Origin: Patescibacteria group bacterium | GTDB taxonomy: Bacteria; Patescibacteriota; Minisyncoccia; Phycocordibacterales; UBA2100 | NCBI GenBank assembly: GCA_038064535.1 | Contig: JBBTSX010000005.1 | Location: 13,051-77,050 of the forward strand | Length of the DNA stretch: 64,000 nucleotides | Direction of reading: 5' to 3' | Shown: one piece after another, positions 1 to 64,000 of the stretch | Numbering within the stretch: position 1 is the stretch's first letter | How the letters are laid out: every line of letters starts with the position of its first letter | Notes under the pieces: generated by a model | Databases searched by the model: none | Seen by the model: only the letters and a program-made list of their open reading frames with translations | What the model was told of the DNA's origin: nothing | Program-made: the position numbers and the translations under genes

Positions 1-1682
1 ACGCGCTCGGTGTCCGGCTCCTGCGCGAACTCCACGCCGAGGCCAAGCTTCCTCGCGGGTTCGTCATTTGGGACCGCGACGACAGTATCCGCTCCATCAA
101 AGCGGTGCTTGAGAAGCTCGACAGCAAGCAATGGGCGCCGCGTAGCATGCTCTCGGCTATCTCGCGACAGAAAGGCGACGGGGTGGACGTGCACATGTAT
201 GCACAGGGCGCGAAGACATACCGGGAGAAAGCCGTCGCCCGCGTGTGGGAAGAGTACGAACGCGCACTCTCGGCAGACGGCGCGCTCGACTTCGACGATT
301 TACTCCTGCGCACGCTTGCGCTCCTGCGCGGGAGCGAACGGGTACGCTCGCTTCTGCAAAACCGCTGGTCGCACATCACCATTGACGAGTATCAGGATAC
401 CAATAAATCGCAGTACGAAATCGCGCGCATCCTCGCGGGGGAGAAGAAAAACATTTGTGTCGTCGGCGACACCGATCAGAACATTTACAGCTGGAGGGGC
501 GCGGACATCGAGCACCTGCTCGGATTCGAAGCGTCGTTCCCCGGCGCGCGCGTCATCGTACTCGAACAGAACTACCGTTCGACGCGCACCATCCTCGCCG
601 CCGCGAATTCCGTCATAGAAAAAAATCTTCGCCGCCGTCCGAAGCACCTCTTCACCGACAACCCGACGGGCGAGCCAATCGCACTCTATCCGGCACAGAA
701 TGAAATCGACGAGGCGTGGTTTGTCGCGCAAATCACACAGGAGGCGATCGGGCGGGGGGTGAGCGCCGGCGAGATAGCGGTCTTGTACCGTGAAAATTTT
801 CAATCCCGCGCGCTCGAGGAGGCGATGCTGCACTTCGGCATTCCGTATCGCGTGCTCGGCACGAAATTCTTCGAGCGCAAGGAGGTCAAAGACGTGCTCA
901 GCTACCTGCGCGCCGCGATGAATCCGCAAAGCGGCAACGATATCGCGCGCACGGTTGCCGTGCCGCCGCGCGGTATCGGCAAGGTGACCGTCGACAAGAT
1001 GTTGCGCGGCGAAGACGCGGCTCTTCCGGCTGCGGCCCGCGCGAAAGTCGCGGCATTCCGCGACACGCTCGCGCGCATCAAACATGCCATCGACACACTA
1101 CCGACCTCCGAGGCCGTGCGCTATGCAGTGGAAGCGAGCGGCATGGGAAAAATGTACGAGGCAAAACGCTCGGCGAAATCTGATGACGAAGCGCAGGAGC
1201 GTCTCGAAAATATTCACGAGCTTGTGAACCTCGCGACGAAGTACGACCATGAACTGCCGCCATCGGGCATCGAACGACTACTCGAAGAAGCCGCGCTGCA
1301 GAGCGACCAGGACGAACTGCCGGAAGAAAAGAGCGCCGTCTCGCTCATGACCGTACACGCCTCAAAGGGTCTTGAATTTGATGCCGTCTTCGTTACGGGC
1401 CTTGAACAGGGGCTTTTTCCGTCGCTGCGCGACCTGCCCGCGCGCGGCGCGCAGGCGGGGGGCGATTCCGACCGCGACCCCGAAGAAGAGCGGCGGCTCT
1501 TGTATGTGGCGCTTACGCGAGCGCGCAAACAGCTGTTTCTCACTTATGCCTCCGCCCGCATGAAGTACGGCTCGCGCGAGTACACACTGCCGTCGGAATT
1601 TCTCGAAGACATCGACCAACGGCTCCTCACAACAATCAACCTGTTCGCCTCGCAGGAGAAAGAGGAGGAAATACAAATATGA
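1..1682 (+). CDS. uvrD: ATP-dependent DNA helicase UvrD/PcrA family, 5' partial (continues upstream of window)
   Basis: Frame-3 translation is open from position 3. UvrD motifs present: IDEYQDTN, VVGDTDQNIYSWRGA, QNYRST, VTGLEQGLFP. Stop at 1680-1682. Confidence 0.85.
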   Translation, partial: ALGVRLLRELHAEAKLPRGFVIWDRDDSIRSIKAVLEKLDSKQWAPRSMLSAISRQKGDGVDVHMYAQGAKTYREKAVARVWEEYERALSADGALDFDDLLLRTLALLRGSERVRSLLQNRWSHITIDEYQDTNKSQYEIARILAGEKKNICVVGDTDQNIYSWRGADIEHLLGFEASFPGARVIVLEQNYRSTRTILAAANSVIEKNLRRRPKHLFTDNPTGEPIALYPAQNEIDEAWFVAQITQEAIGRGVSAGEIAVLYRENFQSRALEEAMLHFGIPYRVLGTKFFERKEVKDVLSYLRAAMNPQSGNDIARTVAVPPRGIGKVTVDKMLRGEDAALPAAARAKVAAFRDTLARIKHAIDTLPTSEAVRYAVEASGMGKMYEAKRSAKSDDEAQERLENIHELVNLATKYDHELPPSGIERLLEEAALQSDQDELPEEKSAVSLMTVHASKGLEFDAVFVTGLEQGLFPSLRDLPARGAQAGGDSDRDPEEERRLLYVALTRARKQLFLTYASARMKYGSREYTLPSEFLEDIDQRLLTTINLFASQEKEEEIQI

Positions 1683-1698
1683 CACGGCGTGGCGCCCG

Positions 1699-1796
1699 CC
1701 CCGTTAGAAGCCTTTTACAATCAAGTTCAACGGAGCGAATCGGAATATCAGAGCATATAATAAAAAACTATGGCGCGTAGAGCTTCTAACGGGGCA
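1699..1796. repeat. palindromic intergenic element, copy 1 (arms GCCCCGTTAGAAGC / GCTTCTAACGGGGC) between uvrD and rsmA; the loop contains the rsmA start codon
   Basis: Exact 14-nt inverted arms read directly; element family present at least 8 times in the window. Confidence 0.85.
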
Positions 1797-2585
1797 AGAC
1801 TCGGACAGCACTTCTTGAAACACGGCTGGGCCGCGCGTTCGCTCGCATACGCCGCCGCCATCCGTGATGGAGAAACATTTCTTGAAATAGGTCCCGGCAA
1901 GGGAATCCTGACCAAAGAACTGCTCACTCTCGGGCCTGTCGTCGCAGTAGAGAAAGACGAAATGCTCGTCGGACAATTGAAAGAAACTTTTGCCGAGGAC
2001 ATTGCGAGCGGGCGGTTGCGACTCGTTGCCGGCGACGTGCGCGATGCGACGCCGGAGAATCTCGGGCTTACCAAGTATGTGGTGGCGGCGAATATTCCGT
2101 ACTACATCACCGGTGAAATTATCCGGCAATTTCTGACGACTACGATACAACCGCGCGCCATGGCACTGCTTGTGCAAAAAGAGGTTGCACAACGTATCAT
2201 CGGTCACCCCTCGACTGCGCTCGGGGTCACGAAAGAGAGTATTCTCTCTCTTTCCGTGAAAGCGTACGGCACACCGCGACTTGTGGAAAAAGTTTCGCGC
2301 ACGCATTTCTCACCGCCGCCCTCGGTTGATTCTGCGATACTCGCCATCACTGACATCTCGAAAAAATTCTTTGACACCATATCGGAAGAAGACTTCTTCC
2401 GTGTGGTGCGCGCGGGATTTGCTTCCAAAAGAAAGATGCTTGCGAACAATCTCTCGGTGATATTCGATAAAGCTCGCGTGAACGAGTCACTACTCGCGTG
2501 CGACATCTCTGCGAAAGCACGGGCGGAGAATGTGCCGCTTGAGAAGTGGAAATCTATAACTCAACTACTGCTCGGTCACAGATAA
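1770..2585 (+). CDS. rsmA: 16S rRNA (adenine1518/1519-N6)-dimethyltransferase RsmA/KsgA
   Basis: LGQHFL and ANIPYYIT motifs with Rossmann GPGKG. N-terminal ARRASNGAR is an unusual extension encoded by a palindromic repeat arm. Confidence 0.9.
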   Translation: MARRASNGARLGQHFLKHGWAARSLAYAAAIRDGETFLEIGPGKGILTKELLTLGPVVAVEKDEMLVGQLKETFAEDIASGRLRLVAGDVRDATPENLGLTKYVVAANIPYYITGEIIRQFLTTTIQPRAMALLVQKEVAQRIIGHPSTALGVTKESILSLSVKAYGTPRLVEKVSRTHFSPPPSVDSAILAITDISKKFFDTISEEDFFRVVRAGFASKRKMLANNLSVIFDKARVNESLLACDISAKARAENVPLEKWKSITQLLLGHR

Positions 2586-2711
2586 TTTCCTCGCCGTCGC
2601 GGGAAAAACATATGGCTCGGCTACAACTCTCGCCGCGCCGTCGCGCGGCTCGGTCGCAGCCCCACCTCGCGGCGCCGCAAGCTTGCGGCGCATCGCTCCG
2701 GTCGACAAGCC

Positions 2712-2745
2712 AAGTACAAAAAGCTGCGCAGGCAGCTTTTTGTTA
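2712..2745. terminator. bidirectional terminator-like palindrome CAAAAAGCTGCGCAGGCAGCTTTTTG
   Basis: Perfect hairpin with flanking A and T runs between rsmA (+) and the small minus-strand gene. Confidence 0.55.
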
Positions 2746-3057
2746 CTGGCTTGTCCCAAGCATCGTAATCATGATGCCGGCACGGACGTCGATGGGAAGA
2801 ATTGAGATAATGCAGTAGTAGGGCGCCCCCGCGAGGCCGAGAAGCCACTGACCCGCGTGCGTCGGCGGACCGTTTTTGTACGTCTTTGTCGACGGCGTCC
2901 ATATGTACACGCCGCCGCGCGGCGGGCCGACGTAGGCGATGATGGCGTTGTTGTAGCAGGGGGAAACTTGCGAGGCTTGGCCGCCGAACGGGAAGGCAAG
3001 CGCGAGTGCGGGGAAGAGAAGGGTCACTATCGCGACTGCTGTAGCCGGTGCACGCAT
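2743..3057 (-). CDS. small hypothetical secreted protein (signal peptide MRAPATAVAIVTLLFPALALA)
   Basis: ORF 2743..3084; start re-picked at the internal Met preceding a signal-peptide-like segment. No recognisable homology. Confidence 0.35.
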   Translation of the reverse strand: MRAPATAVAIVTLLFPALALAFPFGGQASQVSPCYNNAIIAYVGPPRGGVYIWTPSTKTYKNGPPTHAGQWLLGLAGAPYYCIISILPIDVRAGIMITMLGTSQ

Positions 3058-3123
3058 GCATGTAGTATACGGTATTTCAGACACGGCGCGTGGTCTTGCG
3101 AGGTATACTTATTCTATATATGG

Positions 3124-3246
3124 ACCCCGTTAGAAACCGCGGTCGCTCGGCGGCAATCCCGTTCCAGTCGAACAAACCTATACAAGTATGAGTGACTTTA
3201 ACGACCCGCAAGACTTTCGACCGCGACCTGTTTCTAACGGGGTGGG
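3124..3246. repeat. palindromic intergenic element, copy 2 (ACCCCGTTAGAAACC ... GTTTCTAACGGGGTG) enclosing the start of the 3188 gene
   Basis: Arm variant GAAAC; extended imperfect pairing CGCGGTCG/CGACCGCG inside. Confidence 0.8.
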
Positions 3247-4126
3247 ATGGGCACGCCTACACCCGTACCTATCCGCCCTGATTGCGGCGGGTGCGTTCCT
3301 TGTGTTCGGCATACTCGTGGTGGGGTACCGTGCATCACAACCGCAAGGTGGCAATCTGCAAGTGTGGGGAGGCGGACCGGACGCTTTCCTCAATCCGACA
3401 TCGTATGCACCCGGAGCTACGGTGGGCACACAAATAGAGACCATCGGCGGCGGGAACACGCCGGTATTCAGTGCCCTGCGTCCGCAACAGCAAACCGGCG
3501 AACAAAATGAGACAAGTGGAGGGTTTGATATTTCTCTGTTCATCGCGGGACTTTCTCAACCAAACGCGGACACCGCGGCGGCACCTGTTTCGGGCCGGCC
3601 GGATCTGAGTCTCGCGTATTCTTTCATTCCGAGCGGGCTGGTCGCGACGACGACACCCGGACCGAAGCGAAGCGCACTGCAGGAATCGCTCTATCAATAC
3701 GGCAACGATGTAGGCTCGTACATATCCACATACGAGGCCGCCGGCGCGAATACCGGACAGGTGCTCACGGACCAATTGAACGACCGGCAAAACCCGCAAA
3801 AAGCGCAGGCGGTGCGCGATATCGGCACGGCATTGCAGGCGGCCGGTAAAACCTTACAAGGAATCGAAGCCGTCCCTTCTATTGTGTCTTCGGCGCATAC
3901 CGCTCTCGCGGAGAGTTACATAGAAGCCGGTATCAAGCTCTCGCGCGTGCCCGACGCGCAGAGCGACCAAGACTTCATCACCGCTATACAGGACTACAAC
4001 ACCGCCGCCGAACGGCTCGGGCGCAACTACGTCGCGCTCGCGAACGTTTTCTCGGGTGCAGGTGTGAGATTTGCACCGCAGGACCCGGGGTCGGTGTTCA
4101 ATTTCTCCGGCAATGCCGGACTGTAG
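3188..4126 (+). CDS. hypothetical membrane-anchored protein, first gene of the plus-strand secreted-protein/T4SS-like cluster
   Basis: 312-aa ORF with an N-terminal TM helix (LSALIAAGAFLVFGILVVG). Its start is overlapped by a repeat arm; alternative GTG start near 3238. Confidence 0.55.
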   Translation: MSDFNDPQDFRPRPVSNGVGWARLHPYLSALIAAGAFLVFGILVVGYRASQPQGGNLQVWGGGPDAFLNPTSYAPGATVGTQIETIGGGNTPVFSALRPQQQTGEQNETSGGFDISLFIAGLSQPNADTAAAPVSGRPDLSLAYSFIPSGLVATTTPGPKRSALQESLYQYGNDVGSYISTYEAAGANTGQVLTDQLNDRQNPQKAQAVRDIGTALQAAGKTLQGIEAVPSIVSSAHTALAESYIEAGIKLSRVPDAQSDQDFITAIQDYNTAAERLGRNYVALANVFSGAGVRFAPQDPGSVFNFSGNAGL

Positions 4127-4264
4127 TCGAGAATCCGCGCAACAGGGGAGCGGGGCTCGCCCTGTGAGATAGATACTCGGGGCGCGCAAGCAAAACGATT
4201 CACTCTCCCATTCCGACTGGGCAAACACACGGAAACGCGTTATCTCACGGGGTATACTTGTACT

Positions 4265-5086
4265 GTGCGCGTACTGCAACAAATATTCCGGTCCCCGCTG
4301 GGTGTAACTGCCGCACTTTCCGTGGTGCTCTTGCTCGGCGTCTCGGTCTCCCAGATTTCCTCACTCATGCATCAGAACCGACAGGTGCTCGCATTTGTCG
4401 CCATACCGGCGGCACAGACAGCCGCGGCCGATGGTGCCGACTGGCAACAGGAAATGACATTACTCGGACTGAATACGGAAAACAATCCAGCAGCGACTTC
4501 GACGACCGACAGTATCGCAATGATCGGCCATATTGTAATCGCCGAGATGGTGGGGCAATACGCCGGCCTGCAGGATAGGGGAACGTACACCACGGAGACC
4601 GGACAAAACGCGTCCGCTGACATCGCCGCGAATCTCCGCGCGAACATTTTGTACAAAACATACTCGACGACCGACTTCAAAACAGACACGGACGTTTCCT
4701 ACGACCGCATGCTTACGTACCGGAGTGATTTGCGCGCGGCGCTCGCGCCGCTGTTACAAAACACCGGCGCGGAATTGGAACTGTACGGCAAATATATCGA
4801 AACCGCGGACACGAAGTATCTCGGCCAACTCTCCTCTGCGGCGGCAAATTACCGCGCGGCCGCGGAAGGCGCGGCCGCGCTCACCATCCCGCGCGACGCG
4901 GTAAATTATCACAAAGATATTCTGAACGCGATGGAGAAATTCTCCGCGACGCTTGACCAGATGGCGACGCATGCCGCGGACCCGCTCGCCTCCGCCGCGC
5001 TCTTGCGTACGTTCAACCAAGCCGAAACGGACATGTACACTTCGTTCAACGCGCTTTCCAATTATTACGGCCAGAAGACACCATGA
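4265..5086 (+). CDS. hypothetical secreted/membrane-anchored protein
   Basis: 273-aa ORF with an N-terminal hydrophobic segment. Stop TGA overlaps the ATG of the next palindromic element (ATGA). Confidence 0.5.
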   Translation: MRVLQQIFRSPLGVTAALSVVLLLGVSVSQISSLMHQNRQVLAFVAIPAAQTAAADGADWQQEMTLLGLNTENNPAATSTTDSIAMIGHIVIAEMVGQYAGLQDRGTYTTETGQNASADIAANLRANILYKTYSTTDFKTDTDVSYDRMLTYRSDLRAALAPLLQNTGAELELYGKYIETADTKYLGQLSSAAANYRAAAEGAAALTIPRDAVNYHKDILNAMEKFSATLDQMATHAADPLASAALLRTFNQAETDMYTSFNALSNYYGQKTP

Positions 5087-5220
5087 GCCCCGTTAGAAGT
5101 CAGAACCAGATACGCAATACCCCCGTACGACCCACGGGAGATACTGTAATGCAACATGGAGAGCAGCGGACAAAAAATAATTTACGGAATTATTTTTTGC
5201 CAATGACTTCTAACGGGGTG
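5087..5220. repeat. palindromic intergenic element, copy 3 (GCCCCGTTAGAAGT ... ACTTCTAACGGGGTG) between the 4265 and 5203 genes
   Basis: Arms exact over 13 nt; inner nested palindrome AAAAAATAATT-TACGG-AATTATTTTTT. Confidence 0.8.
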
Positions 5221-6849
5221 AGAATTCAAAGCGGCATACTCATAGCACTGTTTGTCCTTGCGCCCACGCTTGTTTTCGCGCAGTCCGACGGATCTTCGCC
5301 GTCGTTCTCGAGAGAGGGGGTGTTCGGCTGCAGCCAGACCGGTTCATATTCCATGTCGGTCGGCGCGCTCTCGGCGGTGGGCGGAGCTTTCGTGCCGGTC
5401 AACGACGCGGCGGTCACCTTGAATACCGGTTATCTCGTCTACAAGGAGTGCGTCCTGCGCGGCATTGTGGACAGAATGCGCGAAAATGCGACCGCAAATC
5501 TCCAACGACAAATCCTCGTCGCCTACCAACGCGGACGCAACGGCCAGCCGCTCTTTTCGCAGAGTATTCCGCTCGAATCCAGGGCCGTCGCTGACAAAGC
5601 GGTTCTCGACTACACGCAGAGCGGCCAATTCAACACTCTCAACCCGGCGCTCAGGCAAGCCGTTTCGCGTGCGGTGGTGCAAAACTACATGGCCGCGCGC
5701 AACAAGCCCAGCGCGGCGTACGGTTGCTCATACTCCGGCAATCTCAATTCCGTCTACAAAGGCAACCCCGATGGCGGAGCGTGGGCCGGACTCTCCGCAC
5801 TGCAAAATCCGGCGTGCGACCCGATATTTGCCTACGGCATCGCCAACGAGCAGGTCCTCGGCTCCGCCGCCTACGCGGTCAACAACATGCTCACGCGACT
5901 CGAGTGGGACAACGGCAACTATCCCATCATGGGCGTCGACGCGGACGGTAACCCCATCGTGCTCACTCCCGGCTACATCGTGGGGGAAAACGCTCTGCAG
6001 GCACTGCAGACCGGTTTCGACCAGCTCTCGCGGGCGAACGACATCGACCAAATGGTGGGCGCGCTGTTTGCCGGCATTACCTCACAGGTCATCGGCGACA
6101 ACAAAGGTCTCGTCGGTCTCACCAAGTCGACCGGCGGCATACCGAGCTACCTTGATCAGGTGGTGTCGCAGTCCGCGCAGGGACTCCGCAACAGCGCCAT
6201 CAACGCCGGCATCGGAATACTCGTGGCACAACAAAAAATCGAAAGCCAGATACTCGGCTTTGCAAAAATGATTCTCGACAAAATCAAAGCCATTTCGCAA
6301 GCGCTCCAAGTCAAAGAGAACGCCTGCTGGAAACTCGTCGTAAGTAGCGTCTGCTCGTCCTCGCTCGCCTCCGACAACACGTGTACGGATGACGGTGGTA
6401 GTAGGTACAAAGTGGCGACATCGACCTTCCAATTCACGCAAAAAGCGCTGGACGCGTCGCAAGTCGCCGCCTACCAGCGGGTGCACCAGCAGGTCGCGAG
6501 CTCGTCGCAAATCATTCTCACACAAATAAGCGTCCTCATCGCACAGCTCACTGACACATCGTCGTATACCGCCCAGCTCGCCGCGCTTCAGGCGCTCGAC
6601 AGGCTCGCCAACGATGGTATTGTATTCCACACGCCGCAGGACGTGACGAACGAGCAGAGCGCGGCCGGTACGCTCGTCGGTCAAAACGGCGGCTCGGGCA
6701 CGCTCGACCAGCTTGTCACCGACACCGTGGCGGCGTGGGCGGATTCGACCAACACCAAGACCGGATGGTGCAACGTCACCAGACAGCCAGTCGTGGATGC
6801 TTGGAAAGACTGTTGGAGAGAGGGGAGCACCTCATGCCTATGGCCGTAA
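5203..6849 (+). CDS. hypothetical large secreted protein (signal peptide MTSNGVRIQSGILIALFVLAPTLVFA)
   Basis: ORF track gives 5083..6849. The start is re-picked at 5203 because the first 40 codons lie inside a palindromic element and a signal peptide begins at 5203. Confidence 0.55.
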   Translation: MTSNGVRIQSGILIALFVLAPTLVFAQSDGSSPSFSREGVFGCSQTGSYSMSVGALSAVGGAFVPVNDAAVTLNTGYLVYKECVLRGIVDRMRENATANLQRQILVAYQRGRNGQPLFSQSIPLESRAVADKAVLDYTQSGQFNTLNPALRQAVSRAVVQNYMAARNKPSAAYGCSYSGNLNSVYKGNPDGGAWAGLSALQNPACDPIFAYGIANEQVLGSAAYAVNNMLTRLEWDNGNYPIMGVDADGNPIVLTPGYIVGENALQALQTGFDQLSRANDIDQMVGALFAGITSQVIGDNKGLVGLTKSTGGIPSYLDQVVSQSAQGLRNSAINAGIGILVAQQKIESQILGFAKMILDKIKAISQALQVKENACWKLVVSSVCSSSLASDNTCTDDGGSRYKVATSTFQFTQKALDASQVAAYQRVHQQVASSSQIILTQISVLIAQLTDTSSYTAQLAALQALDRLANDGIVFHTPQDVTNEQSAAGTLVGQNGGSGTLDQLVTDTVAAWADSTNTKTGWCNVTRQPVVDAWKDCWREGSTSCLWP

Positions 6850-9392
6850 GTATGACTTCAGCTCATCAAAAGACGGGGGTTATTGTGGCCAGCTGCATCA
6901 TCACACTGCTGACTATCATCCTCTGGTTGCCCGGAACAGCAAGCGCCGCAGCTAGTGCATGTCCACTCAACGGCAGATTGAACACGGACACCGGTGCATG
7001 CACCGCGCCCAGCGGGATTGTATATGTGTACGCGGGAGACAGTGCGCCAACGGGCTTTGGCTGTGCTCAAGGATTTTCTCTCTGGCAAATACAAAGCGGG
7101 GGTACGGTTGGTGGCGGGAGCATGTTAGACCCCGCAACCGGAAATAGTTATCAATGCTTTAACACCGATGACGGTTCTGCTTCAACGGAACCGCCGACAG
7201 GGAAAGGAAAAGTTGTAACACCCGGTACAACTTCATGTGAAGGAGCGACGAACCAAATAATTAACCTGCCCGTGTGTATATTCCGCGCCGCGATGGCGGG
7301 CCTCGGGTCTGTCCTGATCACGCTCTCGGCATGGCTTCTCCAGGTGGCAGGCATTGTGTTCAATTGGCTTTTGTATTACACGGTCGTCGCGTTTGGTGCC
7401 GAGAATGGATTTTTAACTCCCAAGGTCCTTGACGCCATCAACGCCACATGGACAGTCTTTCGTGATATCGCCAACATCCTCATCATCGGTTTGTTCACCT
7501 TTATCGCTATTTCCACCATTCTAGGTAATCACGAATTCGGGGCAAAAAAAATGCTTGCCAAAGCGCTCATCATTGCGGTTCTCATCAACTTTAGTCTGTT
7601 ATTCACAAAGATGATTATCGACGGCTCCAACTTCTTCGCCTATCAGTTCTACAACGCAGCTGGGGGCCTAAAGGGAAATAGCGCCTCCCCCGTCGGGGAG
7701 CTCAGCAGTACACAATCTGTTGTTACCGACAAGGCCATCGAATTCAAACAAGACGGTATCGCCGGTAAATTTATTAATTACCTCGGCGTTACGAGTATAG
7801 GTAACACGTTCAACACGCTCAAGACAGGGGCGGATAATGTGAACAACGGATGGGTAGCCATCCTTCACGGTGTCTTTTCGGCAACATTGTTACTCGGTGT
7901 CGCACTTGTCTTGCTCTATGGCAGTTTCTTGCTGGTGAGTCGGGCAATACTTATTGTTTTCTTGCTTATTACATCATCGCTTGCGTTCGCGTCTTATCTC
8001 CTGCCCGTTTCAATGCAGGGATCATATGGGTGGGGCACGTGGTGGAATAGCCTTCTCAAGTCCGCACTCTTCGCTCCGCTTCTCATGATGTTCCTTTGGG
8101 TAACCATGAGCCTCGCGGACAAGCTACGCCCAGCCGAAGGGTCTCTTGGCGCGCTAATCAACGACCCGACGAATGCGGGGAATATGAGTGCGCTTTTCGG
8201 ATACATCATCATTCTCGGACTCCTTTTTGCCTCATTCAAACTATCGAGTAGTTTCGCTACCTCTATCACGGGCTTCAACTTTGCCGCGATGATCCCCGCA
8301 CTCGGTCTCGGGGCAATCGCCGGTATCGGCGGATTCCTCGGACGACAGACGGTCGGCCGCGCCGGGCTTGGCATTAGCCAGGGCCTGCAAAACCGCTCAA
8401 AAACTACCGACAATGCTTTTGCAAAACGCATGTATGACTTTGGCGCACAGCGATTTAAGGGCGTTGCGGGTCGTGATTTCAATTTGATGCGCACCGGTTT
8501 CGGCGCGGCCGTTGCCGGCACCGCGGGCAAGAAAGTTGATGACTTGGTAGGAAAGGAGCTGAAGGGCTTCGAAGGAACACAAAAAGCGTTCTTGAAGCGC
8601 ACCGGTGAAGCGGCACAGCGCATGGCATTGAGCGCCGACGAGAAAAAGGAAATAAAGGAAAAGGGTATCGACCAGGCGCTCAAAGAAAACGCCGGTCTCG
8701 CACAGCATTATGCTGAATCAGAAAAAGCACAAAAAGAAAACGAGGAGTTGGTCAAGGTCTTGGGTCGCGACAAGGACGCGACGGCGCAAAGCTTCGGCGA
8801 AGCTATAAAAGACCTGGAGACAAAGCTGATCACTCACGAGCGAACGAGAGACGCCCTCACTGCGGGCACAAGCGACCACGGCGAGGCGACAAGGCGGGTC
8901 GCTGAGACGGAGCGGGAGCTCGCCGAAACTCGCCGACGTGCGAACGAACAGATGCGTGAGCAAGGACAGCGAATTAAAGAGGCGAGCGCCGCGACGCAAC
9001 GCGCAGGACGAATGTTCAAAGATGCCGCTGCCGACGCCGAGACTGCCGCGCGAGCAACAGGCAAAATTCCGGCCGCAGCATATAAGGATGTGGGAGATAT
9101 CGCAAAAGAAAATATCCAATCGAGTCTTACGGCAATGCTGCTTCATTCTACCGGCCTGACGTCGGCGAGCCGTGCCAAGCTTGCCACGAAAGGCGGGAAA
9201 GAGGCCGGGAAGATGGCCGAACAGCACCGCTTCAAGGAGAAATATGGAGATGCCTTTAAAGAAATGACGAAAGACGACCATGCGGCTGAACACAAAGAAG
9301 AGAAGCCGAGCGGAGCGCCAGCAGCACACACACCTGCACCCGAAGAGCACACCGCACCGCCGAGCCCGGGAGGCGGACACGGGCGCGTCTAA
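6834..9392 (+). CDS. polytopic membrane protein, VirB6/TrbL-like T4SS channel component with a long charged C-terminal extension
   Basis: Signal peptide, a Cys-containing extracellular N-domain, at least 6 TM helices, then a Lys/Glu-rich coiled-coil tail. Directly upstream of PrgI-like and VirB4 genes. Start re-picked after the upstream stop at 6849. Confidence 0.55.
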   Translation: MPMAVSMTSAHQKTGVIVASCIITLLTIILWLPGTASAAASACPLNGRLNTDTGACTAPSGIVYVYAGDSAPTGFGCAQGFSLWQIQSGGTVGGGSMLDPATGNSYQCFNTDDGSASTEPPTGKGKVVTPGTTSCEGATNQIINLPVCIFRAAMAGLGSVLITLSAWLLQVAGIVFNWLLYYTVVAFGAENGFLTPKVLDAINATWTVFRDIANILIIGLFTFIAISTILGNHEFGAKKMLAKALIIAVLINFSLLFTKMIIDGSNFFAYQFYNAAGGLKGNSASPVGELSSTQSVVTDKAIEFKQDGIAGKFINYLGVTSIGNTFNTLKTGADNVNNGWVAILHGVFSATLLLGVALVLLYGSFLLVSRAILIVFLLITSSLAFASYLLPVSMQGSYGWGTWWNSLLKSALFAPLLMMFLWVTMSLADKLRPAEGSLGALINDPTNAGNMSALFGYIIILGLLFASFKLSSSFATSITGFNFAAMIPALGLGAIAGIGGFLGRQTVGRAGLGISQGLQNRSKTTDNAFAKRMYDFGAQRFKGVAGRDFNLMRTGFGAAVAGTAGKKVDDLVGKELKGFEGTQKAFLKRTGEAAQRMALSADEKKEIKEKGIDQALKENAGLAQHYAESEKAQKENEELVKVLGRDKDATAQSFGEAIKDLETKLITHERTRDALTAGTSDHGEATRRVAETERELAETRRRANEQMREQGQRIKEASAATQRAGRMFKDAAADAETAARATGKIPAAAYKDVGDIAKENIQSSLTAMLLHSTGLTSASRAKLATKGGKEAGKMAEQHRFKEKYGDAFKEMTKDDHAAEHKEEKPSGAPAAHTPAPEEHTAPPSPGGGHGRV

Positions 9393-9397
9393 CACAT

Positions 9398-10024
9398 ATG
9401 AACGACGACAAGGAATACGACGATTTGATAAAAGAGCAGTTCAAAAAACTGCCGCGCGTCGTGCAGGAAGCAATCGTGTCGGCCGACGTCGAGAAGCACC
9501 TGCGTGAGCTTGCGGAGACACATAAACTGCATCTCGACCAATGGACCGCTCTCGAAAACGAAGTGCAGATGACGCTTCTCGGCATCGACGATTCCGGCGA
9601 GCTCATGCAAAACATCAGAGACAAGGTGCACGTACCCGAAGAAACTGCAAAAGCACTCGTACAAAGTATCTCGGAGGTCGTATTCGAGCCAATCAGACAG
9701 GAGCTTGAGCGACAGCTGGAACATCCCGGTGCTGTCGCGAAGGCGACGAGCGGGGTGGAGGACATGCGCACACGCATCCTTGCCGACGCATCGGAAAATC
9801 AGCCGGTAGTCGTAAGCCTGCAGCCGGTAGAAAAAAAGAGTCCGGTTCCTGCTACTGGCTACGAGCTACAAGCCACGGGCTCCGTGGTAGCCGCCACACC
9901 ACCCGCACCCGCACCAACCGTGAAGGTGGAACGCGCTCCCGCCGCACCCCCCTCGTATGTTTCAGCGCCCAGTCACGAGCGAAAAACAGTAGAAGGGGAC
10001 CCGTATAGAGAACAAATCGAATAA
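9398..10024 (+). CDS. hypothetical acidic protein, T4SS-cluster associated
   Basis: 208-aa ORF in the same strand and cluster; Pro/Ala-rich C-terminus. Confidence 0.5.
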   Translation: MNDDKEYDDLIKEQFKKLPRVVQEAIVSADVEKHLRELAETHKLHLDQWTALENEVQMTLLGIDDSGELMQNIRDKVHVPEETAKALVQSISEVVFEPIRQELERQLEHPGAVAKATSGVEDMRTRILADASENQPVVVSLQPVEKKSPVPATGYELQATGSVVAATPPAPAPTVKVERAPAAPPSYVSAPSHERKTVEGDPYREQIE

Positions 10025-10065
10025 CAGCAGGGCCGCGTGCATGCGCTTGGTATACTTATAGAGCC

Positions 10066-10566
10066 ATGCAATTCCAAGTTCCTCAATTTATAGAAGTCGA
10101 AGACAAGATTTTCGGGCCCCTGACCTTCAGGCAGTTCATTTTTATCGCCGGAGGACTCGGAATGGCCTACGTACTGTGGCGATTACTGCCCATTTATTTC
10201 GCCGCGCCGCTCATCCTCGGGGTAGGAGCGCTCGCGGCGGCGCTTGCGTTCTTCCAATTCAACGGCCGCCCGTTTATCATCGCGCTTGAGAATGGTTTTT
10301 ACTACATAATCCGCTCGAAATTGTACCTTTGGAACAACGCTAACAAGAAACGGGCGGTGAAGACAGCCGCAGTCGCCACGAGGAACGATGTGTACATCCC
10401 CAAGATTTCCGACAGCAAACTGCATGAGCTCGCATGGAGCCTCGACATCAAAGAACGTATCGCCGCCGGCACCGCGGGGGACGACGAGCGCGGTAGCGCA
10501 CTCACCGGTGTCCGCACGCCAAAAGAAATCCTGTCGCACATGAGCACACGTACGGTCACGCAATAA
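10066..10566 (+). CDS. PrgI-like small membrane protein (VirB3 analogue of Gram-positive-type T4SS)
   Basis: N-terminus MQFQVPQFIEVEDKIFGPLTFRQFIFIAGG followed by two TM helices is typical of the PrgI family. Positioned just upstream of VirB4. Confidence 0.55.
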   Translation: MQFQVPQFIEVEDKIFGPLTFRQFIFIAGGLGMAYVLWRLLPIYFAAPLILGVGALAAALAFFQFNGRPFIIALENGFYYIIRSKLYLWNNANKKRAVKTAAVATRNDVYIPKISDSKLHELAWSLDIKERIAAGTAGDDERGSALTGVRTPKEILSHMSTRTVTQ

Positions 10567-10569
10567 CCT

Positions 10570-11238
10570 ATGGCAGAAACTCCAATCATGACGCCGCGCG
10601 CAAACGCCAAGTCGACACAGGACTTCGTGCCGATTTCCGAAGTACGCGATGGCGTCGTGGTCCTCAAAGACGGCGGACTGCGCGCGATCCTGCTCGCGTC
10701 GAGTATCAACTTCGCACTCAAGAGCGAGGATGAGCAAACCGCGTTCATCGTGCAATTCCAAAATTTCCTCAACTCTCTCGACTTTTCGGTGCAAATATTC
10801 GTGCAGTCGCGCATGCTGGACATCCGTCCGTACGTCGCGACACTCGAAGCCGCATACAAGGAACAGCTCGACGACCTCATGCGTATCCAAATCCGCGAAT
10901 ATATCGAATTCATCAAGAGTTTCACCGAGGCCGCCAATATCATGACGAAAAACTTCTTCGTCGTCGTGCCGTATTCGCCCGCGGTCATCACGAAGCGCGG
11001 TGGTGCAAGCGCGCTGAATCCGTTCGGCAAAAAACAGACGGCGAGCGAGGCAGACCACTCATTCGAGGAGCAGGTGTCCCAGCTCGAGCAACGCATATCT
11101 ATCGTCCAGCAGGGCCTCGTGCGTACCGGTGTGCGCACCGTGCAACTCGGTACCGAAGAAGCAATAGAGCTACTCTACAAAATGTTCAACCCCGGCGAGG
11201 AGGGAAAACCGATGCCCGTAGAGACAGGGAATAGGTGA
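10570..11238 (+). CDS. hypothetical T4SS-associated protein
   Basis: 222-aa ORF between the PrgI-like and VirB4 genes. Contains a FVPISEVRDGVVVLKDGGLRAILL motif reminiscent of T4SS assembly proteins. Confidence 0.5.
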   Translation: MAETPIMTPRANAKSTQDFVPISEVRDGVVVLKDGGLRAILLASSINFALKSEDEQTAFIVQFQNFLNSLDFSVQIFVQSRMLDIRPYVATLEAAYKEQLDDLMRIQIREYIEFIKSFTEAANIMTKNFFVVVPYSPAVITKRGGASALNPFGKKQTASEADHSFEEQVSQLEQRISIVQQGLVRTGVRTVQLGTEEAIELLYKMFNPGEEGKPMPVETGNR

Positions 11239-11319
11239 TAGGGATTAGGGAATAGTAAAATACAATACACCACCATGCCCTCACTACAACCTACAACCTA
11301 CAACCTATAACCTATTCCT

Positions 11320-13239
11320 ATGGCATTCAGCGACCTTCTTCCGTTCAAGAAAAAAACCGCCGCAGGACCGGATATTTTGCCGGTACTACCCGAAGAAATC
11401 TACCAGACGGGGGTACTCGACCTGCAAGACGTCATCGCGCCGCACGCGCTCAAAGTAAACTCGCGCGAACTCGACTTGGGCGAGAAAATCGCGCGCACCT
11501 TCTTCGTCATCTCATACCCCAGATTCCTCACGACGGGATGGTTTGCCCCCATCATCAACATGGACAAGGTCATCGACATCTCCATCTTCGTACACCCGAT
11601 GGATACCAATGAAATGCTCCGTAAATTCCAGAAAAAAGTCGCCGAGGTGCAGAGCCAGATTTCGACACGCGAGCAGAAGGGGATGGTCCGCGACCCGATG
11701 CTCGACACGGCGTACTCCGACCTCGAACAGTTGCGCGACAGCCTTCAACAGGCGCAGGAGCGCATTTTTGACGTCGGACTCTATCTCACCATCTACGGCA
11801 ACACGCGCGAGGAAATCGACAAAGTGGAGAGCGATGTACGTTCCATTCTCGAGTCGCGTCTCGTGTACATCCGACCCGCGCTCTTCCAGCAGGAACAGGG
11901 CTTCCGCTCCGTCCTGCCGCTGTGCACCGACGAGCTCGACGTGCACACGAAGCTCAATTCCGCGCCGCTCTCGTCCATCTTTCCGTTCATCTCGTTCGAC
12001 CTCACGTCGGACCGCGGCATTCTCTACGGCATCAACCGTCACAATTCGTCTCTGATTCTCTTCGACCGTTTCTCGCTCGAAAACTATAACTCCGTGACAT
12101 TCGCAAAATCCGGCGCCGGCAAAAGCTACACGACAAAACTCGAGATTTTGCGCTCTCTCATGTTTGATACCGAGGTCATCGTCATCGACCCCGAGCGCGA
12201 ATACGAATACCTCGCCGAGACCGTCGGCGGGCGCTACTTCAACATTTCGCTTTCCTCCGAGCACCACATTAATCCTTTCGACCTCGCCATTCCGCGCGAA
12301 GATGAAAATCCGAGCGACGTGCTACGCAACAACATCATCACGCTCGTGGGGCTCTTCCGCATCATGCTCGGCGGGCTCACGCCGGAGGAAGACGCTGTTA
12401 TCGACAAGGCGATAACGGAAACCTACGCGCTCAAAGACATCACCTCGGATACCAACTTCGCGCAGGTCGAGCCGCCGCTTCTCTCCGACTTCGAGCTTGT
12501 ACTCTCCGGCATGGAAGGGAGCGAATCTCTCGTGCAACGTCTCTCCAAATACACCAAGGGCACGTGGTCGGGATTCATGAACCGCCCGACCAATGTTGAC
12601 ATGAACAAAAAACTCGTCGTCTTCTCGGTGCGCGACATGGAAGACGACCTCAAGCCGGTCGCGATGTACATCATTACGCACCACATCTGGAATCAGGTGC
12701 GCAAAGAGCTCCGCAAGCGCCTCCTCGTCATCGACGAGGCGTGGTGGATGATGCGTAGCGAAGACACCGCGTCGTTCCTCTTCTCCATCGCAAAGCGCGG
12801 CCGCAAATACTACCTCGGCATTTCGACCATCACGCAGGACGTCTCGGACTTCTTGAATTCCCCGTACGGTATCCCGATGATAACCAACTCTTCCATCCAG
12901 CTTCTTTTGCGTCAGTCACCGACATCGGTCGACCTTGTGCAGAGCACGTTCAAACTCTCCGACGAGGAGAAATACCTACTGCTCGAGAGTGACGTGGGGG
13001 AGGGCATATTCTTCGCCGGTCTCAAGCACGTCGCGCTCAAGGTCATCGCCTCGTATACCGAAGACCAAATCATCACCTCGGACCCGTCGCAAATTCTCGC
13101 AATCAAAAAAGCGAAGCAGGATCTCGAAAAATCGAGTGATGTCCCTGCGCCGGTGCGCCCCATCGCTCCTCACGCGCCGGGTACCGACACCGCGCCCGCG
13201 CCGCAAGCTCCTTCAAGCAACGCCTTACGGGAGGTATGA
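11320..13239 (+). CDS. virB4: type IV secretion ATPase VirB4/TraC/PrgJ-like
   Basis: Walker A AKSGAGKSYTT. Gram-positive VirB4 N-domain pattern KIARTFFVISYPRFLTTGWFAPIINMDKVIDISIFVHP. Walker B-like LLVIDEAWWMM. Confidence 0.85.
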   Translation: MAFSDLLPFKKKTAAGPDILPVLPEEIYQTGVLDLQDVIAPHALKVNSRELDLGEKIARTFFVISYPRFLTTGWFAPIINMDKVIDISIFVHPMDTNEMLRKFQKKVAEVQSQISTREQKGMVRDPMLDTAYSDLEQLRDSLQQAQERIFDVGLYLTIYGNTREEIDKVESDVRSILESRLVYIRPALFQQEQGFRSVLPLCTDELDVHTKLNSAPLSSIFPFISFDLTSDRGILYGINRHNSSLILFDRFSLENYNSVTFAKSGAGKSYTTKLEILRSLMFDTEVIVIDPEREYEYLAETVGGRYFNISLSSEHHINPFDLAIPREDENPSDVLRNNIITLVGLFRIMLGGLTPEEDAVIDKAITETYALKDITSDTNFAQVEPPLLSDFELVLSGMEGSESLVQRLSKYTKGTWSGFMNRPTNVDMNKKLVVFSVRDMEDDLKPVAMYIITHHIWNQVRKELRKRLLVIDEAWWMMRSEDTASFLFSIAKRGRKYYLGISTITQDVSDFLNSPYGIPMITNSSIQLLLRQSPTSVDLVQSTFKLSDEEKYLLLESDVGEGIFFAGLKHVALKVIASYTEDQIITSDPSQILAIKKAKQDLEKSSDVPAPVRPIAPHAPGTDTAPAPQAPSSNALREV

Positions 13240-14282
13240 AACGGCTCGCGCTCGCAGTCGTTGTTATCGTATGCGCGGTCGCTCCCGCGTATCTGCCCGC
13301 GCAGGCGCGCGCCCAGTTCTCGATTCCGGGCGCGGAAAGCGTTCTCTCTATTTCGTTCTCTCCACAGTATCCGGCCCCGCAGAGCACTGTCAGACTCACT
13401 CTGCAGAGTTCGCTGTACGACCTCGGCTCGAGCTCTGTTACATGGACGGTCAACGGGCAAGAGGTGGCTCAAGGAGACGCGGTAACGTTCATCGACGTGA
13501 AGACAGGCTCGCTCGGAAGCAAGACCGAGGTACAGGCCGACATCACAAGTGCGGGCGGCACGGCTTTTGCTACCGCGACCGTGGTTCCGACCTCCATCGA
13601 CCTCCTGTGGGAATCCGACTCGTACGTCCCTCCTTTTTACAACGGTCGCGCACTGCCGTCCGCGGGTTCTCGCGTGCACCTTGTCGCGCTCACACATTTT
13701 GTGCGTCCGGACGGCGGAGAAATCCCCGCGAACCAGATTGTTTTCACATGGACAAGGGATAGCGAAGTTCTGGGCAACCTCTCCGGCCGCGGTAAATCAT
13801 CGATAACAGTCGACGGACCGACCCTCTTCGGAACGGAGACGATTGTAGTGGAAGCGGCGTCCGTCGACGGAAGCATTGCGGGGCAGGCACTTCTGCGCAT
13901 TCCCGATACGGAGCCGAGGCTTATGCTGTACGAAGACCATCCGCTGTTCGGGGTGCTCTACCATCAGGCGCTTGGCGTCACCACGTTCGTGCCGAAAAAC
14001 GAAATGTCGTTCATCGCAATTCCGTACTTCGCCTCCGCCGTCTCCTCCGGCGACACGGGTTTGCAATACGAGTGGCAGGTCAATCAAAGTTCCGTCACCA
14101 CCAACGCGGCGTACAGCAACGAAATAACCGTCAACGCCGCCTCGTCTACCGGACTTATGGCACTCATCAATCTCTCGCTCACGCATGTGTCGAATTATTT
14201 CCTGAGTGCTGCGGGCTCGTGGAGCGTTACGTTCAACAAGAGTAGCGCCGGTTCATCCGGCGGGGACGTCTTTCATCAATAA
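13236..14282 (+). CDS. hypothetical secreted protein (signal peptide)
   Basis: 348-aa ORF, ATGA overlap with virB4. N-terminal MKRLALAVVVIVCAVAPAYLPAQA. Confidence 0.55.
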   Translation: MKRLALAVVVIVCAVAPAYLPAQARAQFSIPGAESVLSISFSPQYPAPQSTVRLTLQSSLYDLGSSSVTWTVNGQEVAQGDAVTFIDVKTGSLGSKTEVQADITSAGGTAFATATVVPTSIDLLWESDSYVPPFYNGRALPSAGSRVHLVALTHFVRPDGGEIPANQIVFTWTRDSEVLGNLSGRGKSSITVDGPTLFGTETIVVEAASVDGSIAGQALLRIPDTEPRLMLYEDHPLFGVLYHQALGVTTFVPKNEMSFIAIPYFASAVSSGDTGLQYEWQVNQSSVTTNAAYSNEITVNAASSTGLMALINLSLTHVSNYFLSAAGSWSVTFNKSSAGSSGGDVFHQ

Positions 14283-14288
14283 CGTCGT

Positions 14289-15506
14289 ATGCCAGCTTCA
14301 CACCATTTATTCAGGTACGCGGTTGCCGCCGTCATCGTGATGGTGCTCGGTGGGCTTCTCGGTTGGTATGTATTTGTGCGTTCGCAGGTCAGGACGACAC
14401 AGGCAAACGACAGCGCGCGCGGCTTCGGCACGGCCGCATCGTTCGGGTCGCCTGCAGGAAGCACGTACACAAACTCCGCCGGGTCTGTTCCTTCGACTGA
14501 CATACAGTCCGCGTCCGGTAATCCGGCGCCGCGTCTCTGGAAAGTAACCGCGACGCCGGTTGCCGGTGCGGGCTTTGCCGCGTCTTCGACCCAACTGTAC
14601 TTCGCCGAGCGTTCGTCGGGCAATGTCTTACTCGCGGACCCGTCCGTATCCTCGGTGACCCGCCTCACGAATACATTGTTCCCGAAGGTATACGACGCGC
14701 TATTCGCATCCGACGGCTCCGTCTTGCTCCGCTCGGCGACGGACGCGGGCATTGTCACCACCTACGCCGGCACGATAAGCACGACGACTGCCGAGGGTCC
14801 CGTACCGCTCGCCGGTACCTATTTGCCGCAACACATCAAAGCGGTGAGCGTGCGCTCTCCGCAACAACTGTTCTTTCTCGTGGCTACGCCCACGGGCGGC
14901 ACTGCCGGTGTCACGGCAAATTGGAAGGGTGCGTCGCAAAAACCCGTCTTCGCTTCCACGCTACAGCAATGGCGTGTGTGGTGGCTCTCCGACGGACGCA
15001 TGTATGTCGCGCAACAGCCGTCCGACGGTATCATGGGGTACGCATTCACGCTCAAGGGTGGCGCACTGCAAAGCCTCGTGAGCGCCCCCGGTCTCTCGAT
15101 ATTGCCGCGCACCGGTTCTACCGCGCTCATCTACAGCAGTTCGGCCGGCGGCGTAAACCTGTTCGGGCAGACTTCGGCAAGCACCACGCCGGTGCGGTTT
15201 ACCGTTCGTACTCTTGCCGAGAAGTGTGTCTGGGCCCCCGGCAAAGATCTCGTTGCCTACTGTGCAGTGCCGCAGGTTCTGCCTACGAGAGCCGGTTATA
15301 TGGAAGAATGGTACCGCGGCGCGACGCACACGTCGGATGCGTGGTGGAAGGTAGACGTATCCGCCGGCACCGCACAAAGCCTGTTCACACCTGACTCCGG
15401 CACCTCGTTCGACGTTGAGCGTCCTGCCATTGACGGCAACGGCAGTTATATCGCTTTCATGAACGCCGCCGACAAATCACTCTGGATGCTTCGCATAACA
15501 CCATGA
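14289..15506 (+). CDS. hypothetical membrane-anchored extracellular protein
   Basis: 405-aa ORF with one N-terminal TM helix; overlaps the next gene by 4 nt. Confidence 0.55.
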   Translation: MPASHHLFRYAVAAVIVMVLGGLLGWYVFVRSQVRTTQANDSARGFGTAASFGSPAGSTYTNSAGSVPSTDIQSASGNPAPRLWKVTATPVAGAGFAASSTQLYFAERSSGNVLLADPSVSSVTRLTNTLFPKVYDALFASDGSVLLRSATDAGIVTTYAGTISTTTAEGPVPLAGTYLPQHIKAVSVRSPQQLFFLVATPTGGTAGVTANWKGASQKPVFASTLQQWRVWWLSDGRMYVAQQPSDGIMGYAFTLKGGALQSLVSAPGLSILPRTGSTALIYSSSAGGVNLFGQTSASTTPVRFTVRTLAEKCVWAPGKDLVAYCAVPQVLPTRAGYMEEWYRGATHTSDAWWKVDVSAGTAQSLFTPDSGTSFDVERPAIDGNGSYIAFMNAADKSLWMLRITP

Positions 15507-15928
15507 CATCGCTTCGTTCACACGTTCGTGTCGCCCTCGCGTTACTCGCGTTTTGTATCGTATTCGTCGCCGCGGCTGTACACGCAGAGGCACCGCTGTG
15601 CGACGGGAAGGGTTTCTGTGCGCTTGCGATTCCTCCCACCTCGTCAAAACTGGGACAGCTCTATGGCACGACAAGCCTCGCCGGATTTCTCAACGGCCTC
15701 TTTACCGCCGCAATTTCCATCGGCGCGATACTCGCGGTGCTCAGAATTGCCTACGCGGGATATGAATACATGACGAGCGATGCGTGGGGGAACAAAGCGC
15801 GCGCAAAAGAAATCATCGGTGACGTTGTCCTCGGATTGATGCTCCTCCTCGGCACGTACCTGATTCTCAACCAAATCAATCCGCAACTGCTCAACTTAAA
15901 TATTCTGCAAAACCTCGGGGGCAAGTAG
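15503..15928 (+). CDS. T4SS pilin-like small protein (signal peptide plus two TM helices)
   Basis: 141 aa with a cleavable signal peptide, a conserved Cys pair and two hydrophobic helices. Architecture matches conjugative/CPR-type T4SS pilins. Confidence 0.45.
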   Translation: MTSLRSHVRVALALLAFCIVFVAAAVHAEAPLCDGKGFCALAIPPTSSKLGQLYGTTSLAGFLNGLFTAAISIGAILAVLRIAYAGYEYMTSDAWGNKARAKEIIGDVVLGLMLLLGTYLILNQINPQLLNLNILQNLGGK

Positions 15929-15933
15929 ACCGG

Positions 15934-16437
15934 TTACTCCGTCGAATACTTGATGACGACGCGGCGATTTCGCCCCTCTCCTTGTGATTCTGTTTTTACG
16001 TTCGGTGCATCTTGAAGCGTTGTGTGAATAATGAGGCGCTCATAGGCACTCATCGGCGTGAGCTCCACGTCGTATTGAAAAGAGCGTGCGCGCTCCGCGA
16101 GCATGAGCGCTTTGGTCTGCAAATCTTTTATCTGCTTCGCGCGGTAGTCGTTGATGTCAACGAGGAACATCGGACTATCCGCTCCCTCTACGAGCGGTTG
16201 CCGCTTTTCCAAAATCTTTTTCACGAGCATGTCGAGCGCGTAAATGGTGTCGCCGTGCGCGCCGATGAGCGTACGCGCATCATCGGTCTCTATCGTGAAA
16301 ATGGTCTGGCCGGCGATTTCGGTGCGGGTGACACCCTTGTAGGAAACACCGAGCGCGGTCAACATCTCTTTGAGGATTGTTTCGACAGTGTCGGCGTACG
16401 TGTCCACCCCGTTAGAAGCTGACGTTGATTGGGTCAT
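15934..16437 (-). CDS. jag: RNA-binding protein Jag/KhpB (KH + R3H domains)
   Basis: Position downstream of yidC. C-terminal R3H-like region. ORF track start 16491 lies inside a palindromic element; start re-picked at the Met at 16437. Confidence 0.8.
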   Translation of the reverse strand: MTQSTSASNGVDTYADTVETILKEMLTALGVSYKGVTRTEIAGQTIFTIETDDARTLIGAHGDTIYALDMLVKKILEKRQPLVEGADSPMFLVDINDYRAKQIKDLQTKALMLAERARSFQYDVELTPMSAYERLIIHTTLQDAPNVKTESQGEGRNRRVVIKYSTE

Positions 16438-16488
16438 AAAAAATTGTTGTCCCACCGAGAGTCGCTCCGGGGAGCTTCTAACGGGGTC
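16406..16488. repeat. palindromic intergenic element, copy 4 (ACCCCGTTAGAAGCT ... AGCTTCTAACGGGGT) between yidC and jag, enclosing the jag start
   Basis: 18-nt perfect arms including the ATG/CAT. Confidence 0.85.
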
Positions 16489-16532
16489 CATTGGGGCACT
16501 ATACGCTATTTTCCCGCGCCGTGCGAATACCC

Positions 16533-17273
16533 CTATGTTGAGCCCTTTTTTGAGTGTCCAAAGCGGCGACCGGTCATGAGCTCCTGCGCAATCATAAAGA
16601 TGTTGCCGGTAATCCAGTAGAGCGGCGCGGCTGCGGCTATGAAGTAGGCGATAACTCCGACCATCACAGGAAGCATGTAGCGGGCCTGCAAATCGAAGCT
16701 TCTCGCCATGTCGTTGCTGAACGAGGCTTCGGTCGCCGTCTTTTCTCCGCGCGGCCCCATGGAGAGGCGCGTGTAGATGAACTGCGCGACGACCGCGAGC
16801 ACGGCAAGCACGAGCGAGCGACTCGACATGTTGATGAGACCGAGAAATTCCATATTCACGGCATCCGGTACTGTGACGAACGGGTAGAGGATGACTGTGT
16901 GTATTTCGGGCAATCCGCCGAGCGCGAATACCCAGTAGAGGCCGAGCAGTATGGGGAGTTGAATGAGAATGAGCAAAAAGCCGGAGAACGGTTTGACCCC
17001 CCGCTCACGGTACAGTGCAAAGATTGCCTTGCTTTGCTCTTCGGGCTTATCTTTGAGTCTTTTCTTGAGCTCTTCGACCTCGGGAGCGACCTCTTTCATT
17101 TTCATCTGTGTCTTGATGGCGCTCCTCGATAGCGGATAGAGCACGATGCGGACAATAATGGTCACGATGATGACGGCGATACCGACATCGTGAGTCGGTA
17201 GAATGCCTACAAAATAAACAAGCCCGTTGTATATCGGGTTGTAGACGAGCGTGTCGAATACGGCGCTTATCAT
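16533..17273 (-). CDS. yidC: membrane protein insertase YidC (short form)
   Basis: Multi-TM protein in the conserved rpmH-rnpA-yidC-jag arrangement. Confidence 0.85.
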   Translation of the reverse strand: MISAVFDTLVYNPIYNGLVYFVGILPTHDVGIAVIIVTIIVRIVLYPLSRSAIKTQMKMKEVAPEVEELKKRLKDKPEEQSKAIFALYRERGVKPFSGFLLILIQLPILLGLYWVFALGGLPEIHTVILYPFVTVPDAVNMEFLGLINMSSRSLVLAVLAVVAQFIYTRLSMGPRGEKTATEASFSNDMARSFDLQARYMLPVMVGVIAYFIAAAAPLYWITGNIFMIAQELMTGRRFGHSKKGST

Positions 17274-17318
17274 AATTCAACGATTGTATACCGTATCCCG
17301 CCGCGCGTACACAGTAAG

Positions 17319-17600
17319 CTAACAGCGGCTGATGAGCGCAGCGATATCGTCGCGGATATCCGCGAACGAGGCTCCGGCGGCATCACGCTTGGCGACGAAT
17401 ACATACGTGCCGGCGGGAGCGACGCCGAGATGCTTGAGAAGGGAAGCGCGGAAGCGGCGTTTGATGAGATTGCGGTCGACGGCTTTCGCGGCGACTTTCT
17501 TGGAAACGACTATGCCGAAGCGCGCGGTTTTGCCGCCGGAGGTGGCCGAAACGGAGAAAAAAGCTCCGCTCACGCGACGAGCGGCTCGAGTGTTCCTCAT
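17319..17600 (-). CDS. rnpA: ribonuclease P protein component RnpA (short)
   Basis: Motif ARFGIVVSKKVAAKAVDRNLIKRRFR. Start re-picked at the Met just after the rpmH stop; ORF track 17319..17807 over-extends into rpmH. Confidence 0.75.
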   Translation of the reverse strand: MRNTRAARRVSGAFFSVSATSGGKTARFGIVVSKKVAAKAVDRNLIKRRFRASLLKHLGVAPAGTYVFVAKRDAAGASFADIRDDIAALISRC

Positions 17601-17632
17601 TTCTGCTCCGGTGAGACGGTGCTTGGGAGGCA

Positions 17633-17767
17633 TTACACGGAAAGGCGGGCGCGACCTTTGCGACGGCGGCGCTGTAAGAGCTTGCGGCCTGTCGGCGTGG
17701 AGCTCCTCACGCGGAACCCATGCGTCTTCTGGCGCTTGCGCTTTTTCGGCTGGTACGTGCGTTTCAT
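17633..17767 (-). CDS. rpmH: 50S ribosomal protein L34
   Basis: Hand translation of the minus strand: [44 protein letters not shown]. Not in the ORF track because it is shorter than the cutoff. Confidence 0.9.
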
Positions 17768-17830
17768 GACCCGAACTATACGGGTAAATGCACCGAATTA
17801 CAAGCATTTTTCTCTTTCCACCTCAAACAA

Positions 17831-17932
17831 GGACGGTTGCGTGCGTTTGCCGTGTTCGCAGCCGCGTCGGCGGCGAGATTCAGCGCTGCGCGAGCACGCG
17901 CAGACAGCGACGGCAAACGCACGCAACCGTCC
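17831..17932. repeat. perfect 23-bp inverted repeat (GGACGGTTGCGTGCGTTTGCCGT / ACGGCAAACGCACGCAACCGTCC) with a 56-nt loop containing nested palindromes, in the rpmH-dnaA intergenic region
   Basis: Read directly from the sequence; cruciform/long hairpin capable. Confidence 0.8.
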
Positions 17933-17950
17933 GCCGCACTTCTCCCCACT

Positions 17951-17959
17951 TTATCCACA
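17951..17959 (+). promoter_or_regulatory. perfect DnaA box TTATCCACA upstream of dnaA
   Basis: Exact consensus 9-mer about 90 bp upstream of the dnaA ATG. Confidence 0.7.
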
Positions 17960-17992
17960 CGTTGTTCACCCCATCCGGAAAATCGCGAACGC

Positions 17993-18020
17993 TTCACGGA
18001 AGACAAACGGCGCGTATAAT
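17993..18020 (+). promoter_or_regulatory. putative dnaA promoter: -35 TTCACG, about 16-nt spacer, -10 TATAAT
   Basis: Sigma70-like hexamers about 30 bp upstream of the dnaA start at 18050. Confidence 0.45.
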
Positions 18021-18049
18021 GTCTGAGCTTACGACATGCGCATGACACT

Positions 18050-19399
18050 ATGACGACAAACAGAGAATTATGGCAAAATGCGCTCGTTCAGATCGAATTG
18101 GGAACATCGCAGGCATCGTTCCGCACGTGGTTCAGGAACACCGACATCGCCTCGCGCGATACGGGCACCGTCCAGGTGGCTGTCCCGTCAAAAATCGTGA
18201 AAGAATGGCTCATGGAGAAGCACCACAAGCTCATACTGAAGGCGCTCCGCGGTCTCGACAACACCGTACGAACCGTTGAGTACGTCGTGCACCGCACACC
18301 ACCTTCGGCAGAGCGTAAGGTGCCGCGTCCTCAGCCGGCGGAAAATGCTTCATTCGATCTTCAGTCTCTTTATATAGACAAGCGCGACAATTTAAACCCG
18401 AGGTATACGTTCGAAACCTTCGTCGTGGGTCCGTTCAACCAACTCGCGCACGCAGCGGCAAAGGCCGTGCTCGAACGACCGGGTCTTGCATACAATCCGC
18501 TTTTCATCTATGGGCAAACCGGCCACGGTAAGACGCACCTCATCCAAGCGGTAGGGAACTATTTCAAAAAATCGCACGCAAACAAAAAAGTGCTGTATGT
18601 TACCTCGGAGCGGTTTGCCGTTGATTACATTAATTCGGTGCGCGCGGGTCGCGCCAACAGCTTCAAAGACCAGTACCGGCAGTACGACGTACTCATCATG
18701 GACGACGTGCAGTTCATCGCCAACACGGAAAAGACACAGGAGGAATTGTTTCACCTGTTCAACGCGCTTCACGACAACAACAAGCAAATCGTGTTCTCCA
18801 GCGACAAGCACCCGACACTGCTCCCCGGATTTGAAGACCGGCTCAAAGGGCGCTTCTCGGCCGGCATGATAGCGGAGATACCGGAGCCGGACGTGGAGTC
18901 GAGAATTGCCATAATTAAAGCCAAGATAGAGCAACACGGCTTCTCGCTTCCCGACGACATCATCCAGTACATCGCCGAGAACGTGCGCGGCAACATCCGC
19001 GAGCTTGAGGGTGCACTCAATATGATTGTCTGCAAGTCACAGCTCAAAGGCAAGGCGATATCGCACGCCGACGTGCGCGCGCTCATCAAACACAACGTGA
19101 AGCCAAACAGGGGTGTCTCCGTTGACGAAGTGGTACGGAGAATCGCGCAGTACTACGAGATACCGGAGAAGAGCATCTACGAGAAGACCCGTAAGAAGGA
19201 GGTGGTGAAACCGCGCCAGATTATTATGTACATGTTGCGCGAAGAATTCAGTGTCTCGTACCCCTCGATAGGGGAGAAGCTCGGTGGACGCGACCACACG
19301 ACGGTCATTCACTCGTGTGAAAAAATAAAAGAGGAGTTGAAAATGAACAATTCGCTTGAGCAGGAGATCGACCACATCCGCACACTCATTCACGCATAA
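18050..19399 (+). CDS. dnaA: chromosomal replication initiator protein DnaA
   Basis: AAA+ Walker A GQTGHGKTHL. Box VII and C-terminal DNA-binding helix GGRDHTTVIHSCEKI. Confidence 0.95.
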   Translation: MTTNRELWQNALVQIELGTSQASFRTWFRNTDIASRDTGTVQVAVPSKIVKEWLMEKHHKLILKALRGLDNTVRTVEYVVHRTPPSAERKVPRPQPAENASFDLQSLYIDKRDNLNPRYTFETFVVGPFNQLAHAAAKAVLERPGLAYNPLFIYGQTGHGKTHLIQAVGNYFKKSHANKKVLYVTSERFAVDYINSVRAGRANSFKDQYRQYDVLIMDDVQFIANTEKTQEELFHLFNALHDNNKQIVFSSDKHPTLLPGFEDRLKGRFSAGMIAEIPEPDVESRIAIIKAKIEQHGFSLPDDIIQYIAENVRGNIRELEGALNMIVCKSQLKGKAISHADVRALIKHNVKPNRGVSVDEVVRRIAQYYEIPEKSIYEKTRKKEVVKPRQIIMYMLREEFSVSYPSIGEKLGGRDHTTVIHSCEKIKEELKMNNSLEQEIDHIRTLIHA

Positions 19400-19638
19400 T
19401 GTCGCCGATAACCCTGTGGACAAACCCTGCGTAGAGCACTCACAACACACCGAACAACATCATGATAACTTCACCAAACAGTATCCGGAGTGAGTTGTCC
19501 CCGTTCTCTGCACATTTCGCACATCAGTTCTCAACAGTTCAAAATATCCAAACCACCTAATCAAACATTCACTTTAATTCACTTCTCCACATTATCCCCA
19601 GTACTAATAGAAGTAATAGTATTTAAATAAGAAAAGGT
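19400..19638. promoter_or_regulatory. oriC-like region between dnaA and dnaN: degenerate DnaA boxes (TGTGGACAA, TTATCCCCA, ATATCCAAA) and an AT-rich unwinding-element-like stretch at 19600-19640
   Basis: One-mismatch DnaA boxes plus TAATAGAAGTAATAGTATTTAAATAAGAAAAGG immediately before dnaN. Confidence 0.5.
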
Positions 19639-20736
19639 ATGAAGATAATAACAACAAAAGAAAAAATTCTAAACACCATTCTTATGGCAGAGAGAGTTAC
19701 GGGAAAAAAAGAGTCTCTTCCTGTTCTTGCTTGCATTTTCGTTGAAGCCGCAAAAGATATTACCCTCCGCGCGACGAATCTCGAGGCAGGCTTCGAATCA
19801 GTGGTGCCGGGAGAAGTTGGTGAAGTGGGGGCCGTTGCGGTACCGGCCGCCATCCTTTCACAAACGATACGCTCAATCGGCAGTGACAAGGTCGCCTTTT
19901 CTACCGATGATTCGAATCTCCTCGTGGAGTCACGGGGGACCAAAACACTCATAAAAGCGATACCACACGACGAGTTTCCTGCGTTACCGAAAAGCGCCGG
20001 GAAGAATAAAATTTCTCTTTCACGCGAGCGACTTATACACGGGATACAGGCGGTTTGCTACGCCGCTTCACCATCAATGATTCGTCCCGATCTTGGCTCT
20101 GTATACCTTTCGATCAAGGACGGTGCGATGGTATGTGTCGCGACCGACTCGTTCCGTTTGGCCGAGAAAACAGTGAGTGAAAGCGGTGCCAAGGCCGAGG
20201 GCGACGTGCTTATCCCCTTGAAGCACGCGCTCGAGCTTGTGCATATTCTCGAACACGCCGGTGACGACTCGGTGTCGCTCTCCGCCGAAGAATCACAGCT
20301 ATCGGTTTCGGCCGGGGGCATGCGTTACGTGTCCCGCGTGGTGGATGCGACGTTCCCGAACTACAAAGAAATTATTCCGAAAAAATTTACGACCGAGGCG
20401 ACGGTACTCAAAGGCGACCTCGTTGAAATGTTACGCAAGGCGCGTGTGTTTGCGGGGAACGACATGCACGTGGGTCTCCACATTTATCCGAAGAAGAAAA
20501 TATTTTCCGCGCTCGCACGCAGCTCCGATGTGGGAGAAATGTCCGACTCAATCGATGCGGCGCTCTCCGGCGAGGACCTCGACATCAATTTCCATATCGG
20601 CTACATCGCCGACTGTCTCTCATCCGTAGAATCCGATTCCGTGACACTCGGTTTTGCCGGTGCCGGTAAACCACTCGTCATCCGCGGCGTCTCCGATTCC
20701 TCTTTTCTCTATCTCGTCATGCCGCTGAACCGGTAA
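19639..20736 (+). CDS. dnaN: DNA polymerase III beta sliding clamp
   Basis: 365 aa directly after dnaA; clamp-like three-domain length. Confidence 0.9.
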   Translation: MKIITTKEKILNTILMAERVTGKKESLPVLACIFVEAAKDITLRATNLEAGFESVVPGEVGEVGAVAVPAAILSQTIRSIGSDKVAFSTDDSNLLVESRGTKTLIKAIPHDEFPALPKSAGKNKISLSRERLIHGIQAVCYAASPSMIRPDLGSVYLSIKDGAMVCVATDSFRLAEKTVSESGAKAEGDVLIPLKHALELVHILEHAGDDSVSLSAEESQLSVSAGGMRYVSRVVDATFPNYKEIIPKKFTTEATVLKGDLVEMLRKARVFAGNDMHVGLHIYPKKKIFSALARSSDVGEMSDSIDAALSGEDLDINFHIGYIADCLSSVESDSVTLGFAGAGKPLVIRGVSDSSFLYLVMPLNR

Positions 20737-20743
20737 TTCCGAT

Positions 20744-21127
20744 ATGCACACACAAACCCTTTCCAGATTGTTGTTGTGGCTGATCGCGGCCATTGTCGTT
20801 TTGTCCGGACTGAGCTTGACCGCTGACAACTGGCTGTGGCCCCACTGGGACGCATCACAGGGCGCGTGGGTGACGTCAACGAGTGATGCGTATTGGGACA
20901 ACTCGATGGGGCGATGGCAGGCCGACAAGAGCGCGATGTTTTGGAATGAAGAACGCGGCGTGTGGATGTATCAAAACGGCGTGTACTGGGACGATTCTCG
21001 CGGTGTTTGGCTCGACAAATTCGGTGACCATATCGATGCGCAGTTGAACGTGTGGGTGAGCGCCGCAGGCGATGCCTACTGGGACTCAGTCCGCCGTGAG
21101 TGGCGCCCCCTCGTCATCGCTCAGTGA
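20744..21127 (+). CDS. hypothetical membrane-anchored protein with three Trp-rich about 20-aa repeats (W..YWD.S.G.W)
   Basis: N-terminal TM helix, then repeats AWVTSTSDAYWDNSMGRW / GVWMYQNGVYWDDSRGVW / NVWVSAAGDAYWDSVRREW. Confidence 0.5.
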   Translation: MHTQTLSRLLLWLIAAIVVLSGLSLTADNWLWPHWDASQGAWVTSTSDAYWDNSMGRWQADKSAMFWNEERGVWMYQNGVYWDDSRGVWLDKFGDHIDAQLNVWVSAAGDAYWDSVRREWRPLVIAQ

Positions 21128-21228
21128 GCCGAGAGCGCGTCGTATATATCTATCCACGGTGCGTTTGTGAGAAATGATTTGCCACATCGCGTGCAACCAA
21201 TAACCGCGATGATGTTCCCCGGCATACG

Positions 21229-23664
21229 CTACTGAATCGTGAAGTTGATTTGCGTTGAGTCGTTGCCGCCGTTTACGAGCGCGGCCATTGCCTGCAGTAT
21301 CGACGGGCCGCGGGAGTTGGGGACGTACGTGATTGTGTACGGCGGCTGTGTCGCAGTGCCAACGGGTGCGCCGTTGAGGAAGTATGTCATTTTGGTGACA
21401 TTTTGCGGACTCGGATATGAGGAACTAAAGATTATAGAAGTATTCGCCGGTACGTATGAGCTCGGTGCCGGCGAGGTAATTTGGAATCCCTGCGTGATCG
21501 CGGTGCCTACTCCTGGCCCCGCCGGACCAGCGACATTGCCGACGAGAGCTTGCCCCGCGGCCCACAGCGAGACGGGGTAATCCCACGCCGCCGTTTGGCC
21601 GTCGGCAAACGGGTTCAACGGCGGCGCACCACGCGGGTCGCTCTTGTTGACCCAGTAGAGGATGTCGTGCACGCCTCGCTCGGGATGACTATTCCAGTTG
21701 CCGGTGAGGACCGGAGGCAGAGACGTTTGCGCCGGGTCGGGAGATGGCGGCGGGAAATCGCCGGACGGATATTTCTCAAGCGCATAGGCGACGAATTCGT
21801 GCCACATCGGCGCGATGATGAACGCCGCGATTTTTTTCGCCATCGGAGAGTTGTCGTTGTTGCCCGCCCACGCCCCCACCGCGATGCCGGGCGTGTAGCC
21901 CAGTATCCAGACGTCGCGGAAATCGTTGGTTGTGCCCGTCTTGTCGGCGACGTGGTAGCCATCGAACTGGAGCGGCGAATCGGCTCCAAATTCCGGCGTG
22001 CGCGCCACGTTGTCGGAGAGAATGTCGTTTATTTCACGGGCTATTTGGGGCTCAAGCACACGCGTCGCAGTGTTTTGGTATTCCTCCAAGACGTTCCCCT
22101 TCCCGTCTTCTACGCGGAGGATGCCGGTCGGCGGATTGCGTACGCCGTCATTCGCAAAGACGCTGTACGCGCCGGTCATTTCGAGAAGAGTCACTTCACC
22201 GCCGCCGAGTACGAGCGTAAGTCCGTAGCGCGCCGCGTTACCGAGCGTGGTAATGCCGAGCGATTGCGCGGTTGAAATGGCGTCCTGAATACCGGAGAGG
22301 TAGAGCGTTTTGACCGCCGCCACGTTTATCGATTGTGCAAGAGCGTTTCGCAGAGTCATCGGGCCCTTGAAGTTGCCGTCGAAGTTGGATGGCGAATAAC
22401 ACGGTGGCGCGTCGTTGAGGTTGTCGGTCGGCGCACACGCGGTCGAAAACTGTGTCGGTAGGTCGAAGACCACGGTCTCCGGCGTGTATCCTTTTGCAAA
22501 CGCGGTCGCGTAGACGAACGGCTTGAACGAAGAGCCCGGCTGGCGGTGGCTCGTCGCGATGTTGACCTTGCCGTCGATGGTGTCGTCGAAATAGCCGCGT
22601 GAGCCGACCATGACGAGAATTTGTCCGGTCGTCGGGTCGATGGCCACGAGCCCTTCGTTGGTCGCGTTGAAGTTCTCCTGCATCCGCGGCGCCCACTTGG
22701 ACACAATGTCTTCCGCCTTCTTCTGGAGGTCGTAATCGAGTGTCGTGATGACACGCAAGCCGCCCTGCGCGACCACATCCGCGCCGTACTTCTGTTCGAG
22801 ATATTCGCGGACGTAGAAGACGAAGTGCGGCGCCTTGATACCCACCTCTCTCTCATCGCGGAATTGGACCTGTTCGGAGACGGCCTGCGTGTATTCGGCA
22901 TCGGTGATGACGCCGAGCGACTTCATGCGTGAGAGTACGAATTTGGCGCGTGCGTCGAGGGCGGCGCGGTGACTGCCGTAGGGCGAGAAGTAGGTGGGCG
23001 CCTGCGGAAGCGCGGCGAGGTAGCTCGCTTGCGCGAGGTCCACGTCTTTGGCGTCGACGCCGAAGAAGTACTGACTCGCTTCCTGTACGCCGTAGATAGT
23101 GCCGCCGTACGGCGTCTCGTTGAGATACGTCTCGAGAATTTTTTCTTTCGGGTACGTTCTGGTGAGGCGAAGAGCGAGTATGATCTCTTCGATTTTGCGC
23201 GCGATGGTTTTGTTCTGTGTCAGCAGCGCGTTTTTTACCACTTGCTGGGTGATGGTCGAACCGCCCTGCGTGTACGAACCCGTCGTGATGTTTACGAAGA
23301 CCGCGCGGGCGAACGAGACCGGACGGAAACCGGCGTTTGCGTAAAACGTGTCGTCTTCGGTAGCGATTGCCGCCTTTTGAATGAACGGACTTATCTGGTC
23401 GAGCGTGACCGACGTGCGGCGCACGGAGCCGTGTACGTCGTAGAGGACGACATTGCCCGTGCGGTCGTATATCTTGGTCGACTGCGAGACCTGCCGGTTC
23501 TCGAAATTCTCTATCGACGGGATGGGGGTAAACAGCGCCCACACAATGATTCCGCCGATTCCGAAAAAGAAGAGACCCATCGCCGCGGCGATAGAAAGGC
23601 GCATCCACTCGGGGACGCGGTTGAACAAACGGCGCGTACGCCGGAACCTGCGAGACTCACTCAT
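21229..23664 (-). CDS. ponA: class A penicillin-binding protein (glycosyltransferase + transpeptidase) with a C-terminal extension
   Basis: GT51 motifs (GGSTITQQVVKN), transpeptidase SSFKPF, SxN and KTGTT. N-terminal TM anchor. Confidence 0.9.
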   Translation of the reverse strand: MSESRRFRRTRRLFNRVPEWMRLSIAAAMGLFFFGIGGIIVWALFTPIPSIENFENRQVSQSTKIYDRTGNVVLYDVHGSVRRTSVTLDQISPFIQKAAIATEDDTFYANAGFRPVSFARAVFVNITTGSYTQGGSTITQQVVKNALLTQNKTIARKIEEIILALRLTRTYPKEKILETYLNETPYGGTIYGVQEASQYFFGVDAKDVDLAQASYLAALPQAPTYFSPYGSHRAALDARAKFVLSRMKSLGVITDAEYTQAVSEQVQFRDEREVGIKAPHFVFYVREYLEQKYGADVVAQGGLRVITTLDYDLQKKAEDIVSKWAPRMQENFNATNEGLVAIDPTTGQILVMVGSRGYFDDTIDGKVNIATSHRQPGSSFKPFVYATAFAKGYTPETVVFDLPTQFSTACAPTDNLNDAPPCYSPSNFDGNFKGPMTLRNALAQSINVAAVKTLYLSGIQDAISTAQSLGITTLGNAARYGLTLVLGGGEVTLLEMTGAYSVFANDGVRNPPTGILRVEDGKGNVLEEYQNTATRVLEPQIAREINDILSDNVARTPEFGADSPLQFDGYHVADKTGTTNDFRDVWILGYTPGIAVGAWAGNNDNSPMAKKIAAFIIAPMWHEFVAYALEKYPSGDFPPPSPDPAQTSLPPVLTGNWNSHPERGVHDILYWVNKSDPRGAPPLNPFADGQTAAWDYPVSLWAAGQALVGNVAGPAGPGVGTAITQGFQITSPAPSSYVPANTSIIFSSSYPSPQNVTKMTYFLNGAPVGTATQPPYTITYVPNSRGPSILQAMAALVNGGNDSTQINFTIQ

Positions 23665-23709
23665 GGTACAGTCAGTTTAGCTTTTTTTGCGCTTTGCGGC
23701 GACCCCGTA

Positions 23710-24210
23710 CTAGACGCGAGCATCAGTACGGGGCGAGGCACTGCGAGAACGGGCCAAATGCGTGACGCCGATGGCTATCGCGTCGTACTCGTCGTCATGG
23801 CGGATGACCTTGTCGATTTTTACGAGCGCATGCAACATTTTGGCGACTTGTGTCTTGTCTGCGGAGCCCGAGCCCGCGGCCGCGCTTTTCACTTCACCCG
23901 GCGAGTACTCGAACACCGGTATTGCGGTAGAGCCCGCGAGCGAGAGAAGCGCGCCGCGCACCTCGGCGACCCGCATTGCCGTCTTCTGGTTCTTCGCGAA
24001 GAACAGTTTTTCCATCGCAATACAATCGGGCGCATGTGCTTTCACCAGCCGCTCGCACGCACGCACCACCTGCTGGAGCCGCTCTGCGAAGTCTTCTTCT
24101 GCGGACGTCTCGATGCATTCCGAATAGATGAGCACGTTTTTTACGCCGTCACGTTCCACTATGGCAACCCCACAGCGGCCGTACCCAGGGTCAATGGCAA
24201 GCACTTTCAT
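23710..24210 (-). CDS. ruvC: crossover junction endodeoxyribonuclease RuvC
   Basis: MKVLAIDPGYGRCGVAIVE and catalytic acidic residues; 166 aa. Confidence 0.88.
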   Translation of the reverse strand: MKVLAIDPGYGRCGVAIVERDGVKNVLIYSECIETSAEEDFAERLQQVVRACERLVKAHAPDCIAMEKLFFAKNQKTAMRVAEVRGALLSLAGSTAIPVFEYSPGEVKSAAAGSGSADKTQVAKMLHALVKIDKVIRHDDEYDAIAIGVTHLARSRSASPRTDARV

Positions 24211-24357
24211 ACTACAAGTATACAGGCAAAGGAAAAGGACCGTAGCTTCCTCGTCGTGCGTCAGAAGTTATGGAACGCACTCGAACCGGTCGTCGGACAA
24301 CACGGTGCGTAATAGAGCTAGTGGTCGTACCGTTTCCTTGTGTATCGATTCAAAATC

Positions 24358-24387
24358 CCTATACTTAGGTTTATGACTAAGTATTGG
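24358..24387. promoter_or_regulatory. palindromic operator-like site ATACTTAGG..CTAAGTAT overlapping the start codon of the ArsR-family gene
   Basis: Inverted repeat centred on the ATG at 24373; same half-sites as the downstream palindrome 24773-24808. Confidence 0.5.
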
Positions 24388-24771
24388 AACCCGAGAAGGA
24401 TTAAACGTATCAAAGAACGTGAAAATCGGACGGCGGAACTTGCCGCAGAAAAAGCAGTCGCGCTACGAGAGCGCACGCGTTCACATACTCCGGGCGATAC
24501 ACGAAAAAATACAGTGCTCATACTAGACGCTCTTGGCCTACCTCTACGGCGACGGATGATTGGGCGACTCAAGCGGGGAGGTGCGATGTCAGTTTCCAAA
24601 TTGGCTGAACCGTTTCGCATAACGCTTCCGTCGGCGCTCGAACAAGTCCGCATCCTGGAGCGTTCAGGCATCATTTCAACGCATAAGCACGGCCGCGTCC
24701 GTCTGTGCGTCTACAGGCCGCAAGCGCTGAGAGAACTCGCGCACGGGCTCACCACTGGGGAAGTAGATTAA
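24373..24771 (+). CDS. ArsR/SmtB-family HTH transcriptional regulator
   Basis: Winged-HTH pattern ILDALG...VSKLAEPFRITLPSALEQVRILERSGIIS. Start re-picked at the ATG inside the upstream palindrome. Confidence 0.7.
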   Translation: MTKYWNPRRIKRIKERENRTAELAAEKAVALRERTRSHTPGDTRKNTVLILDALGLPLRRRMIGRLKRGGAMSVSKLAEPFRITLPSALEQVRILERSGIISTHKHGRVRLCVYRPQALRELAHGLTTGEVD

Positions 24772-24772
24772 C

Positions 24773-24830
24773 ATCCCAATACTTAGGTAAAAACCTAAGT
24801 ATTGGGATAGGGTCGAGTCGATTTTTTGGG
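24773..24830 (+). terminator. perfect 15-bp-arm palindrome ATCCCAATACTTAGG TAAAAA CCTAAGTATTGGGAT followed by a T-run; probable terminator and operator for the downstream VIT gene
   Basis: Hairpin plus TTTTTT at about 24821-24827. Shares half-sites with the 24358-24387 site. Confidence 0.55.
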
Positions 24831-24858
24831 GAGCGTGCAGAAGTGGTACGATACTGGA

Positions 24859-25356
24859 ATGAAAGCAACGGCTCTACGCAGTGCTCTGTTCTTGCGCAAC
24901 TTGGTGTTTGGAGTGGAAGACGGCCTCGTTTCTACGGTGGGTCTGCTCTCCGGCATCGCCATCGCCGGCGTGGACCGCGAAACCATTTTTCTCACAGGAG
25001 TGGTGCTCATTTTTGTGGAGGCGTTCTCGATGGCCGCCGGTAGTTTCCTCTCGGAGGCATCGGTCGAAGAAATGGGCGGGGGAGTTGACGATACCCGCGG
25101 TTCAGTGGCGGCGGGGGCTGTCATGTTCACCTCATATTTTGCGGCGGGCCTCGTCCCGCTCTTGCCGTACCTTTTCTTCAGCGTCGCGACGGCATTCGCC
25201 ACGTCGGTTGCGTGCTCTATTCTCGCGCTCTTTATACTCGGGTATTGGAGTGGGAGGGAAACGAGGGCCGTCTGGCGCAAGACATTACGGATGGGACTTG
25301 TAGGCGGACTCGCGATACTTGTGGGCGCGCTTGCGGGTACATTCGTGCATTTATAA
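24859..25356 (+). CDS. VIT1/CCC1-family iron/manganese transporter
   Basis: FGVEDGLVSTVGLLSGIAIAG motif and 5 TM segments are typical of the VIT family. Start re-picked at MKATALR. Confidence 0.7.
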   Translation: MKATALRSALFLRNLVFGVEDGLVSTVGLLSGIAIAGVDRETIFLTGVVLIFVEAFSMAAGSFLSEASVEEMGGGVDDTRGSVAAGAVMFTSYFAAGLVPLLPYLFFSVATAFATSVACSILALFILGYWSGRETRAVWRKTLRMGLVGGLAILVGALAGTFVHL

Positions 25357-25461
25357 GGAGCGGCGCTTTTGGCGTCGGTGGCGAAAAATCTCGTACCTCT
25401 GGCTTAGCGTAGAAATCGGTATAGGATACGTACAGCAAATAATAAGAAGGGTGAGACGGCC

Positions 25462-25857
25462 ATGACATATAAATACTTCGCCGGAGCCTACCTGGCGGCC
25501 GCGCTGTACTCGGAGAATCTGGAACGGCAATGCAGACTGCCGAATGGCGCATGGAGCTGCGAGGCGGGCAGGATCCTCACGGATGAGTTCACTCGCCATA
25601 CCGAAGACGCTCTGCGATGCGATACGGCAGCGCTCCTACGCATCCGTGCGATTGCCGGGCTCGTCGCACAAGCACCGAAAGATTGCTTGCGCCCCGAAGC
25701 GCGTCTGTATATGACTGTCCTGCTCGAGCACGCGAAACACGTGACCGAGAACTATCACCGCTTGTTCCACCGCAATCGCGAATTGGAACCGACGATGAGC
25801 AGTCTCGCAGAGCGGTTTGCAGCTGGCATAGAACAATTGAGAAAGGCGGGCGCATAG
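25462..25857 (+). CDS. hypothetical protein
   Basis: 131-aa ORF convergent with the HD-domain gene; no homology recognised. Confidence 0.3.
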   Translation: MTYKYFAGAYLAAALYSENLERQCRLPNGAWSCEAGRILTDEFTRHTEDALRCDTAALLRIRAIAGLVAQAPKDCLRPEARLYMTVLLEHAKHVTENYHRLFHRNRELEPTMSSLAERFAAGIEQLRKAGA

Positions 25858-25898
25858 GCGCCAAAGGGAACGGGCCACTCCATGGGAGCGGCCCGTCT

Positions 25899-26561
25899 TC
25901 ATGTGTCACCGTTAGCGAGCTCGGTGGCAAGAAGTTCCATACTGCTTCGCAATCCTGCCGAGAGCTTCCTGAACGGTTCGAGGTCGTGTTCTTCGATAAG
26001 CGGGAGTATGAACTCCCACGTTTCGACGAGCTTTGCCGCACGTTCTTTCGCCGTGTGTTTCCACATAGTGAGAACGTTGTCCCACCGGTCGACGCCTTTG
26101 AGGAGCTTTGTATAACGGCGTGCGCCCGCGAGCTGGAGATGGTAGAGAACATCGACAGCGCGCTTATTCAGTTTGCGTGTCTCCTTGGGTCGCGTCATTT
26201 CGGCGATGTGGGTCGCGGCATTCTCGTTGAACTCGCGAACAAGCCGCTCGTAACGCCAGCGATTCCGGTGTTTTTCCATGATGTCGTGCAGCAGCGCCCC
26301 CACGACGAGGTCGGGGTCCCACACGTCCAAGTACAGCATCAGTATGAGCGCGATTCTCACCGAATGACGGGAATATGGTTCCCCGCTCTTCCTGCGCTCA
26401 TGCTTGAAAGCCGACTCGTTAATCCGGTATGCCTTTTTCACCTGCTCGTAAGCGGCACTTCCAACCGGATGCTTCGTTTCCACCACCTCAAGGAATTGCG
26501 TTTCGGTCTTGATTTCGAACAAGAATGCAAGCTCGGGGCGCATCGCTGACGACAGGCTCAT
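25899..26561 (-). CDS. HD-domain phosphohydrolase, RelA/SpoT-hydrolase-like (small (p)ppGpp hydrolase-like)
   Basis: SGEPYSRHSVRIALILMLYLDVWDPDLVVGALLHDIMEKH matches the HD motif of the SpoT hydrolase domain. Start uncertain. Confidence 0.55.
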   Translation of the reverse strand: MSLSSAMRPELAFLFEIKTETQFLEVVETKHPVGSAAYEQVKKAYRINESAFKHERRKSGEPYSRHSVRIALILMLYLDVWDPDLVVGALLHDIMEKHRNRWRYERLVREFNENAATHIAEMTRPKETRKLNKRAVDVLYHLQLAGARRYTKLLKGVDRWDNVLTMWKHTAKERAAKLVETWEFILPLIEEHDLEPFRKLSAGLRSSMELLATELANGDT

Positions 26562-26708
26562 TCGCTTGAACACCGTCTTGGCATGCGGACCGCGTAGCTT
26601 GAATCGGGCGGAGCCATTGCCGCCCACATGATTGGGCATGGCATGTCTCCTTCATGAAGTCTATGCACTGCCCGCGACAGTATCATCAGCCCCCGTGTGC
26701 GGCAATAG

Positions 26709-27242
26709 TCAGGCCGCGTTGGTGTAGACGTTCTCCACGTCGTCGTGTGCGTCGATTTTTTCCAGAACTTCCATGAGCTTCGCACTATCTGTGTCAGAAA
26801 GGGGAACGGTGGTCTTGGGCACACACCCTTCCTCAATACTTTTTTCGAATGCCCACATCGCGGAGCCGGGCGCGGCGAGCGCGAGACCGTTTTCGGTGAG
26901 CAGGTGCTTTATTTCCTGCGCAGTCCTGTTGCGGCTATCGGTGAGCGCTTCGATGAGGATGGCCGCGCCACCGGGACCGTATGTCTCGTAGGTGATTGAT
27001 TCGAGCGACGCCGCATCGGCCGAGGTGCCTTTTGCAACCGCGCGGTCGATAGTGTCTTTGGGCATGTTGGCTTTTTTGGCGGTCTCGATGATGGCGCGAA
27101 GCCCCGGCAAACTGGTGTCACCGCCGGCTTTTTTGCTCTCCACCGCAATGCGCCTGCCGAGCTTGCCCCACAAATTGCTCTTGGCCGCATCGGCCGCGCC
27201 CTTCTGCCGTTTGATTTGCGCCCATTTGTTGTGACCTGACAT
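26709..27242 (-). CDS. yebC: YebC/PmpR-family transcriptional regulator (short form)
   Basis: MSGHNKWAQIKRQKGAADAAK ... ITYETYGPGGAAILIEALTDSRNRTAQEI. Start re-picked at MSGHNKW. Confidence 0.8.
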   Translation of the reverse strand: MSGHNKWAQIKRQKGAADAAKSNLWGKLGRRIAVESKKAGGDTSLPGLRAIIETAKKANMPKDTIDRAVAKGTSADAASLESITYETYGPGGAAILIEALTDSRNRTAQEIKHLLTENGLALAAPGSAMWAFEKSIEEGCVPKTTVPLSDTDSAKLMEVLEKIDAHDDVENVYTNAA

Positions 27243-27297
27243 GGGGAACAGTTTATAGTTTTTAGTCGGTAGTGAACAGGGGGGGGGTATGTAAAAA

Positions 27298-27326
27298 ATG
27301 TCGGCGGCCATGGGCCGCCGTTTTTT
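27298..27326. terminator. bidirectional intrinsic terminator (CGGCGGCCATGGGCCGCCG flanked by an A-run and a T-run)
   Basis: Perfect GC-rich hairpin with AAAAAA on the 5' side and TTTTTT on the 3' side. Confidence 0.6.
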
Positions 27327-27346
27327 ATTCGTTGCAATCAGGCGGC

Positions 27347-27733
27347 TCACTGGAGCCTGAAGACGCCCTTGTCCACATTGCGGTATTCAACGGGACGCCA
27401 GTCCCGCGAATGTGCAACATCGACCGCGAAGATCTTGCCGTCAAGTGTCGCCTGCCACCAGTCGAGATAATTTGAGAGCTTCGGAAAGTTCGGCAACATG
27501 TCGTCGGTCTGCCACGCCATGGTTTGCAGTAACCAAGGGCGGTCCGGCCGCCAGAATAGAATCTTTGCGAGTACCAGCACCGGAGCCGTGACCCGTTCGG
27601 GCGCACCAATCAGATAGGCCATTGTCGCACTCCCTCTCTCGAGAGACTCAACTGTCCCCATGTAAGTAGACGCCCGCGCGAGGGCTCGGTCAATGCACAT
27701 ATTGTGCACAGCATTATGCACATAGTTATCCAC
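27347..27733 (-). CDS. hypothetical protein
   Basis: 128-aa ORF, Trp-rich; no homology recognised. Confidence 0.4.
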   Translation of the reverse strand: MDNYVHNAVHNMCIDRALARASTYMGTVESLERGSATMAYLIGAPERVTAPVLVLAKILFWRPDRPWLLQTMAWQTDDMLPNFPKLSNYLDWWQATLDGKIFAVDVAHSRDWRPVEYRNVDKGVFRLQ

Positions 27734-28021
27734 CTACTTATACAGTGGTTTTCCACTGAAACGCGATATTTGCTCCAAACGGCGGCTTACAGAAAAGTTT
27801 TATACTCTACGAACTGATGCGCTTTACCGTGCGTCGGTCGCTCACTTGGGGGCGGTGGCAACATCGAGAATCCCGGAGAGCAGTTCCCAGAGTATATCGG
27901 AGCGTACGTTCCGAGACAGTGCGGGAATCGTCGGCTAGAGCACAGAGGTGTCGGGCGCGCAGCGAGGAGATCATATCGATTTGCTCCGGACCTAGCACTT
28001 ACTCGAAATAGTCGAGAACGA

Positions 28022-28050
28022 AAAAGCCTCCCGCAAGGGAGGCTTTTCGT
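28022..28050. terminator. intrinsic terminator hairpin AAAAAGCCTCCCGCAAGGGAGGCTTTTCG
   Basis: Stem-loop with flanking A and T runs in a gene-free stretch. Confidence 0.6.
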
Positions 28051-28162
28051 ACCGTGCGTACGTGCACCTATTGTACGCGCTCAATTTTCAATATTTCCTC
28101 TTATCCACAAAAAGAATCACGGCCGCCTCTGTTGAGGCGGCCGTTCAATTGGTGTCCCGACC

Positions 28163-28909
28163 CTACATTTTCTTTGGGTCGAATTCGAACAGCATGCACA
28201 CTTTCAGTATTTTTGTCTTGAATGGCGTCACCAAAGGGTTTGTGAGCTCCTTATGCACACGGGCTACGGCGATGCAGACGGTGTTATGCGCCTTTCTGAG
28301 ATACCGCGCGACAAGGCCTTGGTAACTTGACTCGACGACCATATGGTAGAGGACAGCGATAACGATATAGCGTGCCTGAGAGGCCTCAGGAGTCGGGCTT
28401 GGTCCCAGCACGTCGTCACGCGTTGCATCTCCGAGACACAAGAGAGTTTTCGCAATAAACTCTTCGCCCTGCTCTTTTAGTTTTGCTTCAAGTTGCGCTT
28501 TTCGTTTCGCGCCCAGCTCACCCGTACTCGGCTTCTTCGGCGCACCATCCGCATTGACGGCGGCGAGCAGTTTTTTCAACTGGTCCATCTCGTTGGCGTT
28601 TCCGAGCGTGTCGATATGGTGCACCATATGCGCCATGAGCCTTAGAAGGTCGCCAGTGTGAATGCGCAGCAGTCTGGCCGTTGGTGTCGGGTCGAGACCC
28701 ACGCGCCTCCGTATGGCGTAGGCAAGCGTGCCGACCAAGCTATTCTTCGGTGCCCGTCCCAATATCCTGGGAATTTCTTCTGCAGTGCATCCGTGGACGC
28801 TGCACCACACGTTGAGAAGCCGCTGTGCACGAACTTCTTTACTGTCCGGCACGGCGGCCACAGGTTCGTGCGCGTCTTGAAGCGCGAGCTCACTCATGAT
28901 GGGCTCCAT
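28163..28909 (-). CDS. hypothetical protein with two DnaA-C-terminal-like helix-turn-helix repeats
   Basis: Segments LAYAIRRRVGLDPTPTARLLRIHTGDLL and LVARYLRKAHNTVCIAVARVHKEL resemble the DnaA domain IV helix. Confidence 0.4.
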   Translation of the reverse strand: MEPIMSELALQDAHEPVAAVPDSKEVRAQRLLNVWCSVHGCTAEEIPRILGRAPKNSLVGTLAYAIRRRVGLDPTPTARLLRIHTGDLLRLMAHMVHHIDTLGNANEMDQLKKLLAAVNADGAPKKPSTGELGAKRKAQLEAKLKEQGEEFIAKTLLCLGDATRDDVLGPSPTPEASQARYIVIAVLYHMVVESSYQGLVARYLRKAHNTVCIAVARVHKELTNPLVTPFKTKILKVCMLFEFDPKKM

Positions 28910-29048
28910 TGTTTCGTTCAAACCTCTTGCGCTATGGTATGTCGGGCACGCCACCACCGCAAGACTTAGAGCAATGGTTTTTGTGTTGCGGGCGAGTCAG
29001 CGCCGAGGTGCTCGTAGGATTTCTTTGTCGCGGACGCGCGGAGCGCGT

Positions 29049-29435
29049 TTACTGCACAGCCTCGGGTGTCTTCAGGGAGTTCATATAGAGAACGGTCGCG
29101 GCGGGTGTGAGCGCGACGACCGCGTACTCTATCCACACATACGACGTGAGGAATGCGGCGAAGCCGGCGGCAGGGACGACATAGACGGCGTCGAGCGCCA
29201 TATGTAGTATCGCCCACCCGAGTCCCGCGAGGATTGCGAATTGTAGAGAACCAATCGGGAACATGCGCGTCGCAATTGTCATTGCGAGCGCGGTCACCGC
29301 GTAGCTCACAATCTGCGCACCCAAGCCGTAGCTCATACCGTATGCTGCGAGCAATGACCACAACATGAAGATGGTGGCGTAGGTCAGGAAGCCGTACAAT
29401 AGAAAGCGAGTATAAGGAAAACCCTGCATATGCAA
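29049..29435 (-). CDS. small polytopic membrane protein, paralog A (partner of the divergent HExxH secreted protein)
   Basis: 128 aa, about 4 TM helices. Clear paralog of 31702..32103 (YATIFMLWSL..AQIVSYAVTALAM vs YATVFMLWSL..AQLASYAVTALMT). Confidence 0.55.
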   Translation of the reverse strand: MHMQGFPYTRFLLYGFLTYATIFMLWSLLAAYGMSYGLGAQIVSYAVTALAMTIATRMFPIGSLQFAILAGLGWAILHMALDAVYVVPAAGFAAFLTSYVWIEYAVVALTPAATVLYMNSLKTPEAVQ

Positions 29436-29459
29436 ATTCTACCATCCAATCAGTAGCAT

Positions 29460-31709
29460 ATGTCATTTCAAGAAGCTTCACGTTGGGTACTTGTCGCCGT
29501 TTTCCTTGTGGCGGGACAGTGGGCGTTCTCTTTTCCCGTCCGGCAACAGCAGGCCGCATTTCTGGCGCAAGCGGCGACTCCGGTGGTTTGTCAGAGTAAG
29601 ACAAAGGCGCCAAGTGTTGAAGAAGAGTGCAGGCCGGGTTGCGAGTACTTCGTGCGGCCGAGCTACTCCAAGCAGGGGTCCGTGGATGTCATCGCATCCG
29701 TCTCGGACCCCACGGGCAAACTGCCCGGCATCGTGAAGTACAAAGACGGCAAAGGCACCGTCATCATGCTGTGCAACGGGACGGTGGGAAAGTCGCTCGA
29801 CAATCACGCGGGAGTTCTACAGTCGGGAGCACCTCTTCAGCCACAGGGACAGGAAATCACGACACTTCTAACGGGAGTGCCAACCCCCGCATCCGGTTAT
29901 TCCGGAGTCAGCGAGGCCTTTTCGGTCTCGGGTGGATATACGCCGACTCCGCTTGAGCACCGCGAATCAGTTCCGAGTGATTTCTTCGGCGCAGGGTCTT
30001 CGGGCTCGCTCGGAGCCGCGCCCAACCCCGCCGTGAGTTTCGACGGCTATCTCGGGGGGAACTACTGCCTCGGGCAGTTTTGTCCTGTAGAAGGAGAGGG
30101 CGTGCAACGGAATTTTGATGCGCTACCGAATGACGGAAACCCGAATACGAACCCTTTCGGAAACATCGCGGAAATGAACTCCGCTCGCGTTCCGCAAAAT
30201 GTCGGCATAGAGAACGCGCTAATCGCGGACAGGGCGCGTCTGAACATGTCCACAGACGTGCGGATGAATTCCGCCGTAGAGCAGTGGAGCGGTTTCGAGC
30301 GGAGTGGACAATTGGATCGGCCACAGTATGAGGGCGTCGATGGTGAGCGCACGGTCGCTCAGTCAATCAATGCGGCCGTCCGCGACTATGCGCAACAGGA
30401 TGTCGGCTACGCCGTAGCGCAGGTGACCGGAGAAACCGCCGCGGGCGAGCCGGGTGTGTTAGTTTCGTACACGAAGGACGGAGTGCTCGCGCGCGACCCG
30501 TACGACGGCTCGCTTCTGTTCGCTCACACCAAAGAGCAATTGCCGGTTCTCTACACGGCAGAGGGTGAGGCGGTGCCGACGTCGAATCAGTCCGGAGAGT
30601 GGTTGGGGGTGATGAAGGAGAGGATTCAGACTCCGGCGGAGTTGCGGGAATTTGAGAGGGCATATACCGGAACCTATTCGGCGGTATTTACGCCCGCCGA
30701 TATCAAGGTTCCCGGATTGAACCTCAATATGTTACCGGATGATGTGAGGAACAGACTCGATAGTTATGCGAGATGGGACGGCAACGGTCCGGAGTCGATG
30801 GGCGCATCAAACGATGTGATTATACGCAGCTTGAGCGGAGAGGAGAAGTTACGAATATCAGATGACGTATTTCGGGCTATCCAAACACACGAGAACGAGG
30901 TTTACGGCATCGACGCGACCGCGAGTCGTATCGAGCGCGACACGCAAGGGAAAATGAATCTCAACATCTCCGGCCTTCCGCAAGAGACAAGTGCCGGGGG
31001 CGCGCTTGCTCCAGCGTACGCGCTCGTGCCACTGCCCGGCGAGTTACGGGCGTGGACGGCAAGCGCTATTGAAACCGAACTGGGCAAATACCCGCCGGAG
31101 TATTGGGAGAATGCGAACAAGGGTGCCCTATACGACTTTATGCCGCGCCCTGATATGCAGGGTGTTGTGCGGGAGGGCGGACATGCGACCGCTCCCGGGG
31201 ATCCCAAGGCGCATATGTATATCAATGGCTTGAATAGCGCCGCCGGTATTGCAGTAATCCTTAATCACGAACTCTCCCACTACAACGATAACAAGACTTT
31301 TGTGTCGGACAGCACATTCGGAACTGTAGTATACGGGTCATCGTACGGAATGTCGTATGCGGGCTCCAGCGGGTACGAAGCCATCACGTCGGGGAAGTTT
31401 GACATAGGACGACCCGATGGGTTCGCGGACAGTTACGGCTACCGCGGCGGCGTGCAGGAAGACAAAGCGAGCATCGTGGAAGCGATGTTCACCAATTATT
31501 CTGTCGTTCGAGAAGCGATGCTGACGGACCCGATTCTCGCCCAGAAGGTACAGATTCTCCAAAGCGGATTTGAAAAAAGCACGAACGGCGTCATGAATGA
31601 GGCCTACTGGCAGAATCTAAAACCGATTGACCCGTGGTACCGCCTGTCTCCCGCGGTGTCGAGACCGAATTTCTTCCGGACATTGCTATCGAAACTTTGG
31701 TTCAAATAG
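29460..31709 (+). CDS. large secreted protein with HExxH motif (putative zincin-like metallopeptidase), paralog A
   Basis: Signal peptide. HELSH motif, then a conserved Y.GG..E.KA block shared with the 32118 ORF. Confidence 0.6.
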   Translation: MSFQEASRWVLVAVFLVAGQWAFSFPVRQQQAAFLAQAATPVVCQSKTKAPSVEEECRPGCEYFVRPSYSKQGSVDVIASVSDPTGKLPGIVKYKDGKGTVIMLCNGTVGKSLDNHAGVLQSGAPLQPQGQEITTLLTGVPTPASGYSGVSEAFSVSGGYTPTPLEHRESVPSDFFGAGSSGSLGAAPNPAVSFDGYLGGNYCLGQFCPVEGEGVQRNFDALPNDGNPNTNPFGNIAEMNSARVPQNVGIENALIADRARLNMSTDVRMNSAVEQWSGFERSGQLDRPQYEGVDGERTVAQSINAAVRDYAQQDVGYAVAQVTGETAAGEPGVLVSYTKDGVLARDPYDGSLLFAHTKEQLPVLYTAEGEAVPTSNQSGEWLGVMKERIQTPAELREFERAYTGTYSAVFTPADIKVPGLNLNMLPDDVRNRLDSYARWDGNGPESMGASNDVIIRSLSGEEKLRISDDVFRAIQTHENEVYGIDATASRIERDTQGKMNLNISGLPQETSAGGALAPAYALVPLPGELRAWTASAIETELGKYPPEYWENANKGALYDFMPRPDMQGVVREGGHATAPGDPKAHMYINGLNSAAGIAVILNHELSHYNDNKTFVSDSTFGTVVYGSSYGMSYAGSSGYEAITSGKFDIGRPDGFADSYGYRGGVQEDKASIVEAMFTNYSVVREAMLTDPILAQKVQILQSGFEKSTNGVMNEAYWQNLKPIDPWYRLSPAVSRPNFFRTLLSKLWFK

Positions 31710-32103
31710 TATTCTGCTGAGTGCCGGCGGCTCCTCTTTGCACGAGCATGCCCGCTATCGCCGCCACGATTATAGGTATAAGGAGAATGACACCGTAGCT
31801 GATGAGATTGAATGATGTGCCCAATGACTCTATTCCGGCAACGGGGACGACGAGCACAACGTCGAGCGCGATATATATGAGAGCCCAGATAGCGCCGTAC
31901 ACCCATGCGTTTGCATTTGTCGCGTCGACAAATCTCGTCGCGAAGAATGTCATGAGCGCGGTTACCGCGTAGCTCGCGAGTTGTGCCTGTATCCCGTACA
32001 CAAAATCGTACGTCGTCATCAGAGACCACAACATAAACACCGTCGCGTAGATGAAAAATCCGGCAGCTGTTAAATATCGGTAGTTGACCTGCATACCATC
32101 CAA
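31702..32103 (-). CDS. small polytopic membrane protein, paralog B
   Basis: 133 aa; paralog of 29049..29435; divergent from the 32118 gene. Confidence 0.55.
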   Translation of the reverse strand: MDGMQVNYRYLTAAGFFIYATVFMLWSLMTTYDFVYGIQAQLASYAVTALMTFFATRFVDATNANAWVYGAIWALIYIALDVVLVVPVAGIESLGTSFNLISYGVILLIPIIVAAIAGMLVQRGAAGTQQNTI

Positions 32104-32117
32104 TATACCATTGCCTC

Positions 32118-34478
32118 ATGAAGCGCAATGCGAATGGAAGAACATCCGCTTTTGTTCTAGTCGCCGTCGCGTTGTCTCTCGGCACGGGGGCGACCCTCTT
32201 TGTTGGCGAGGCATCACGACTCTCCGGATTCGACGGACTCCAGCTGGTCGCACAGGCGGCCGCATCCGCGGAACCCTCGAGTACGATTACGAAGGATGTT
32301 TTGAAGCACCCGTGTGAGAGCGGATATCTCTACGAAATCCTTACCGCACCGGCGGGCTCCAAGGAACCGTTCTCAATAAAAAAGTCGCCGAATCCAAACG
32401 ATCCCGAAAAACGGTGGTCCGGAGTCGTGAAATTCAGGAAACCGGCGAGAACCGCGGGAGGGAAAGCGACAATTACGACCATGTCGTGTTCCGGCGGAGC
32501 CGCCGCGTCCATGCTCACGCTGATGAAAGAAACTTCATCTTACGGAGGCGGGGTGGCGTTGTCCTATACCGATTTTGCCGTCAACACGCCGCTCGACCCG
32601 CGGAATACCGACCAGCTGACCTCCGCGTTTACGCCTCCGGCCAACAACACGAATACGGCGGTCGCGCCCGCCGGCAATCTCGACAAGACTCCGCCCGTCG
32701 TGGGGGAGATGCCGGCGGGCGCGACCGCACCTCCGGCAAATCGTGAACTGTATGAAGAAAACAATCAGGGCACAATCGCTCCTCCCGCAAAGAATTCCTC
32801 CGGACGGACGTCATCCGAGTGTCCTACGTGCGGAGTCGAGTTAAGAAGTTCACCGAGTTCCCCCGCCGCGCCCCCGGCCGGTTCGCCCACTCCGGAATAT
32901 ATAACCAATCTCAATAACCGCGTTTCGAGTGTCGCGACCGCCGCTCTCGAGAAACATCCGGACGTGGCGGCATTTGGCGGTGCGGATGTCGTCAAGGCGT
33001 GCGTCGCCGCACAAAATTGCGATGAGGTGGTACCGAAGACGAAGGGAATTGAATCGTTCTTCAAGACAGAAAACGACGCCAACGAAAAATATTCAAAAAT
33101 CGTATCGGATACCACGTATGCGGCAATCAAGGCGCAACCCGGGCTCGGTTCTGTCGACCGCCCGAATCAGGAAATTGCGCGGGCGTTGAGCATGATAAAT
33201 CTGGAGAGCGGTAGCTCGTGGCGCGGCGGGAGCAATGAGAACTGGGGACGAACCACGTTTAATCTGAACGACGCGGATAACCCGGCGTTCATGTGGACCG
33301 ACAAGATGCAAGCTACGAACAGAACCCCCTCCGACATTGTCGTGTACAAAGGCGACGGTTCCAGTGTGAGCGTGCGGGCGAACGGCGAGCTGGTAAACCC
33401 GGGCGGATTCGTCTCACAGGTGGAGGACAGGATTACTACGGAGAAGACGTACAATGAGTTTTTCTCGGCGATGGTCGGGGCCAACAAATCCGCCGCCGAT
33501 AAGGCCAACTTCACGTTGGAAGATTCTTCGCTCCCTGCCGGCGAGAGGACCGTAAAGGTGGTGAACGATACCCGCGTTCAGTTGGCGACTCTCCCGGAGA
33601 AGGCCTATGGGGCACTGCAGGGGTGGGGCGATAGGGTATACGAAAACAACTTCCAGGACGAAATAAAGAAGGCGACGGAGGGCAAACTGTCGTTTGTTCC
33701 ATCTGGCGCCTTTCCCAAAGACGTCAATATTGACTTCAGGTTTGCGCCCGCGGGGGCCCTCTCGCCACTGACGCCGGACCAGCGGTATGAAAAACAGGAA
33801 GCATTACTGGCGGCGGTCCAACGGTATACGCCGGAGTATTGGGCAAACCTTCGCGAACCCGCAATACTCGCCGATTTCGGTACGATTCCCGGTAATGCAC
33901 AGGTCAAAGCGGGGGCATATACGGGTCTCGGGACCGGCAACATGCGCATGTGGATCAACGGTAACTACCCGACGGACTGGCTGAATGCTTCCTTTGATCA
34001 CGAGACTCTGCATCTCGTGGAAGGACCGAGCGGAAGCCGTTTCTATCCGTCGGACAGGGAGTGGGGAACAACAATGTTTGGTGAACAGTACGGAAGAGTG
34101 TACACAGCGGAGTCGGGGGTGGACTCCATGGCCGCGGGAGGGACGACGGGTTCCTCCGACTGTTCGCAGTTCAACCGGCCGGAGGGGTTCCCCACATGCT
34201 ACGCCTATAAGGGCGGTCCGACCGAGCATAAGGCGGACATGCAAAAATTTGTGATGGGCAATTATGCGCTTGCCCAGCAGGAGGCCCAGAGGAATCCGAC
34301 CTTCAAAAAGGCTTTCGATCTCATGGTGCAAAGTCTCTACAAGGCGTCGAACGGCACGATGACCGTCGAGTACCTGGCGTCTCTTCCCCCGACGCTTCCT
34401 GCCTCGGAGCTCAGACCGGTTAATATTCCGCTGACCATGAGGATCGACATGATTCTCAGGTCGCTCGGTCGCCGGTAG
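32118..34478 (+). CDS. large secreted protein with HExxH motif (putative zincin-like metallopeptidase), paralog B
   Basis: Signal peptide, HETLH motif, C-terminal block homologous to the 29460 ORF. Confidence 0.6.
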   Translation: MKRNANGRTSAFVLVAVALSLGTGATLFVGEASRLSGFDGLQLVAQAAASAEPSSTITKDVLKHPCESGYLYEILTAPAGSKEPFSIKKSPNPNDPEKRWSGVVKFRKPARTAGGKATITTMSCSGGAAASMLTLMKETSSYGGGVALSYTDFAVNTPLDPRNTDQLTSAFTPPANNTNTAVAPAGNLDKTPPVVGEMPAGATAPPANRELYEENNQGTIAPPAKNSSGRTSSECPTCGVELRSSPSSPAAPPAGSPTPEYITNLNNRVSSVATAALEKHPDVAAFGGADVVKACVAAQNCDEVVPKTKGIESFFKTENDANEKYSKIVSDTTYAAIKAQPGLGSVDRPNQEIARALSMINLESGSSWRGGSNENWGRTTFNLNDADNPAFMWTDKMQATNRTPSDIVVYKGDGSSVSVRANGELVNPGGFVSQVEDRITTEKTYNEFFSAMVGANKSAADKANFTLEDSSLPAGERTVKVVNDTRVQLATLPEKAYGALQGWGDRVYENNFQDEIKKATEGKLSFVPSGAFPKDVNIDFRFAPAGALSPLTPDQRYEKQEALLAAVQRYTPEYWANLREPAILADFGTIPGNAQVKAGAYTGLGTGNMRMWINGNYPTDWLNASFDHETLHLVEGPSGSRFYPSDREWGTTMFGEQYGRVYTAESGVDSMAAGGTTGSSDCSQFNRPEGFPTCYAYKGGPTEHKADMQKFVMGNYALAQQEAQRNPTFKKAFDLMVQSLYKASNGTMTVEYLASLPPTLPASELRPVNIPLTMRIDMILRSLGRR

Positions 34479-34503
34479 CTGTTGAGAGATAAGGAACATT
34501 GAT

Positions 34504-37056
34504 ATGCAAACGATCCGTCAACCATTCTCCTCGCGCGGTATGATACTCAACATGACCCGCTCGCAGGCAGTCGGAGGGCTGCTCGTATTCGTAGCGATGT
34601 TCATGTTTGCCGGCGTTACCGACGCAGCCACGACCCCGCCCGACAACTCCAACACCTGTCCTGCATTCGGTAAGACGGGCAAAGGTGCGGAGAAACGCCC
34701 GTGCCGTCCGGGGAGCACGCACAAGGTGGCGTTCGGTGTCGGAGGAAAATATACGCCCGCGGTGGGTGTGAAATCGAGATGTCTCAGCGCAGAACAGGAG
34801 GCACAGTACATCAAGGAACACGGAGCGAGATGTACTGTGGAGTACTGCACACCGGCTCAAGACGGCAAAGAGAAGTGCACAAAGAAAACAGTCAAGATTG
34901 ACCTCAACAAACCGGACCCATACGGCGGAGTCTCCCCGTTCTCGCAACAAGCACAGGCCGACAGCACGCGGTTGGCCGCATACTCGGCGATGAACGATAC
35001 GGCCGCCGCGTACCGCGCGGGCGATACGGCAAAGGTTCAGGAGATTGCAAATCAGACAAAGGCCAATCCCGAGGTCAGCGCCCTCATCAACAGCGCGTTT
35101 TCAAACATCAAAACTACCACTGCGGGAGGTGCCCCCGTCGCTCTCAGCGACCAGGACAAACTCAACGCCGTTATTGCGAGTCTCGACCCGGAGCAGCCCA
35201 CCGTTGCTCAACAGCCCAAAAAAGACGTGGTGACTCCAAAGAGTGAAACCATTGCAGTCGACGTGACATTCGAAAAGCCCCCAAAAGAAACCGCAAACAT
35301 TCCGTGTCCCGCCGGTACACCCTGTGATGCGCCGGCGAAGACCACGGGTCCCGCATCCACCTTCCAGCCCGCCACTGAAGCGAACAAGAAAACGACGACA
35401 CAACCGGCTCAGCAAACGTCGTGGTGGAACACGGCCACCAACAAAGTGAGCGACTATCTTCCCGCTTCCGTGAACCGCTGGCTTGGTCTCGCCAATGCTC
35501 CGACGTTCCGGCCGTACGACCCCCAGACCGACGTGCCGCTTCTGGTGAAGGAAAGCGACTCGGCGTCTTTGAAAGACAAACCACATCTGGACCCATTCGA
35601 CACTGGGAGTCCCATTGTGCTCATGAACAAAGATGTAAGTGTCAGCGGTGGCGAAACTGCATTGCAAGCGATGACAAAGAGACAATCACAAGCTGTGCAG
35701 ACTGCGGACTTTGACCCGGACACGCCGGTCCCTTCCGGCGGCATTGTGGTCACGCCGCTTAGTGCAAACGGCACACCCGATATTGCCGCGTCAAAGGTGA
35801 TGGAAGTGGGAACGTGGAGAGATTTCCTCAACGAGGTGGGGAGCAACCGTGACTACGAGAAAACAGTTATATCGGTGAATATACCGGCTTCGGAGAAGAA
35901 GGCGGAGGCTCCCGCGGGGGTGGACGTCGTGACGACACCGTTCAATGATTTGCCGGCATCAGTGAAGGAAGTGTTTAAGAAACAAGATGAATTAAACAAA
36001 AGTACGATAGTGCCGCCGAGAGTGGCGGATAACCCGCCGCCGCCCGGTAAAGAAATACCGGTAACAGAAGCCGCCCCAGCGGGAAATCCGCAGGATAAAG
36101 ATGAGCCGGTGCCGCCGGCTCAACAACCGCCCACGCCAACCGTTGAACAACCAACGCCACCCACGCCCACGCCGCTTCCTCCCGTCCCCCCGGAGGTGTC
36201 CACGGAAGAACCTACTCCTCCGAAAGAACCGCCAAAGACCGAAGAGCCGAAGCCGGTGGAAGAAAAACCGGTTCAGCCGCCTATACCTATCCTCTCGTCG
36301 CCGACAAAATTAGCGGAATCCGTGCCCACGCCACTACCCGAACCGGAGCTGAAGGACAAACTCCCCACAACCGAAGAGCCGAAGAAAGAAAAACTCCCTA
36401 CGTCCGAACCGGCCGTTCAACCGACGCCGGAAACGCCTGACGACTGCAAGGGTAATATCGACTGCAGGCTCAATGCCCTCAAACAATGGGTGAAGGATTT
36501 GGATAGCCCAAAAGAGCCTCCGAAAGAATCTTCAGTGACCGCCCCGCCATCAGCATCGTCGCTAAACGACATTTTCAATCCATATCCCAAGCGACTTTTC
36601 GGCGAGTCCAATGAAGACTTTGACAAGAGGGTTGACGCATGGAGAGAGCGCTCGAACAGTCAGTCGTTAGAGAGTTTTATAAACAGCCGTGGCGGCCGAG
36701 TGGGTCAATGCGAAAGCTGTCACAATCCCCAGATGGGTGGCGGTGCCGGTCCGCAGACAGACTATGACGGTGTCGGAATCAGAATACAGTACGAAAGAAA
36801 AGAATTTGACGGGAAGGTTTCCCCCGGGGGAATGGTTCTCAGTGTATTCCCTAATACTCCGGCGGAGCGGGCGGGACTGCGGGCGGGCGACTTCTTGTTG
36901 AGTCTTGATAGAGGACGTACGTCTATGATCTCCGGATTTAGGGGGACCCCCGGCACGGCAATCGAAGTCAGGTATATACCGCAGGGCTCGACGGTACAGA
37001 GGACCATAACGGTTAAACGGGCAACCATCCAATGCAGTATCTACGGTTGCCCCTAA
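34504..37056 (+). CDS. large secreted Pro/Lys-rich protein with a C-terminal PDZ domain
   Basis: Signal peptide. Long PT/PE/PK low-complexity region. C-terminal GMVLSVFPNTPAERAGLRAGDFLLSLD PDZ-like segment. Confidence 0.6.
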   Translation: MQTIRQPFSSRGMILNMTRSQAVGGLLVFVAMFMFAGVTDAATTPPDNSNTCPAFGKTGKGAEKRPCRPGSTHKVAFGVGGKYTPAVGVKSRCLSAEQEAQYIKEHGARCTVEYCTPAQDGKEKCTKKTVKIDLNKPDPYGGVSPFSQQAQADSTRLAAYSAMNDTAAAYRAGDTAKVQEIANQTKANPEVSALINSAFSNIKTTTAGGAPVALSDQDKLNAVIASLDPEQPTVAQQPKKDVVTPKSETIAVDVTFEKPPKETANIPCPAGTPCDAPAKTTGPASTFQPATEANKKTTTQPAQQTSWWNTATNKVSDYLPASVNRWLGLANAPTFRPYDPQTDVPLLVKESDSASLKDKPHLDPFDTGSPIVLMNKDVSVSGGETALQAMTKRQSQAVQTADFDPDTPVPSGGIVVTPLSANGTPDIAASKVMEVGTWRDFLNEVGSNRDYEKTVISVNIPASEKKAEAPAGVDVVTTPFNDLPASVKEVFKKQDELNKSTIVPPRVADNPPPPGKEIPVTEAAPAGNPQDKDEPVPPAQQPPTPTVEQPTPPTPTPLPPVPPEVSTEEPTPPKEPPKTEEPKPVEEKPVQPPIPILSSPTKLAESVPTPLPEPELKDKLPTTEEPKKEKLPTSEPAVQPTPETPDDCKGNIDCRLNALKQWVKDLDSPKEPPKESSVTAPPSASSLNDIFNPYPKRLFGESNEDFDKRVDAWRERSNSQSLESFINSRGGRVGQCESCHNPQMGGGAGPQTDYDGVGIRIQYERKEFDGKVSPGGMVLSVFPNTPAERAGLRAGDFLLSLDRGRTSMISGFRGTPGTAIEVRYIPQGSTVQRTITVKRATIQCSIYGCP

Positions 37057-37088
37057 GGACTGGTATCAGCCAGCGTACGACGCGAGTA

Positions 37089-38099
37089 TCATAGTAATGA
37101 CGACTCCGATGGTGTAGTGATACCCAAATGCTCGTATGCTTTCGTCGTTGCTGTACGACCTCTTGGAGTCCTCTCCAGCAATCCGTTTTGCATCAGGTAC
37201 GGCTCGTTCACTTCTTCTATCGTTGCTTCTTCTTCCGAGAGCGCGGCCGCAATCGTTTTCAGGCCCACGGGGCCGCCGCCGAATTTCTCGATGATGACGG
37301 TGAGAATGTCGCGGTCCGTCTGGTTGAGTCCGCCCTCATCTATTTCGAGAAGTGCGAGCGCTTTTTTCACCGTCTTGAGGTCGAGATCCTCTTCATTCAC
37401 CGACGCAAAATCGCGCGCACGCTTCAGCAGATAGTTCGCGGTGCGCGGCGTCGAGCGCGAGCGGTGCGAGATTTCCATCAGCGAATCCGCGTCAATGACG
37501 ATGTTCAGTATTTTTGCCGAGCGGCGGAGGATTTCGGCGATTTCCGCGTCGGTGTAGTACTGCAGGCGGAACGTGCCGCCGGAAAAACGCGAGCGGAGTG
37601 GTGCGCTAAGCATCGAAATTCTTGTTGTTGCAGAAATCAGGGTGAACGGAGGGAGCTCTAATTGCACGGTGCGCGCGGCAGGACCTTTGCCTATCACAAT
37701 ATCGAGCACACCCGCTTCCATCGCGGGGTAGAGGACTTCTTCAATCGTGTGATTGAGGCGGTGGATTTCATCTATAAATAGAACATCACCCGGCGAGAGG
37801 TTGGTCAGTATCGAGGCGAGGTCGCCAACGCGCTCGATGGCGGGGCCGGAAGTGCTGCGCAAATTTGCGCCGAGTTCTTTGGCGATGAGGTGCGCGAGCG
37901 TGGTCTTGCCCAAGCCGGGCGGCCCGTAGAGGAGGACGTGCTCGGGCTGATGATTGCGGCCCTTGGCTGCCGTGAGAAGGATGCGGAGGTTTTCTTTGAT
38001 ACCCTCCTGACCCACGTATTCAGCCCACGAAACAGGGCGAAGCGCCTGGTCGAGGGAACGGGGAGACTTTTCTATTGAATTTTCGGCTTGCTTGGTCAT
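37089..38099 (-). CDS. ruvB: Holliday junction branch migration ATPase RuvB
   Basis: AAA+ motifs [17 protein letters not shown] and a C-terminal winged helix. Confidence 0.92.
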
Positions 38100-38187
38100 A
38101 ATTTCGGCTCCTTAGCTCATTATTATGAGGCAAGAAGGCGGATACTTGTCCCGTTAGATGGCTTGAAATAAGCCTATCTAATGGGAT

Positions 38188-38215
38188 TGACAAATGGCTC
38201 TAATATGCTATACTT
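38188..38215 (+). promoter_or_regulatory. strong sigma70-like promoter TTGACA-N16-TATACT in the ruvB upstream region. No plus-strand CDS follows, so it may drive a small RNA.
   Basis: Consensus -35 with near-consensus -10. Downstream 200 nt are lower-GC, structured and non-coding. Confidence 0.35.
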
Positions 38216-38431
38216 CACGCCAGTCCTCCATAGCTTTAGCGACGGAGGATTTCTGTTTTCTCCTGCTTCGCCGAAGGCTTCGCAGGACTCCGGAGACGCA
38301 CAGCTTTGGGCAATGGTGATTTTTCCGAGGACGCGGAGGTTTCGGCTCCCGCTATCCTTAGGTCCTTATCGCAACATTCTCCCGAATGCATTGCCCAAAC
38401 TTGTGCATCTCCATCTGATTTGAACCATAGC

Positions 38432-38531
38432 ACCCCGTTAGAAAATGCAAAGCGCGTTCTTGATTAGGACGCGCTTTGTTCGCATTGGCAAATTATCGGC
38501 CTGTTGTCGTTCACACTAATTTCTAACGGGG
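38432..38531. repeat. palindromic intergenic element, copy 5 (CACCCCGTTAGAAAATGC ... AATTTCTAACGGGGCG) in the ruvB upstream region, with an inner hairpin AAAGCGCG...CGCGCTTT
   Basis: Plus a degenerate solo arm at 38150-38161 (CCCGTTAGATGG). Confidence 0.75.
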
Positions 38532-38566
38532 CGAGCCCGATAGCAGGCGCAAGGGGCTTTGCCTGC

Positions 38567-38600
38567 CCCGTTGGAAGCGAAGCTTTCCAACCGGGGTGGT
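38567..38600. repeat. compact variant of the palindromic element (CCCCGTTGGAAGC-GA-AGCTTTCCAACCGGGG)
   Basis: Tight hairpin with A to G arm variant. Confidence 0.65.
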
Positions 38601-38665
38601 CTAGAAATAAATGAATCTGGCGCCGGCAGAATTGCCGGCGCCGTGTTGTATGAGTACGTGCGCAC

Positions 38666-39070
38666 TCAGTGTTTCTTTTCGAGACGCGTGAGCGTGTCGT
38701 TGACGACTTTCAATGCCACGAGGCGAGTCGGTTCCGACGCCATGCCGGTGACGCCCTCGAAAACTGCCTTCAGGTTTAGCACTCCGGTCAGCCCGAAGTA
38801 TTTCCCGATGGTGAGGCGCACTTCCGGTTCGACAAAGTCCTTGACCATAGTTTCGCTGACCTTGAACAGGTCGCCGAGTTCCGCGGCCCAAGTGTCGTAG
38901 CTGCCGACGCTTCCTTCATTCAGCCTGTTGCGTAACGTGCGAAGAATATTGACCGTCAGCAACCGATGCGCGTCCTGAAAACTTGGCTCCGGTACAACAC
39001 ATGCAGGATTCGCGGGCTTTTTCGGCTCTTGGCGTGATGGTTTGGTCGGGCGTTTCGCTTCCTTCGCCAT
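38666..39070 (-). CDS. hypothetical protein co-oriented with pilB
   Basis: ORF 38666..39133; start re-picked at MAKEAKRPTKPS. Confidence 0.45.
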   Translation of the reverse strand: MAKEAKRPTKPSRQEPKKPANPACVVPEPSFQDAHRLLTVNILRTLRNRLNEGSVGSYDTWAAELGDLFKVSETMVKDFVEPEVRLTIGKYFGLTGVLNLKAVFEGVTGMASEPTRLVALKVVNDTLTRLEKKH

Positions 39071-39136
39071 TGAGGGGTCCCTCCCGTTGGCTTCAACTTC
39101 GCACGTAGTACCACGCGGGGAACAATTGCGCAAAGA

Positions 39137-40828
39137 CTATGCAATCGTCTCGAGCATCACTTCATCATTGAGGTCTACAACGCGGGAGAGTTCGTCGAAC
39201 GAGGTAACGCCCTGCAAAATTTTCACCGCACCGTCTTGTGCCATGCGGCGGATGTTCTGATGCTTGGCTGCGTGCCAGATGTCGCGCTCGGACGACGTGT
39301 GACGCACGCATTCTTCGATTTCTCTGTCCATCAAAATCACTTCCACCACGGCGATGCGGCCCTTGTAGCCGAGGCCGCCGCATTTTTCGCAGCCCTTCGG
39401 TATCCACATCTGTTCGCGATTCGCGGGCAGGTCTTCGGTATGCGGGACATTTTTCAGCAGGAAATTCATTTTCTCAAGCACTTTGCCGGTAATCGGCGCG
39501 GCCTGCCTACAATTGGTGCAGAGTTTGCGCACGAGGCGCTGTGCCATCGCGGTCGTTACCGCCGCACCGAGCACCTCGGCCCCCACGCCCATGTCTATGA
39601 GTCGCGGGAAGGTACCGGCGGCGTCGTTGGTGTGGAGCGTTGAGAACACGAGGTGACCGGTGAGCGAGGCATGCACGGCGGTCGACGCCACTTCGGCATC
39701 GCGGATTTCGCCGACCATTATCACGTCGGGGTCTTGGCGCAATGTGCTACGCAAACCCTGTGCGAATGAATAGTCTTTGGAAACCTGTGTCTGCACGATA
39801 CCGGGGAGGTGATACTCGACCGGGTCTTCGATGGTGACGATTTTGATTTCCGGTTTGTGTACCTTGCGCAAGAATGCGTAGAGCGTCGTCGTCTTACCGC
39901 TACCGGTCGGGCCGGTGTTGAGAATCATGCCGTTTGGCTTCGCGATTTCGCGGTCGAAAATATCCATGAGGTATTTGTCGAAGCCGAGCGCCTCCATCGG
40001 GAGTGCGATAGTCGTCGGGTCGAGGAGACGCATGACGATGGTTTCCGCATACGAACCGGGCAAAACGCTAGTGCGTATCTCGACTTCTTTGCCGCCGACG
40101 ACGATGGAGAAGCGGCCGTCTTGTGCCGCATTTTTTATGTTGAGCTTGAGGCCTGACAAGAGTTTGAGACGGCTTGAGATGAGCGCATAGGTCGGTGTGT
40201 CGAATATCAGCACTTCGACAAGCACACCGTCGAGGCGATAGCGCATGCGCACGCCCACCTCTTCGGGCTCGAGGTGCACATCGGAGGCACCGAGCGAGAG
40301 CGCTCCGGCCATGATGATTTCCAGGACGCGCGATATGCGGTGCGTGTCTTTGCTCGCGGTGTGCGAATTGATTTCGACGCGCACATCGTCGAGTGTCTTG
40401 AGCTTCTGCAACATCTGCTGGATGGTGTCGTTGGAGAGCGTGAGGATGCCGGCTTCGGTCTCGGTGGCGTATGAAATATCGTGGAATCGGTCCCACGCAT
40501 GTTCGAGCGAGGCCTGCGAGACGATAAACCGCCGCGGTTCGTAGCCGAGATGCTCGAGGTCTTTGAGCACTTCCAGCGCGTCGGCGCGCTCAGGTGCGCG
40601 CATACCCACGAAGAGCAGTTTGTTCACTTTGTGGAACGGTGCCACCTCGGTTGCGCGCGCCTGCGCTTCGGGAACGAGGCGAAGCGCGTCGGTGTCGATG
40701 GATTTGTTCGTCAGGTCCACGTACTCGATGCCGTATTTGCCGGCAAGCATCGAGGCGAGCTGTTCCTCTTCCTTGGCGCGCAATTCACGCACCCGCTCCT
40801 CCTGCTTTTTCTCGTTGAACTGCGTCAT
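39137..40828 (-). CDS. pilB: type IV pilus/type II secretion assembly ATPase PilB/GspE
   Basis: Walker A GPTGSGKTT, Asp box, His box, tetracysteine CxxC...CxxC. ORF track 39137..41422 has a spurious 198-codon N-terminal extension; start re-picked at MTQFNEKK. Confidence 0.88.
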   Translation of the reverse strand: MTQFNEKKQEERVRELRAKEEEQLASMLAGKYGIEYVDLTNKSIDTDALRLVPEAQARATEVAPFHKVNKLLFVGMRAPERADALEVLKDLEHLGYEPRRFIVSQASLEHAWDRFHDISYATETEAGILTLSNDTIQQMLQKLKTLDDVRVEINSHTASKDTHRISRVLEIIMAGALSLGASDVHLEPEEVGVRMRYRLDGVLVEVLIFDTPTYALISSRLKLLSGLKLNIKNAAQDGRFSIVVGGKEVEIRTSVLPGSYAETIVMRLLDPTTIALPMEALGFDKYLMDIFDREIAKPNGMILNTGPTGSGKTTTLYAFLRKVHKPEIKIVTIEDPVEYHLPGIVQTQVSKDYSFAQGLRSTLRQDPDVIMVGEIRDAEVASTAVHASLTGHLVFSTLHTNDAAGTFPRLIDMGVGAEVLGAAVTTAMAQRLVRKLCTNCRQAAPITGKVLEKMNFLLKNVPHTEDLPANREQMWIPKGCEKCGGLGYKGRIAVVEVILMDREIEECVRHTSSERDIWHAAKHQNIRRMAQDGAVKILQGVTSFDELSRVVDLNDEVMLETIA

Positions 40829-40853
40829 TGTCCCTGTATTGTACACTGGCGGG

Positions 40854-41309
40854 ATGCAGAGGCGGACACATTCGGGCGAGCAATTGAAATCGTTTGCACA
40901 GGAGTACGTACGGACGCTGTCTCCGCGCTCATATGCGACAGTCGTTGCACTCTCCGGCGAGCTCGGGGCAGGGAAGACCACGTTTGTGCAGGGAGTGGCC
41001 GCGGCGCTTGGGGTGCAAGAAACAGTCGCAAGCCCGACGTTTGTTATAGAGAAAGTGTATGAACTGTCGAGGCAAAAATGGGAACGGCTCATACATATAG
41101 ATGCATACCGCCTGAAAAGCGCACACGAGCTCGAAGTTCTCGGCTGGAAAGAAATCACCGAGGACCCCGCGAACCTCATACTGCTGGAGTGGCCGGAACG
41201 CGTGGAAGAAGCGATACCGGATGAAGCAATACATATCCGTATAGACATCGAGGGCGACGGGCGTATCATCTCAATTGAACATGGCAAAAAAGACGGCGAA
41301 AAAAACTGA
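40854..41309 (+). CDS. tsaE: tRNA threonylcarbamoyladenosine biosynthesis protein TsaE
   Basis: GELGAGKTTFVQG P-loop and SPTF motif. Start re-picked downstream of the antisense overlap with pilB. Confidence 0.8.
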   Translation: MQRRTHSGEQLKSFAQEYVRTLSPRSYATVVALSGELGAGKTTFVQGVAAALGVQETVASPTFVIEKVYELSRQKWERLIHIDAYRLKSAHELEVLGWKEITEDPANLILLEWPERVEEAIPDEAIHIRIDIEGDGRIISIEHGKKDGEKN

Positions 41310-43746
41310 AACCTCGGGTAAAAAACTACGGCTCGTACTGCTCGACAGCCACGCGATATTGCACCGTGCGTATCACGCGCTGCCGGATTTCTCGTCGAGC
41401 AAGGGCGAACCGACGGGCGCACTCTACGGGCTCATTCTGATGCTCCTCAAAATCAAGAGCGATTTGAAGCCCGATTACATCGTCGCCGCGCGCGACTTGC
41501 CCGGCACGACGTATCGTCACGAATTGTTCGCGGACTACAAAGCGAAGCGGGTGAAAGCCGAAGACGAGCTCGTCGCACAGCTCAAGCGCGCGCCGAAAGT
41601 TTTTGAGGCATTCGGTATTCCCGTCTACCAGAAAGAAGGGTACGAGGCCGACGATGTGTTGGGTACCATTGTGAAAGAGCTTCGCGGGCGCTCCGATATC
41701 GAAACCATCATCGCCTCCGGCGACATGGACACGCTGCAGCTTGTGGGCGAGCGCGTAAAAGTATTCACCCTGCGCAAAGGTCTCTCGGATACGGTCATGT
41801 ACGACATCGACCGCGTGAAAGAGCGCTACGGATTCGGTCCGGAGTGTGTTGTCGATTACAAAGCACTGCGCGGTGACCCGTCCGACAACATCCCCGGCGT
41901 CAAAGGCATCGGCGAGAAAACTGCGACCGAGCTCATTCAGCAATTCGGCTCGGTGGATGCGATATACAAAGTGCTCAACAAGAATCCGAAAGAAATGGAG
42001 AAAGCCGGCGTGAAGCCGCGCGTCGTCGAGCTGTTGCGCGCGGGCAAGGAGAACGCCGCGTTTTCCAAACAGCTGGCGACCATTCACCCCGACGTGCCGA
42101 TACATTTCGCACTACCGGACCACAAGTGGGACATGCCCGAGCATGTCGCGACCATCGATGCGCTGTGCGACGAACTCGAATTCCGCTCGGTCAAAGAACG
42201 ACTGCACAGTGTGCTTCACAGCGGCGAAGCGAAAGCAGAATCTGCGGACGAGATGTCGGTGGACCCCGCGGCGCTCGAGGAGACGTCAGTCGCACTCTGG
42301 CTCCTGCGTAGCGACCTCACGAGCCCGACGCTCGACGATATCTTGCAGTATGCGGAAACAAAAGATTTTGAAGAGGCGCGGAAGAAAGTATTTGCCGACC
42401 TCAAGAAAACGGGACGTCTCGCCGACGTGTATGAGCACATAGAAAAGCCGCTTATTCCGGTCGTTCACCGTATGAACGAAACGGGTGTCTATATCGACGT
42501 AAAATATCTTGCGGGTCTTTCAAAAGAGTACGGAGATGAGCTCGGCAAAATCGCCGCACGCATCTACAAGCACGCGGGACACGAGTTCAATATCAATTCA
42601 CCCAAACAGCTTGGTGTCATTCTGTATGATGAGCTTAAGATAACGCCCGCAAAGCAGAAGAAAACGGCGACGGGCCTGCCTGTGCGGGCGGAAGTCCGCC
42701 GCACGCAGACAGGCGCGCGCACCACGCGCGAGGAAGAGCTCCAAAAGATGGCCGATTTGCATCCCGTCATCGCCGATATTTTGGCGTATCGCGAATTGCA
42801 GAAGCTTCTTTCGACCTACATCGAAAAAATCCCGCCGCTCATAGCGGAAGATAAGCGCCTGCACGCGCAATTTCTCCAAACAGGGACAGTGACCGGCCGT
42901 ATGGGATGTCAGGACCCGAACCTGCAGAACATTCCCATCCGCACGGAGTACGGCAAACGCATCCGTTCCGCATTCTCAGCCGAAAAAGGTTTCGTACTGG
43001 CGTCGATTGATTACTCGCAAATAGAACTTCGCATCGCGGCGGGTCTTTCGGGCGATGAAAACCTCGTGCGCGTATTCAAAGAGAGTCGCGACGTACACAC
43101 CGAAGTTGCGTCGAAAGTATTCAACGTGCCGGCGGACAAGGTGGATTATGAAATGCGGCGCAGGGCGAAAATAATCAACTTCGGCATTCTCTACGGCATG
43201 GGGGTCAATGCACTGCGCGCGAATTTGGGCGCTTCCGTTACACGCGACGAAGCGGCGCGTTACCTCGACGATTATTTCAAGAATTTTTCCGGACTCGCGC
43301 GTTTCATCGAGAAAACGAAAGCGGACGCCGCGCGGCTCGGCTACACCGAAACACTTTTCGGTCGCCGGCGGTATTTCAGCGGATTCAAATCTTCGTTGCC
43401 GGGTCTGCGTGCACAGGCGGAGCGCATGGCGATGAACGCGCCGATGCAGGGAACGCAGGCCGACATCATCAAGCTCGCGATGGTGGAGGCGGATGCGCTC
43501 ATCGAGAAAAACGGCTGGCGCGCCCCTTCGACGGGCTCAGGGCAGGCAAAAGTGCGGCTCCTGATGCAGGTGCACGACGAACTTGTCTACGAAGTTGATG
43601 AAAAAGAAGCGGAAAGCATTGCGCGTACACTGCGCGACGTGATGGAGAGTGTTGTCGACATTAAACTGTTGTCGGGTGTTCCTGTCGTTGCTGAAATTGC
43701 CATCGGGCCGGACTGGGGTAACGTGAAGAGGATAGAGCGTTCATAA
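41275..43746 (+). CDS. polA: DNA polymerase I
   Basis: 5'-3' exonuclease N-domain and a family A polymerase domain (DYSQIELR, QVHDELV). 823 aa. Confidence 0.92.
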   Translation: MNMAKKTAKKTETSGKKLRLVLLDSHAILHRAYHALPDFSSSKGEPTGALYGLILMLLKIKSDLKPDYIVAARDLPGTTYRHELFADYKAKRVKAEDELVAQLKRAPKVFEAFGIPVYQKEGYEADDVLGTIVKELRGRSDIETIIASGDMDTLQLVGERVKVFTLRKGLSDTVMYDIDRVKERYGFGPECVVDYKALRGDPSDNIPGVKGIGEKTATELIQQFGSVDAIYKVLNKNPKEMEKAGVKPRVVELLRAGKENAAFSKQLATIHPDVPIHFALPDHKWDMPEHVATIDALCDELEFRSVKERLHSVLHSGEAKAESADEMSVDPAALEETSVALWLLRSDLTSPTLDDILQYAETKDFEEARKKVFADLKKTGRLADVYEHIEKPLIPVVHRMNETGVYIDVKYLAGLSKEYGDELGKIAARIYKHAGHEFNINSPKQLGVILYDELKITPAKQKKTATGLPVRAEVRRTQTGARTTREEELQKMADLHPVIADILAYRELQKLLSTYIEKIPPLIAEDKRLHAQFLQTGTVTGRMGCQDPNLQNIPIRTEYGKRIRSAFSAEKGFVLASIDYSQIELRIAAGLSGDENLVRVFKESRDVHTEVASKVFNVPADKVDYEMRRRAKIINFGILYGMGVNALRANLGASVTRDEAARYLDDYFKNFSGLARFIEKTKADAARLGYTETLFGRRRYFSGFKSSLPGLRAQAERMAMNAPMQGTQADIIKLAMVEADALIEKNGWRAPSTGSGQAKVRLLMQVHDELVYEVDEKEAESIARTLRDVMESVVDIKLLSGVPVVAEIAIGPDWGNVKRIERS

Positions 43747-43748
43747 CC

Positions 43749-44420
43749 ATGCTGTATTTTTTCACCGGCACCGATACGGAAAAAGCGCGCGAGGCGATGA
43801 GCACCGCCGTCACAAAGACGAAACAAAAAAATATCGTCCGCATCACCGATGCGCACTCCGCCGCCGACCTTGATGCGGCGCTCGGGGGAGCGGGGATGTT
43901 CGGGGAAGATCGTGTCGTCGTTCTCGACAACGTGCTGGGGAACGATGAGTTGCGGGAGAGGCTTCTTGCCAGGCTCAAAGACTTTTCAAAGTCCGATGAT
44001 GTATTTTTTATGCTCGAGAGTGGCATAGATACGGATACGCGCAAATCGGTGGAGAAGTTTGCGGCAAAAACAGAACGGTTCGATGTGCCAAAAAGAGACC
44101 GCGACAACTCGATTTTCGCGCTCGCGAATGCACTGCAACGTGGACAACGCAAAGAGCTTTGGGTGGGTTACCAGCGGGAATTGCTCAAGGGGAGCGCGCC
44201 CGAGGCAATTCACGGGACGCTGTTTTGGGCCGCAAAACAAGCGTTTTTGCGCTCCGACACCCCCCGCAGTCGCAAACTCGTGGCACAGCTCGCCGAGCTT
44301 CCTCATGAAGCCCGCCGCAAGGGATTTGACCTCGAATATGCGCTCGAGCACTTTGTGCTGTCGCGGGCCTGCCCCGCACCAAAATCAGCCTATTCTGGGC
44401 CGAGGAAGAGTAGCCATTAG
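43749..44420 (+). CDS. possible DNA polymerase III delta subunit HolA-like protein (short)
   Basis: Weak resemblance of the N-terminus to HolA; the call rests mainly on position after polA. Confidence 0.35.
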   Translation: MLYFFTGTDTEKAREAMSTAVTKTKQKNIVRITDAHSAADLDAALGGAGMFGEDRVVVLDNVLGNDELRERLLARLKDFSKSDDVFFMLESGIDTDTRKSVEKFAAKTERFDVPKRDRDNSIFALANALQRGQRKELWVGYQRELLKGSAPEAIHGTLFWAAKQAFLRSDTPRSRKLVAQLAELPHEARRKGFDLEYALEHFVLSRACPAPKSAYSGPRKSSH

Positions 44421-44498
44421 GCGCAATACCATATCGGCTGTCCACTGTTGTCCTTGCGGTGAGATTTTTGGTGCTGGGGTGTGATATCGTTTTAGTAT

Positions 44499-45800
44499 AT
44501 GACCTCTGTAACCCGAGCGCCTCTGTTTTTTGTGGCGGTCTTTTTCGTAGGTACATTGCTCCTTTTGTTTGTGCCAAATCGAACAGACGCTCTTGGATTA
44601 GATGCGGATAAAATGTGTAATCCCGTCATCCTGCAGTGTGGGTGCGGACAAATAATGGGTCCAAAAGGTTGTATCGGCGGTCCCAACATGTGGAAATGTC
44701 CGTGCTACGACACGACGAACACATTTGGTTCCAGCGGAATATGTGTTGCGCCCATGAAATGTTTAGCGCAATCCACCGGCGGGCCCGATGGGTTCGGACT
44801 CGACATTGTTAAATCAATGCTCGGCGAGCTGATGAAAAAGCTCATGCAACAGGGTAGTGGTGGCGGGGGTGGCGGCGGGGGTGGCACCGGCACAGGTATC
44901 GACGGCACAACAGGTCCGACCGGTTGCGGCTCATACGTCGCGACATCCGACGTCACACAAGTTTCCACGTCCAACACCGGAGGAGTTTGCTACTACTATC
45001 AGTCATCGGTCTCGGACCTGCTCGGTGGGAACGATACGACCAACGGCAACGGGTTGAGTCTGTCCGACCAACTCAATGCACTCACCGACTCCAATGCAAA
45101 CACGCTTACCAACAACAATGCCAACACGAGTAGTACTCTTAATCGTCAGTTGAACGAGCGCGCCGCTACCTCCACACCGACAACTACGCGGACAATTTTG
45201 ACACAAGGCGTTCAGGGGGGTCTCATGTCGGGAATTCGGGGCGACATGCAGGTCCTCGGCAACGGGGTCACCATTCTCGCAGCCTCGGTGGACGCGCAGG
45301 GCAACAGCAGCACTGCCGGATTCTACGGTGCGAGCTCCGTCACGGGTCAGCCGGTGAGTACGATAGTAAATCTCTGCAAGGGCCGCCCGTGGTCGAAACA
45401 TATGCTCTCGTATGCACTCCCGCCGACGTTCTTTGACAGTCTGTGTATCATGCGCGGCTATTCAGTGGGTACCGCACAAGCCGCCGCGCCAAGCGTCAAA
45501 ATAGTGCAGAAGATTGCTACATCGAGCGCCACCACGACGCCTCCCGTCCTGCCGCCGAAAGTCGATATCTGGGCGGTGCCGGCATCTGTGCCGCTCGGCT
45601 CGCGTGCGTCGGTATTCTGGACCTCGCAGGGAGTGAAGGACTGCACGATTACGTCGCCCGACGGCGCCTTCTCCCAAGCAGCTCCCTCCGGAAGCGCTTC
45701 GACGGTGGCACTCACGAAGACGACGACATTCACTATCTCCTGCACCGCACCGGACGGAAAGCCGGTCAACAAGTCGGTAACAGTGAACCTTTCGCAGTAA
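44499..45800 (+). CDS. secreted Cys-containing protein with poly-Gly run, family member 1
   Basis: Signal peptide. GLDIVKSMLGELMKKLMQQG then G9. C-terminal 140 aa nearly collinear with the 45947 ORF. Confidence 0.6.
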   Translation: MTSVTRAPLFFVAVFFVGTLLLLFVPNRTDALGLDADKMCNPVILQCGCGQIMGPKGCIGGPNMWKCPCYDTTNTFGSSGICVAPMKCLAQSTGGPDGFGLDIVKSMLGELMKKLMQQGSGGGGGGGGGTGTGIDGTTGPTGCGSYVATSDVTQVSTSNTGGVCYYYQSSVSDLLGGNDTTNGNGLSLSDQLNALTDSNANTLTNNNANTSSTLNRQLNERAATSTPTTTRTILTQGVQGGLMSGIRGDMQVLGNGVTILAASVDAQGNSSTAGFYGASSVTGQPVSTIVNLCKGRPWSKHMLSYALPPTFFDSLCIMRGYSVGTAQAAAPSVKIVQKIATSSATTTPPVLPPKVDIWAVPASVPLGSRASVFWTSQGVKDCTITSPDGAFSQAAPSGSASTVALTKTTTFTISCTAPDGKPVNKSVTVNLSQ

Positions 45801-45900
45801 ACCCCGTTAGAAGCTCACGCGAGGCATTGGTTCTGCGTCCGCAATCTTTTTGCGTTCATCCCCGCGGCAAGCAGTGGGGCGCCCTGCTTCTAACGGGGTA
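45801..45900. repeat. palindromic intergenic element, copy 7 (ACCCCGTTAGAAGCTC ... CTGCTTCTAACGGGGTA) between the two Gly-run paralogs
   Basis: Starts immediately after the TAA stop of the 44499 gene. Confidence 0.85.
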
Positions 45901-45946
45901 AAAGAAGTTCTCTGTATACAACAGGGTACGTTGCACTCCCGCGGGC

Positions 45947-47671
45947 GTGCTACTATTTAGTGACATGAGTACGGTGCACAAAGTTGCTCTAGGCACATTT
46001 CTCGTTTTTGGTTTCGCGCTAACGGCATTTGCCCTCCTGCCGGTCTCGGTCACTGCGCAAAATCTCGGCAGTCCCGAGGACATCCGCTGCGTGAAAGAGT
46101 GCGCGGTCGCCGCGTCGAAGAAAAAACCGTGTCCCACGCCCACGAAAATTGTGTGTCATGTTACGGTAAACGGCGGCACTTCTTTCGGGTTTTGCATGCC
46201 CAACGGCTGCAAGGCAACGGGCTATGGTGGCGGCGGGGGAGGTTCGGGCAACGTCGGACTCGACTTGATCAAGCAGGTTCTCGGCAGTCTGATGCAAAAA
46301 CTCATGCAAGGGGGTCAGGGAAGTGGAAGCGGCAGTGGAAGCGGTTCGGGTTCGGGCGGCACCCCCATAAACACGACTCAGCCGACCTGCTCGCTTACGT
46401 CCACGACAGACTCTACCGACGCCTCAAGTACAAAAGCGACACTATCGTGGACATCTTCATATGATGTGACAAGCGCAACAATCAGTCCGGACATTGGTTC
46501 TGTCTCGCCGAATGGTTCCCAACAGGTTACCGTCACAAGTGCCCTCGGCATCTACAGTATGACGGTGACGGGGCCCGGCGGAACGGGGGCATGCTACAAA
46601 ACCATTTCCGGTCCCGGCGGCGGAGGTGAGTGCGATGCCGTCAGTCAGGCGCTGGGTCTGTGCGGAGGAGGTGGTGGAGGTGCGGACACTACGACGGGGG
46701 ATTTGAGTGTCGAAACCTCGACGGGCGAAGTGCCGTTCCAGGCGGTGTTCTCGGTATCCGCCGGTGCATGCCGAACGGCCGATCTGTTGCTCAACTACGG
46801 CGACGGAAGTTCTCCCGTGACGGTGTTTGTGGCGAATGAGACAACCATGCCCGGCACGTGCACGGGCGACTCCATTTCCGCTTCGCCGGAGCACGCGTAT
46901 CACAATCCCGGCTCGTACACGGCAGAGCTCACTAATTCCGTAAGCCGCGCTTCGGTATCGTCGGTCAACATCACGGCGACTACTCCCGCCAATTCCTCAA
47001 ATAACAACAATGGAAGAACGATTACATCTACACCGAGCAGCACTCTACCGGTCATCGTGCCGCAGGGCGTGATACAAGGACTTACGTCGGGTGTGAGCGG
47101 CGATATCCGGATACTCGGAAACAGCGGGACGATTCTCGCGGGTTCGGTGGACCCGGGAGGCAACAGTGTCACTGCCGGTTTCTTCGGCTCCAACACCTTC
47201 ACCGGCCAGCCGACCGGAGTCATCGCTAATCTTTGCAAGAGCCGTCCGTGGGCGGGCAATATCCTCTCGTACATCCTTCCGGCGACATTCTTTGACAGCC
47301 TGTGCGTGCTGCGCGGCTATCAGGTGGGTACGCCGAAGCCGGCCGCCCCGACCGTCACCGTATTCCAAAGTGCACCCAAAAAAGTGACGAAGACACCCGT
47401 CGCGACGACGACACCCGCCGTCCCACCGAAAGTCGATATCTGGGCGGTGCCCTCTTCCGTGCCCTTGGGCTCGCGCACGTCGGTATTCTGGAGTTCGCAG
47501 GGCGTGACGAACTGCACCGAAACATCACCCGACGGTAGCTTCTCGCAGAACACGCTCTCCGGCGGCGCTTCTACGGTCGCTCTCACCGGCGCGACGACGT
47601 TTACGATGTCCTGCATCGCTCCCGACGGCTCACACGTGACGGACTACGTGACGGTGAACCTCTCGATCTAG
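45947..47671 (+). CDS. secreted Cys-containing protein with Gly/Ser run, family member 2 (tandem paralog)
   Basis: GLDLIKQVLGSLMQKLMQGG then (GS)n. C-terminal LCKSRPWAGNILSYILPATFFDSLCVLRGYQVG... matches the previous gene. Confidence 0.6.
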   Translation: MLLFSDMSTVHKVALGTFLVFGFALTAFALLPVSVTAQNLGSPEDIRCVKECAVAASKKKPCPTPTKIVCHVTVNGGTSFGFCMPNGCKATGYGGGGGGSGNVGLDLIKQVLGSLMQKLMQGGQGSGSGSGSGSGSGGTPINTTQPTCSLTSTTDSTDASSTKATLSWTSSYDVTSATISPDIGSVSPNGSQQVTVTSALGIYSMTVTGPGGTGACYKTISGPGGGGECDAVSQALGLCGGGGGGADTTTGDLSVETSTGEVPFQAVFSVSAGACRTADLLLNYGDGSSPVTVFVANETTMPGTCTGDSISASPEHAYHNPGSYTAELTNSVSRASVSSVNITATTPANSSNNNNGRTITSTPSSTLPVIVPQGVIQGLTSGVSGDIRILGNSGTILAGSVDPGGNSVTAGFFGSNTFTGQPTGVIANLCKSRPWAGNILSYILPATFFDSLCVLRGYQVGTPKPAAPTVTVFQSAPKKVTKTPVATTTPAVPPKVDIWAVPSSVPLGSRTSVFWSSQGVTNCTETSPDGSFSQNTLSGGASTVALTGATTFTMSCIAPDGSHVTDYVTVNLSI

Positions 47672-47687
47672 ACTTTCTCACACACAC

Positions 47688-47722
47688 AAAACACCTGCCG
47701 CAGGGCAGGTGTTTTTGTCTTT
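47688..47722 (+). terminator. intrinsic terminator ACACCTGCCGCAGGGCAGGTGT + TTTTGTCTTTGTGG
   Basis: Hairpin plus a T-rich tail 17 nt after the stop of the 45947 gene. Confidence 0.65.
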
Positions 47723-47853
47723 GTGGTCACACATAATTTTCTGCTGAAAATTTGCGCGACCCCGGCTCGCGGTTTTGCCTGCTGGCAAAACATCGCTCCG
47801 CCTCGCACAAAAGCAGAAAACCTGGCCGTTGTGGCAGGTGTTTCTATCTTTTG

Positions 47854-47926
47854 TGCGCCCGGTTGGAATCGAACCAACGACCCTCTGCTTAAAAGGCAGG
47901 TGCTCTACCGACTGAGCTACGGGCGC
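47854..47926 (-). tRNA. tRNA-Lys (anticodon TTT)
   Basis: Cloverleaf folded by hand: acceptor GCGCCCG/CGGGCGC, anticodon loop CTTTTAA, T-loop GGTTCGATTCC. Confidence 0.85.
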
Positions 47927-48053
47927 GCACGAGGAACAAAAAAAGAATACCGCATTTTCTCACTTTCTCCGAACATCCCGCCCGAACGAAGTACCGGCGG
48001 ACGACGCTTGATTCTATGCGAGACCGGAACGTACGTCCACGTTGAATTGCACT

Positions 48054-48437
48054 TTAGAGAGGTAAGTCGAAGGCGAGAGCGCCGGCACCTGTCACCAAAA
48101 GCGAGAAGCACATGACGAGCGCAAGGAGCGCCGTCGAACGGGGACCTGTGCGTAGCGAGGGCACGAACAATCCGGCAAGTAGCAACACTGCCGCACCGAG
48201 CGCGACCGCCTGCGTCCACGTGCCGGAGAGGAGCGCCGCCGCGACCGCGATTTCAATAATAGCGAACACGCGCATCATGATGGCGGGCTCTGAAATGTGC
48301 CGCCATGATGCACCGGCAAAGAGTATGGCGAGGGCAATACGGATAATGAACGCCGAGAGCGGGGCGAGAAAAAGTATTTGCGGGAACAGCGATAACATAC
48401 AAGACAGTATAGCGTATTCCGCCTGCCTGCCGTGCTT
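48054..48437 (-). CDS. DoxX-like small membrane protein
   Basis: 3-4 TM helices. Start re-picked to avoid the antisense overlap with the methyltransferase gene. Confidence 0.4.
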   Translation of the reverse strand, partial: KHGRQAEYAILSCMLSLFPQILFLAPLSAFIIRIALAILFAGASWRHISEPAIMMRVFAIIEIAVAAALLSGTWTQAVALGAAVLLLAGLFVPSLRTGPRSTALLALVMCFSLLVTGAGALAFDLPL

Positions 48438-48471
48438 CATTTCCGGCGCAGGCAGGTATACAGTATCCCGC

Positions 48472-48936
48472 ATGGAGATAGCGGTGCTTTTGCACAACGT
48501 GCGCAGTGCGCACAATGTCGGTTCAATATTCCGCACGTGTGACGCCGCGGGCGTCTCCCGTGTGTATCTCACCGGCTACACGCCGGCGCCGACAGACCGT
48601 TTCGGGCGTGCGCAAAAAGATATCGCCAAAACAGCCCTCGGCGCAGAGCACAACGTGCCGTGGGAATACCGGAAATCGCCGACGGCTGTCATCGCGCGGC
48701 TGAACAAAACTCGTTGGCGGATTGTTGGAGTTGAACAGTCCCCGCGGGCAGTTCCATATATGGAACTGCCCGCCCAAGACAAGTCACTGTACATTTTCGG
48801 AAACGAAGTGCGGGGGATTTCAAAAAGCATCCTGAATGCGTGCGACTCCGTCATCGAAATTCCGATGCACGGAAAGAAAGAGTCACTCAACGTCTCCGTC
48901 GCGGCAGGAATTATTCTGTTTTCAACGGTACGCTGA
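48472..48936 (+). CDS. SpoU/TrmH-family RNA 2'-O-methyltransferase
   Basis: VRSAHNVGSIFRTCDAAG ... IFGNEVRGIS ... IPMHGKKESLNVSVAAGIILF SPOUT motifs. Start re-picked at MEIAVLL within ORF 48112..48936. Confidence 0.8.
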   Translation: MEIAVLLHNVRSAHNVGSIFRTCDAAGVSRVYLTGYTPAPTDRFGRAQKDIAKTALGAEHNVPWEYRKSPTAVIARLNKTRWRIVGVEQSPRAVPYMELPAQDKSLYIFGNEVRGISKSILNACDSVIEIPMHGKKESLNVSVAAGIILFSTVR

Positions 48937-49022
48937 TTTGGCGAGGCCCGCATTTTTTGCCTGCGGAACTCGCTTCGCTCAAACAGGTCCTCGGCTTCAA
49001 AACGCGGGCCTCGCCTAGGGCG

Positions 49023-49991
49023 TCAGTAGCTTATTGCGGCAACCGTGCGCCCTTGTGCATCGAGGAGGCGGATGATGTCGTGCTGATTATCCCAAAGCTC
49101 GGAAGCGGACGAGAGGTAGATGCGCCACGTGTCGAGCTCAAACGACGACCGCGAGCGCTCGATGTCGACGCAGTTGCTGTAGGTAAATGTGTTCACGAGG
49201 TATGCGCGGCAACCCGGCGTGAGCGAGGAGGGAAGATTGGTCGGGAAACTGCATTGTGGCAGTGAGCGGGCAAAATCCATACAGTCGCTTCCGTACTGGT
49301 GCAAGTTCTCCGCTGTAAGCGGGGCCAGTTCGGAAGATGCGGGGCACGCATTTGCAAGCGAAGGCTCGAACGACTGCACCTGTTCCAAAAATCCCGTACA
49401 GCGGTTCTCGCGGAATGAAACGCCGACGGGCGAGGGACCTGTCACGACGAGCGCGGAGTGTCCCGGAGAGAGCACGACGGGCGAGAGCTGATTCACGACA
49501 CCGATAATAAACGGTGCAGCCGCTCCGGGGATGGGGACGCGTACGCCGCTTACCATGCTCTGTAGCGACCATCCCGTGAGCGGGACGGCCGATATGCCTT
49601 CGCGCGCATCGAGCCCAATGTATTCGTGGGCGGTGCCGCTCTCCGTCGCGTTTGCCTGCGAGAGTGTGACCATGCCGCGATAGGGCGAGGGTACCCCGTA
49701 CGACGTTTGCGCCGTAGCACCGGTAGTCCCGCTTTGTTCGTCCGGCGTTTGGTCGAGCTGGGCATCGCCTGCGTCGGTGAGGCCCGAGATGTCAGGTCCC
49801 TGCGGGATGGCTTGTTGCCACGGCAGATTTATCTGATACGTCGACGTCGCATTGCCCCAGATGATGTCAAGGGGATTCGGAATGGTGCGTACGAAGTTCC
49901 TGACGCTGGTAAATCCGCCGGCCCATAGCCACAGGAGGATGAGCAGAATAACGGCCGAGATGAGTACCCACTTGATGACGGTCCGTATCAT
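49023..49991 (-). CDS. hypothetical membrane-anchored extracellular protein (downstream of murE)
   Basis: Start re-picked at MIRTVIKWVLISAVILLILLWLWAGG, a TM anchor. Confidence 0.5.
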   Translation of the reverse strand: MIRTVIKWVLISAVILLILLWLWAGGFTSVRNFVRTIPNPLDIIWGNATSTYQINLPWQQAIPQGPDISGLTDAGDAQLDQTPDEQSGTTGATAQTSYGVPSPYRGMVTLSQANATESGTAHEYIGLDAREGISAVPLTGWSLQSMVSGVRVPIPGAAAPFIIGVVNQLSPVVLSPGHSALVVTGPSPVGVSFRENRCTGFLEQVQSFEPSLANACPASSELAPLTAENLHQYGSDCMDFARSLPQCSFPTNLPSSLTPGCRAYLVNTFTYSNCVDIERSRSSFELDTWRIYLSSASELWDNQHDIIRLLDAQGRTVAAISY

Positions 49992-49998
49992 ATCCGCA

Positions 49999-51285
49999 TT
50001 ATACCCGCCGGGCGGCGCCCCCCGCGACGAGCCTCTTGAGCTCCTCCTGCGTGACCCTGATGTCGCTCCACGGGATTTTCGCACCGTCCGGCGCGCTGAC
50101 TTCCGTGTCTATTCCCATACCGGTGATGAGCACCGCAACATCTTTGCGGACTGTGTGACTCTGCGCGAGTTCGAGTGCGCGGCGTATTGCGGCGCGTCTG
50201 TCCAAAATAATTTCCGGTTTCGTGCTCATGTCGCGGGCGATGTCGTCGGCGATTTTTTTCGGATTCTCATCATATGCGATGTCGTTCGTCACGATGACTG
50301 TTTCGCAATAGGTCCCGGCAAGCTTCCCGAGCACCGGACGTTTCCACTTGTCGCGTCCCCCGCCGGTGCATCCGAATACGCAGATTTTTTTCGCCGAACC
50401 GAACGTCTTGTACAAAGCCTCGAGTGCTTCCGGCGTGAGCGCGTAGTCCACGATGACCGAAAACTCCTGCCCTGCGTCAATGCGGTCCATACGGCCGGGG
50501 ATTTTTGTTACTCGCGCGATGCCTTTTTGTATCGCGTCCACTCCGATACCGAGTGCGTGAGCCAATTCCGCTGCTGCGAGCGCGTTTTTGATATAAAACT
50601 GACCGCCGAGCTTGACGGACATTTCGGTGCCCTCGAAGGTGAAGGTGCCGCCGCGTTCATCGGCTTTCCACGGCGTCTGTTTGCCCAGAGAAAATGCGCG
50701 CCGTTTTTCCGCGCGGAGTGCGAGATAGCGGGCACCCTGCGAGTCGTCACCGTTTGCGACGATAATACGCGGCCGTTTACCCGACCTCTCCAGTGCACGG
50801 CCGATTTCGAACTTCGCGTCCGCGTAGGCCGCAAATGACCCGTGCGATTCTATATGCTCCGGCGAGAGATTGGTGAACACGAGCGCGTCCAGCTCAATTC
50901 CGCGGTGCCGGTACTGCTTGACTCCCTCCGAGGTCATTTCGACTATTGCTACGGTACAGCCGCTTTGGAGTGCGCGGCGGAAGAATCGTTGGATAAAAAA
51001 CCTGCCGGGCATGGAGCGGCCGGTCGACGGCAGAGAATGAGCGTCGATTTTGACCCGGATGGAATTCGACATGGCCGTCTTGTATCCGGCTGTCTCGAAT
51101 ATCGCGTTGATATATTCGGCGGTCGAGGACTTACCATCCGTTCCGGTGATACCGATGACGGTGAGTTTGCGCGACGGGAATCCGTACACAAGCGCACCGA
51201 GCATCGCGAGGCAGAAGTGATATGCCGAGAGCAGTGGTCGCGGCACAAATCGTCTTACAAATTTCTTGATGCCGGACATGTTCAT
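49999..51285 (-). CDS. murE: Mur ligase, probably UDP-N-acetylmuramoyl-L-alanyl-D-glutamate--2,6-diaminopimelate ligase MurE
   Basis: GITGTDGKSST P-loop and DYALTPEAL (MurE DYAHTP-like) motif. Confidence 0.8.
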   Translation of the reverse strand: MNMSGIKKFVRRFVPRPLLSAYHFCLAMLGALVYGFPSRKLTVIGITGTDGKSSTAEYINAIFETAGYKTAMSNSIRVKIDAHSLPSTGRSMPGRFFIQRFFRRALQSGCTVAIVEMTSEGVKQYRHRGIELDALVFTNLSPEHIESHGSFAAYADAKFEIGRALERSGKRPRIIVANGDDSQGARYLALRAEKRRAFSLGKQTPWKADERGGTFTFEGTEMSVKLGGQFYIKNALAAAELAHALGIGVDAIQKGIARVTKIPGRMDRIDAGQEFSVIVDYALTPEALEALYKTFGSAKKICVFGCTGGGRDKWKRPVLGKLAGTYCETVIVTNDIAYDENPKKIADDIARDMSTKPEIILDRRAAIRRALELAQSHTVRKDVAVLITGMGIDTEVSAPDGAKIPWSDIRVTQEELKRLVAGGAARRV

Positions 51286-51851
51286 TTCCCGAGAAGCTTG
51301 AGCGCGGCACGCAAACGGTCGCTTCCGTTTTCTATATCGTTCGGTACTTTTCGCAGTGCATCGCGTGCCTCTGCGGCGGAGTAACCGAGGCTTCGCATCG
51401 CCTCGAGCGCCTCTTGGTCGCCCTTGAGCGCGGCGGGAGAATCTCCCATTTCCGCTACCACCTTGTCCTTGAGCTCGAGCACGATTTTCTCGGCCGTCTT
51501 TTTGCCGATGCCCGACACGGTAGTGAGGTAGCCGGCATTGCCTGCGGATATTGCACTACGCAGTGTCTCCACCGACGCGATGTCGAGAACGGCGAGCGCG
51601 GATTTAGGGCCGATGCCTGAGACGGTGAGCAGGAGTTCGAAAAAACGCAGTTCTTCTTCGTGCAGGAATCCGTAGAGGTCGAGCGCGTCTTCGCGCACCG
51701 CAAGATAGGTCCACAAAGAAATGTTTGAATCTGTCTTAGTGCGGGCGAGACACTCCTTGAGCACGGCAACTTTGTAGCCGACACCACCCACTGATACGAT
51801 TAAAAAACTTTGTCGCACGGCTATAATCTCACCAGTCAAATGTCCTATCAT
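51282..51851 (-). CDS. ruvA: Holliday junction DNA helicase RuvA
   Basis: MIGHLTGEI... ELLLTVSGIGPKSALAVL HhH motifs. Start re-picked; 4-nt overlap with murE. Confidence 0.85.
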   Translation of the reverse strand: MIGHLTGEIIAVRQSFLIVSVGGVGYKVAVLKECLARTKTDSNISLWTYLAVREDALDLYGFLHEEELRFFELLLTVSGIGPKSALAVLDIASVETLRSAISAGNAGYLTTVSGIGKKTAEKIVLELKDKVVAEMGDSPAALKGDQEALEAMRSLGYSAAEARDALRKVPNDIENGSDRLRAALKLLGK

Positions 51852-52009
51852 CGCTCTATAGTAGCAGTCAGAAGTACCAAGCTCCAAAACCCAAATCACA
51901 AACAATTTTCAAGCTCCAATTTTCAAATGCCTTACACTTTTATATCGTTTGATATTGTTTGGAATCTGGTACTTGATTATTGAGATTTCCGCATGTACTA
52001 TGCGGCCTC

Positions 52010-52276
52010 ATGGCAAATACATCTTCAGCCAAAAAGGCCCACCGCGGCAGCGTACGCAAGTACGTGTTTAATGCACGCCGCAAAAAGGCGATGAAAGACG
52101 CCGTCAAAGAACTCGGTAAACTCATTACCAAAAAGAGCGCGAAAGATGCCACGGCCGCTCTTCCGGAGCTCTACCAGACGATAGACAAGGCCGCCAAGAA
52201 CGGCACCATCAAGAAAAATACCGCGGCCCGCATGAAGTCGCGCCTCACCAAGCGCGCCGCCGCCCTCTCGAAATAG
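52010..52276 (+). CDS. rpsT: 30S ribosomal protein S20
   Basis: MANTSSAKKAHRGSVRKYVFNARRK... typical S20. Start re-picked inside ORF 51980..52276. Confidence 0.85.
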   Translation: MANTSSAKKAHRGSVRKYVFNARRKKAMKDAVKELGKLITKKSAKDATAALPELYQTIDKAAKNGTIKKNTAARMKSRLTKRAAALSK

Positions 52277-52332
52277 TTTCCTGACTGTCAATCGCGGCGG
52301 ACAAACCCCGCGTATGCTAGAATGTCCTTTCT

Positions 52333-53091
52333 ATGCTGAAAGAACTGCAGGACATGGGACTTTCGGAAAAAGAGGCGCGTGTCTACCTCGCCGCTTTGGA
52401 ATTGGGCCAGACGACGGCCGAGAAACTCGCGAAACACGCCAAGGTCAACCGCTCAACGACCTACGTGCAGCTCGAATCGCTCATGAAAATGGGCCTCATG
52501 AGTACGCATGAAGAGGGCAAGAAAACGATGTTCGCTCCCGAATCACCCGAGCTCCTCAAGCGTCTTCTCCTCAAGCAGAGGGACGAGGTCAGCATGAAAG
52601 AGAGCCATCTTGTGGAGCTCTTGCCCGCGCTTTTACAGCAATACGAAGGTGCAGGGGAGCGCCCAGTGGTACGGTTCTTCCCTGGTAAAGAGGGGATTGC
52701 AACGGTGCGTGAGGAGGTTTTGAGTACGAAAGATAAACAACTGTACGTGATAATGTCCTCCGATAATATGTCAAAACTATTCACTGAAAAAGAGCTTGAT
52801 GGGTATACCGCAAGACGAACGGCTCTCAATATAAGTTCGAAGGCCATTTATACGCACCGCGGCTATTTCGACCAGGCCGGAGCCGACGCACTTACCGAGC
52901 ACCGCTTCCTGCCCAATCTCCCGCTCACTATCGATATCCGCATATTCGACGACAAAACTGCGCTTTTCTCGCTGCAGGGTGCACTTTTTGCGATGGTTAT
53001 CGAGAGCAAGCAAATCGCTTCAAGTATGAAAATGATATTCAATCTCCTGTGGAATCAGGGTGAGCGTTCGAAGAAAGACGCGAAAAGATAA
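52333..53091 (+). CDS. TrmB-family transcriptional regulator
   Basis: N-terminal HTH GLSEKEARVYLAALELGQTTAEKLAKHAKVNRSTTYVQLESL. Confidence 0.7.
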   Translation: MLKELQDMGLSEKEARVYLAALELGQTTAEKLAKHAKVNRSTTYVQLESLMKMGLMSTHEEGKKTMFAPESPELLKRLLLKQRDEVSMKESHLVELLPALLQQYEGAGERPVVRFFPGKEGIATVREEVLSTKDKQLYVIMSSDNMSKLFTEKELDGYTARRTALNISSKAIYTHRGYFDQAGADALTEHRFLPNLPLTIDIRIFDDKTALFSLQGALFAMVIESKQIASSMKMIFNLLWNQGERSKKDAKR

Positions 53092-53445
53092 AAAGAATGT
53101 CGGGGACGTGTTACGGCCCCCGACGACGCTTCTCAACTTGCTAGCACCACGTGGCTAGCGGTGGCTCCGCAGAGGAGCCAAAAAGTGACAACGACTTCTG
53201 CAGCTAGTCGCCGCCGAACAGCCACGGTTGCTTCGTTTCCTGTGCCATGATGTCCCCGCCGATGATCGCCGGGACGCACAGGGTGGGAAGCAGCGTGGCG
53301 GTCTGATATTTCATCAGGTCCTCCATTGCCGACTTACGAGCCTGAGAATTTGCGGCAGGCCCTGTATAACCGCATCGAGGACAAGAAAGAACACCTCGAT
53401 ACCAAGAGACTATCATAGTCAAAGTAAATTGACAACTTATGTGTC

Positions 53446-53532
53446 TGTGGATAACGGTATTTGTTATACGATACTGATGTTTCTATATGTCAAATAGGGC
53501 TCTATTTAGAGCCAAAATGGACTTATCCACAC
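53446..53532. promoter_or_regulatory. pair of perfect, inverted DnaA boxes (TGTGGATAA at 53446-53454; TTATCCACA at 53524-53532) in an AT-rich non-coding island
   Basis: Exact consensus 9-mers about 70 bp apart, followed by a perfect 20-bp palindrome CTGTCAACGCGCGTTGACAG at 53538-53557. Confidence 0.5.
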
Positions 53533-53684
53533 AACAACTGTCAACGCGCGTTGACAGAAATACAACTGGGTATAAAGTGCAGATGTCTATGAATAATAAC
53601 AACAAAGCACCGCCGTAGGTTCTAGGTTGTCAGTGTTCAGGGACAGGTCGAAATTACAAGGTTTGTATAGAGAAAAGACGGATT

Positions 53685-53980
53685 ATGACAAAAGATAACG
53701 GGCCGCCGAGCGATGGGAAGGAAGAGGAGGGGAAGGAAGAGGAAAAAGAAAGTGAGAAAGAAGAGTTGGGAGGCAGGGGGGATTAATCAACTAACAGCAT
53801 CAGTATGGAACAAAGTAAGAATCATGGGCCGCCGGAAGGAGAAGCGTGAGGATGAATTATCAACATAACAAGAATCGATATGAAAGGAGGAAGAGGTAAG
53901 CCATCTGGTGACGGAAACGACTAATATGGACACCAGTGGGATACATGGGCCGCCGGACGCCCACGAAGAAAATCGTCCGA
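53685..53980 (+). repeat. about 2.5 degenerate tandem repeats of roughly 120 bp, each containing (A/T)GGGCCGCCG(G)A and a purine-rich tract. In one frame they encode short acidic peptides sharing H/N-G-P-P-(E/D/S).
   Basis: Core copies at about 53697, 53824 and 53945. Tiny ORFs MTKDNGPPSDGKEEE..., MEQSKNHGPPEGEA, MDTSGIHGPPDAHEENRPTPR. Confidence 0.45.
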
Positions 53981-53981
53981 C

Positions 53982-54056
53982 ACCGAGGTAGCTCAACGGG
54001 CAGAGCATCAAGTTCGGAACTTGACCGCGGAGGTTCGATTCCTCCCCTCGGAACCA
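53982..54056 (+). tRNA. tRNA-Pro (anticodon CGG), CCA encoded
   Basis: Cloverleaf by hand: D-arm GCTC/GAGC, anticodon loop TTCGGAA, T-arm GGAGGTTCGATTCCTCC, 3' CCTCGGA-A-CCA. Position 1:72 is an A.A mismatch. Confidence 0.75.
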
Positions 54057-54059
54057 AAA

Positions 54060-54096
54060 ACAGAAAACACCTCTTGGGAGGTGTTTTCTGTTTTTC
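54060..54096 (+). terminator. intrinsic terminator AGAAAACACCTCTTGGGAGGTGTTTTCTGTTTTTCC
   Basis: Perfect hairpin followed by a T-run immediately after tRNA-Pro. Confidence 0.75.
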
Positions 54097-54292
54097 CGCG
54101 AGGGAGCGAGACATCTGCATGTCTCGCGTGGGGATTCGAACGCCGGAGCGATGTGCGGCGAGCTCGCCGCACCGCGCGTCGGTGCCCAGACAAAGCTGCG
54201 CGTCGGCGCGGTTTTAGTCGAGGGAGAATCCTCGCCTGGCTATGCGAAGCACAGTATCCGTGACCGGATCCTCCCCTCGGAACAAAATGTGT

Positions 54293-54883
54293 TCAAGAAA
54301 CTTTTTTAACTATCAAGAGACCAAGCTCCTTTCCGAATTTCGACGACATTGCGCGGTCAAGCATGGCGAGGTCGACAGTAAGACGCTGTTTTCTTGTAGG
54401 TTTTGGGTCTACGAGGACAGCCGTCCGGGATTGCAGGTCGACGGACTCAACAAGAGCGTCATGTATGCGTGCCACAGACTCCTTCCCTGCATGGATTTCG
54501 TGCGAATGATACTCGACCCAGACGTCCTCGTTATATTTGATATGTTCCGCGATGAGATTCGAGAGACCTCGTATCTCGGAGTGCATATGCGCCTCAAGCG
54601 TGAGGCCGATGTTTTTACTTTTGAGCAACGCGTTGATTGTGTCACAAGAATTGACCGTGGAAATTCCCTCGTCGAAGTTGAAACGCGTCATGATAGGCAT
54701 GTCGACGCGGAATGCGTTTACGTCATCAAGACCAATCTTGGCGCCGAGTTGTATTGCCAAGTCCTCTTGGTCGTACAGGCCGAATCCGCCGCGATAGAGA
54801 ACCATCTGCAAACATGCAGCCGCACAACATTTCGGTTTTTGTACCAGCGGAATATACCTGGGATTCAAAGTAATCGCGCTCAT
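54293..54883 (-). CDS. papain-like cysteine peptidase, C39-like (bacteriocin-processing peptidase family-like)
   Basis: QKPKCCAAACLQMVLYRGG resembles the C39 catalytic Cys motif (Q...CGAACL). Lower-GC gene between two tRNAs. The opposite-strand ORF 54242..54949 is judged spurious. Confidence 0.45.
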   Translation of the reverse strand: MSAITLNPRYIPLVQKPKCCAAACLQMVLYRGGFGLYDQEDLAIQLGAKIGLDDVNAFRVDMPIMTRFNFDEGISTVNSCDTINALLKSKNIGLTLEAHMHSEIRGLSNLIAEHIKYNEDVWVEYHSHEIHAGKESVARIHDALVESVDLQSRTAVLVDPKPTRKQRLTVDLAMLDRAMSSKFGKELGLLIVKKVS

Positions 54884-55010
54884 GAAATCGGTGCGCGAAT
54901 CGTAGCATCCTTCAGAAGTGCAGCAATTCATTCCGTCAAAATCTCCTGACGTTTTGAGCAGCTAAAATGCGGCGCTCGTAAAGAGAGAGAATGTATAGTA
55001 TTCTCTCCTT

Positions 55011-55072
55011 GTTTCTCGTTCGCTCCCGTAAGCATAGCTTTCGGAAGCGTCAGTCGGGAGAAATGAAAGCAA
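55011..55072 (+). pseudogene. mini pseudo-tRNA: duplicate of the tRNA-Arg 5' flank and acceptor (CTCGTTCGCTCCCGT) and 3' acceptor and flank (CGGGAGAAATGAAAG), with the tRNA body replaced by about 26 nt
   Basis: 15-nt and about 15-nt direct repeats of the ends of the tRNA at 55095-55166, located 75 bp upstream. Confidence 0.5.
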
Positions 55073-55094
55073 GCTTTCGTTTCGTCCCTCGTTC

Positions 55095-55166
55095 GCTCCC
55101 GTCGTTCAATGGATAGGACGCATCCTTGCGGAGGATGCAATGTAGGTTCGATTCCTACCGGGAGCA
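55095..55166 (+). tRNA. tRNA-Arg-like (anticodon read as GCG)
   Basis: Acceptor GCTCCCG/CGGGAGC, anticodon arm CATCC-TTGCGGA-GGATG, T-arm GTAGGTTCGATTCCTAC. The GCG anticodon is unusual for bacteria. Confidence 0.6.
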
Positions 55167-55249
55167 ATGAAAAGAAAAGGACTTTGCTTTTCATCCGATT
55201 CTGCGAAGCAGAAAACGCCGATGTCGAGCGTAGCGAGACTGGCGTTAGG

Positions 55250-55285
55250 GTGACGCACAAGACCTGCCCTGCGGCAGGTTTTCTG
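55250..55285 (+). terminator. intrinsic terminator ACCTGCCCTGCGGCAGGT + TTTCTGCTTTTGTG
   Basis: Hairpin plus T-rich tail downstream of tRNA-Arg. Same stem family as the terminators at 47688 and 47826. Confidence 0.6.
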
Positions 55286-55506
55286 CTTTTGTGCTGGGCG
55301 GAGCGATGCCGAGCCAACGGGCGAGGCCGCGAGCCGGGGCCTGCGACCGAGCTTTGCGACGGCAAAGCGAGAGTCGTGGGCCACTGTGTGCTGGGCGGAG
55401 CGTTGTGAGGCAAGCGTGCCGAACCGTGATCCGAGGTCGGGGAATTTTGATTGCGACGGCAATCAAAATATCCGTGACCACAAACAGCTACAGAGAAGAA
55501 TACTTA

Positions 55507-55540
55507 ATAACAAACTTGTCCGACCGGACGAGTTTGTTAT
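55507..55540. repeat. 34-bp palindromic repeat ATAACAAACTTGTCCGACCGGACGAGTTTGTTAT, left copy flanking the PaaX-like gene
   Basis: Near-identical copy at 56150-56183 (one mismatch). Confidence 0.8.
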
Positions 55541-55554
55541 GTTACGATGGGCCC

Positions 55555-56145
55555 ATGGGCATTGAGAAGCGGGTGGCCGTGCGCGCTCGCAGGGGCGAGA
55601 TCAAAAATGCCGTTCTTCAAGTTGCAGCTCTCGCTGGGTTACTTTCTATTGCTTTTGTCGCCCCCAATGTGCCAAAAGTTATTCCACGAAGCCTGCTTAA
55701 TAAGGTGTTTGGTCGCTCGCGGAGTGCAAGAGACGTGACCGTGAGTCGTTTGCTGAAGGATGGATTGCTTGCGGTGGAAATGCGCGATGGTACGCGGATG
55801 TTACGCATAACCGAGAAAGGGAAGCGATATCTCGCAAAAACAAAGTTACGCGCCGCGAATGTGCCGCGGCGGTGGGACCGTCGATGGCGCGTTGTCATAT
55901 TCGACATCAAGGAGCATAGGCGGCATGTTCGTAGGAATTTAAGAAGTGAGCTTCAGGCGTATGGATTCTACCGATTGCAGGACAGCGTATGGGTGTTCCC
56001 ATATGCGTGTGAGGATTTTATCGCGCTTCTCAAGGCCGACCTACATGTCGGAAAGGATATTTTGTATCTTGTGGCCGAGGAGGTCGAAAACGAGCGTCAT
56101 TTGAGAGATTATTTTGGCATAGGAACTGGCGGCCGCTCTGCATGA
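55555..56145 (+). CDS. PaaX-family-like transcriptional regulator
   Basis: C-terminal WDRRWRVVIFDIKEHRRHVRRNLRSELQAYGFYRLQDSVWVFP resembles the PaaX_C fold. Start re-picked at MGIEKR inside ORF 55291..56145. Confidence 0.55.
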   Translation: MGIEKRVAVRARRGEIKNAVLQVAALAGLLSIAFVAPNVPKVIPRSLLNKVFGRSRSARDVTVSRLLKDGLLAVEMRDGTRMLRITEKGKRYLAKTKLRAANVPRRWDRRWRVVIFDIKEHRRHVRRNLRSELQAYGFYRLQDSVWVFPYACEDFIALLKADLHVGKDILYLVAEEVENERHLRDYFGIGTGGRSA

Positions 56146-56149
56146 GGAA

Positions 56150-56183
56150 ATAACAAACTTGTCCGACCGGACAAGTTTGTTAT
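56150..56183. repeat. 34-bp palindromic repeat ATAACAAACTTGTCCGACCGGACAAGTTTGTTAT, right copy
   Basis: Perfect 14-bp arms; direct repeat of 55507-55540. Confidence 0.8.
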
Positions 56184-56338
56184 AAGGGTACGGGTGACGG
56201 TGAGAGATGGTTAGAGGTTGGGAATGTGTTCGGAGTTGGCGGCGCGGTGTGGCAGGGGTGGAAAGCGGGTAAGTTGGAATTGTCGAGGCTCAAAGAGTCC
56301 GTTTTTCCACATTTCGCGCAGTTATTCGCATTGCACAG

Positions 56339-58984
56339 ATGGCCTGCGGGGCGCATCATGGCGATATGTACGCGTTTTTCAGCCGCGGCCTGCCTGTGCG
56401 TATGCAACGCACGCAGACAGGCTCTTCAGTCCTTGCCGCACTGGTGCTTGTCGGAGGCCTCGCCGTTGCCACACTCGCCGTGCAGGCCCTTTCGGGCCCG
56501 CAGAATTCTCAAGCACAAAGTGCTCAGGTGGCCGTACCTATCGTACCGCCGGTGGTTAGAGTCGCCGCTCCACGCATCACGTCACGCTCACCCGCTACGT
56601 GCAAAGATGCAATAGAGGCGGCTATGAAAGAGAAGCGTAGCGAAGACCCGGAGGCAGAAAGTTATACCAATGGAAAATCGGGAGTCCTCGACAAGTGCTA
56701 CGGAGCGATAATAAAAACCGGCAAAGACCCCGCCAAGGCAACGGCGGCTGATTACAACTGCACAGGCAGATTCGGTTACGCAGATGTTACAAGAAGGTCA
56801 GTGTCTGTCGTTACCAAACCGGACCCCAAAAACATACTAAAGGCGGGAGCGAAGGGTAGCTGCAAAATCACCATTTGTGAATATTTAGCGGAAGATGACG
56901 CCCATAAGTGCGGGCCGGCAAAAGTATTCGAGGGGGGGATAACGCTCCCAACGGAGCTTACGCCGAGAAGCAGTGTCGACGAGGTTGCGAGCAGTTTGAA
57001 GAACGATGCAGGTAAGCTTCCAACGCTGACGGGAAATCCCACCGACGCGGCGGCGATAAGCAGAGTTTTTGGTGAGGCGACACCGGAAGAAATCAAGGCC
57101 ATTGATGACGACCTGAAGAGACAGACAGCTAATTTGCAGGAGCTAGAGAAGTACGTAGGCGACTGCACTAAAGCGGGGGAAACGGATGGTTGTGGCCCAG
57201 GTAAGGACCAGACTCTCGAACAGCTCACTAGAGAGAGAGATGCGGCCGCCGCACTAGAGGCTGAATTGAAACAACAGTCCGATGCCCTCAAGCTGTCGCA
57301 AACACAGGATTTGACGTCGCTGTATAAGGACTGTAGTGGTTCCGACTGTATTGCAGTTGCCTATAAGCCGGAAGATGTCGCGGCGCTCAAAAAGGATGGT
57401 TATGAATGCGGAAGTCCGGAGTCGGATGGAAGTATTGCGTGCTACAAAGACAAGGCTTCCACACCTGACCCAAGCAAAGACTATTGGGTTCAACAGCGAG
57501 ACGGTCAGTGGTGCAATCAGAAGGCGGAATGCAGGCCGGCGTCGACGTTTACTCCGCCGCCCAAACAGTCAACAGGATGCACGGGTCCGAACTGCGACAA
57601 GGGAGGTGGCGGTGGAGGAGGGGGTGGAGGCGGACAACAGCAGACACCCGAGAAGCCAGGCGGTGGTGGCGGTGGAGGATTCAACGACATCATGAAAGCG
57701 ATTTTGGGCGGACTGGCAAAAGGTCTCGCGCAGGGGCTCGCACAACAGCCGGCGCAAGCGTGCCCGTCGGACCCCAATGCATATGCGCAACAACAACAGC
57801 AATACAATCAGCAGATGCAGCAATACAACTACCAGCTCCAGCAGTTCAACTACCAACAGCAGTTGAGCTACATGAACGGCATGCCCGCTCCGACTCCTCC
57901 GATTGCACCGCAGCCATGCACGCCGAACTCAAACTCCAATACATGCTCGGCCGCACCTGCGCAACCTAATCCGGCGGGATGCACCAATGGCACATGGAGA
58001 CCGATAACAACTCAGCAGGGCAACGGTTATCAGTGCACCTCGGGTTGGCAGTGCGTGCCGGGGGGCGGCACCGTGCCCACGGCACAGATTTCCTGCAGTC
58101 CCAAAGTCGCCGACGTCGGCATGACGGTCACTATCGCGTACGGATGCGGCAACGCGACAGGCAGTACCGGTCAAGGATTCGACACGAATAATCAGTTGTC
58201 CGGTTCGACTACCACTGTCATCACGGCGCCGCCGGCGGGAGCGACCGGTGCAAACTTCGAACTGAATTGCACCAATCAGGGGGCATCGAAACGGGCACAG
58301 TGCACCGTGCAGATTGGGCGCCCGACCATCGTGCTAGTCGCCAATCCCAAGGTCGTTGACCCGGGCAAGGCATCGACCATCGGCTGGATAACGAGCGGTA
58401 TGCAATCGTGTGTCGTCTCCAGTCCCGAGGATGGCGCGTTTACCGCCGAGAACGCGACCAACACAAGCGTCAACGGCATGGCGAGCACATCGCCGCTCAC
58501 ATCTCCGATTCATATACTTCTGCACTGCGTCACCATAGGCGGCGGCACGCGCGATGCGACGACCACGGTGAGTGTCGTCGGACAACCGGATATCGACGAC
58601 CAGGATCCGAATAGCGGCACGGTGACGGTCCGGTCGACTGCCGACGGGGAGTCCACTTCCCGCGGTAGCACGGTCACCGTATCGTGGAATGCGACAAACC
58701 CGCCCTCGGGCGCGCACATCGCACTCTGGCTCTACGACGTGCGCCTCAACACGACGACCGCGCTCATCGCCGACGACCTCGCCGCAAGCAGTACCTATGC
58801 GTGGCACCTGCCGAACGCCAATAGCACATGTGACCCGGAGTCCATCGATGTCTGTGGCGCAGACCTTGTGCCGGGCAGGCAGTATGGCATCGAAGCCGAC
58901 CTCTATACCGACACTTCCGACCCGAATAACCCCAACATCGTTGATTACGGGTTTACGCCCGAGCCGTTCACAATAAGCAGTTAA
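56339..58984 (+). CDS. large secreted protein with poly-Gly and poly-Gln tracts and C-terminal beta-rich repeats; family member 3 of the Gly-run secreted proteins
   Basis: TM/signal anchor. G13 and G7 runs. FNDIMKAILGGLAKGLAQGL helix motif shared with the 44499 and 45947 ORFs. Q-rich QQQQQYNQQMQQYNYQLQQFNYQQQ. Confidence 0.6.
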   Translation: MACGAHHGDMYAFFSRGLPVRMQRTQTGSSVLAALVLVGGLAVATLAVQALSGPQNSQAQSAQVAVPIVPPVVRVAAPRITSRSPATCKDAIEAAMKEKRSEDPEAESYTNGKSGVLDKCYGAIIKTGKDPAKATAADYNCTGRFGYADVTRRSVSVVTKPDPKNILKAGAKGSCKITICEYLAEDDAHKCGPAKVFEGGITLPTELTPRSSVDEVASSLKNDAGKLPTLTGNPTDAAAISRVFGEATPEEIKAIDDDLKRQTANLQELEKYVGDCTKAGETDGCGPGKDQTLEQLTRERDAAAALEAELKQQSDALKLSQTQDLTSLYKDCSGSDCIAVAYKPEDVAALKKDGYECGSPESDGSIACYKDKASTPDPSKDYWVQQRDGQWCNQKAECRPASTFTPPPKQSTGCTGPNCDKGGGGGGGGGGGQQQTPEKPGGGGGGGFNDIMKAILGGLAKGLAQGLAQQPAQACPSDPNAYAQQQQQYNQQMQQYNYQLQQFNYQQQLSYMNGMPAPTPPIAPQPCTPNSNSNTCSAAPAQPNPAGCTNGTWRPITTQQGNGYQCTSGWQCVPGGGTVPTAQISCSPKVADVGMTVTIAYGCGNATGSTGQGFDTNNQLSGSTTTVITAPPAGATGANFELNCTNQGASKRAQCTVQIGRPTIVLVANPKVVDPGKASTIGWITSGMQSCVVSSPEDGAFTAENATNTSVNGMASTSPLTSPIHILLHCVTIGGGTRDATTTVSVVGQPDIDDQDPNSGTVTVRSTADGESTSRGSTVTVSWNATNPPSGAHIALWLYDVRLNTTTALIADDLAASSTYAWHLPNANSTCDPESIDVCGADLVPGRQYGIEADLYTDTSDPNNPNIVDYGFTPEPFTISS

Positions 58985-59135
58985 CGGGTGCGTAAAAAAC
59001 TCGGCTGCATCGTTGCGTCTCCTTACAGGAGCGGTACACCTTTTGGATATTTTCTTCGCAGGAGCTCGAAAATACCTCAAAAGGTCTTGCGGAAGCTCCG
59101 TGTATTCGCTTCCTCACCTCGCGTCGTTCATTCAC

Positions 59136-59675
59136 CTAGAGCCCGAGGAACTCGAGGATTTTGTGCGGGAGCGGCTCTTTCATGTGCCGCTCTTCCGCAT
59201 GCTCTTTGAGGTAGCTGCGAATCTCGCGCGGGTCGACGTGTTCAATCGGAATGATGAGATTGGGCGCGAGGATTTTTGTGGTGTCGACGAGCAGAAGCGG
59301 ACGGTGGTGCGGATGTTCGTCCTCCACCCAGAAGGCGATAATCTCGCGATAGCGATGCAAGGTGCCGTTGATGCGGATGCCGCGGTCGGAAATCTCGAAT
59401 TGCGTGATGTCCGGCGCCTGCCGCGACTGCAGTGCGATGGTAATCGCCGCGACGAGAATCAGAATCGCAAAAAGGACGTCGTGAAAGAGAATGCTCGTGA
59501 CGGCGATGGACACAGCAACGATACCGAGTGCCAAATACCAGTCACTTCCGCGCTCGACATGTTCGTGCTCATACGCACTCCAATGCAAAACTACGTTCTG
59601 GTTGGGCATGTAGGATATTGTATCGCGTTTCCAGTGAATATCTTCCAGATATAGAGCAATTTGCTTGTGGTACAC
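59136..59675 (-). CDS. hypothetical membrane protein (two TM helices plus a bacterial PH-like C-domain?)
   Basis: 179-aa ORF; hydrophobic pair LALGIVAVSIAVTSILF / AILILVAAITIAL. Confidence 0.4.
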   Translation of the reverse strand: MYHKQIALYLEDIHWKRDTISYMPNQNVVLHWSAYEHEHVERGSDWYLALGIVAVSIAVTSILFHDVLFAILILVAAITIALQSRQAPDITQFEISDRGIRINGTLHRYREIIAFWVEDEHPHHRPLLLVDTTKILAPNLIIPIEHVDPREIRSYLKEHAEERHMKEPLPHKILEFLGL

Positions 59676-60168
59676 TGGATGGATGGCTGAGCGGTATAAA
59701 AGAAATCCGAACGTGAACTGTTTTGTCTGCCATAAACCCGTATACAGACGACCGTCTCTGCTCAGAGCCAGTAGTGGTCGAGCGTTTTGTGGGCAGCTTT
59801 GCTATGGCATTTCACAAAGAATAGAAACGCCGTGTATCGTTTGCGGTTCGCCAATTGTCGCCAGCAAGAACGCACAGACCTGTAGCAGGGCGTGCGCCAA
59901 CAAACATAGAGCAGGTATTAAATATAAAATTGGTCGACCGCGGGACAAGGTCGTGAGAGAACGCTCTATGAAGATTCGACTTATTGAGCAGCGAGGTGCG
60001 AAATGTGAACGATGCGGCTATAGCAAGGTTGAAATATTGCATGTGCATCACAGAGACAGAAACCGGAAAAATAATACATTAGAGAATTTGGAGTTGGTTT
60101 GTCCGAATTGCCACTACGAGGAACATTATTTAGAAAAAAGCTGGCTTAGTGATACTGTAAACGATTGA
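59665..60168 (+). CDS. HNH endonuclease with an N-terminal Cys-rich zinc-finger-like region
   Basis: CERCGYSKVEILHVHHRDRNRKNNTLENLELVCPNCH is a canonical HNH motif. AT-richer than its surroundings; abuts tRNA-Ser. Confidence 0.7.
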   Translation: MWYTGWMAERYKRNPNVNCFVCHKPVYRRPSLLRASSGRAFCGQLCYGISQRIETPCIVCGSPIVASKNAQTCSRACANKHRAGIKYKIGRPRDKVVRERSMKIRLIEQRGAKCERCGYSKVEILHVHHRDRNRKNNTLENLELVCPNCHYEEHYLEKSWLSDTVND

Positions 60169-60172
60169 ACAG

Positions 60173-60257
60173 GGAGGGGTGGCTGAGCGGTCTAAAGCAC
60201 CGGTCCTGAAAACCGGCGTGGGGAAACCCACCGTGAGTTCGAATCTCACCCCCTCCG
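60173..60257 (+). tRNA. tRNA-Ser (anticodon TGA), type II with long variable arm
   Basis: Acceptor GGAGGGG/CCCCTCC, D-arm GCTGAGCGGTCTAAAGCAC, anticodon arm CCGGT-CCTGAAA-ACCGG, variable stem GCGTGGGGAAACCCACC, T-arm GTGAGTTCGAATCTCAC. C at position 33. Confidence 0.75.
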
Positions 60258-60261
60258 CACG

Positions 60262-60292
60262 TGATGCAAAGATACCCCGCACGGGGTATTCT
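60262..60292 (+). terminator. intrinsic terminator AGATACCCCGCACGGGGTATTCTTTGTG
   Basis: Hairpin plus T-rich tail after tRNA-Ser. Confidence 0.65.
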
Positions 60293-60387
60293 TTGTGTCA
60301 CGAGGACGAGATTCGAAAGGCGGAGGCCGTAGGCCGAGCCAGGGCAGTGAGCACTTAGCGAGTGAAACAAGCTTAGTGACTCACGCC

Positions 60388-60406
60388 GAATCTCACCCCC
60401 TCCGCA
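60388..60406 (+). repeat. 19-bp exact direct repeat of the tRNA-Ser 3' end (GAATCTCACCCCCTCCGCA)
   Basis: Identical to 60241-60259; 128 bp downstream, ending 1 nt before the riboflavin kinase ATG. Confidence 0.85.
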
Positions 60407-60407
60407 T

Positions 60408-60746
60408 ATGCATTCTTTTACCGGTATTGTTCAACGGAGCTCAAAGCGGGCGACTGCACTTGGATATCCGACGGTGAACATTCCCTTGGGCGACGATTCT
60501 TCCGGCGTGTATGCGGCACGTGTTTTTGTCGACGACCGAGTCTACCGTGCGGCGGCATTTGCCGACCCGAAGCGCAAAATACTCGAAGCGCACATCGTGG
60601 ATTTCGAGGGTGACTTGTACAACAAAGAGGTAACTATTGAGCTTGTAAGGAAACTCCGTGATACGCAGACATTTGATACAGACGCAAAATTGCGGACGGC
60701 AATAGCGGACGACATTGCAAAAGTCCGGGAATACTTTAAGAATTGA
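60408..60746 (+). CDS. riboflavin kinase (stand-alone RibF C-terminal-domain homolog)
   Basis: ALGYPTVNI ... EAHIVDFEGDLYNKEVTIELVRKLRDTQTFD pattern of the riboflavin kinase domain; 112 aa. Confidence 0.7.
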   Translation: MHSFTGIVQRSSKRATALGYPTVNIPLGDDSSGVYAARVFVDDRVYRAAAFADPKRKILEAHIVDFEGDLYNKEVTIELVRKLRDTQTFDTDAKLRTAIADDIAKVREYFKN

Positions 60747-60749
60747 GCA

Positions 60750-61331
60750 ATGTTTACCGGAATCGTTGAGCGACAGGGCCGAATACGCGCTGTTTCGGGC
60801 ATCAAGAACAAGCGCTTTACGGTAGAGAAACCGGTTTCTTGGAAGTTGAAGACAGGTGCCAGCGTCGCCGTCGACGGCATCTGCGTGACGGTAACGTCTC
60901 ATACAAAGAATTCGTTTTCGTGCGACCTGATGCCCGAAACGCTCTCACGTACAACTGCGAGACAATTCCGTGTCGGCGCTACGGTGAATCTCGAACGGCC
61001 GTTAAAACTCGGCGACGAGCTCGGCGGGCACATCGTGCTCGGGCATGTTGATGTGCGGGGAAAGATTATGCGAGTCTACAAACGCGGCACTGCGCGCGAA
61101 GCGACCGTTTCAGTTCCGGCACGTTTTATGCGACTCGTAGCTGAAAAAGGCTCAATCGTTCTCAACGGAGTCTCGCTCACCGTATCAAAGAAGCAACGGA
61201 ACACGTTTGCGGTCGCGCTCATTCCGCACACACTCAAGGCGACGAACCTCGGTTCATTGCAGAAAGGTGACGGGGTAAATGTCGAATTTGACGCGACAAT
61301 GCGATATCTGGCAGCACGCAAAAAAAAGTGA
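60750..61331 (+). CDS. ribE: riboflavin synthase (alpha subunit)
   Basis: MFTGIVE... internal duplication with GHIVLGHVD / NGVSLTV lumazine-binding repeats. Confidence 0.85.
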   Translation: MFTGIVERQGRIRAVSGIKNKRFTVEKPVSWKLKTGASVAVDGICVTVTSHTKNSFSCDLMPETLSRTTARQFRVGATVNLERPLKLGDELGGHIVLGHVDVRGKIMRVYKRGTAREATVSVPARFMRLVAEKGSIVLNGVSLTVSKKQRNTFAVALIPHTLKATNLGSLQKGDGVNVEFDATMRYLAARKKK

Positions 61332-61343
61332 TACCGTGCGCTC

Positions 61344-61808
61344 ATGCAACGCAAAGAATTTCTGAAAAAAACAGCACCGCGCGATGCCTCGAAACTCAGC
61401 ATCGGCATCGTTGTCGCGGAATTCAACCCTGATATCACGGGAAGTTTGTTCGAGGGTGCCTTGAAAGCGCTCAAAGAGTGGGGCGTAAAGGAACGCAATA
61501 TCAATATATTTCGCGTGTACGGCTCGTTTGACCTCACGTACGGGTGTGACCTCATGTTTCGCAAGCATAAGCCGGATGCGGTAGTCGCACTCGGTTGCAT
61601 CATCAAAGGGGAGACCAATCACGACCACTACATTGCTTCGGCCTTGTCGCACGGACTTACCGGCCTCGCCATCAAGTACGGCAAGCCCGTTTCGTTCGGC
61701 GTTATCACGACCAATAATCTCGCGCAGGCAAAAGCGCGTTCGCGCGGCAAGACAAATCACGGCGAGAAGGCCGCTGTCGCCGCGCTCCAGGCGGCACTTT
61801 TGAAGTAG
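61344..61808 (+). CDS. ribH: 6,7-dimethyl-8-ribityllumazine synthase
   Basis: [20 protein letters not shown] ... [17 protein letters not shown] typical RibH. Confidence 0.88.
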
Positions 61809-61816
61809 ACATGACC

Positions 61817-61878
61817 CGCCCCGTTAGAGGCCCGCAAAGAGGCAGTCGCCAACGGCGACTTGCCTCTAACGGGGCCCG
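61817..61878. repeat. palindromic intergenic element, copy 8 (CGCCCCGTTAGAGGCC ... GCCTCTAACGGGGCCCG) between ribH and the nucleotidyltransferase gene; inner stem GCAGTCGCC-AACG-GCGACTTGC
   Basis: Arm variant AGAGGC; continuous about 28-bp hairpin. Confidence 0.85.
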
Positions 61879-61882
61879 TATC

Positions 61883-62284
61883 ATGGTATTCGGTACCTTC
61901 GACATGCTCCACGAGGGGCATCTCGACTTTTTCCGGCAAGCCCGCAATCTCGCACCGGAGCCGCATCTCATCGTTTCCGTCGCGCGCGACGCGAGTGCCG
62001 CGCGCACCAAAGGTACGAAGCCGCGGCGCACAGAGACCGAGCGGCTCGCACTGGTGCAAGTCTGCGGATTAGTCGATGAAGCGGTACTTGGCGACGAGAC
62101 GGGATACATCGAACACATTCATGCCGCGCGGCCGGATATCATCGCGCTCGGCTACGATCAGAGTGGAGAATATGTGGAGCATTTGGAAAACGATTTGATG
62201 CGCGCCGGCGTCAGCGCGAAGGTGATGAGACTCAAGGCTTTCAGACCGGAGACCTTCAAGACATCAAAACTGCAGATTGAATAA
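61883..62284 (+). CDS. cytidylyltransferase-like nucleotidyltransferase, candidate FMN adenylyltransferase (RibL-like FAD synthetase)
   Basis: [13 protein letters not shown] (HxGH) nucleotidyltransferase motif; directly follows ribH. ORF track start 61811 lies in a palindromic element; start re-picked at 61883. Confidence 0.55.
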
Positions 62285-62422
62285 TTCCCGTATTTGTTGC
62301 TATAGCAACAAATACGGGAATTAGAAATATTGCACCCAGCTTTGCTATACTCGCATCATGAATCCCGCCCTTTCAAATCTTCCGACTTGCGCAACTTCTC
62401 TTATGAGCGTAGAAATGGCGGG

Positions 62423-62812
62423 ATGAAATACCTCGGCATCGATTATGGGGCGAAACGCGTCGGCATCGCGGTTTCCGACGCCGACGGCACCATAGCGTTT
62501 CCGCGCGGCACACTTGAGAATGGTCCCGACATCGTCGAGCGCATCGCCCGGCGCGCTACGGAAGAGAACGCGGAGATGATAGTCGTCGGGGATACACGTT
62601 CGTTCTCGGGCCTTGAAAATCCGGTCACGAAGGAATCGGACGAATTTGTCGAACGCCTCAAAAAAACGACCGGTCTTCCGGTCGTCCGGGCGTGGGAAGC
62701 GGGAAGCTCTATCGAAGCTTCGCGTTATGCGCCGGAAGGACAGGAGCACGATGACGCGTCGGCCGCCGCCGTCATCCTGCAGAGATTTCTGGATATGCGG
62801 ACGGGGAAGTAG
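62423..62812 (+). CDS. ruvX: Holliday junction resolvase-like / pre-16S rRNA nuclease YqgF (RuvX)
   Basis: MKYLGIDYGAKRVGIAVSD motif. Start re-picked within ORF 62330..62812. Confidence 0.8.
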   Translation: MKYLGIDYGAKRVGIAVSDADGTIAFPRGTLENGPDIVERIARRATEENAEMIVVGDTRSFSGLENPVTKESDEFVERLKKTTGLPVVRAWEAGSSIEASRYAPEGQEHDDASAAAVILQRFLDMRTGK

Positions 62813-62821
62813 AATACTCCT

Positions 62822-63217
62822 ATGCCGGATGAAATCTCATACAGCGATTTTGCGAAGCTCGATATCCGCATCGGTATGGTGCTCGCCGCCGAGCGCGTGC
62901 CGGAGACCGACAAGCTCATCAAGTGCACGGTGGATTTCGGCCTAAAACCGTCTGCGAAAACAGACGGTTCGGCCGATTATCCGCCGATGGTGGATGATTT
63001 AGGCAAACACGATATTCGCACCATTGTGTCAGGCATCGCCGAATGGAAAACTCCCGAAGCGTTGGTCGGTAAACGATTGCCGTACATCGTGAATCTCGCT
63101 CCACGCGTGCTGAAGGGGATAGAAAGTCAGGGAATGTTGCTTGCGGCAAGCGACGAGAACGGTGTCGCGCTCCTCTATCCGGAGCGGGATGTCGCACCGG
63201 GCAGCCGACTTCGCTAA
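62822..63217 (+). CDS. tRNA-binding domain protein (CsaA/YgjH-like, EMAP-II/MetRS C-terminal fold)
   Basis: FAKLDIRIGMVLAAERVPETDKLIKCTVDFG ... IVSGIAEWKTPEALVGKRLPYIVNLAPRVLKGIESQGMLLAA. Confidence 0.75.
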   Translation: MPDEISYSDFAKLDIRIGMVLAAERVPETDKLIKCTVDFGLKPSAKTDGSADYPPMVDDLGKHDIRTIVSGIAEWKTPEALVGKRLPYIVNLAPRVLKGIESQGMLLAASDENGVALLYPERDVAPGSRLR

Positions 63218-63337
63218 AGCTTCGACGGCCACGGCAAAATTGCGCTGAGCGTGCCCCGCCGACGGCGGGGCGTGCAAACTTCTTGATATACTGTGCGCAT
63301 GCGGCCGTCTCAACAGCGGTCCTCTGCGCACACGCAG

Positions 63338-64000
63338 ATGGGCCGTTCACTCTTGCATTCGCTCGCGCGGGCGTTTCCCACCCCGCCGTTGCTTTTGCCG
63401 CGCGCGGCCGGAGTGGATATTTCGGACTCGTCCATCAAATGGCTCGCTTTTTCCGAGCGCGGCGGAGCGCGGCAGGTACAAACATACGGCGAGATTTCAC
63501 TCGAGAGCGGAATCGTCGTGAGCGGTGCGGTGCAGGATGTCGCAGGCCTCACCGCGGCGTTGAAAGAGCTCAAGAAAGAGCTTGGCAGTGTTTCGTGCGC
63601 GCATGCGGCGCTTCCCGAAGAGTTGGCCTACGTGTTCAGCATGCATATGCCGTATGGCACATCGCGCGAGCAGGCGCTCAAAATGATTGAGTTTGAATTT
63701 GAAGACCGCGTCCCCATTCCGCCTTCCGCCGCGGTGTACGACTACAACGAGCTCTCGCAGAACGGAATCGTAAGCGACGAAGTCGCCGTGGTCGTTTTTC
63801 CGCGTGACGTCGCGGAAGCGTATGTAGAGGCATTCGAGGGCGCCGGCATCACACTACTCTCGCTCGAAATCGAGGCGCGTTCAATCGCGCGCGCGGTATC
63901 TTCGGGCGCGCCCGACGAACCCATCACACTACTTGTCGATTTCGGGCGCGCCCGGACGGGGTTCGCGGTGCTCAAATACGGACTCCCTATTTTCACCTCT
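63338..64000 (+). CDS. pilM: type IV pilus assembly protein PilM (actin-like ATPase), 3' partial
   Basis: Hand translation of the open frame from 63299 runs to the end of the window without a stop: ...AAGVDISDSSIKWLAF...LLVDFGRARTGFAVLKYG. Absent from the ORF track because it has no stop. Confidence 0.65.
   Translation, partial: MGRSLLHSLARAFPTPPLLLPRAAGVDISDSSIKWLAFSERGGARQVQTYGEISLESGIVVSGAVQDVAGLTAALKELKKELGSVSCAHAALPEELAYVFSMHMPYGTSREQALKMIEFEFEDRVPIPPSAAVYDYNELSQNGIVSDEVAVVVFPRDVAEAYVEAFEGAGITLLSLEIEARSIARAVSSGAPDEPITLLVDFGRARTGFAVLKYGLPIFTS

Follow-up and report, generated by a model that had tools for sequence, protein, structure and literature searches.

Miniature transposon insertions at start codons in a Patescibacteria genome and their very probable origin from larger GIY-YIG elements

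The short inverted-repeat elements found at gene starts in a 64,000-nucleotide stretch of the genome of a Patescibacteria group bacterium of the Kaiserbacteria (hereafter the window) are miniature transposable elements, non-autonomous and 54-131 bp long, with terminal repeats of 13-15 bp and a 4-bp duplication. The ATG ahead of their left arm is the start codon that the host gene had before the insertion. This arm pattern is the product of transposition and not of an evolved leader peptide. The elements are very probably start-site miniature transposon insertions that arose as deletion derivatives of ~279-bp elements carrying a GIY-YIG gene.

The window holds seven elements (Table 1). All share the same terminal inverted repeats, with arms of 13-15 nt that are 100% complementary (CCCCGTTAGAAGC...GCTTCTAACGGGG), and the same arms are found in 139 copies elsewhere. 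With at most one mismatch allowed, the window contains 18 occurrences of CCCGTTAGAA where 3.3 are expected, and none of 100 shuffles reached 18. The arms of copy 7 carry a compensated A-to-G/T-to-C change (CCCCGTTAGAGGC / GCCTCTAACGGGG). Pfam backs the gene names used here (UvrD, RsmA, the R3H/Jag-like protein, YidC, RibH, and cytidylyltransferase), and Rfam matches in the window comprise four tRNAs only.

Table 1. Elements and isolated arms in the window, with flanking sequences and associated start codons
Feature	Position	Strand	Length	4-nt flanks	Context and start codons
Copy 1	1699..1794	+	96 bp	CCCG 1695-1698, CAAG 1795-1798	Repeats 1699-1711 and 1782-1794; rsmA original ATG 1679, present ATG 1770 inside element, after CATATAAT-N8
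Copy 2	3125..3242	+	118 bp	TGGA 3121-3124, TGGG 3243-3246	Original leaderless-type ATG 3120 after TATACT; internal ATG 3188; regenerated GTG 3242-3244
Copy 3	5088..5218	+	131 bp	TGAG 5084-5087 and 5219-5222 (duplication)	Original ATG 5083, overlapping upstream stop; internal ATG 5203; GTG 5218-5220
Copy 4	16407..16486	-	80 bp	TCCA (sense TGGA) 16403-16406 and 16487-16490 (duplication)	5' end of Jag/R3H gene; original leaderless-type ATG 16491(-) after TATAGT; internal ATG 16437(-); GTG 16407-16405(-)
Solo arm	29866-29875				Within coding region
Two short degenerate arm-arm hairpins	38150-38185, 38566-38596				Near copy 5
Copy 5	38433..38531	.	99 bp		Intergenic; strong internal hairpin
Copy 6	45802..45898	.	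97 bp	TAAA 45798-45801 and 45899-45902 (duplication)	Intergenic
Copy 7	61819..61874	+	56 bp	CCCG 61815-61818 and 61875-61878 (duplication)	Original ATG 61811

The flanks of these elements carry the marks of insertion. Across many genomes, a perfect 4-bp direct repeat borders 82 of 139 elements, compared with 7.5% when flanks were given shuffled partners, and repeats of 3 or 5 bp show no enrichment in the same set. The first position is T in 109 and the fourth is A in 114 of the 139, giving the target consensus T-N-N-A. Counting against a transposon explanation are copies 1 and 2, whose duplications are imperfect, and copy 5, whose flanks contain no recognisable duplication. One subfamily of the full-length elements discussed below has direct-repeat flanks in only 7 of 44 cases and many inverted-complement flanks instead, for which a simple staggered-cut model gives no account. 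[quoted passage not shown] The root cause, overlooked in the preliminary description made from the letters and open reading frames of this sequence, is a mobile element that duplicates 4 bp of its target site.

Five of the seven window copies sit 5-20 nt within a gene, always behind the second base of a codon. In this phase the left repeat encodes P-V-R and the right repeat S-N-G; in the phase that opens a new codon, a TAG is met in the left repeat and a TAA in the right. An ATG in the CCC-GTT-AGA frame, 1-7 codons ahead of the left arm, had been described for four copies; it is present at all five of these, and at copy 2 it lies at 3120 rather than 3119. An ATG of this type is lacking at the copies at 38433 and 45802, both of them purely intergenic; the latter was inserted directly behind the upstream gene's TAA stop, ~70 nt ahead of the next gene's ATG. 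The reported contacts with upstream genes hold: ATG 1679 shares bases with the uvrD stop (ATGA) and ATG 5083 with that of the 4265 gene, and ATG 61811 is 2 nt past the ribH TAG. The original ATGs thus still overlap an upstream stop or else follow a TATAnT box by 6-10 nt. The two kinds of reading frame that had been described were likewise recovered. From ATG 3120 runs a 23-codon upstream open reading frame (uORF) whose TGA (3189-3191) overlaps ATG 3188, and from ATG 1679 one of 33 codons, which terminates at TAG 1778-1780 and overlaps the rsmA ATG 1770. From 5083, 16491(-), and 61811, the frame continues unbroken into the downstream protein for 588, 185, and 157 codons. In these last three (copies 3, 4, and 7), the element length plus 4 comes to 135, 84, and 60 nt without a stop, so that the insertions are in-frame peptide insertions; in the extended copy 7 protein, the Pfam cytidylyltransferase domain begins only at residue 26.

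Related genomes provide empty orthologous sites for four of the five gene-start positions. In a related Kaiserbacteria genome with an 81%-identical RsmA (L122), all three sites of the 1678-5220 region are empty exactly as predicted, reading ATGACGAGACGCGGGGCAAGACTC (MTRRGARLGQHF) at copy 1, TATATATGGAATGGGCG at copy 2, and CCATGAGAATTCACAGC = MRIHSGILIALFVLAP at copy 3; in a relative with 87% RsmA identity (L124), all three are filled. The Jag site of copy 4 is empty in L265 (TATAGTGCCCTGCATGGATACGTAC) and filled at the identical position in L267 and L266. L124 has in addition a 128-bp copy with the duplication TATA, within a TATACT box, at a place where both the window and L122 are empty. Removal in silico of an element together with one copy of its duplication gives normal N-termini, and a comparison with orthologs, as suggested in the preliminary description, agrees: the 81%-identical RsmA starts MTRRGARLGQHFL, the same as the element-deleted sequence. 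ASNG is absent from 117 of 120 RsmA homologs, and only the two closest carry it among relatives; the homolog P0004 has the N-terminus MTRRGARLGQHFLKH. Orthologs of Jag begin MDYAPEVE or MDTYADVE.

These observations account for the described pattern and suggest how the genes may now be expressed. The right arm appears to sit on the downstream start because the gene body resumes directly behind the second copy of the duplication. Where a start reads ATGNN and its TGNN has been duplicated, the repeat's last G and the TG that follows it recreate a GTG in the original frame; of 22 elements that lie, across genomes, exactly 5 nt past the ATG of ORFs encoding 100 aa or more, 21 have GTG at the right junction. 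After an out-of-frame insertion, as in rsmA and the 3188 gene, the old ATG opens a short ORF ending on or beside the new start. Three routes of expression are then possible. Translation could read through from the old ATG wherever the element length plus 4 is divisible by 3 (copies 3, 4, and 7), could begin anew at an internal ATG that is in the S-N-G frame, or could use the regenerated GTG. For Jag, ortholog comparison favours the internal ATG as the probable start. Among three filled copies compared, the read-through frame from the left-arm ATG is intact in the window genome only, being broken by a 2-nt indel in a 90% relative and ended by the right-arm TAA in a 76% relative, while the internal ATG in the S-N-G frame is retained in all three.

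The preliminary description had offered two readings of the PVRS...SNG extensions, as coupled leader peptides or as N-termini systematically over-extended by ORF callers, of which the latter comes closer, the extensions being insertion products and not evolved leaders. Its idea of translational coupling survives as a consequence of insertion, with a short ORF ending on or near the new start, and not as the cause. We regard as improbable the alternative that arms and short ORF form a regulatory leader, evolved or retained at each locus, in which a peptide begun at the left-arm ATG is translated through a long-range hairpin and so opens the downstream start by coupling. Such a leader would be in keeping with the folding of every element, with the arms as the closing stem (-33 to -51 kcal/mol, z -2.3 to -7.8), and with the termination of the rsmA and 3188-gene uORFs on or beside the downstream ATG. 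The arms are identical in the window, L124, and L266 while the interiors diverge, and the 23-codon uORF and its ATGA overlap are retained in L124 although the interior has changed there by 18 substitutions. Counting against the transposon explanation, copies 1 and 3 differ from their L124 counterparts at 1 of 96 and 0 of 131 positions and their flanks at 7-15 per 200, a higher conservation that could reflect added constraint or gene conversion. However, the empty orthologous sites mean that the genes function without the element, the 4-bp duplications are insertion marks, and identical arms recur at unrelated loci across phyla, purely intergenic sites included. Nor is the frame from the old ATG conserved in the Jag orthologs, and across genomes only 3 of the 22 start-codon insertions read through, with scattered uORF ends. 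Taken together, the orthologous copies point both ways in a small sample, the uORF frame being preserved at the 3188 gene in two of two copies and the Jag frame broken in two of three.

The transposon reading extends well beyond the window. The arm-pair pattern occurs at 120 or more loci of species-representative genomes, in Patescibacteria, Omnitrophota, Planctomycetota, Deltaproteobacteria, and others. Among elements of 247-322 bp, with a length peak at 279 bp, 73 of 125 contain a full GIY-YIG ORF. The 69 intact ORFs, which lie between two repeats by search design, have a median pairwise identity of 60%, and GIY-YIG proteins found independently (P0332, P0248, P0286, and P0288) are also flanked by both repeats. 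The encoded protein is a single-domain protein of 85-86 aa (Pfam GIY-YIG PF01541, E = 5e-14, residues 1-67), its closest solved structure being UPF0213 BH0048 (1ZG2). The ORF takes up the 279-bp element from ~20 nt within one end up to and including the opposite end, where the repeat itself encodes the C-terminus or stop. This stop falls within the right repeat and in some cases has an ATG 7 nt before it, an arrangement like that of the short ORFs ending at the rsmA and 3188-gene starts. The full-length elements in L249, L257, and L268 have the perfect duplications TTGA, TGAA, and TGAA, two of them at ATG..AA starts. Homologs of the protein begin M-x-PVR in 23 of 120 cases, many with no internal Met, and many full-length copies use the host ATG, with "MNPVRN" as the N-terminus; some elements lacking a start codon of their own would be translated from the captured host ATG in this way.

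The ~279-bp GIY-YIG elements, which have in common with the window copies their repeats and as much as 31 nt of subterminal sequence, are the candidate autonomous partner. In copy 3, 28 of the 31 terminal nucleotides (90%) match the 3' coding ends of the full-length elements L246, L207, and L159, and its first 16 nt match L207; its right end bears a hairpin of A/T runs as well as a remnant of a GIY-YIG gene's 3' end (TTTTTTGCCAATGACTTCTAA = FFANDF*). This sequence link is shown, and descent from the ~279-bp elements is very probable; the enzymology put forward below is inferred. Subterminal similarity of 16-31 nt is confined to copies 1, 3, and 5, and the interiors of the seven copies are mutually dissimilar, which counts against derivation by deletion. 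No GIY-YIG gene was found in the 64-kb window by tblastn, and no transposase by Pfam scans of 30 of its about 48 ORFs.

As for what moves these elements, we tentatively propose, as possible rather than probable, that the ~279-bp element is an autonomous DNA transposon specialised for start codons, smaller than any known and enzymatically of a new class, and that the window copies are deletion derivatives mobilised in trans. Its 13-16 bp inverted repeats would enclose the 85-aa GIY-YIG nuclease gene; insertion at A|TGNN would borrow the host ATG and promoter, with the nuclease translated by way of the left repeat's P-V-R frame, and the host gene would gain a new start, either the junction GTG or an ATG overlapping the element's stop. 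We know of no GIY-YIG enzyme that catalyses transposition or DNA strand joining, and a transposase acting in trans may be the mobiliser instead. DDE transposition is typified by terminal inverted repeats together with a duplication of set length, both present here, and the elements might descend in miniature form from a classical DDE insertion sequence such as one of the IS1380/piggyBac kind, with the GIY-YIG gene a passenger or an unrelated selfish gene. Ends beginning with CC and duplications of 4-5 bp characterise IS1380 members (ISEcp1 CCTAGATTCTACGT; IS1678 CCTGAATAATTC, with GATAG), and the T...A-type target is also shared, piggyBac inserting at TTAA. We consider this doubtful. The IS1380 repeats, those of ISEcp1 and IS1678 included, are unlike CCCCGTTAGAAGC beyond the first two bases, no DDE transposase gene bounded by CCCCGTTAGA repeats was seen in the examined loci, and about 250 loci showed no larger element or transposase inside these repeats. 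The GIY-YIG ORF, in turn, fills the 279-bp element, has its end encoded by the repeat, and is intact in 69 diverse copies. Highly improbable, finally, is an identity of the arms as sites of host function, whether attC-like recombination sites, invertible promoter switches, or RNase III hairpins between cistrons. GTTAGAA/TTCTAAC in the arms resembles the attC core (GTTRRRY/RYYYAAC), the lengths of 54-131 bp overlap the attC range, and some interiors contain TATAAT-like boxes (copy 1). Yet none of these models predicts the 4-bp duplications and empty sites, the 28-nt interior of copy 7 is too short for inversion, and neither integrase nor invertase was found among the scanned ORFs. An integron attC site was rejected on the order GTTAGAA...TTCTAAC, the reverse of the attC order (RYYYAAC ... 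GTTRRRY), and on flanks that are housekeeping genes.

Several known systems resemble the transposable elements described here in part. The Rickettsia palindromic elements are short, multi-copy palindromes tolerated as in-frame peptides (Ogata et al. 2000; PMC10969869). The window elements are likewise short, palindromic, and multi-copy, lack a transposase of their own, and lie in frame in three of seven copies. Their repeats are different, however, their hosts are Patescibacteria and other uncultured phyla, and they cluster at start codons with regeneration of GTG, whereas the Rickettsia elements occupy gene interiors; unlike these, they also have a candidate parent element. IS200/IS605 and REP/RAYT systems share the very small nuclease-type protein, genome-wide palindromes, and single-stranded DNA hairpins (PMC11893778) but have no terminal inverted repeats or duplications and use an HUH tyrosine enzyme. 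A further parallel is Ssn, where SRM/NTS hairpin repeats flank the gene on both sides and are scattered genome-wide, an architecture whose IS-like character its authors remarked on (Chenal et al. 2025; PMC11893778). In both systems, the gene for a single-domain GIY-YIG protein of ~85-95 aa, below the 150-aa bound for Ssn proteins, lies between hairpin-forming repeats found throughout the genome. The flanking repeats here are halves of one inverted repeat, in contrast to the two separate hairpins of Ssn, and the text of PMC11893778 does not mention target sites or duplications. The SRM pattern HGTCWY..YYVSBRH..WNVSBRG..RNCYNB (PMC11893778) has no match in 69 full-length elements or in the window, in a search in which the NTS positive control matched. 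Should the 85-aa protein prove to be the mobilising enzyme, it would represent a new catalytic class for DNA transposition and imply a mobile-element origin for Ssn-type nucleases.

An abundant mobile element that crosses phyla resides in some of the smallest bacterial genomes, and residence at the start codon, by which both element gene and host gene would stay translatable, is an unusual host-parasite accommodation. Relatedly, candidate phyla radiation proteins whose N-terminus reads M-x-PVR(S/N), or has ...SNG close to it, probably have mis-called starts, as with Jag, which NCBI annotates in its extended 185-aa form (P0121), and small proteins labelled "excinuclease ABC subunit C" are GIY-YIG nucleases borne by these elements.

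The window has 18 sites for the motif CCCGTTAGAA with at most one mismatch, where chance predicts 3.3, and these sites pair into seven elements bounded by terminal inverted repeats, the CCCCGTTAGA arms (see the table). The arms are 13 to 15 nt long and 100% complementary, their variants always being compensated (e.g., ...AGAGGC/GCCTCT... in copy 7), and the interiors, of 28 to 103 nt, are unlike one another. The elements fall within the definition of a MITE. If transcribed, the stem closed by both arms would have a predicted energy of -33 to -51 kcal/mol.

Elements of the window with the gene starts restored by their removal, and example starts preceded by a TATAnT box
Feature	Position	Old start	4-nt flanks	Restored site	Restored N-terminus or context
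Copy 1	1699-1794	ATG 1679	CCCG/CAAG, imperfect		MTRRGARLGQHFL
Copy 2	3125-3242	ATG 3120	TGGA/TGGG, imperfect	ATGGGATGG	MGWARLHPYL
Copy 3	5088-5218	ATG 5083	TGAG/TGAG, duplication	ATGAGAATT	MRIQSGILIALFVLAP; ATGA overlaps upstream stop
Copy 4	16407-16486	ATG 16491(-)	TCCA/TCCA, duplication	ATGGACACG	MDTYADTVE; after TATAGT-N6
Copy 5	38433-38531		no 4-nt direct repeat		
Copy 6	45802-45898		TAAA/TAAA, duplication		
Copy 7	61819-61874	ATG 61811	CCCG/CCCG, duplication	ATGACCCGTATC	11 residues
TATAnT-box start	10040-10068				
TATAnT-box start	23211-23230(-)				
TATAnT-box start	4246-4267				
TATAnT-box start	16492-16512(-)				
TATAnT-box start	3098-3122				

Removing an element together with one 4-nt repeat brings back ordinary gene starts at the gene-start copies of the window. 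The preliminary description had proposed comparing the N-termini with those of orthologs, and the RsmA ortholog at 81% identity and the Jag ortholog locus L265 both lack the element, as the deletion predicted. The former, from a related Kaiserbacteria genome (L121-L123), begins with MTRRGARLGQHFLKH, and of 120 RsmA homologs only the nearest two, with 95% and 87% identity, have the N-terminus MARRASNG; the empty site at L265 reads TATAGTGCCCTGCATGGATACG. The DNA of L121-L123 contains no element at any of the three sites in the 1678-5220 region, where its empty-site sequences are ATGACGAGACGCGGGGCAAGACTC, TATATATGGAATGGGCG, and CCATGAGAATTCACAGC. All three sites are occupied in a closer relative (L124, RsmA identity 87%), and for copies 1 and 3 conservation between the window and this genome is higher than that of their flanks. 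L124 also has an extra 128-bp element (6377-6504, duplication TATA) inside the TATACT box of its ortholog of the 4265 gene; this site is empty in the window (4240-4267) and in the related genome (L122), so the family has moved recently in this lineage.

Pfam searches of the window ORFs confirmed UvrD, RsmA, R3H/Jag, YidC, RibH, and a cytidylyltransferase. The left-arm ATG in the CCC-GTT-AGA frame, 1 to 7 codons upstream, was previously reported for four copies; the pattern holds but is present in five, and the uORF ATG near the 3188 gene exists but lies at 3120, not 3119. In three copies the frame does continue unbroken into the downstream protein, and in two it is short (33 and 23 codons) and ends on the downstream start, both as originally described. 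For Jag, this frame is not conserved across the orthologous copies and reads through in only one of three. The unbroken frame is that of the window; in the 90% relative (L267) two extra T's break it and the GTG is lost, and in the 76% relative (L266) the right repeat closes it with its TAA. All three Jag copies retain an S-N-G-frame ATG 7 to 10 codons before the junction. For rsmA, ATG 1770 is the sole in-frame start available and lies 8 nt after CATATAAT. From such sequence features we infer which start a host gene would use after insertion. Both relatives carry their element at the same ATGGA Jag site as the window (16407-16486), and Jag orthologs at 82 to 83% identity have none there, a distribution that reflects either an old insertion that was later lost or recurrent hits on a hot spot. 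At this site the arms of the window and L266 are the same, L267 has one left-arm change, and the interiors have diverged. Public annotation carries artefacts of these insertions: the 185-aa Jag including the MDPVRS extension stands at NCBI (P0121), and 85-aa element-borne GIY-YIG proteins (P0248 and P0332) are named "excinuclease ABC subunit C."

A scan for arm pairs using one genome per species yielded at least 120 loci in many Patescibacteria classes, Omnitrophota, Planctomycetota, Deltaproteobacteria, and others. Among the matches listed, 82 of 139 copies are flanked by a perfect 4-bp direct repeat, compared with 7.5% for shuffled partners, with no enrichment for 3- or 5-bp repeats; the target consensus in these copies is T-N-N-A, most commonly TAAA, TTTA, TGAA, and TTCA. 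Twenty-two of the matches listed lie exactly 5 nt past the ATG that opens an ORF of 100 aa or more, so that their duplication is TGNN. In 21 of these 22, the last G of the repeat together with TG forms a GTG in the original frame; read-through from the old ATG is found in only three, two of which are window copies. The only closed phase is that of insertions beginning a new codon, which the left repeat stops with TAG and the right repeat with TAA. The two open phases encode P-L-E/L-T-G and P-V-R/S-N-G, and all five gene-internal window copies are in the latter. At a Jorgensenbacteria locus (L019, 2942-3105), two identical 80-bp copies stand in tandem, 4 nt apart.

Longer elements with the same ends, encoding a GIY-YIG protein, were found in other genomes (L068, L002, and L074). 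Metagenomes scanned for arm pairs 235 to 295 nt apart gave at least 125 elements, and among the matches listed 73 of 125 contain the full ORF, with length peaks at 279 and 281 bp. This ORF begins some 20 nt inside one repeat and extends into the other. Subfamily A proteins end in ...KRFLSLTG, the stop usually coming from the flank (TGAA or TAAA), and subfamily B proteins end in ...KFFFAKGF, where the right repeat supplies TAA as the stop. The median identity of 60% among 69 intact ORFs argues for purifying selection. Pfam matches the protein to GIY-YIG (E = 5e-14), its nearest solved structure is UPF0213 BH0048, and a profile-free HMMER search with it recovered 555 cluster representatives at E <= 1e-10. 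The genes of four proteins found by homology (P0332, P0248, P0286, and P0288) are bounded by the repeats, and three of these independently found elements (P0332, P0248, and P0286) have perfect duplications, two at ATG..AA starts. The annotated start is M-N/S-P-V-R-N in 23 of 120 homologs, often without an internal Met; these elements are translated from a captured host ATG across the left repeat. Subfamily A has direct-repeat flanks in 7 of 44 cases and often inverted-complement flanks; both kinds permit pairing at -1/+1 and -4/+4, and no duplications were found for this subfamily with boundaries at other offsets. The 64-kb window contains no GIY-YIG gene. The right end of copy 3 (...TTTTTTGCCAATGACTTCTAACGGGG) matches the subfamily B coding sequence at its 3' end in 28 of 31 positions, its left end equals the first 16 nt of a full-length GIY-YIG element (L207), and an approximately 130-bp miniature family of other genomes has the same end.

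Several known systems resemble these elements in part. Rickettsia palindromic elements are likewise tolerated inside coding regions, and the Ssn/SRM system likewise flanks a small GIY-YIG gene with copies of a dispersed repeat, although the published SRM pattern has no match in our elements; its authors remarked on an IS-like layout, and the text of their paper is silent on target sites and duplications (PMC11893778). The likeness to IS1380 elements is limited to CC ends and duplication length, and IS1380/piggyBac parentage was rejected, the repeats of plasmid ISEcp1, IS1247, and IS1678 sharing CC alone with the arms. An identity as attC sites was rejected because the core runs in the opposite order and housekeeping genes lie on either side; invertible promoters were rejected on the 28-nt interior of copy 7, the duplications, and the empty sites.

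A search for larger autonomous elements (arm pairs 160 to 6000 bp apart with matching flanks) returned only tandem or nested small elements. The 2.7-kb unit at L014 was discarded as a transposase element: its approximately 330-bp inverted repeat (2046-2369 and 4832-5155), with a 94-bp element nested inside, surrounds a gene for a 686-aa secreted protein. A phage vector was set aside after a single match in the viral collection. Rfam at gathering thresholds found four tRNAs and no other family in the whole window, leaving the arms unexplained by known RNA families, and promoter matches in 1500-5400 were no more numerous than in shuffles. Literature searches on the arm sequence, on MITEs of the candidate phyla radiation, and on GIY-YIG proteins with inverted repeats or duplications turned up no account of the element; a groundwater study counted GIY-YIG genes among those passed from Patescibacteria to other bacteria.

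Many window genes lack a Shine-Dalgarno sequence and have a TATACT/TATAGT-like box that ends 6 to 10 nt ahead of the start codon; such TATAnT boxes suggest that leaderless mRNAs are frequent in this genome. Beside ruvB lies an unusually long intergenic region (566 bp; 38100-38665) with one complete element, two degenerate arm-arm hairpins, and another inverted repeat, of 24 nt (38292-38315/38389-38412). Rfam finds no family there; the region may represent a hot spot for insertion or an RNA gene that has gone unrecognised. The longest inverted repeat of the window, a perfect 23-nt repeat (GGACGGTTGCGTGCGTTTGCCGT) with a 56-nt spacer between rnpA and dnaA (17831-17932), bears no relation to the arms. 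Just upstream of a TraG-like ATPase gene (11320) are CTACAAC/CTATAAC heptamers in tandem, together with an imperfect inverted repeat of 22 nt (11228-11318). PrgI-like and TraG/VirB4-like P-loop genes form a type IV secretion-like cluster (10066-13239). The related Kaiserbacteria genome also has this cluster (L121-L123, 17700-20795), and an Avd/23S_rRNA_IVP-type gene near it hints at a diversity-generating retroelement in that relative.

Follow-up and report, generated by a model that had tools for sequence, protein, structure and literature searches.

Hairpin elements at gene boundaries of a Patescibacteria genome are probably non-autonomous mini-transposons, several of them inserted in start codons

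Many bacteria carry small repeated elements that are able to form hairpins. The prokaryotic MITEs, such as Correia, RUP, ERIC and MITEAba12, are small, have terminal inverted repeats, duplicate their target, occur in many copies and carry no transposase gene; they are found at gene junctions and their transcripts form hairpins. The ends of the Correia element are substrates of RNase III, and start codons are not mentioned in a 2024 review of MITEs (PMC10969869). In Rickettsia, palindromic mini-elements known as RPEs are tolerated in protein genes as in-frame additions (PMC10969869); these are about 150 bp long, are found only in Rickettsia, encode a conserved peptide and occupy internal positions. 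Elements of the piggyBac superfamily duplicate TTAA, rarely another tetranucleotide such as TAAA or TCAA, and have a prokaryotic relative in IS1380 (PMC10813416). Other systems are built from short inverted sequences as well. The REP/REPIN-RAYT systems consist of abundant short palindromic repeats that lie at gene junctions and form inverted pairs; REPs are specific to a lineage, come with a RAYT gene and leave the target unduplicated. In the attC sites of integrons, short conserved inverted cores enclose a variable centre of 20-100 nt, and complementarity is kept rather than sequence. The attC sites and the ends of IS200/IS605 are recognised by their structure. The ends of piggyBac itself are 13 bp long, CCCTAGAAAGATA.

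In this work we analyzed a family of hairpin-forming repeats present in a 64-kb stretch of Patescibacteria DNA (the window). The sequence-only reading of this DNA had listed eight pairs of inverted arms of about 14 nt, and all eight were found within 1-3 nt of the positions given there; a solo arm reported at 38150 turned out to be part of a degenerate compact copy. The window includes nine copies, where chance predicts none: the 12-mer of the arm, with up to two mismatches, occurs 19 times against 4.2 expected, a count that none of 100 shuffles reached, and the paired-arm pattern was found 4 times, with 0 expected. Each terminal inverted repeat has exactly 13 bp, made up of CCCCGTTAGA followed by three variable but matched bases; exactly 13 arm bases are matched in 87 of 164 copies, and CCCC begins 97-100% of the arms. 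Positions 1-10 are invariant, and positions 11-13 differ among copies and agree inside one copy (matched in 96, 87 and 81% of the cases, against 77, 55 and 34% expected), with a sharp boundary at 13 bp; it was therefore correct that arm variants keep complementarity. The terminal base pair co-varies too, from C..G to T..A in loci L036, L053, L259 and L260. Co-variation of this kind, at positions 1 and 11-13, would not be expected if a transposase bound the two double-stranded ends independently. A single arm is not itself palindromic. The copies are 29-310 nt long and their interiors, from 3 to ~280 bp, may have almost any sequence; the minimal copy measures 29 nt, the longest ones contain neither a long ORF nor a transposase gene, and nested and tandem copies were seen. 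MITE families that arise by amplification of a master copy do not usually show such diversity of interiors. Because the ends are inverted repeats, every window copy folds into a closed hairpin (z = -3.8 to -7.0). Rfam, searched with gathering thresholds for the window and with E<=1 for eight loci, gave hits to tRNAs and rRNA only.

All the copies had been described as intergenic; nonetheless, five of them lie in the first codons of a gene and another one on a stop codon. The first copy (E1, 1699..1794, 96 nt) is located within the 5' end of rsmA, after codon 5. The old rsmA start (ATG 1679-1681) overlaps the stop codon of uvrD/pcrA and begins a uORF (1679-1780), the element carries a new in-frame rsmA start, ATG 1770, and the duplication has diverged (CCCG / CAAG). 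E2 (3125..3242, 118 nt) interrupts the start codon (ATG 3120-3122) of a gene for a 312-aa protein after its first base, between TGGA (3121-3124) and TGGG (3243-3246), and the stop of its uORF (TGA 3189-3191) overlaps a new in-frame ATG at 3188. E3 (5088..5218, 131 nt) also lies one base into a start codon, ATG 5083 of a secreted-protein gene, flanked by TGAG (5084-5087 and 5219-5222); together with the duplicate it amounts to 135 nt, and includes an in-frame ATG at 5203. On the minus strand, E4 (16407..16486, 80 nt) is one base into the start codon of jag (ATG 16491-16489), flanked by TCCA (16403-16406 and 16487-16490), and adds 84 nt in frame. E8 (61819..61874, 56 nt) is four bases into a gene for a cytidylyltransferase (FAD-synthase-like), after ATGACCCG, with the duplication CCCG (61815-61818 and 61875-61878), and its 60 nt in frame give the N-terminus MTRPVRG... 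Like RPEs, E3, E4 and E8 are thus in-frame additions, of 45 (stop-free), 28 and 20 codons, respectively; in contrast to RPEs, the family occupies first codons or a stop codon, and only its arms are conserved. E7 (45802..45898, 97 nt) lies exactly at the TAA that terminates ORF 44499-45800, flanked by TAAA (45798-45801 and 45899-45902). Its subfamily is common to Saccharibacteria and Parcubacteria MAGs, and a second member, ~80% identical, occupies a different TAAA site in the same strain (L256). Three copies are located upstream of ruvB: the degenerate compact E0 (38149..38186, TCCCGTTAGATGGCTT gaaat AAGCCTATCTAATGGGA), which is intergenic and has no recognisable duplication at its flanks; E5 (38433..38531, 99 nt), which shares this intergenic region, contains a strong inner hairpin and has flanks that do not match (AGCA / CGAG); and E6 (38566..38596, CCCCGTTGGAAGC gaa GCTTTCCAACCGGGG), compact, degenerate and with an indel in one arm.

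At the genomic level, an exact 4-bp direct repeat flanks 94 of 158 copies, with an inverted match in only 7. The duplication was also found in 99 of 116 metagenome copies (an independent set, of one matched subfamily) and, when all paired elements at those loci are counted, in 118 of 144, 110 of these 118 being TAAA/TTTA. The duplicated tetranucleotide is mostly TNNA, dominated by TAAA/TTTA and TGAA, with TTAA rare (2-3 of 94), and the target logo is (G)TNNA followed by CCCC. The 4-bp duplication identifies every copy as an insertion. For E1, E2, E3 and E4, clean empty sites are present in related Kaiserbacteria/Paceibacterota contigs. In one of them (L131; target between slashes) the E1 site reads ATG ACG AGA CGC GGG G/CAAG/A CTC (MTRRGARLGQHF), the E2 site TATA/TGGA/ATGGGCG, and the E3 site CC A/TGAG/AATTCAC, encoding MRIHSGILIAL; of the N-termini compared for E1, P0124 starts MTRRGARLGQHFL, and P0121 and P0122 start MARRASNGARLGQ. 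For E4, L122, L123 and L125 read CAATGG../.. without exactly these 84 nt, and Jag of L122 has 157 aa, equal to the window jag after excision of E4. At the protein level, 76 homologues of the E8 gene have the predicted empty-site N-terminus versus 8 with the insertion. Two syntenic stretches of relatives, of 20.8 kb and 13 kb, are free of arms.

From the inverted ends, the fixed 4-bp duplication and the empty sites in relatives, we conclude that the window hairpins are very probably copies of a non-autonomous mini-transposon (MITE) family, as the MITE-like part of the sequence-only reading had it. Several observations were counted against this: 110 of 145 interiors are mutually unrelated, those of the window all being different; E1, E5, E0 and E6 lack a clean duplication; the two arms co-vary, as described above; and neither a transposase gene nor an autonomous element turned up in the sequence searched (see below). 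The family also departs from the described prokaryotic MITEs. Theirs are confined to one genus or family, whereas here the ends are identical across MAGs labelled as more than 12 phyla, including a complete genome; nearly all interiors are unrelated and no parent IS is known; the duplication is of 4 bp instead of the TA of Correia; and the elements, with an in-frame ATG built in, sit exactly on start or stop codons. The repeats are consequently not genome-specific, as had been proposed, given that MAGs labelled Patescibacteria, Planctomycetota, Desulfobacterota, Nitrospirota, Omnitrophota and Elusimicrobia, among others, carry the same 11-mer ends. This wide distribution is a further sign of mobility, as are the nested and tandem arrangement, the 29-nt minimal copy, the copies found inside a Mu-like phage and the four near-identical ones at different sites in the MAG DX4.bin27. 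In the same strain as the window, L256 contributes one further copy in the adjoining 9 kb.

The enzyme that moves the family was searched for in the window, in 9 kb beyond it and in ~1.45 Mb around ~290 copies, and no transposase or autonomous element was found there, nor any autonomous element with the same ends in PLSDB; the RAYT or other transposase suggested earlier was thus not found in the window or in the flanks examined. In none of these flanks was a RAYT/Y1 transposase or a DDE/DDD transposase of the piggyBac/IS1380 family found. Like piggyBac and IS1380, the family makes a 4-bp duplication and has ends beginning CCC/CC, but TTAA is rare among its duplications, and in ISEcp1, the one IS1380 member inspected, the ends (CCTAGATTCTACGT) share only CC and a TAGA-like core with it. 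The likeness to piggyBac/IS1380 is no more than a lead.

The position of the insertions relative to genes is far from uniform. Fifteen of 88 start at the T of an ATG, versus 2.2% of matched control sites, and 12 of 88 are on stop codons, versus 3.1%; the offset peaks are sharp (11 at d=+1 and 12 at d=0, all others <=4), and the stop-codon peak was replicated (19/94). Very often in CPR genomes, the duplicated TGNA combines the TG of a start codon with the two bases after it, and in Desulfobacterota a stop codon is usually within the duplicated TAAA. Moreover, different members have repeatedly entered the same post-ATG position of one gene, and each of them has a matched 4-bp duplication of its own; this, along with the complementary ends, hints at something beyond a classical MITE and may point to real site targeting by an enzyme. 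Enzyme targeting and the survival of harmless insertions probably both contribute to the boundary bias.

A transposase supplied in trans would recognise the ends and cut the target with a 4-nt stagger, so that insertion would duplicate a YNNR tetranucleotide, mostly TNNA. After insertion in a start codon, the native ribosome-binding region and the ATG remain on the left of the element, and translation then follows one of two routes. Ribosomes read through, both arms being open in the relevant frame (PVR(S/N) ... SNG(V/A)), or they would terminate within the element and resume at an in-frame ATG close to its right end; restart of this kind would rescue the out-of-frame copies E1 and E2. A route to translation, either in-frame read-through or an in-frame ATG inside the element, is kept in all 18 start-proximal insertions, and 11 of the 18 have the in-frame interior ATG, compared with 1 of 18 when the element is flipped and a background of 16.7% (p=2.8e-5). 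The effect on translation ascribed to each insertion is a likely one. Relative to the sister lineages the copies of this genome are recent arrivals, and they now belong to the 5' regions of rsmA and jag, of two secreted-protein genes and of the cytidylyltransferase gene. It is possible, and we advance it tentatively, that the elements represent an undescribed mini-transposon superfamily spanning many phyla, which homes to start and stop codons and brings its own outward-reading start codon; if so, this built-in codon would let even essential genes of streamlined CPR genomes tolerate an insertion.

The kept complementarity of the ends may reflect a hairpin-dependent mechanism. By a rival reading, the family would move as a folded single strand, with an enzyme recognising the 13-bp stem made by the two arms of one strand, much as attC sites or IS200/IS605 ends are recognised, and it would then not be a mobile element of the classical DDE cut-and-paste MITE type. 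The co-variation at positions 11-13 and at the terminal base pair, the sharp end at 13 bp, and an interior free in sequence and as short as 3 nt all agree with this proposal. So do the E2 orthologues: the copy in L130 has 19 differences, all within the central 64 nt, and both 27-nt stem halves are identical; and a DDE transposase was not found in the flanks examined. Nonetheless, the known systems that recognise structure (HUH Y1 transposases, integron integrases) leave the target unduplicated, in contrast to the exact 4-bp duplication of this family, mismatch correction in hairpins extruded at replication could also yield arm co-variation, and those flanks offer no candidate enzyme for this route either. 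We thus regard movement as a single strand as unlikely. An identity with integron attC sites was considered separately and rejected: the neighbours are core genes and not cassettes, the target is duplicated, no integrase is nearby, and the order of the cores is reversed (GTT...AAC, versus AAC...GTT in attC, R''(RYYYAAC)...R'(GTTRRRY)).

The stem of E2, conserved relative to its loop, could also be expected if the elements were in the first place regulatory devices of the host, that is, RNase III sites or stems sequestering the start codons of a regulon, and had spread only secondarily. In line with this, all copies form closed stems, several of them enclose start codons, arm-encoded residues persist in old E8 copies despite changed interiors, and RNase III cleavage at the Correia ends of Neisseria is documented (PMC10969869). 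In contrast, the rsmA, jag, secreted-protein and cytidylyltransferase genes of sister lineages have no element, the affected genes are functionally unrelated, the same ends occur in many phyla, on stop codons and in a phage, the duplication is the mark of an insertion, and no Rfam family matched the window or the eight loci. This origin is, in consequence, very unlikely. The sequence-only reading had raised a regulon-wide hairpin of this type as a possibility, and close relatives without copies at the same genes speak against it as the source of the family; its remark on start codons nevertheless pointed to the most interesting feature.

The family was also described as REP-like, and short palindromic repeats placed at gene junctions as inverted pairs with a spacer do give it a superficial likeness to REPIN doublets. 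A maintenance by RAYT (REP-associated tyrosine transposase) is highly improbable, given that the target is duplicated, the same sequence is present in many phyla instead of one lineage, the arms are not palindromic and the Y1 transposase is absent from all flanks examined. Inverted repeats bracketing short start-codon segments, in some cases beside genes for surface or secreted proteins, might also recall invertons, in which a site-specific recombinase flips a promoter or start segment. The chance of this is close to negligible: all 15 orthologous copies compared between independent assemblies share one orientation, some interiors measure no more than 3-30 nt, the family has empty sites and flanking 4-bp duplications, a recombinase is not encoded nearby and promoter-like sites are no commoner than in shuffles.

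Returning to the mini-transposon family, a possible remnant was noticed in the window at 4243..4258, where a right-arm-like sequence (TCTCACGGGG) is followed by TATAC; in the relative L130 an intact copy is present there, with a TATA duplication.

The inverted-arm copies are clearly in excess of chance, since, when up to two mismatches are allowed, the window contains 19 matches to the arm 12-mer where chance would give 4.2 (none of 100 shuffles reached 19), and the paired pattern CCCCGTTAGAA-N50-80-TTCTAACGGGG is found four times where none is expected. The eight copies listed by the sequence-only reading were all confirmed; what it took for a solo arm near 38150 is a degenerate compact copy (38149-38186), and the 64 kb hold nine copies (E0 to E8) plus a candidate remnant at 4243-4258. 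The arms are terminal inverted repeats of exactly 13 bp, in which positions 11-13 and the terminal base pair differ among copies and are matched inside each copy; 110 of 145 interiors are unrelated to one another, and no inner direct repeats are present at the boundary between arm and interior. The idea that arm positions 11-13 act as a guide that specifies the target was dropped, given that no association was found. Each copy closes as a hairpin, as had been proposed (z = -3.8 to -7.0), a fold that is expected from the inverted ends. Rfam returned only tRNA and rRNA, and no family for any copy, both in the window at gathering thresholds and in eight loci at permissive thresholds. Sigma-70-like sites are not commoner in the elements than in shuffles, therefore no promoter is claimed.

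The window genome belongs to Paceibacterota/Kaiserbacteria, within the candidate phyla radiation (CPR), and a contig of the same strain (L256, assembly GCA_964357015.1) is 99.99% identical to it. Relatives carry the corresponding sites without the element. At the start of jag, where E4 is located, three loci (L122, L123 and L125, with YidC 93%, 83% and 82% identical, respectively) lack exactly the 80-nt element and one TGGA, and read CAATGGAC/GCG, CCATGGTC/GCG and CAATGGAA/GCA. L131/L132 (81% identity in RsmA, 20.8 kb syntenic) is free of arms, and its empty site for E1, the copy in rsmA, is ATG ACG AGA CGC GGG G/CAAG/A CTC; L131 also has the empty sites of E2 (TATA/TGGA/ATGGGCG) and E3 (CCA/TGAG/AATTCAC), the copies in the 312-aa-protein and secreted-protein genes, respectively. 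The RsmA homologue P0124 starts with MTRRGARLGQHFL, as predicted from the in silico excision of E1, and P0121 and P0122 (95% and 87% identity) start with MARRASNGARLGQ, with the insertion common to both. For E8, in the cytidylyltransferase gene, 76 of 119 homologues start with the 11-residue N-terminus predicted by excision of the element, and eight carry the insertion. Gene starts beside the element are called unevenly (the cytidylyltransferase is given as 133, 157 or 165 aa), and N-terminal extensions such as PVR...SNG are transposon-derived. Two relatives at 83% YidC identity have an extra 247-aa ORF without Pfam match between rnpA and yidC (L123, 9076-9819; L124, 686-1429), which is absent from the window and from the other relatives.

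The family had been considered genome-specific; in contrast, a paired-arm scan of one genome per species recovered at least 120 loci, and the same arms are present in MAGs that carry, as labelled by their submitters, the names of many phyla. These include many Patescibacteria classes, Planctomycetota, Desulfobacterota and Thermodesulfobacteriota (with the complete genome CP113000.1), Nitrospirota, Nitrospinota, Omnitrophota, Elusimicrobia, KSB1, Cloacimonadota, Clostridia, Gammaproteobacteria and others. The arm logo over the matches listed is (G)TNNA/CCCCGTTAGAA(R)(T), and among the paired copies of these matches the outer 4 bases of the two ends are directly and exactly repeated in 94 of 158 and match in inverted form in 7, and the repeat never reaches 5 bases. 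An independent metagenome scan, in which one end of the largest subfamily was used as query, gave 121 copies, 117 of them with the partner end and 99 of 116 with identical 4-bp flanks; over all paired elements in the metagenome loci the duplication is present in 118 of 144, and it is TAAA/TTTA in 110 of these 118. Nested and tandem copies occur, one MAG holds four near-identical copies at separate places with a related copy in a second MAG, the smallest copy is only 29 nt long, and a Mu-like phage carries three copies. Taken together with the duplication, these features mark the family as a transposon with a 4-bp staggered cut, i.e. a non-autonomous miniature element (MITE), which bears out one of the first suggestions made from the sequence.

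The phage is a Mu-like transposable phage (MuA, MuB, Gam, GemA) on the only IMG/VR contig with a match (L121, 3245-3990); its three copies, one of them the 29-nt minimal form, lie in the early region, so phages could ferry the family between hosts. The PLSDB plasmids gave no match. The Desulfobacterota subfamily comes in two sizes in the metagenome loci (L133-L252), 95 nt and 40 nt, which are equally common, and the shorter one seems to have arisen by loss of the stretch between two internal copies of the repeat GCGGGGCATTA. In a Parcubacteria MAG (L020, 6507-6554) a short copy is placed about 20 nt upstream of a 23S rRNA gene.

The co-variation of the arms, the unrelated interiors, the conservation of the E2 stem and the E8 site are not predicted by a simple MITE model. 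The 19 differences between E2 orthologues are confined to the middle 64 nt, and both 27-nt stem halves are identical; no special conservation of whole elements was observed between strains, given that E1 and E3 are only as similar as their mosaic flanks, and the E2 stem alone stands out. At the E8 site four lineages have elements at one position, all of which share a rare arm variant (GGC). Two of these elements have interiors unrelated to the rest, and every lineage shows a duplication of its own that agrees at both flanks (CCCG, CGCG, CGCG and CACG). This pattern points to repeated hot-spot entry just past the start codon, to cycles of excision and re-entry, or to a homogenising process. Mobility by a structure-dependent single-strand mechanism would explain the co-variation of the arms, but the family makes a target duplication, which no such system is known to do; we regard this mechanism as improbable. 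A regulon of regulatory hairpins, which the sequence-only reading had listed among other options, is countered by the sister lineages with empty sites, by the spread over many phyla and by the duplications, and a REP/RAYT origin was rejected for the duplications and the absence of lineage specificity. Invertons (15 of 15 orthologous copies are in one orientation, and interiors go down to 3 nt) and integron attC sites (reversed motif order, core-gene context) were discarded.

With regard to the enzyme that would mobilize this MITE, no transposase was found in the window, in the 9 kb beyond it, among ORFs abutting solo or clustered arms, or among the ORF families that recur over about 1.45 Mb of flanks (ORF clustering, with Pfam on recurrent or adjacent ORFs). 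An autonomous element was sought as two ends separated by 0.3-4 kb and flanked by a matching duplication, as partners of the solo arms, and also in the one-ended metagenome scan, and none was found; the sole "unpaired" copy of the scan (L221) is due to a 1-nt deletion. The transposase of the Mu-like phage does not fit a 4-bp duplication. The Gly-rich proteins beside E7 are not transposases; these adjacent ORFs (44499-45800 and 45947-47671, with E7 between them) encode secreted paralogues with poly-Gly/Gly-Ser runs and no Pfam match. Ends that begin with CC(C), together with a 4-bp duplication, are the combination known from the piggyBac superfamily and from IS1380, its relative in prokaryotes (PMC10813416). 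The single IS1380 member compared, ISEcp1, has in common with the family only CC and a TAGA-like core at the ends; judged from these ends, the relation may serve as a lead and does not amount to membership. The identical 10-nt ends in many phyla point to an enzyme that is either widely shared or highly mobile, and could be used to trace the exchange of DNA within groundwater and sediment communities.

The insertions are concentrated at the boundaries of genes. In the window, the duplications of E2, E3 and E4 open at the T of the ATG, E8 starts four bases into its gene, E1 follows codon 5 and falls inside codon 6, the TAAA of E7 contains the stop codon of the upstream gene, and E0, E5 and E6 occupy the spacer upstream of ruvB. 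Of 88 duplication-bearing copies, 15 begin at the T of an ATG followed by an open frame of at least 80 codons, which is the case for 2.2% of matched control sites; the ratio ATG:GTG:TTG at those sites is 15:1:1, against 177:152:137 in the controls. The stop codon is inside the duplication in 12 of the 88 copies (3.1% of controls). By offset from the ATG, 11 copies are at +1, at most four at each upstream offset, and three in total over +2 to +45; by offset from the stop, 12 copies are exactly on the codon, a peak that recurs in the metagenome subfamily (19 of 94 sites). Start-codon insertions occur mainly in CPR genomes, which have almost no intergenic space. Part of this accumulation must be the survival of harmless insertions in spacer-poor genomes; nevertheless, insertion at the neighbouring offsets would do just as little harm, and the excess at a single one suggests that some target preference also contributes. 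That the start codon is really targeted, by an enzyme possibly of a new type, is a tentative proposal that we consider rather unlikely; if the preference were enzymatic, the transposase would be an unusual targeting tool. CPR genomes can be invaded by mobile DNA with the start or stop codon as a safe harbour.

Insertion of the MITE at +1 sets a frame that leaves both arms open (ATG NAC CCC GTT AGA ... TCT AAC GGG GTG NA). E3, E4 and E8 add 135, 84 and 60 nt, respectively, counting the duplicate, and are stop-free, so that each protein is extended at its N-terminus in the same frame. The frame is broken by E1 (100 nt) and by E2 (122 nt), and in each the old ATG opens a short ORF that ends at or just past an in-frame ATG inside the element: for E1 the stop TAG is at 1778-1780 and the new ATG at 1770, and for E2 the two codons share bases in the sequence ATGA (3188-3191). 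Downstream translation would then proceed by termination-reinitiation, the stem being opened by the ribosome as it translates. Among start-proximal insertions an interior in-frame ATG is present in 11 of 18, against 1 of 18 when flipped and a background of 16.7% (p=2.8e-5); in the remaining seven there is in-frame read-through (three), the ATG is remade at the junction by a T..A end variant (two), or a GTG is created (two). Element length plus 4 is divisible by three in 63 of 142 copies (p about 0.02). In this way, insertions generate novel N-termini as well as small reading frames upstream. A 2024 review (PMC10969869) covers MITEs, palindromic insertions kept in frame (RPEs) and MITE ends cleaved by RNase III, all of which are thus already known; text searches of this review and of a MITE survey (PMC11602168) found no mention of start-codon insertion or of IS1380. 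Literature searches with the arm sequence gave unrelated primers only, and no prior description of the family was found. Likewise, we found no description of a bacterial MITE family whose ends are identical across many phyla, or of a MITE that occupies start and stop codons and brings its own restart codon.

Other palindromes are present in the window. A perfect 42-bp palindrome, TAATTCCCGTATTTGTTGCTA/TAGCAACAAATACGGGAATTA, extends from the stop codon of the cytidylyltransferase gene onward (62282-62323). The ruvB upstream spacer (38190-38430) includes a 24-nt imperfect inverted repeat (38292-38315 / 38389-38412); it shows no convincing ORF and no Rfam match, and may be an unannotated RNA. Two copies of a distinct 34-nt near-perfect palindrome, ATAACAAACTTGTCCG nn CGGACAAGTTTGTTAT, are located at 55507-55540 and 56150-56183, and a PaaX_M-domain gene of L256 maps between them, to about 55555-56145; they look like putative operator sites for this regulator. 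Between rnpA and dnaA, in the replication-origin region, two perfectly matched 23-nt inverted arms (17831-17853 / 17910-17932) enclose a spacer of 56 nt and are unrelated to the element family. This jag-yidC-rnpA-dnaA region is adjoined by a type IV secretion-like cluster (9398-15928) that encodes PrgI-like, TraG/VirB4-like ATPase and T4SS pilin proteins; the cluster is kept in the relatives L125 and L131, and in L131 it has inside an extra bAvd-like gene (a DGR accessory protein).

Follow-up and report, generated by a model that had tools for sequence, protein, structure and literature searches.

A type IV secretion gene cluster near dnaA, of the kind typical of Patescibacteria

Background

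What kind of apparatus is encoded by eleven tightly packed, co-directional open reading frames on the plus strand, at positions 3188-15928 of a 64,000-nucleotide stretch of Patescibacteria DNA (hereafter the window), and what could it be used for? A preliminary description had read this cluster as a minimal type IV secretion system (T4SS) of the CPR or Gram-positive style, serving DNA uptake or cell-cell attachment rather than plasmid conjugation. The T4SS of Patescibacteria has been described as comprising TrsD, PrgI, VirB4 and a VirB2-like pilin, with few relaxases, and in Paceibacteria its neighbours are dnaA, dnaN, rnpA and ksgA (PMC12102498). In Southlakia (Saccharimonadia) epibiotic growth requires the system, the pilins are essential as well, and neither a coupling protein nor a relaxase can be recognised (PMC10633639, PMC12857230), while in a cultivated Microgenomatia strain tubular structures penetrate the host and host RNA is taken up (bioRxiv 10.64898/2026.06.21.733656). 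Essentiality and microscopy data come from Saccharimonadia and Microgenomatia, and the system of Paceibacteria is known from its genes alone.

The cluster analysed here is a typical member of the T4SS described in 2023-2025, which most ultra-small Patescibacteria carry near the replication origin. We consider it highly probable that it is the chromosomal, vertically inherited T4SS typical of Patescibacteria, in its Paceibacteria/Kaiserbacteria form, acting as a conduit or pilus that contacts a host.

Results and discussion

Organization of the cluster

The eleven-gene arrangement proposed in the preliminary description was confirmed: the reading frames fill 3188-15928, in exact agreement with public gene calls. 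Eleven products of the window have counterparts among public MAG proteins (AAB480_01045 and AAB480_01050-01100), found at 100% identity or by exact sequence; they comprise the ten cluster genes looked up (all except the second, g2, 4265-5086) and a divergent gene at 2743-3057. The boundaries of the matched genes have therefore been called independently. Both ATGA overlaps previously claimed, at 13236 and 15503, are real. Other junctions are only 2-6 nt long (g3/g4, g4/g5, prgI/trsD and g9/g10), and the longer ones measure 41 nt (g5/prgI), 81 nt (trsD/virB4), 116 nt (g2/g3) and 138 nt (g1/g2). The GC content of the window is even, with no compositional island.

It should also be mentioned that -10-like boxes lie just upstream of cluster gene starts, as in promoters of the leaderless type: a TATACT box ends 6 nt before the GTG start of g2, and an extended -10-like TGGTATACT box is found 9 nt upstream of prgI.

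The T4SS core

The presence of a VirB4 ATPase with a Walker A motif, as had been claimed, is well supported. The 639-aa product of the plus-strand gene at 11320-13239 matches the NCBIfam model conju_CD1110 above its curated cut-off (E=1.4e-109; 367.5 bits against 325) and the Pfam TraG P-loop domain (P-loop_TraG, 5.9e-24); its translation contains AKSGAGKS at residues 262-269 (Walker A) and a Walker B-like LLVIDE at residue 468. Its alignment with pCF10 PrgJ is confined to residues 228-772 of the latter (25% identity, E=7e-41), i.e. it corresponds to the C-terminal P-loop part of the family and does not carry the usual N-terminal domain. At least 570 relatives turned up in contigs representing one genome per species; the best 80 of them are all Patescibacteria, with VirB4 identities of 73-98%. 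The gene just upstream (10570-11238, plus strand), previously counted among the unknowns, encodes a TrsD-like protein equivalent to the VirB4 N-terminal domain. It matches NCBIfam TrsD/TraD (1.4e-7), and its residues 11-194 align with positions 3-233 of full-length VirB4 models such as VirB4_plasma (8e-10), VirB4_CagE (2.4e-6) and CD1110 (3.7e-6), each of these matches being below the curated cut-off. It is present in 78 of the 80 loci, with a median identity of 64%. Together, the two genes encode a monoderm-type VirB4 (MPF-FATA, CD1110) divided between a TrsD-like N-domain protein and a P-loop protein.

Two further components agree with the preliminary description. The product of 10066-10566 (plus strand), which has two transmembrane (TM) helices and is publicly named 'PrgI family protein', matches Pfam PF12666 above the cut-off (E=1.5e-12; 48.3 bits against 27), so that the proposed PrgI-like VirB3 analogue holds; it occurs in 77 of the 80 loci with a median identity of 49%. 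The small two-TM protein encoded at 15503-15928 (plus strand), which also has a signal peptide, is a VirB2-like pilin, as its score against Pfam PF18895 (T4SS_pilin) exceeds the cut-off (27.7 bits against 26.6); ten pilin homologues match the same family. A search with an HMM built from homologues found a single pilin copy in the window. This copy has no C-terminal extension, while homologues in other loci are extended by roughly 40-300 aa.

The VirB6/TrbL-like assignment of the fourth gene (g4, 6852-9392, plus strand) stands only in part. Its 846-aa product, 100% identical to public P0001, begins with an N-terminal signal/TM helix; a hypervariable, Cys-containing ectodomain comes next, at about aa 27-125, and the polytopic core extends over about aa 126-545, ahead of a cytoplasmic coiled-coil tail of ~300 aa. 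Topology and position fit a VirB6 analogue, and so does a fold match below significance: the AF2 model has a pLDDT of 76 as a whole and of >85 for the core, and its top PDB matches in Foldseek were R388 TrwI/VirB6 structures, namely 8rtd_L (E=0.039), 8rt9_F and 7o3v, with probs of 0.94 (8rtd_L) and 0.89 but TM-scores of 0.18-0.35 and 13% identity. Searches of Pfam, NCBIfam and PDB sequences, also with a profile as query, were empty, and hhalign against PrgH and tblastn against plasmids did not reveal VirB6 homology. The protein is therefore only a candidate VirB6 analogue. Its core belongs to a family of 17,305 representative clusters. Relative to L001, a related locus, the ectodomain is 19% identical, the core 72-78% and the tail 35-42%, against 73-99% (mostly 81-99%) for the neighbouring proteins.

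Accessory proteins

About half of the cluster's proteins are without a known role. The core had been described as embedded among six signal-peptide or TM-anchored unknowns; only five are of this kind (starting at 3188, 4265, 5203, 13236 and 14289), since hydropathy places the products of 9398 and 10570 in the cytoplasm. All cluster genes lie on the plus strand.

The first two genes are paralogues (hhalign probability 97%, E=1e-10, 157 columns) and share a helical ectodomain, C-terminal in the bitopic membrane protein g1 (3188-4126; TM 28-46) and following a signal anchor in g2. Of the 80 loci, only the 17 closest contain g1, and 20-23 contain g2; no match was found in Pfam or NCBIfam for either protein, nor among natural PDB entries for g1. 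The third gene had been placed from 5083, but the identical public call (P0213, 100%) starts at 5203, and the frame from 5083 runs across an inserted palindromic element; the start at 5203 is hence the most likely one. The resulting g3 (5203-6849) is a secreted protein of 548 aa that carries a signal peptide and contains 10 Cys; its AF2 model (pLDDT 77.3) is all-alpha with very long helices, one of them spanning 316-383. Foldseek against PDB and BFVD gave no relative with E<=0.001 and a profile search of PDB sequences was empty; homologues occur in 32-34 of the 80 loci.

The acidic cytoplasmic protein g5 (9398-10024) consists of a conserved helical N-domain of ~105 aa, a variable Pro-rich linker and a DPYRE motif placed 3-5 residues from the C-terminus. 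In the alignment of homologues D201, P202, Y203 and E205 are invariant and R204 is kept in at least 90%; the motif is present in 63 loci. There are at least 763 clusters of g5 homologues, all unnamed and without Pfam domains, and a PDB-sequence search with g5 gave no match. As far as we could trace, the literature contains no description of this DPYRE protein or of the upstream helical proteins.

Downstream of virB4, g9 (13236-14282), the start of which overlaps the virB4 stop, is a secreted protein with a signal peptide and Ig-like beta-sandwich repeats, whose profile matches the Ig-like domains of T4 Hoc (E=1.5e-5) and whose homologues weakly match BiPBP_C (10 of 43), Ig_3 and PKD; it is found in 77 of the 80 loci. 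The bitopic membrane protein g10 (14289-15506; TM 12-30), present in 68 of the 80, probably has a TolB-like beta-propeller as ectodomain, to judge from weak, marginal profile matches to 12 distinct TolB sequences (E=9e-4 to 0.03) and from homologues matching PD40 (three) and DPPIV_N (one). No VirB8-like or VirB1-like component was detected. Any role given to the accessory proteins is a guess from fold class.

The divergent gene at 2743-3057 (minus strand), outside the cluster as delimited in the preliminary description, belongs to the conserved block as a neighbour of the cluster. It encodes a small secreted protein of 104 aa with a signal peptide (AAB480_01045, in a public cluster of 23 members), in which a Pfam scan found no match; by tblastn it is identical (100%) to its counterpart in L001, about 18 further loci encode versions with 51-70% identity, and its homologues keep one position, between ksgA and g1.

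Genomic location and inheritance

Most of the 80 related Paceibacteria species genomes keep the gene order uvrD-ksgA-[cluster]-jag-yidC-rnpA-dnaA-dnaN. Across these loci the median identity is 78% for VirB4 and 57% for DnaA; VirB4 is thus more conserved than DnaA, indicating strong purifying selection and no decay. With this conservation and its fixed place beside dnaA, the cluster cannot be taken for the conjugation module of a plasmid or an ICE; plasmid conjugation had been disfavoured in the preliminary description too.

The claim that relaxase, VirD4 and VirB11 are absent was likewise supported: none was seen in the 64 kb when all ORF translations were read and the large unknowns scanned with Pfam, and tblastn with pCF10 PcfC and PcfG, a weak test, found no coupling protein or relaxase in the window. 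The window covers 64 kb of a 143-kb contig, and the gene for a coupling protein may lie outside it; homologues of T4CP are frequent at other places in Patescibacteria genomes (PMC12102498). With VirB4, PrgI and pilin passing curated thresholds and no relaxase or coupling protein nearby, the CPR/Gram-positive style of the system is upheld. The word 'minimal' is misleading, because seven further conserved proteins are kept, including the split-off VirB4 N-domain.

Comparison with known systems

The closest relative is the Patescibacteria-clade T4SS (Quinonero-Coronel et al. 2025, PMC12102498), with which the cluster shares an MPF-FATA VirB4 with adjacent TrsD, the PrgI/VirB3 protein, the VirB2-like pilin, the lack of a nearby relaxase or coupling protein and the chromosomal position beside dnaA, dnaN, rnpA and ksgA; it differs in that its VirB6 candidate is undetected by any profile used. 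In Southlakia epibionticum (SEML1_0006-0019; Wang et al. 2023, PMC10633639) there is an array of six pilins instead of one, and a peptidase/lysozyme follows virB4 where here the Ig-repeat and probable TolB-like propeller proteins are found.

As to the Gram-positive conjugative T4SS of the MPF-FATA class (pCF10 Prg/Pcf; pGO1/pSK41 Trs), the CD1110 family also names pCF10 PrgJ, a PrgI-family protein likewise lies directly upstream of the VirB4 parts, and the order of polytopic protein, PrgI and VirB4 parallels prgH-prgI-prgJ of pCF10. TrsD is a separate small protein in the pGO1 subclass too. However, the VirD4-type coupling protein and the relaxase of these systems were not found here, nor were the PrgK-type cell-wall hydrolase, PrgL-type VirB8-like protein and PrgB-type adhesin of pCF10; the cluster has a VirB2-like pilin, which monoderm systems otherwise lack (PMC12857230), and it is chromosomal and vertically inherited, not on a mobile element. 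The candidate g4 resembles R388 VirB6/TrwI (8rtd, 8rt9, 7o3v) in being a polytopic inner-membrane protein whose gene adjoins those of VirB3 and VirB4, but is three times longer. Its hypervariable N-terminal ectodomain and coiled-coil tail recall the 'extended VirB6' proteins (PMC12857230).

Proposed function and alternative explanations

The established parts are the split VirB4, the PrgI/VirB3 adaptor, the VirB2-like pilin and the fixed origin-side locus with no relaxase or coupling protein nearby; from them we infer a pilus or conduit to the host. TrsD and VirB4 would dock via PrgI onto a channel formed by the polytopic VirB6-like protein, and the ATPase would pull pilin from the membrane and polymerise it into a tube or pilus that crosses the cell wall. 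Together, the exported proteins g1, g2, g3, g9 and g10 could form a lineage-specific extracellular scaffold or tip, standing in for undetectable VirB8, VirB1 and VirB5 parts. Such an apparatus would contact a host bacterium and move macromolecules, either exporting protein or importing host material such as RNA, in a transfer other than plasmid conjugation; the surfaces facing the host are probably the hypervariable exposed regions of the VirB6-like protein and, in relatives, the varying tails of the pilin.

Systems that import DNA could look similar. Helicobacter ComB is a T4SS-related DNA importer with a VirB4-type ATPase and no relaxase, and archaeal CedB is also a VirB4-type ATPase without relaxase. 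A machine of this sort, bringing in environmental or host DNA for nucleotides or transformation, would fit the encoded pilin, the window without relaxase and coupling protein, the weak NCBIfam match of VirB4 to CedB, the literature on Patescibacteria without nucleotide synthesis and the comF, recG and radA genes adjoining ABY1-class T4SS loci (PMC12102498). However, the CedB match scores 37 bits where the cut-off is 700 and is confined to about 70 P-loop residues, and synteny tables of the queried genes place no competence gene next to the cluster here or in the 80 loci. Moreover, in Southlakia, the only genetically tested relative, transformation depends on type IV pili, and comEC deletion abolishes competence but leaves cells viable although the T4SS is essential (PMC12857230, PMC10633639), so that Saccharibacteria genetics separates T4SS essentiality from comEC-dependent uptake (PMC12857230). 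DNA uptake, as suggested in the preliminary description, is thus unsupported and in our opinion improbable. We give still less credit, and in fact very little, to the transfer module of an integrated conjugative element, intact or decayed, with its relaxase and coupling protein elsewhere or lost. VirB4, PrgI and TrsD are conjugation families, a MITE-like element within the operon looks mobile and relatives carry IVS-protein cassettes, but gene order beside dnaA is constant in most of the 80 genomes, a VirB4 more conserved than DnaA is not decaying, GC content is uniform, tblastn with pCF10 proteins (a weak test) gave no integrase, relaxase or coupling protein within +/-10 kb, and relaxases occur in only 103 of 3,035 genomes (PMC12102498).

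The alternative we take most seriously, though still a rather unlikely one, is an organelle mainly for adhesion, in which VirB4 would only assemble a VirB2-like pilus, with the exported proteins as its decoration or cap, to keep the cell attached to its host, and no substrate would pass. Hypervariable pilin tails and VirB6-like ectodomain are what would be expected of host-binding surfaces, g9 adds Ig-like repeats, the pilin is above the Pfam threshold and the window shows no coupling protein. But the pilin of the window is itself tailless, the invariant C-terminal motif of g5 suggests recognition of something at the cytoplasmic face, and adhesion is already served by type IV pili in Saccharibacteria (PMC12857230), a PilB-like ATPase being recognised by its translation in the window at 39137-41422. 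Cell-cell attachment, the other use suggested in the preliminary description, is a possible role.

Palindromic elements and a hairpin upstream of virB4

An inverted-repeat search revealed a palindromic MITE-like element at 3126-3241, with termini CCCCGTTAGAA and TTCTAACGGGG, within which lie the -10-like box and both the start codon and first ~19 codons of g1. A second copy at the g2/g3 junction (5089-5217), an insertion relative to L001 flanked by TGAG direct repeats, supplies the g3 start codon at 5203. A long, imperfect IVS-like hairpin covers the trsD stop and the 81-nt spacer (11227-11319, plus strand), its 3' arm being a run of CTACAAC-like heptamers that ends 1 nt before the virB4 ATG; the RNA fold has -24.9 kcal/mol (z=-2.4), a value equalled by 3 of 200 shuffled sequences. 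Among the loci folded (L001, L002, L003, L007 and L013), all but one have hairpins of unrelated arm sequence at this position (z -3.5 to -4.6), the spacer of L007 folding no better than shuffles (z=-0.87); that of L017 is almost identical in sequence to that of L013. In other loci, a 23S_rRNA_IVP gene sits in the trsD/virB4 spacer.

Organization and conservation of the cluster

Between 3188 and 15928 eleven ORFs lie on the plus strand with short or overlapping junctions, and the ATGA overlaps at 13236 and 15503 were confirmed. The preliminary description had proposed an eleven-gene co-directional cluster with these overlaps, and both the ORF layout and the public gene calls agree with it; its observation as a whole proved correct, with the minor corrections reported below. 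Ten of the eleven cluster genes (the second gene, g2, being left out) and the divergent gene at 2743-3057 have exact public counterparts at 100% identity, carrying locus tags AAB480_01045 to AAB480_01100 on a 143-kb contig of a MAG labelled 'Patescibacteria group bacterium'. Since these public proteins are identical, the gene boundaries agree with those of an independent gene caller. In the public annotation just two names are given, 'PrgI family protein' and 'DUF87 domain-containing protein', and the rest are 'hypothetical' (nine of the eleven names were seen).

As read from the translations, the housekeeping flank consists of a uvrD/pcrA-like gene (105-1682) and ksgA (1770-2585), while on the other side are found jag, yidC and rnpA (15934-17807, minus strand), followed by dnaA (18050-19399) and dnaN (19639-20736). 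The GC content is about 56% and even across the window, and cumulative GC skew is lowest at 15-21 kb, near rnpA and dnaA, which places the cluster directly beside a probable replication origin. Should the skew minimum mark the origin, the eleven T4SS genes would all be lagging-strand genes, read head-on to the replication fork. Such an orientation is unusual for highly conserved genes. The divergent gene at 2743-3057 (minus strand) encodes a small secreted protein of 104 aa that is 100% identical to its counterpart in the nearest genome, Ca. Kaiserbacteria RIFCSPHIGHO2_02_FULL_55_25 (locus L001), where neighbouring proteins are 81-90% identical; it is found at this position in about 20 genomes and matches no family.

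At least 570 relatives of the VirB4 protein were found when one genome per species was considered. The best 80 of them, 73-98% identical, all belong to Patescibacteria MAGs, many labelled as Kaiser-, Nomura-, Taylor-, Campbell-, Adler- or Wolfebacteria or as Paceibacterota and many others with generic or automatic labels; the order uvrD-ksgA-[cluster]-jag-yidC-rnpA-dnaA-dnaN is retained in most of these 80 loci. Median identity to the window protein is 78% for VirB4 and 57% for DnaA, so that the ATPase is under stronger constraint than the replication initiator. The other medians are 64% for TrsD, 49% for PrgI, 40% for the pilin, 33% for g5, 31% for g9, 30% for g3, 29% for g10 and 27% for the VirB6-like protein, so that the exported parts evolve fast; g1 and g2 were detectable in just the 20 or so closest genomes. 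This conservation pattern is unlike that of a decaying or recently acquired mobile element.

Core components of the secretion system

The VirB4 ATPase (11320-13239, plus strand) scores 367.5 bits (E=1.4e-109) against the NCBIfam equivalog conju_CD1110, whose cut-off is 325, and matches the Pfam TraG P-loop family at 5.9e-24. Its translation shows a Walker A motif, AKSGAGKS, at residues 262-269 and a Walker B-like LLVIDE at residue 468. It aligns to residues 228-772 of PrgJ from pCF10 (25% identity, E=7e-41) and, since the alignment begins at residue 228, it is without the usual N-terminal 225 or so residues. These are supplied, as a separate product of 222 aa, by the gene directly upstream (10570-11238, plus strand), which matches NCBIfam TrsD/TraD at 1.4e-7, below the full-length cut-off of that family, and also matches the first 180-230 or so positions of several full-length VirB4 models. 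This TrsD-like gene is found directly 5' of virB4 in 78 of the 80 loci.

The PrgI-family, VirB3-like protein (10066-10566, plus strand) scores 48.3 bits against Pfam PrgI (cut-off 27). The VirB2-like pilin (15503-15928, plus strand), a signal peptide followed by two hydrophobic helices, scores 27.7 bits against Pfam T4SS_pilin (cut-off 26.6), and its homologues match the same family. No second copy was found in the window with an HMM built from the pilin homologues. Four parts can be named with confidence from their profiles, which demonstrate at the sequence level the identities of VirB4, the TrsD-like protein, PrgI and the pilin. The preliminary description had already assigned the 11320 ORF to VirB4, recognized a PrgI-like VirB3 analogue and pointed to a pilin-like protein with two transmembrane helices, all of which pass the respective family cut-offs; the 10570-11238 product, which it had put among the unknowns, has now been moved to the core by its NCBIfam and VirB4 N-terminal matches.

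In other genomes the pilin homologues are extended at the C-terminus by roughly 40-300 residues; the sequences of these extensions are unrelated, some being rich in Cys and others coiled-coil. The window pilin stops right after the pilin domain, while that of L001 (14175-14918 in that locus) has 112 extra residues; compared with L001, about 390 bp are absent at the window pilin. From their motifs, the extensions in two of the loci (L013 and L016) had been guessed to be M15/LAS peptidases, and this was rejected, Pfam giving the pilin domain alone.

A candidate for VirB6

The fourth gene of the cluster (6852-9392, plus strand) encodes a protein of 846 aa with an N-terminal signal or transmembrane helix, a Cys-containing ectodomain, a polytopic core and a charged coiled-coil tail of about 300 residues. 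Its naming as VirB6-like rests on topology, position and a fold match below significance. Pfam and NCBIfam searches with the protein gave no link to VirB6, TrbL or PrgH, nor did Pfam searches with 33 homologues give one to VirB6. The profile of the protein retrieved from the PDB sequences just coiled-coil noise coming from the tail, hhalign of the core profile with pCF10 PrgH returned a probability of 0.1, and tblastn against 72,556 plasmids was negative. An exhaustive profile search with the core reached 17,305 representative clusters at E<=1e-3, and no bridge to the TrbL/VirB6 families was present among the closest 150 of these that were listed.

An AlphaFold2 model of residues 1-574, built on 54 sequences, has a mean pLDDT of 76, with most of the core above 85. 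Its best PDB matches by Foldseek are chains of the R388 TrwI/VirB6 protein (8rtd_L, E=0.039, prob 0.94; 8rt9_F; 7o3v_F/G/J), with TM-scores of 0.18-0.35 and none reaching E=0.001. Two further points count for the assignment: the gene precedes prgI and virB4, the place that prgH has in pCF10, and in several classes of Patescibacteria VirB6 has proved difficult to detect (PMC12102498). We treat the 846-aa product as the best candidate for VirB6. Of the earlier label 'VirB6-like', the polytopic topology and coiled-coil tail stand and the best fold match is R388 VirB6, while no sequence profile matches and the fold match is at E=0.039.

This is also the one gene that has strongly diverged between the window and L001 (4974-7553 there). 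The two genomes are 81-89% identical in DNA over the aligned segments (mostly 85-89%, about 86%), and neighbouring proteins are 73-99% identical (mostly 81-99%). Within the VirB6-like protein, identity is about 20% in the signal/TM1 region and ectodomain, which are effectively unrelated, 23% in the external loop 271-300, 35-42% in the cytoplasmic tail and 72-78% in the membrane core. This example pinpoints the surfaces that vary between near-identical genomes, and for host specificity we would look at the variable parts of the VirB6-like protein and at the pilin extensions.

The remaining cluster proteins

The products of g1 (3188-4126, plus strand) and g2 (4265-5086, plus strand) are membrane-anchored with helical ectodomains. 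They are paralogous by profile-profile comparison (hhalign 97%, E=1e-10), the only comparison in which this was seen, direct BLASTP being negative. The product of g3 (5203-6849, plus strand), secreted and with ten cysteines, is predicted to be all-alpha, and its model (pLDDT 77) contains one helix of 68 residues. The hypotheses that this 548-aa protein is a cryptic VirB1-like hydrolase or a VirB5-like protein were rejected, as the fold search in PDB and BFVD gave no meaningful match (nothing better than prob 0.51, E=0.036).

Encoded between the VirB6-like gene and prgI, g5 (9398-10024, plus strand) specifies an acidic cytoplasmic protein. In 63 loci its N-terminal 105 or so residues and a C-terminal DPYRE motif are conserved and the Pro-rich linker between them varies; the motif, DPYRE(P), is almost invariant and lies 3-5 residues from the C-terminus. 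At least 763 clusters belong to this family, all unnamed and without a known family. Concerning the two genes downstream of virB4, the secreted product of g9 (13236-14282, plus strand) has Ig-like repeats: the profile of its family hits Ig-like domains of the phage T4 protein Hoc (E=1.5e-5), and family members weakly match BiPBP_C, Ig_3 and PKD. The membrane-anchored product of g10 (14289-15506, plus strand) is tentatively assigned a TolB-like beta-propeller ectodomain, its family profile weakly matching twelve TolB sequences (E=9e-4 to 0.03) and a few family members matching PD40 or DPPIV_N. In this way the seven conserved partners have been narrowed to testable fold classes or motifs.

Relation to known systems and possible function

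A 'Patescibacteria clade' of T4SS was described in 2025, in which VirB4 is nested in the monoderm MPF-FATA class, TrsD is the most frequent partner, PrgI/VirB3 is present, relaxases are very few, and VirB2-like pilins occur, which is unexpected in monoderms; in Paceibacteria and Microgenomatia the neighbours are dnaA, dnaN, rnpA and ksgA (PMC12102498). The window cluster shares these features, having a VirB4 of monoderm type, TrsD, PrgI and a pilin, no relaxase seen in the 64-kb window, and a position near dnaA, dnaN, rnpA and ksgA. In Southlakia epibionticum the equivalent locus, pilins included, is essential for growth on the host and is without recognisable coupling or relaxase proteins (PMC10633639), and no T4SS other than that of Patescibacteria has been reported as essential to the growth of its owner (PMC12857230). 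In a cultivated Microgenomatia strain, a 2026 preprint reports tubular structures, possibly T4SS pili, that penetrate the host envelope, and uptake of host RNA (bioRxiv 10.64898/2026.06.21.733656). On the basis of the architecture and of the Southlakia and Microgenomatia reports we file the cluster with the known Patescibacteria T4SS; its earlier identification as a CPR-style T4SS was right. Some differences should be noted: the window has one pilin whereas the described systems have a pilin array, and 3' of virB4 it has the Ig-repeat and probable propeller proteins, in the position that a peptidase and a lysozyme occupy in Southlakia.

The Gram-positive conjugative systems of pCF10, pIP501 and ICEBs1 have a linked coupling protein and relaxase, a VirB1-like hydrolase and an NTF2-fold, VirB8-like bitopic protein, and none of these was found at the window cluster. 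No relaxase was detected in the 64-kb window by reading of ORF translations, Pfam scans and tblastn with PcfG, and tblastn with PcfC and PcfG, of limited sensitivity, gave no VirD4-type coupling protein or relaxase in the window or within 10 kb on either side in the 80 relatives; the absence of both from the window had been noted from the beginning. Neither Pfam nor NCBIfam, each scanned with ten of the eleven cluster proteins, gave a hydrolase or VirB8 family, and neither kind was seen elsewhere in the window; PrgK and PrgL gave no tblastn match, and profile searches of g1, g2, g3, g9 and g10 against PDB sequences returned helical, Ig-like or propeller matches, not hydrolase or VirB8. DNA uptake, one of the two uses first proposed, is not supported either. 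Ced DNA import uses a CedB-type ATPase, and the window VirB4 is far below the cut-off of the CedB equivalog NF041017 (37.2 bits against 700, over 71 residues). Moreover, in Southlakia the T4SS is essential while a comEC deletion is viable (PMC12857230), and the essentiality of the T4SS therefore does not come from DNA uptake through ComEC.

In the mechanism that we propose, the VirB4 ATPase would dock through PrgI onto the VirB6-like channel, the pilin would polymerise into a tube and the lineage-specific ectoproteins would serve as scaffold, the whole sustaining macromolecule traffic with the host. A bolder and rather doubtful proposal is that the T4SS of Paceibacteria forms a distinct sub-architecture, whose Ig-repeat protein, probable TolB-like propeller, long-helix secreted protein, duplicated helical ectoproteins and cytoplasmic DPYRE protein, conserved and without counterparts in any characterised T4SS, might be a new extracellular and substrate-handling module replacing VirB1, VirB5 and VirB8; the DPYRE protein might then be an adaptor or the main translocated substrate, and the hypervariable VirB6-like ectodomain might set host specificity. 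Our literature search found no description of the conserved upstream set g1-g3 or of the DPYRE protein.

Patescibacteria account for a large part of the diversity of bacteria, and little is known of the way in which they exploit their hosts. The present assignments would improve the annotation of thousands of similar genomes. Because about 80% of Patescibacteria genomes carry a T4SS (PMC12102498), the cluster is ordinary in kind; it adds no new kind of system, but is useful as a well-resolved, cleanly delimited case from Paceibacteria in which several details can be tested.

A palindromic element at gene starts

Seven copies of a palindromic element of 54-129 nt, with termini CCCCGTTAGAA / TTCTAACGGGG and variable interiors, are present in the window (1700-1793, 3126-3241, 5089-5217, 16408-16485, 38434-38530, 45803-45897 and 61820-61873), where its core has 18 matches against 3.3 expected. 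Two copies in the cluster span the starts of g1 and g3, another spans the ksgA start and another lies in the 5' end of jag; in all four proteins the right arm is translated as (A/T/V)SNG(V/A). At g2/g3 and in jag the copy is inserted in frame (135 nt and 81 nt, respectively), and L001 lacks all four copies that fall in the syntenic stretch.

A metagenome scan gave at least 120 further stretches with the element (L082-L201). Identical 4-nt direct repeats, mostly TNNA, flank 93 of 146 copies (permuted mean 18.7, maximum 28), the mark of a target-site duplication. Of 123 copies, 30 contain the start of an ORF that runs outward across an arm, and 25 of these ORFs use the SNG-encoding frame. The element looks like a MITE family whose insertion can provide the gene downstream with a promoter-like box and a start codon; no description of it was found in our literature search.

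Promoter-like boxes and the trsD-virB4 spacer

A -10-like TATAxT box ending 3-11 nt 5' of the start codon, a -10-only pattern spotted by eye and tested afterwards, precedes 8 of 21 genes (background 0.8%, P ~2e-12): ksgA (1770), g1 (3188), g2 (4265) and prgI (10066) on the plus strand, and the 3057 gene, jag (16491), yidC (17273) and ruvC (24210) on the minus strand. This suggests that leaderless or near-leaderless transcripts are common in the organism. From the boxes before g1, g2 and prgI we infer that the cluster may comprise three transcription units, g1, g2-g5 and prgI-pilin. A scan with consensus promoters and terminators gave sites no more frequent than in shuffles.

The 81-nt spacer between trsD and virB4 forms a long hairpin (11227-11319) with a 3' arm that stops 1 nt short of the virB4 ATG. 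Hairpins with completely different arms occupy the same position in four of the five close relatives folded (L001, L002, L003 and L013), and the spacer of L017 is nearly identical to that of L013. In most other genomes trsD and virB4 are 1-16 nt apart. In five genomes (L032, L061, L063, L072, L073) the spacer holds, between inverted repeats, a gene for a 23S-rRNA-intervening-sequence protein (PF05635); the 80 loci contain eleven such genes, at the trsD/virB4 junction or before prgI, the latter in L001, L003, L013 and others. The hairpin is probably a scar of an IVS-like insertion, and could act as an RNase III site or a translational block.

Other genes in the window

Six large secreted proteins without a family are encoded outside the cluster (29460-31709, 32118-34478, 44499-45800, 45947-47671, 34504-37056 and 56339-58984). 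By eye, two pairs resemble tandem paralogues: 29460-31709 and 32118-34478 have in common HExxH-like C-terminal motifs (HELSH, HETLH), and 44499-45800 and 45947-47671 the last 200 or so residues. At its C-terminus the 34504-37056 product weakly matches PDZ. A PilB/GspE-like type IV pilus ATPase (39137-41422, minus strand), with the Walker A motif GPTGSGKTT read from the translation, lies 23 kb from the cluster, and the upstream part of its ORF is probably non-coding. A Usg-like protein is encoded at 27347-27733 (minus strand, 1e-20). The only Rfam matches in the window were four tRNAs, none of them in the cluster. Genes for a PaaX_M/Cas2-like domain protein (55291-56145, plus strand, 6.6e-19) and an HNH endonuclease (59665-60168, plus strand, 8.7e-7) lie among tRNA genes in a lower-GC stretch at 52-56 kb.
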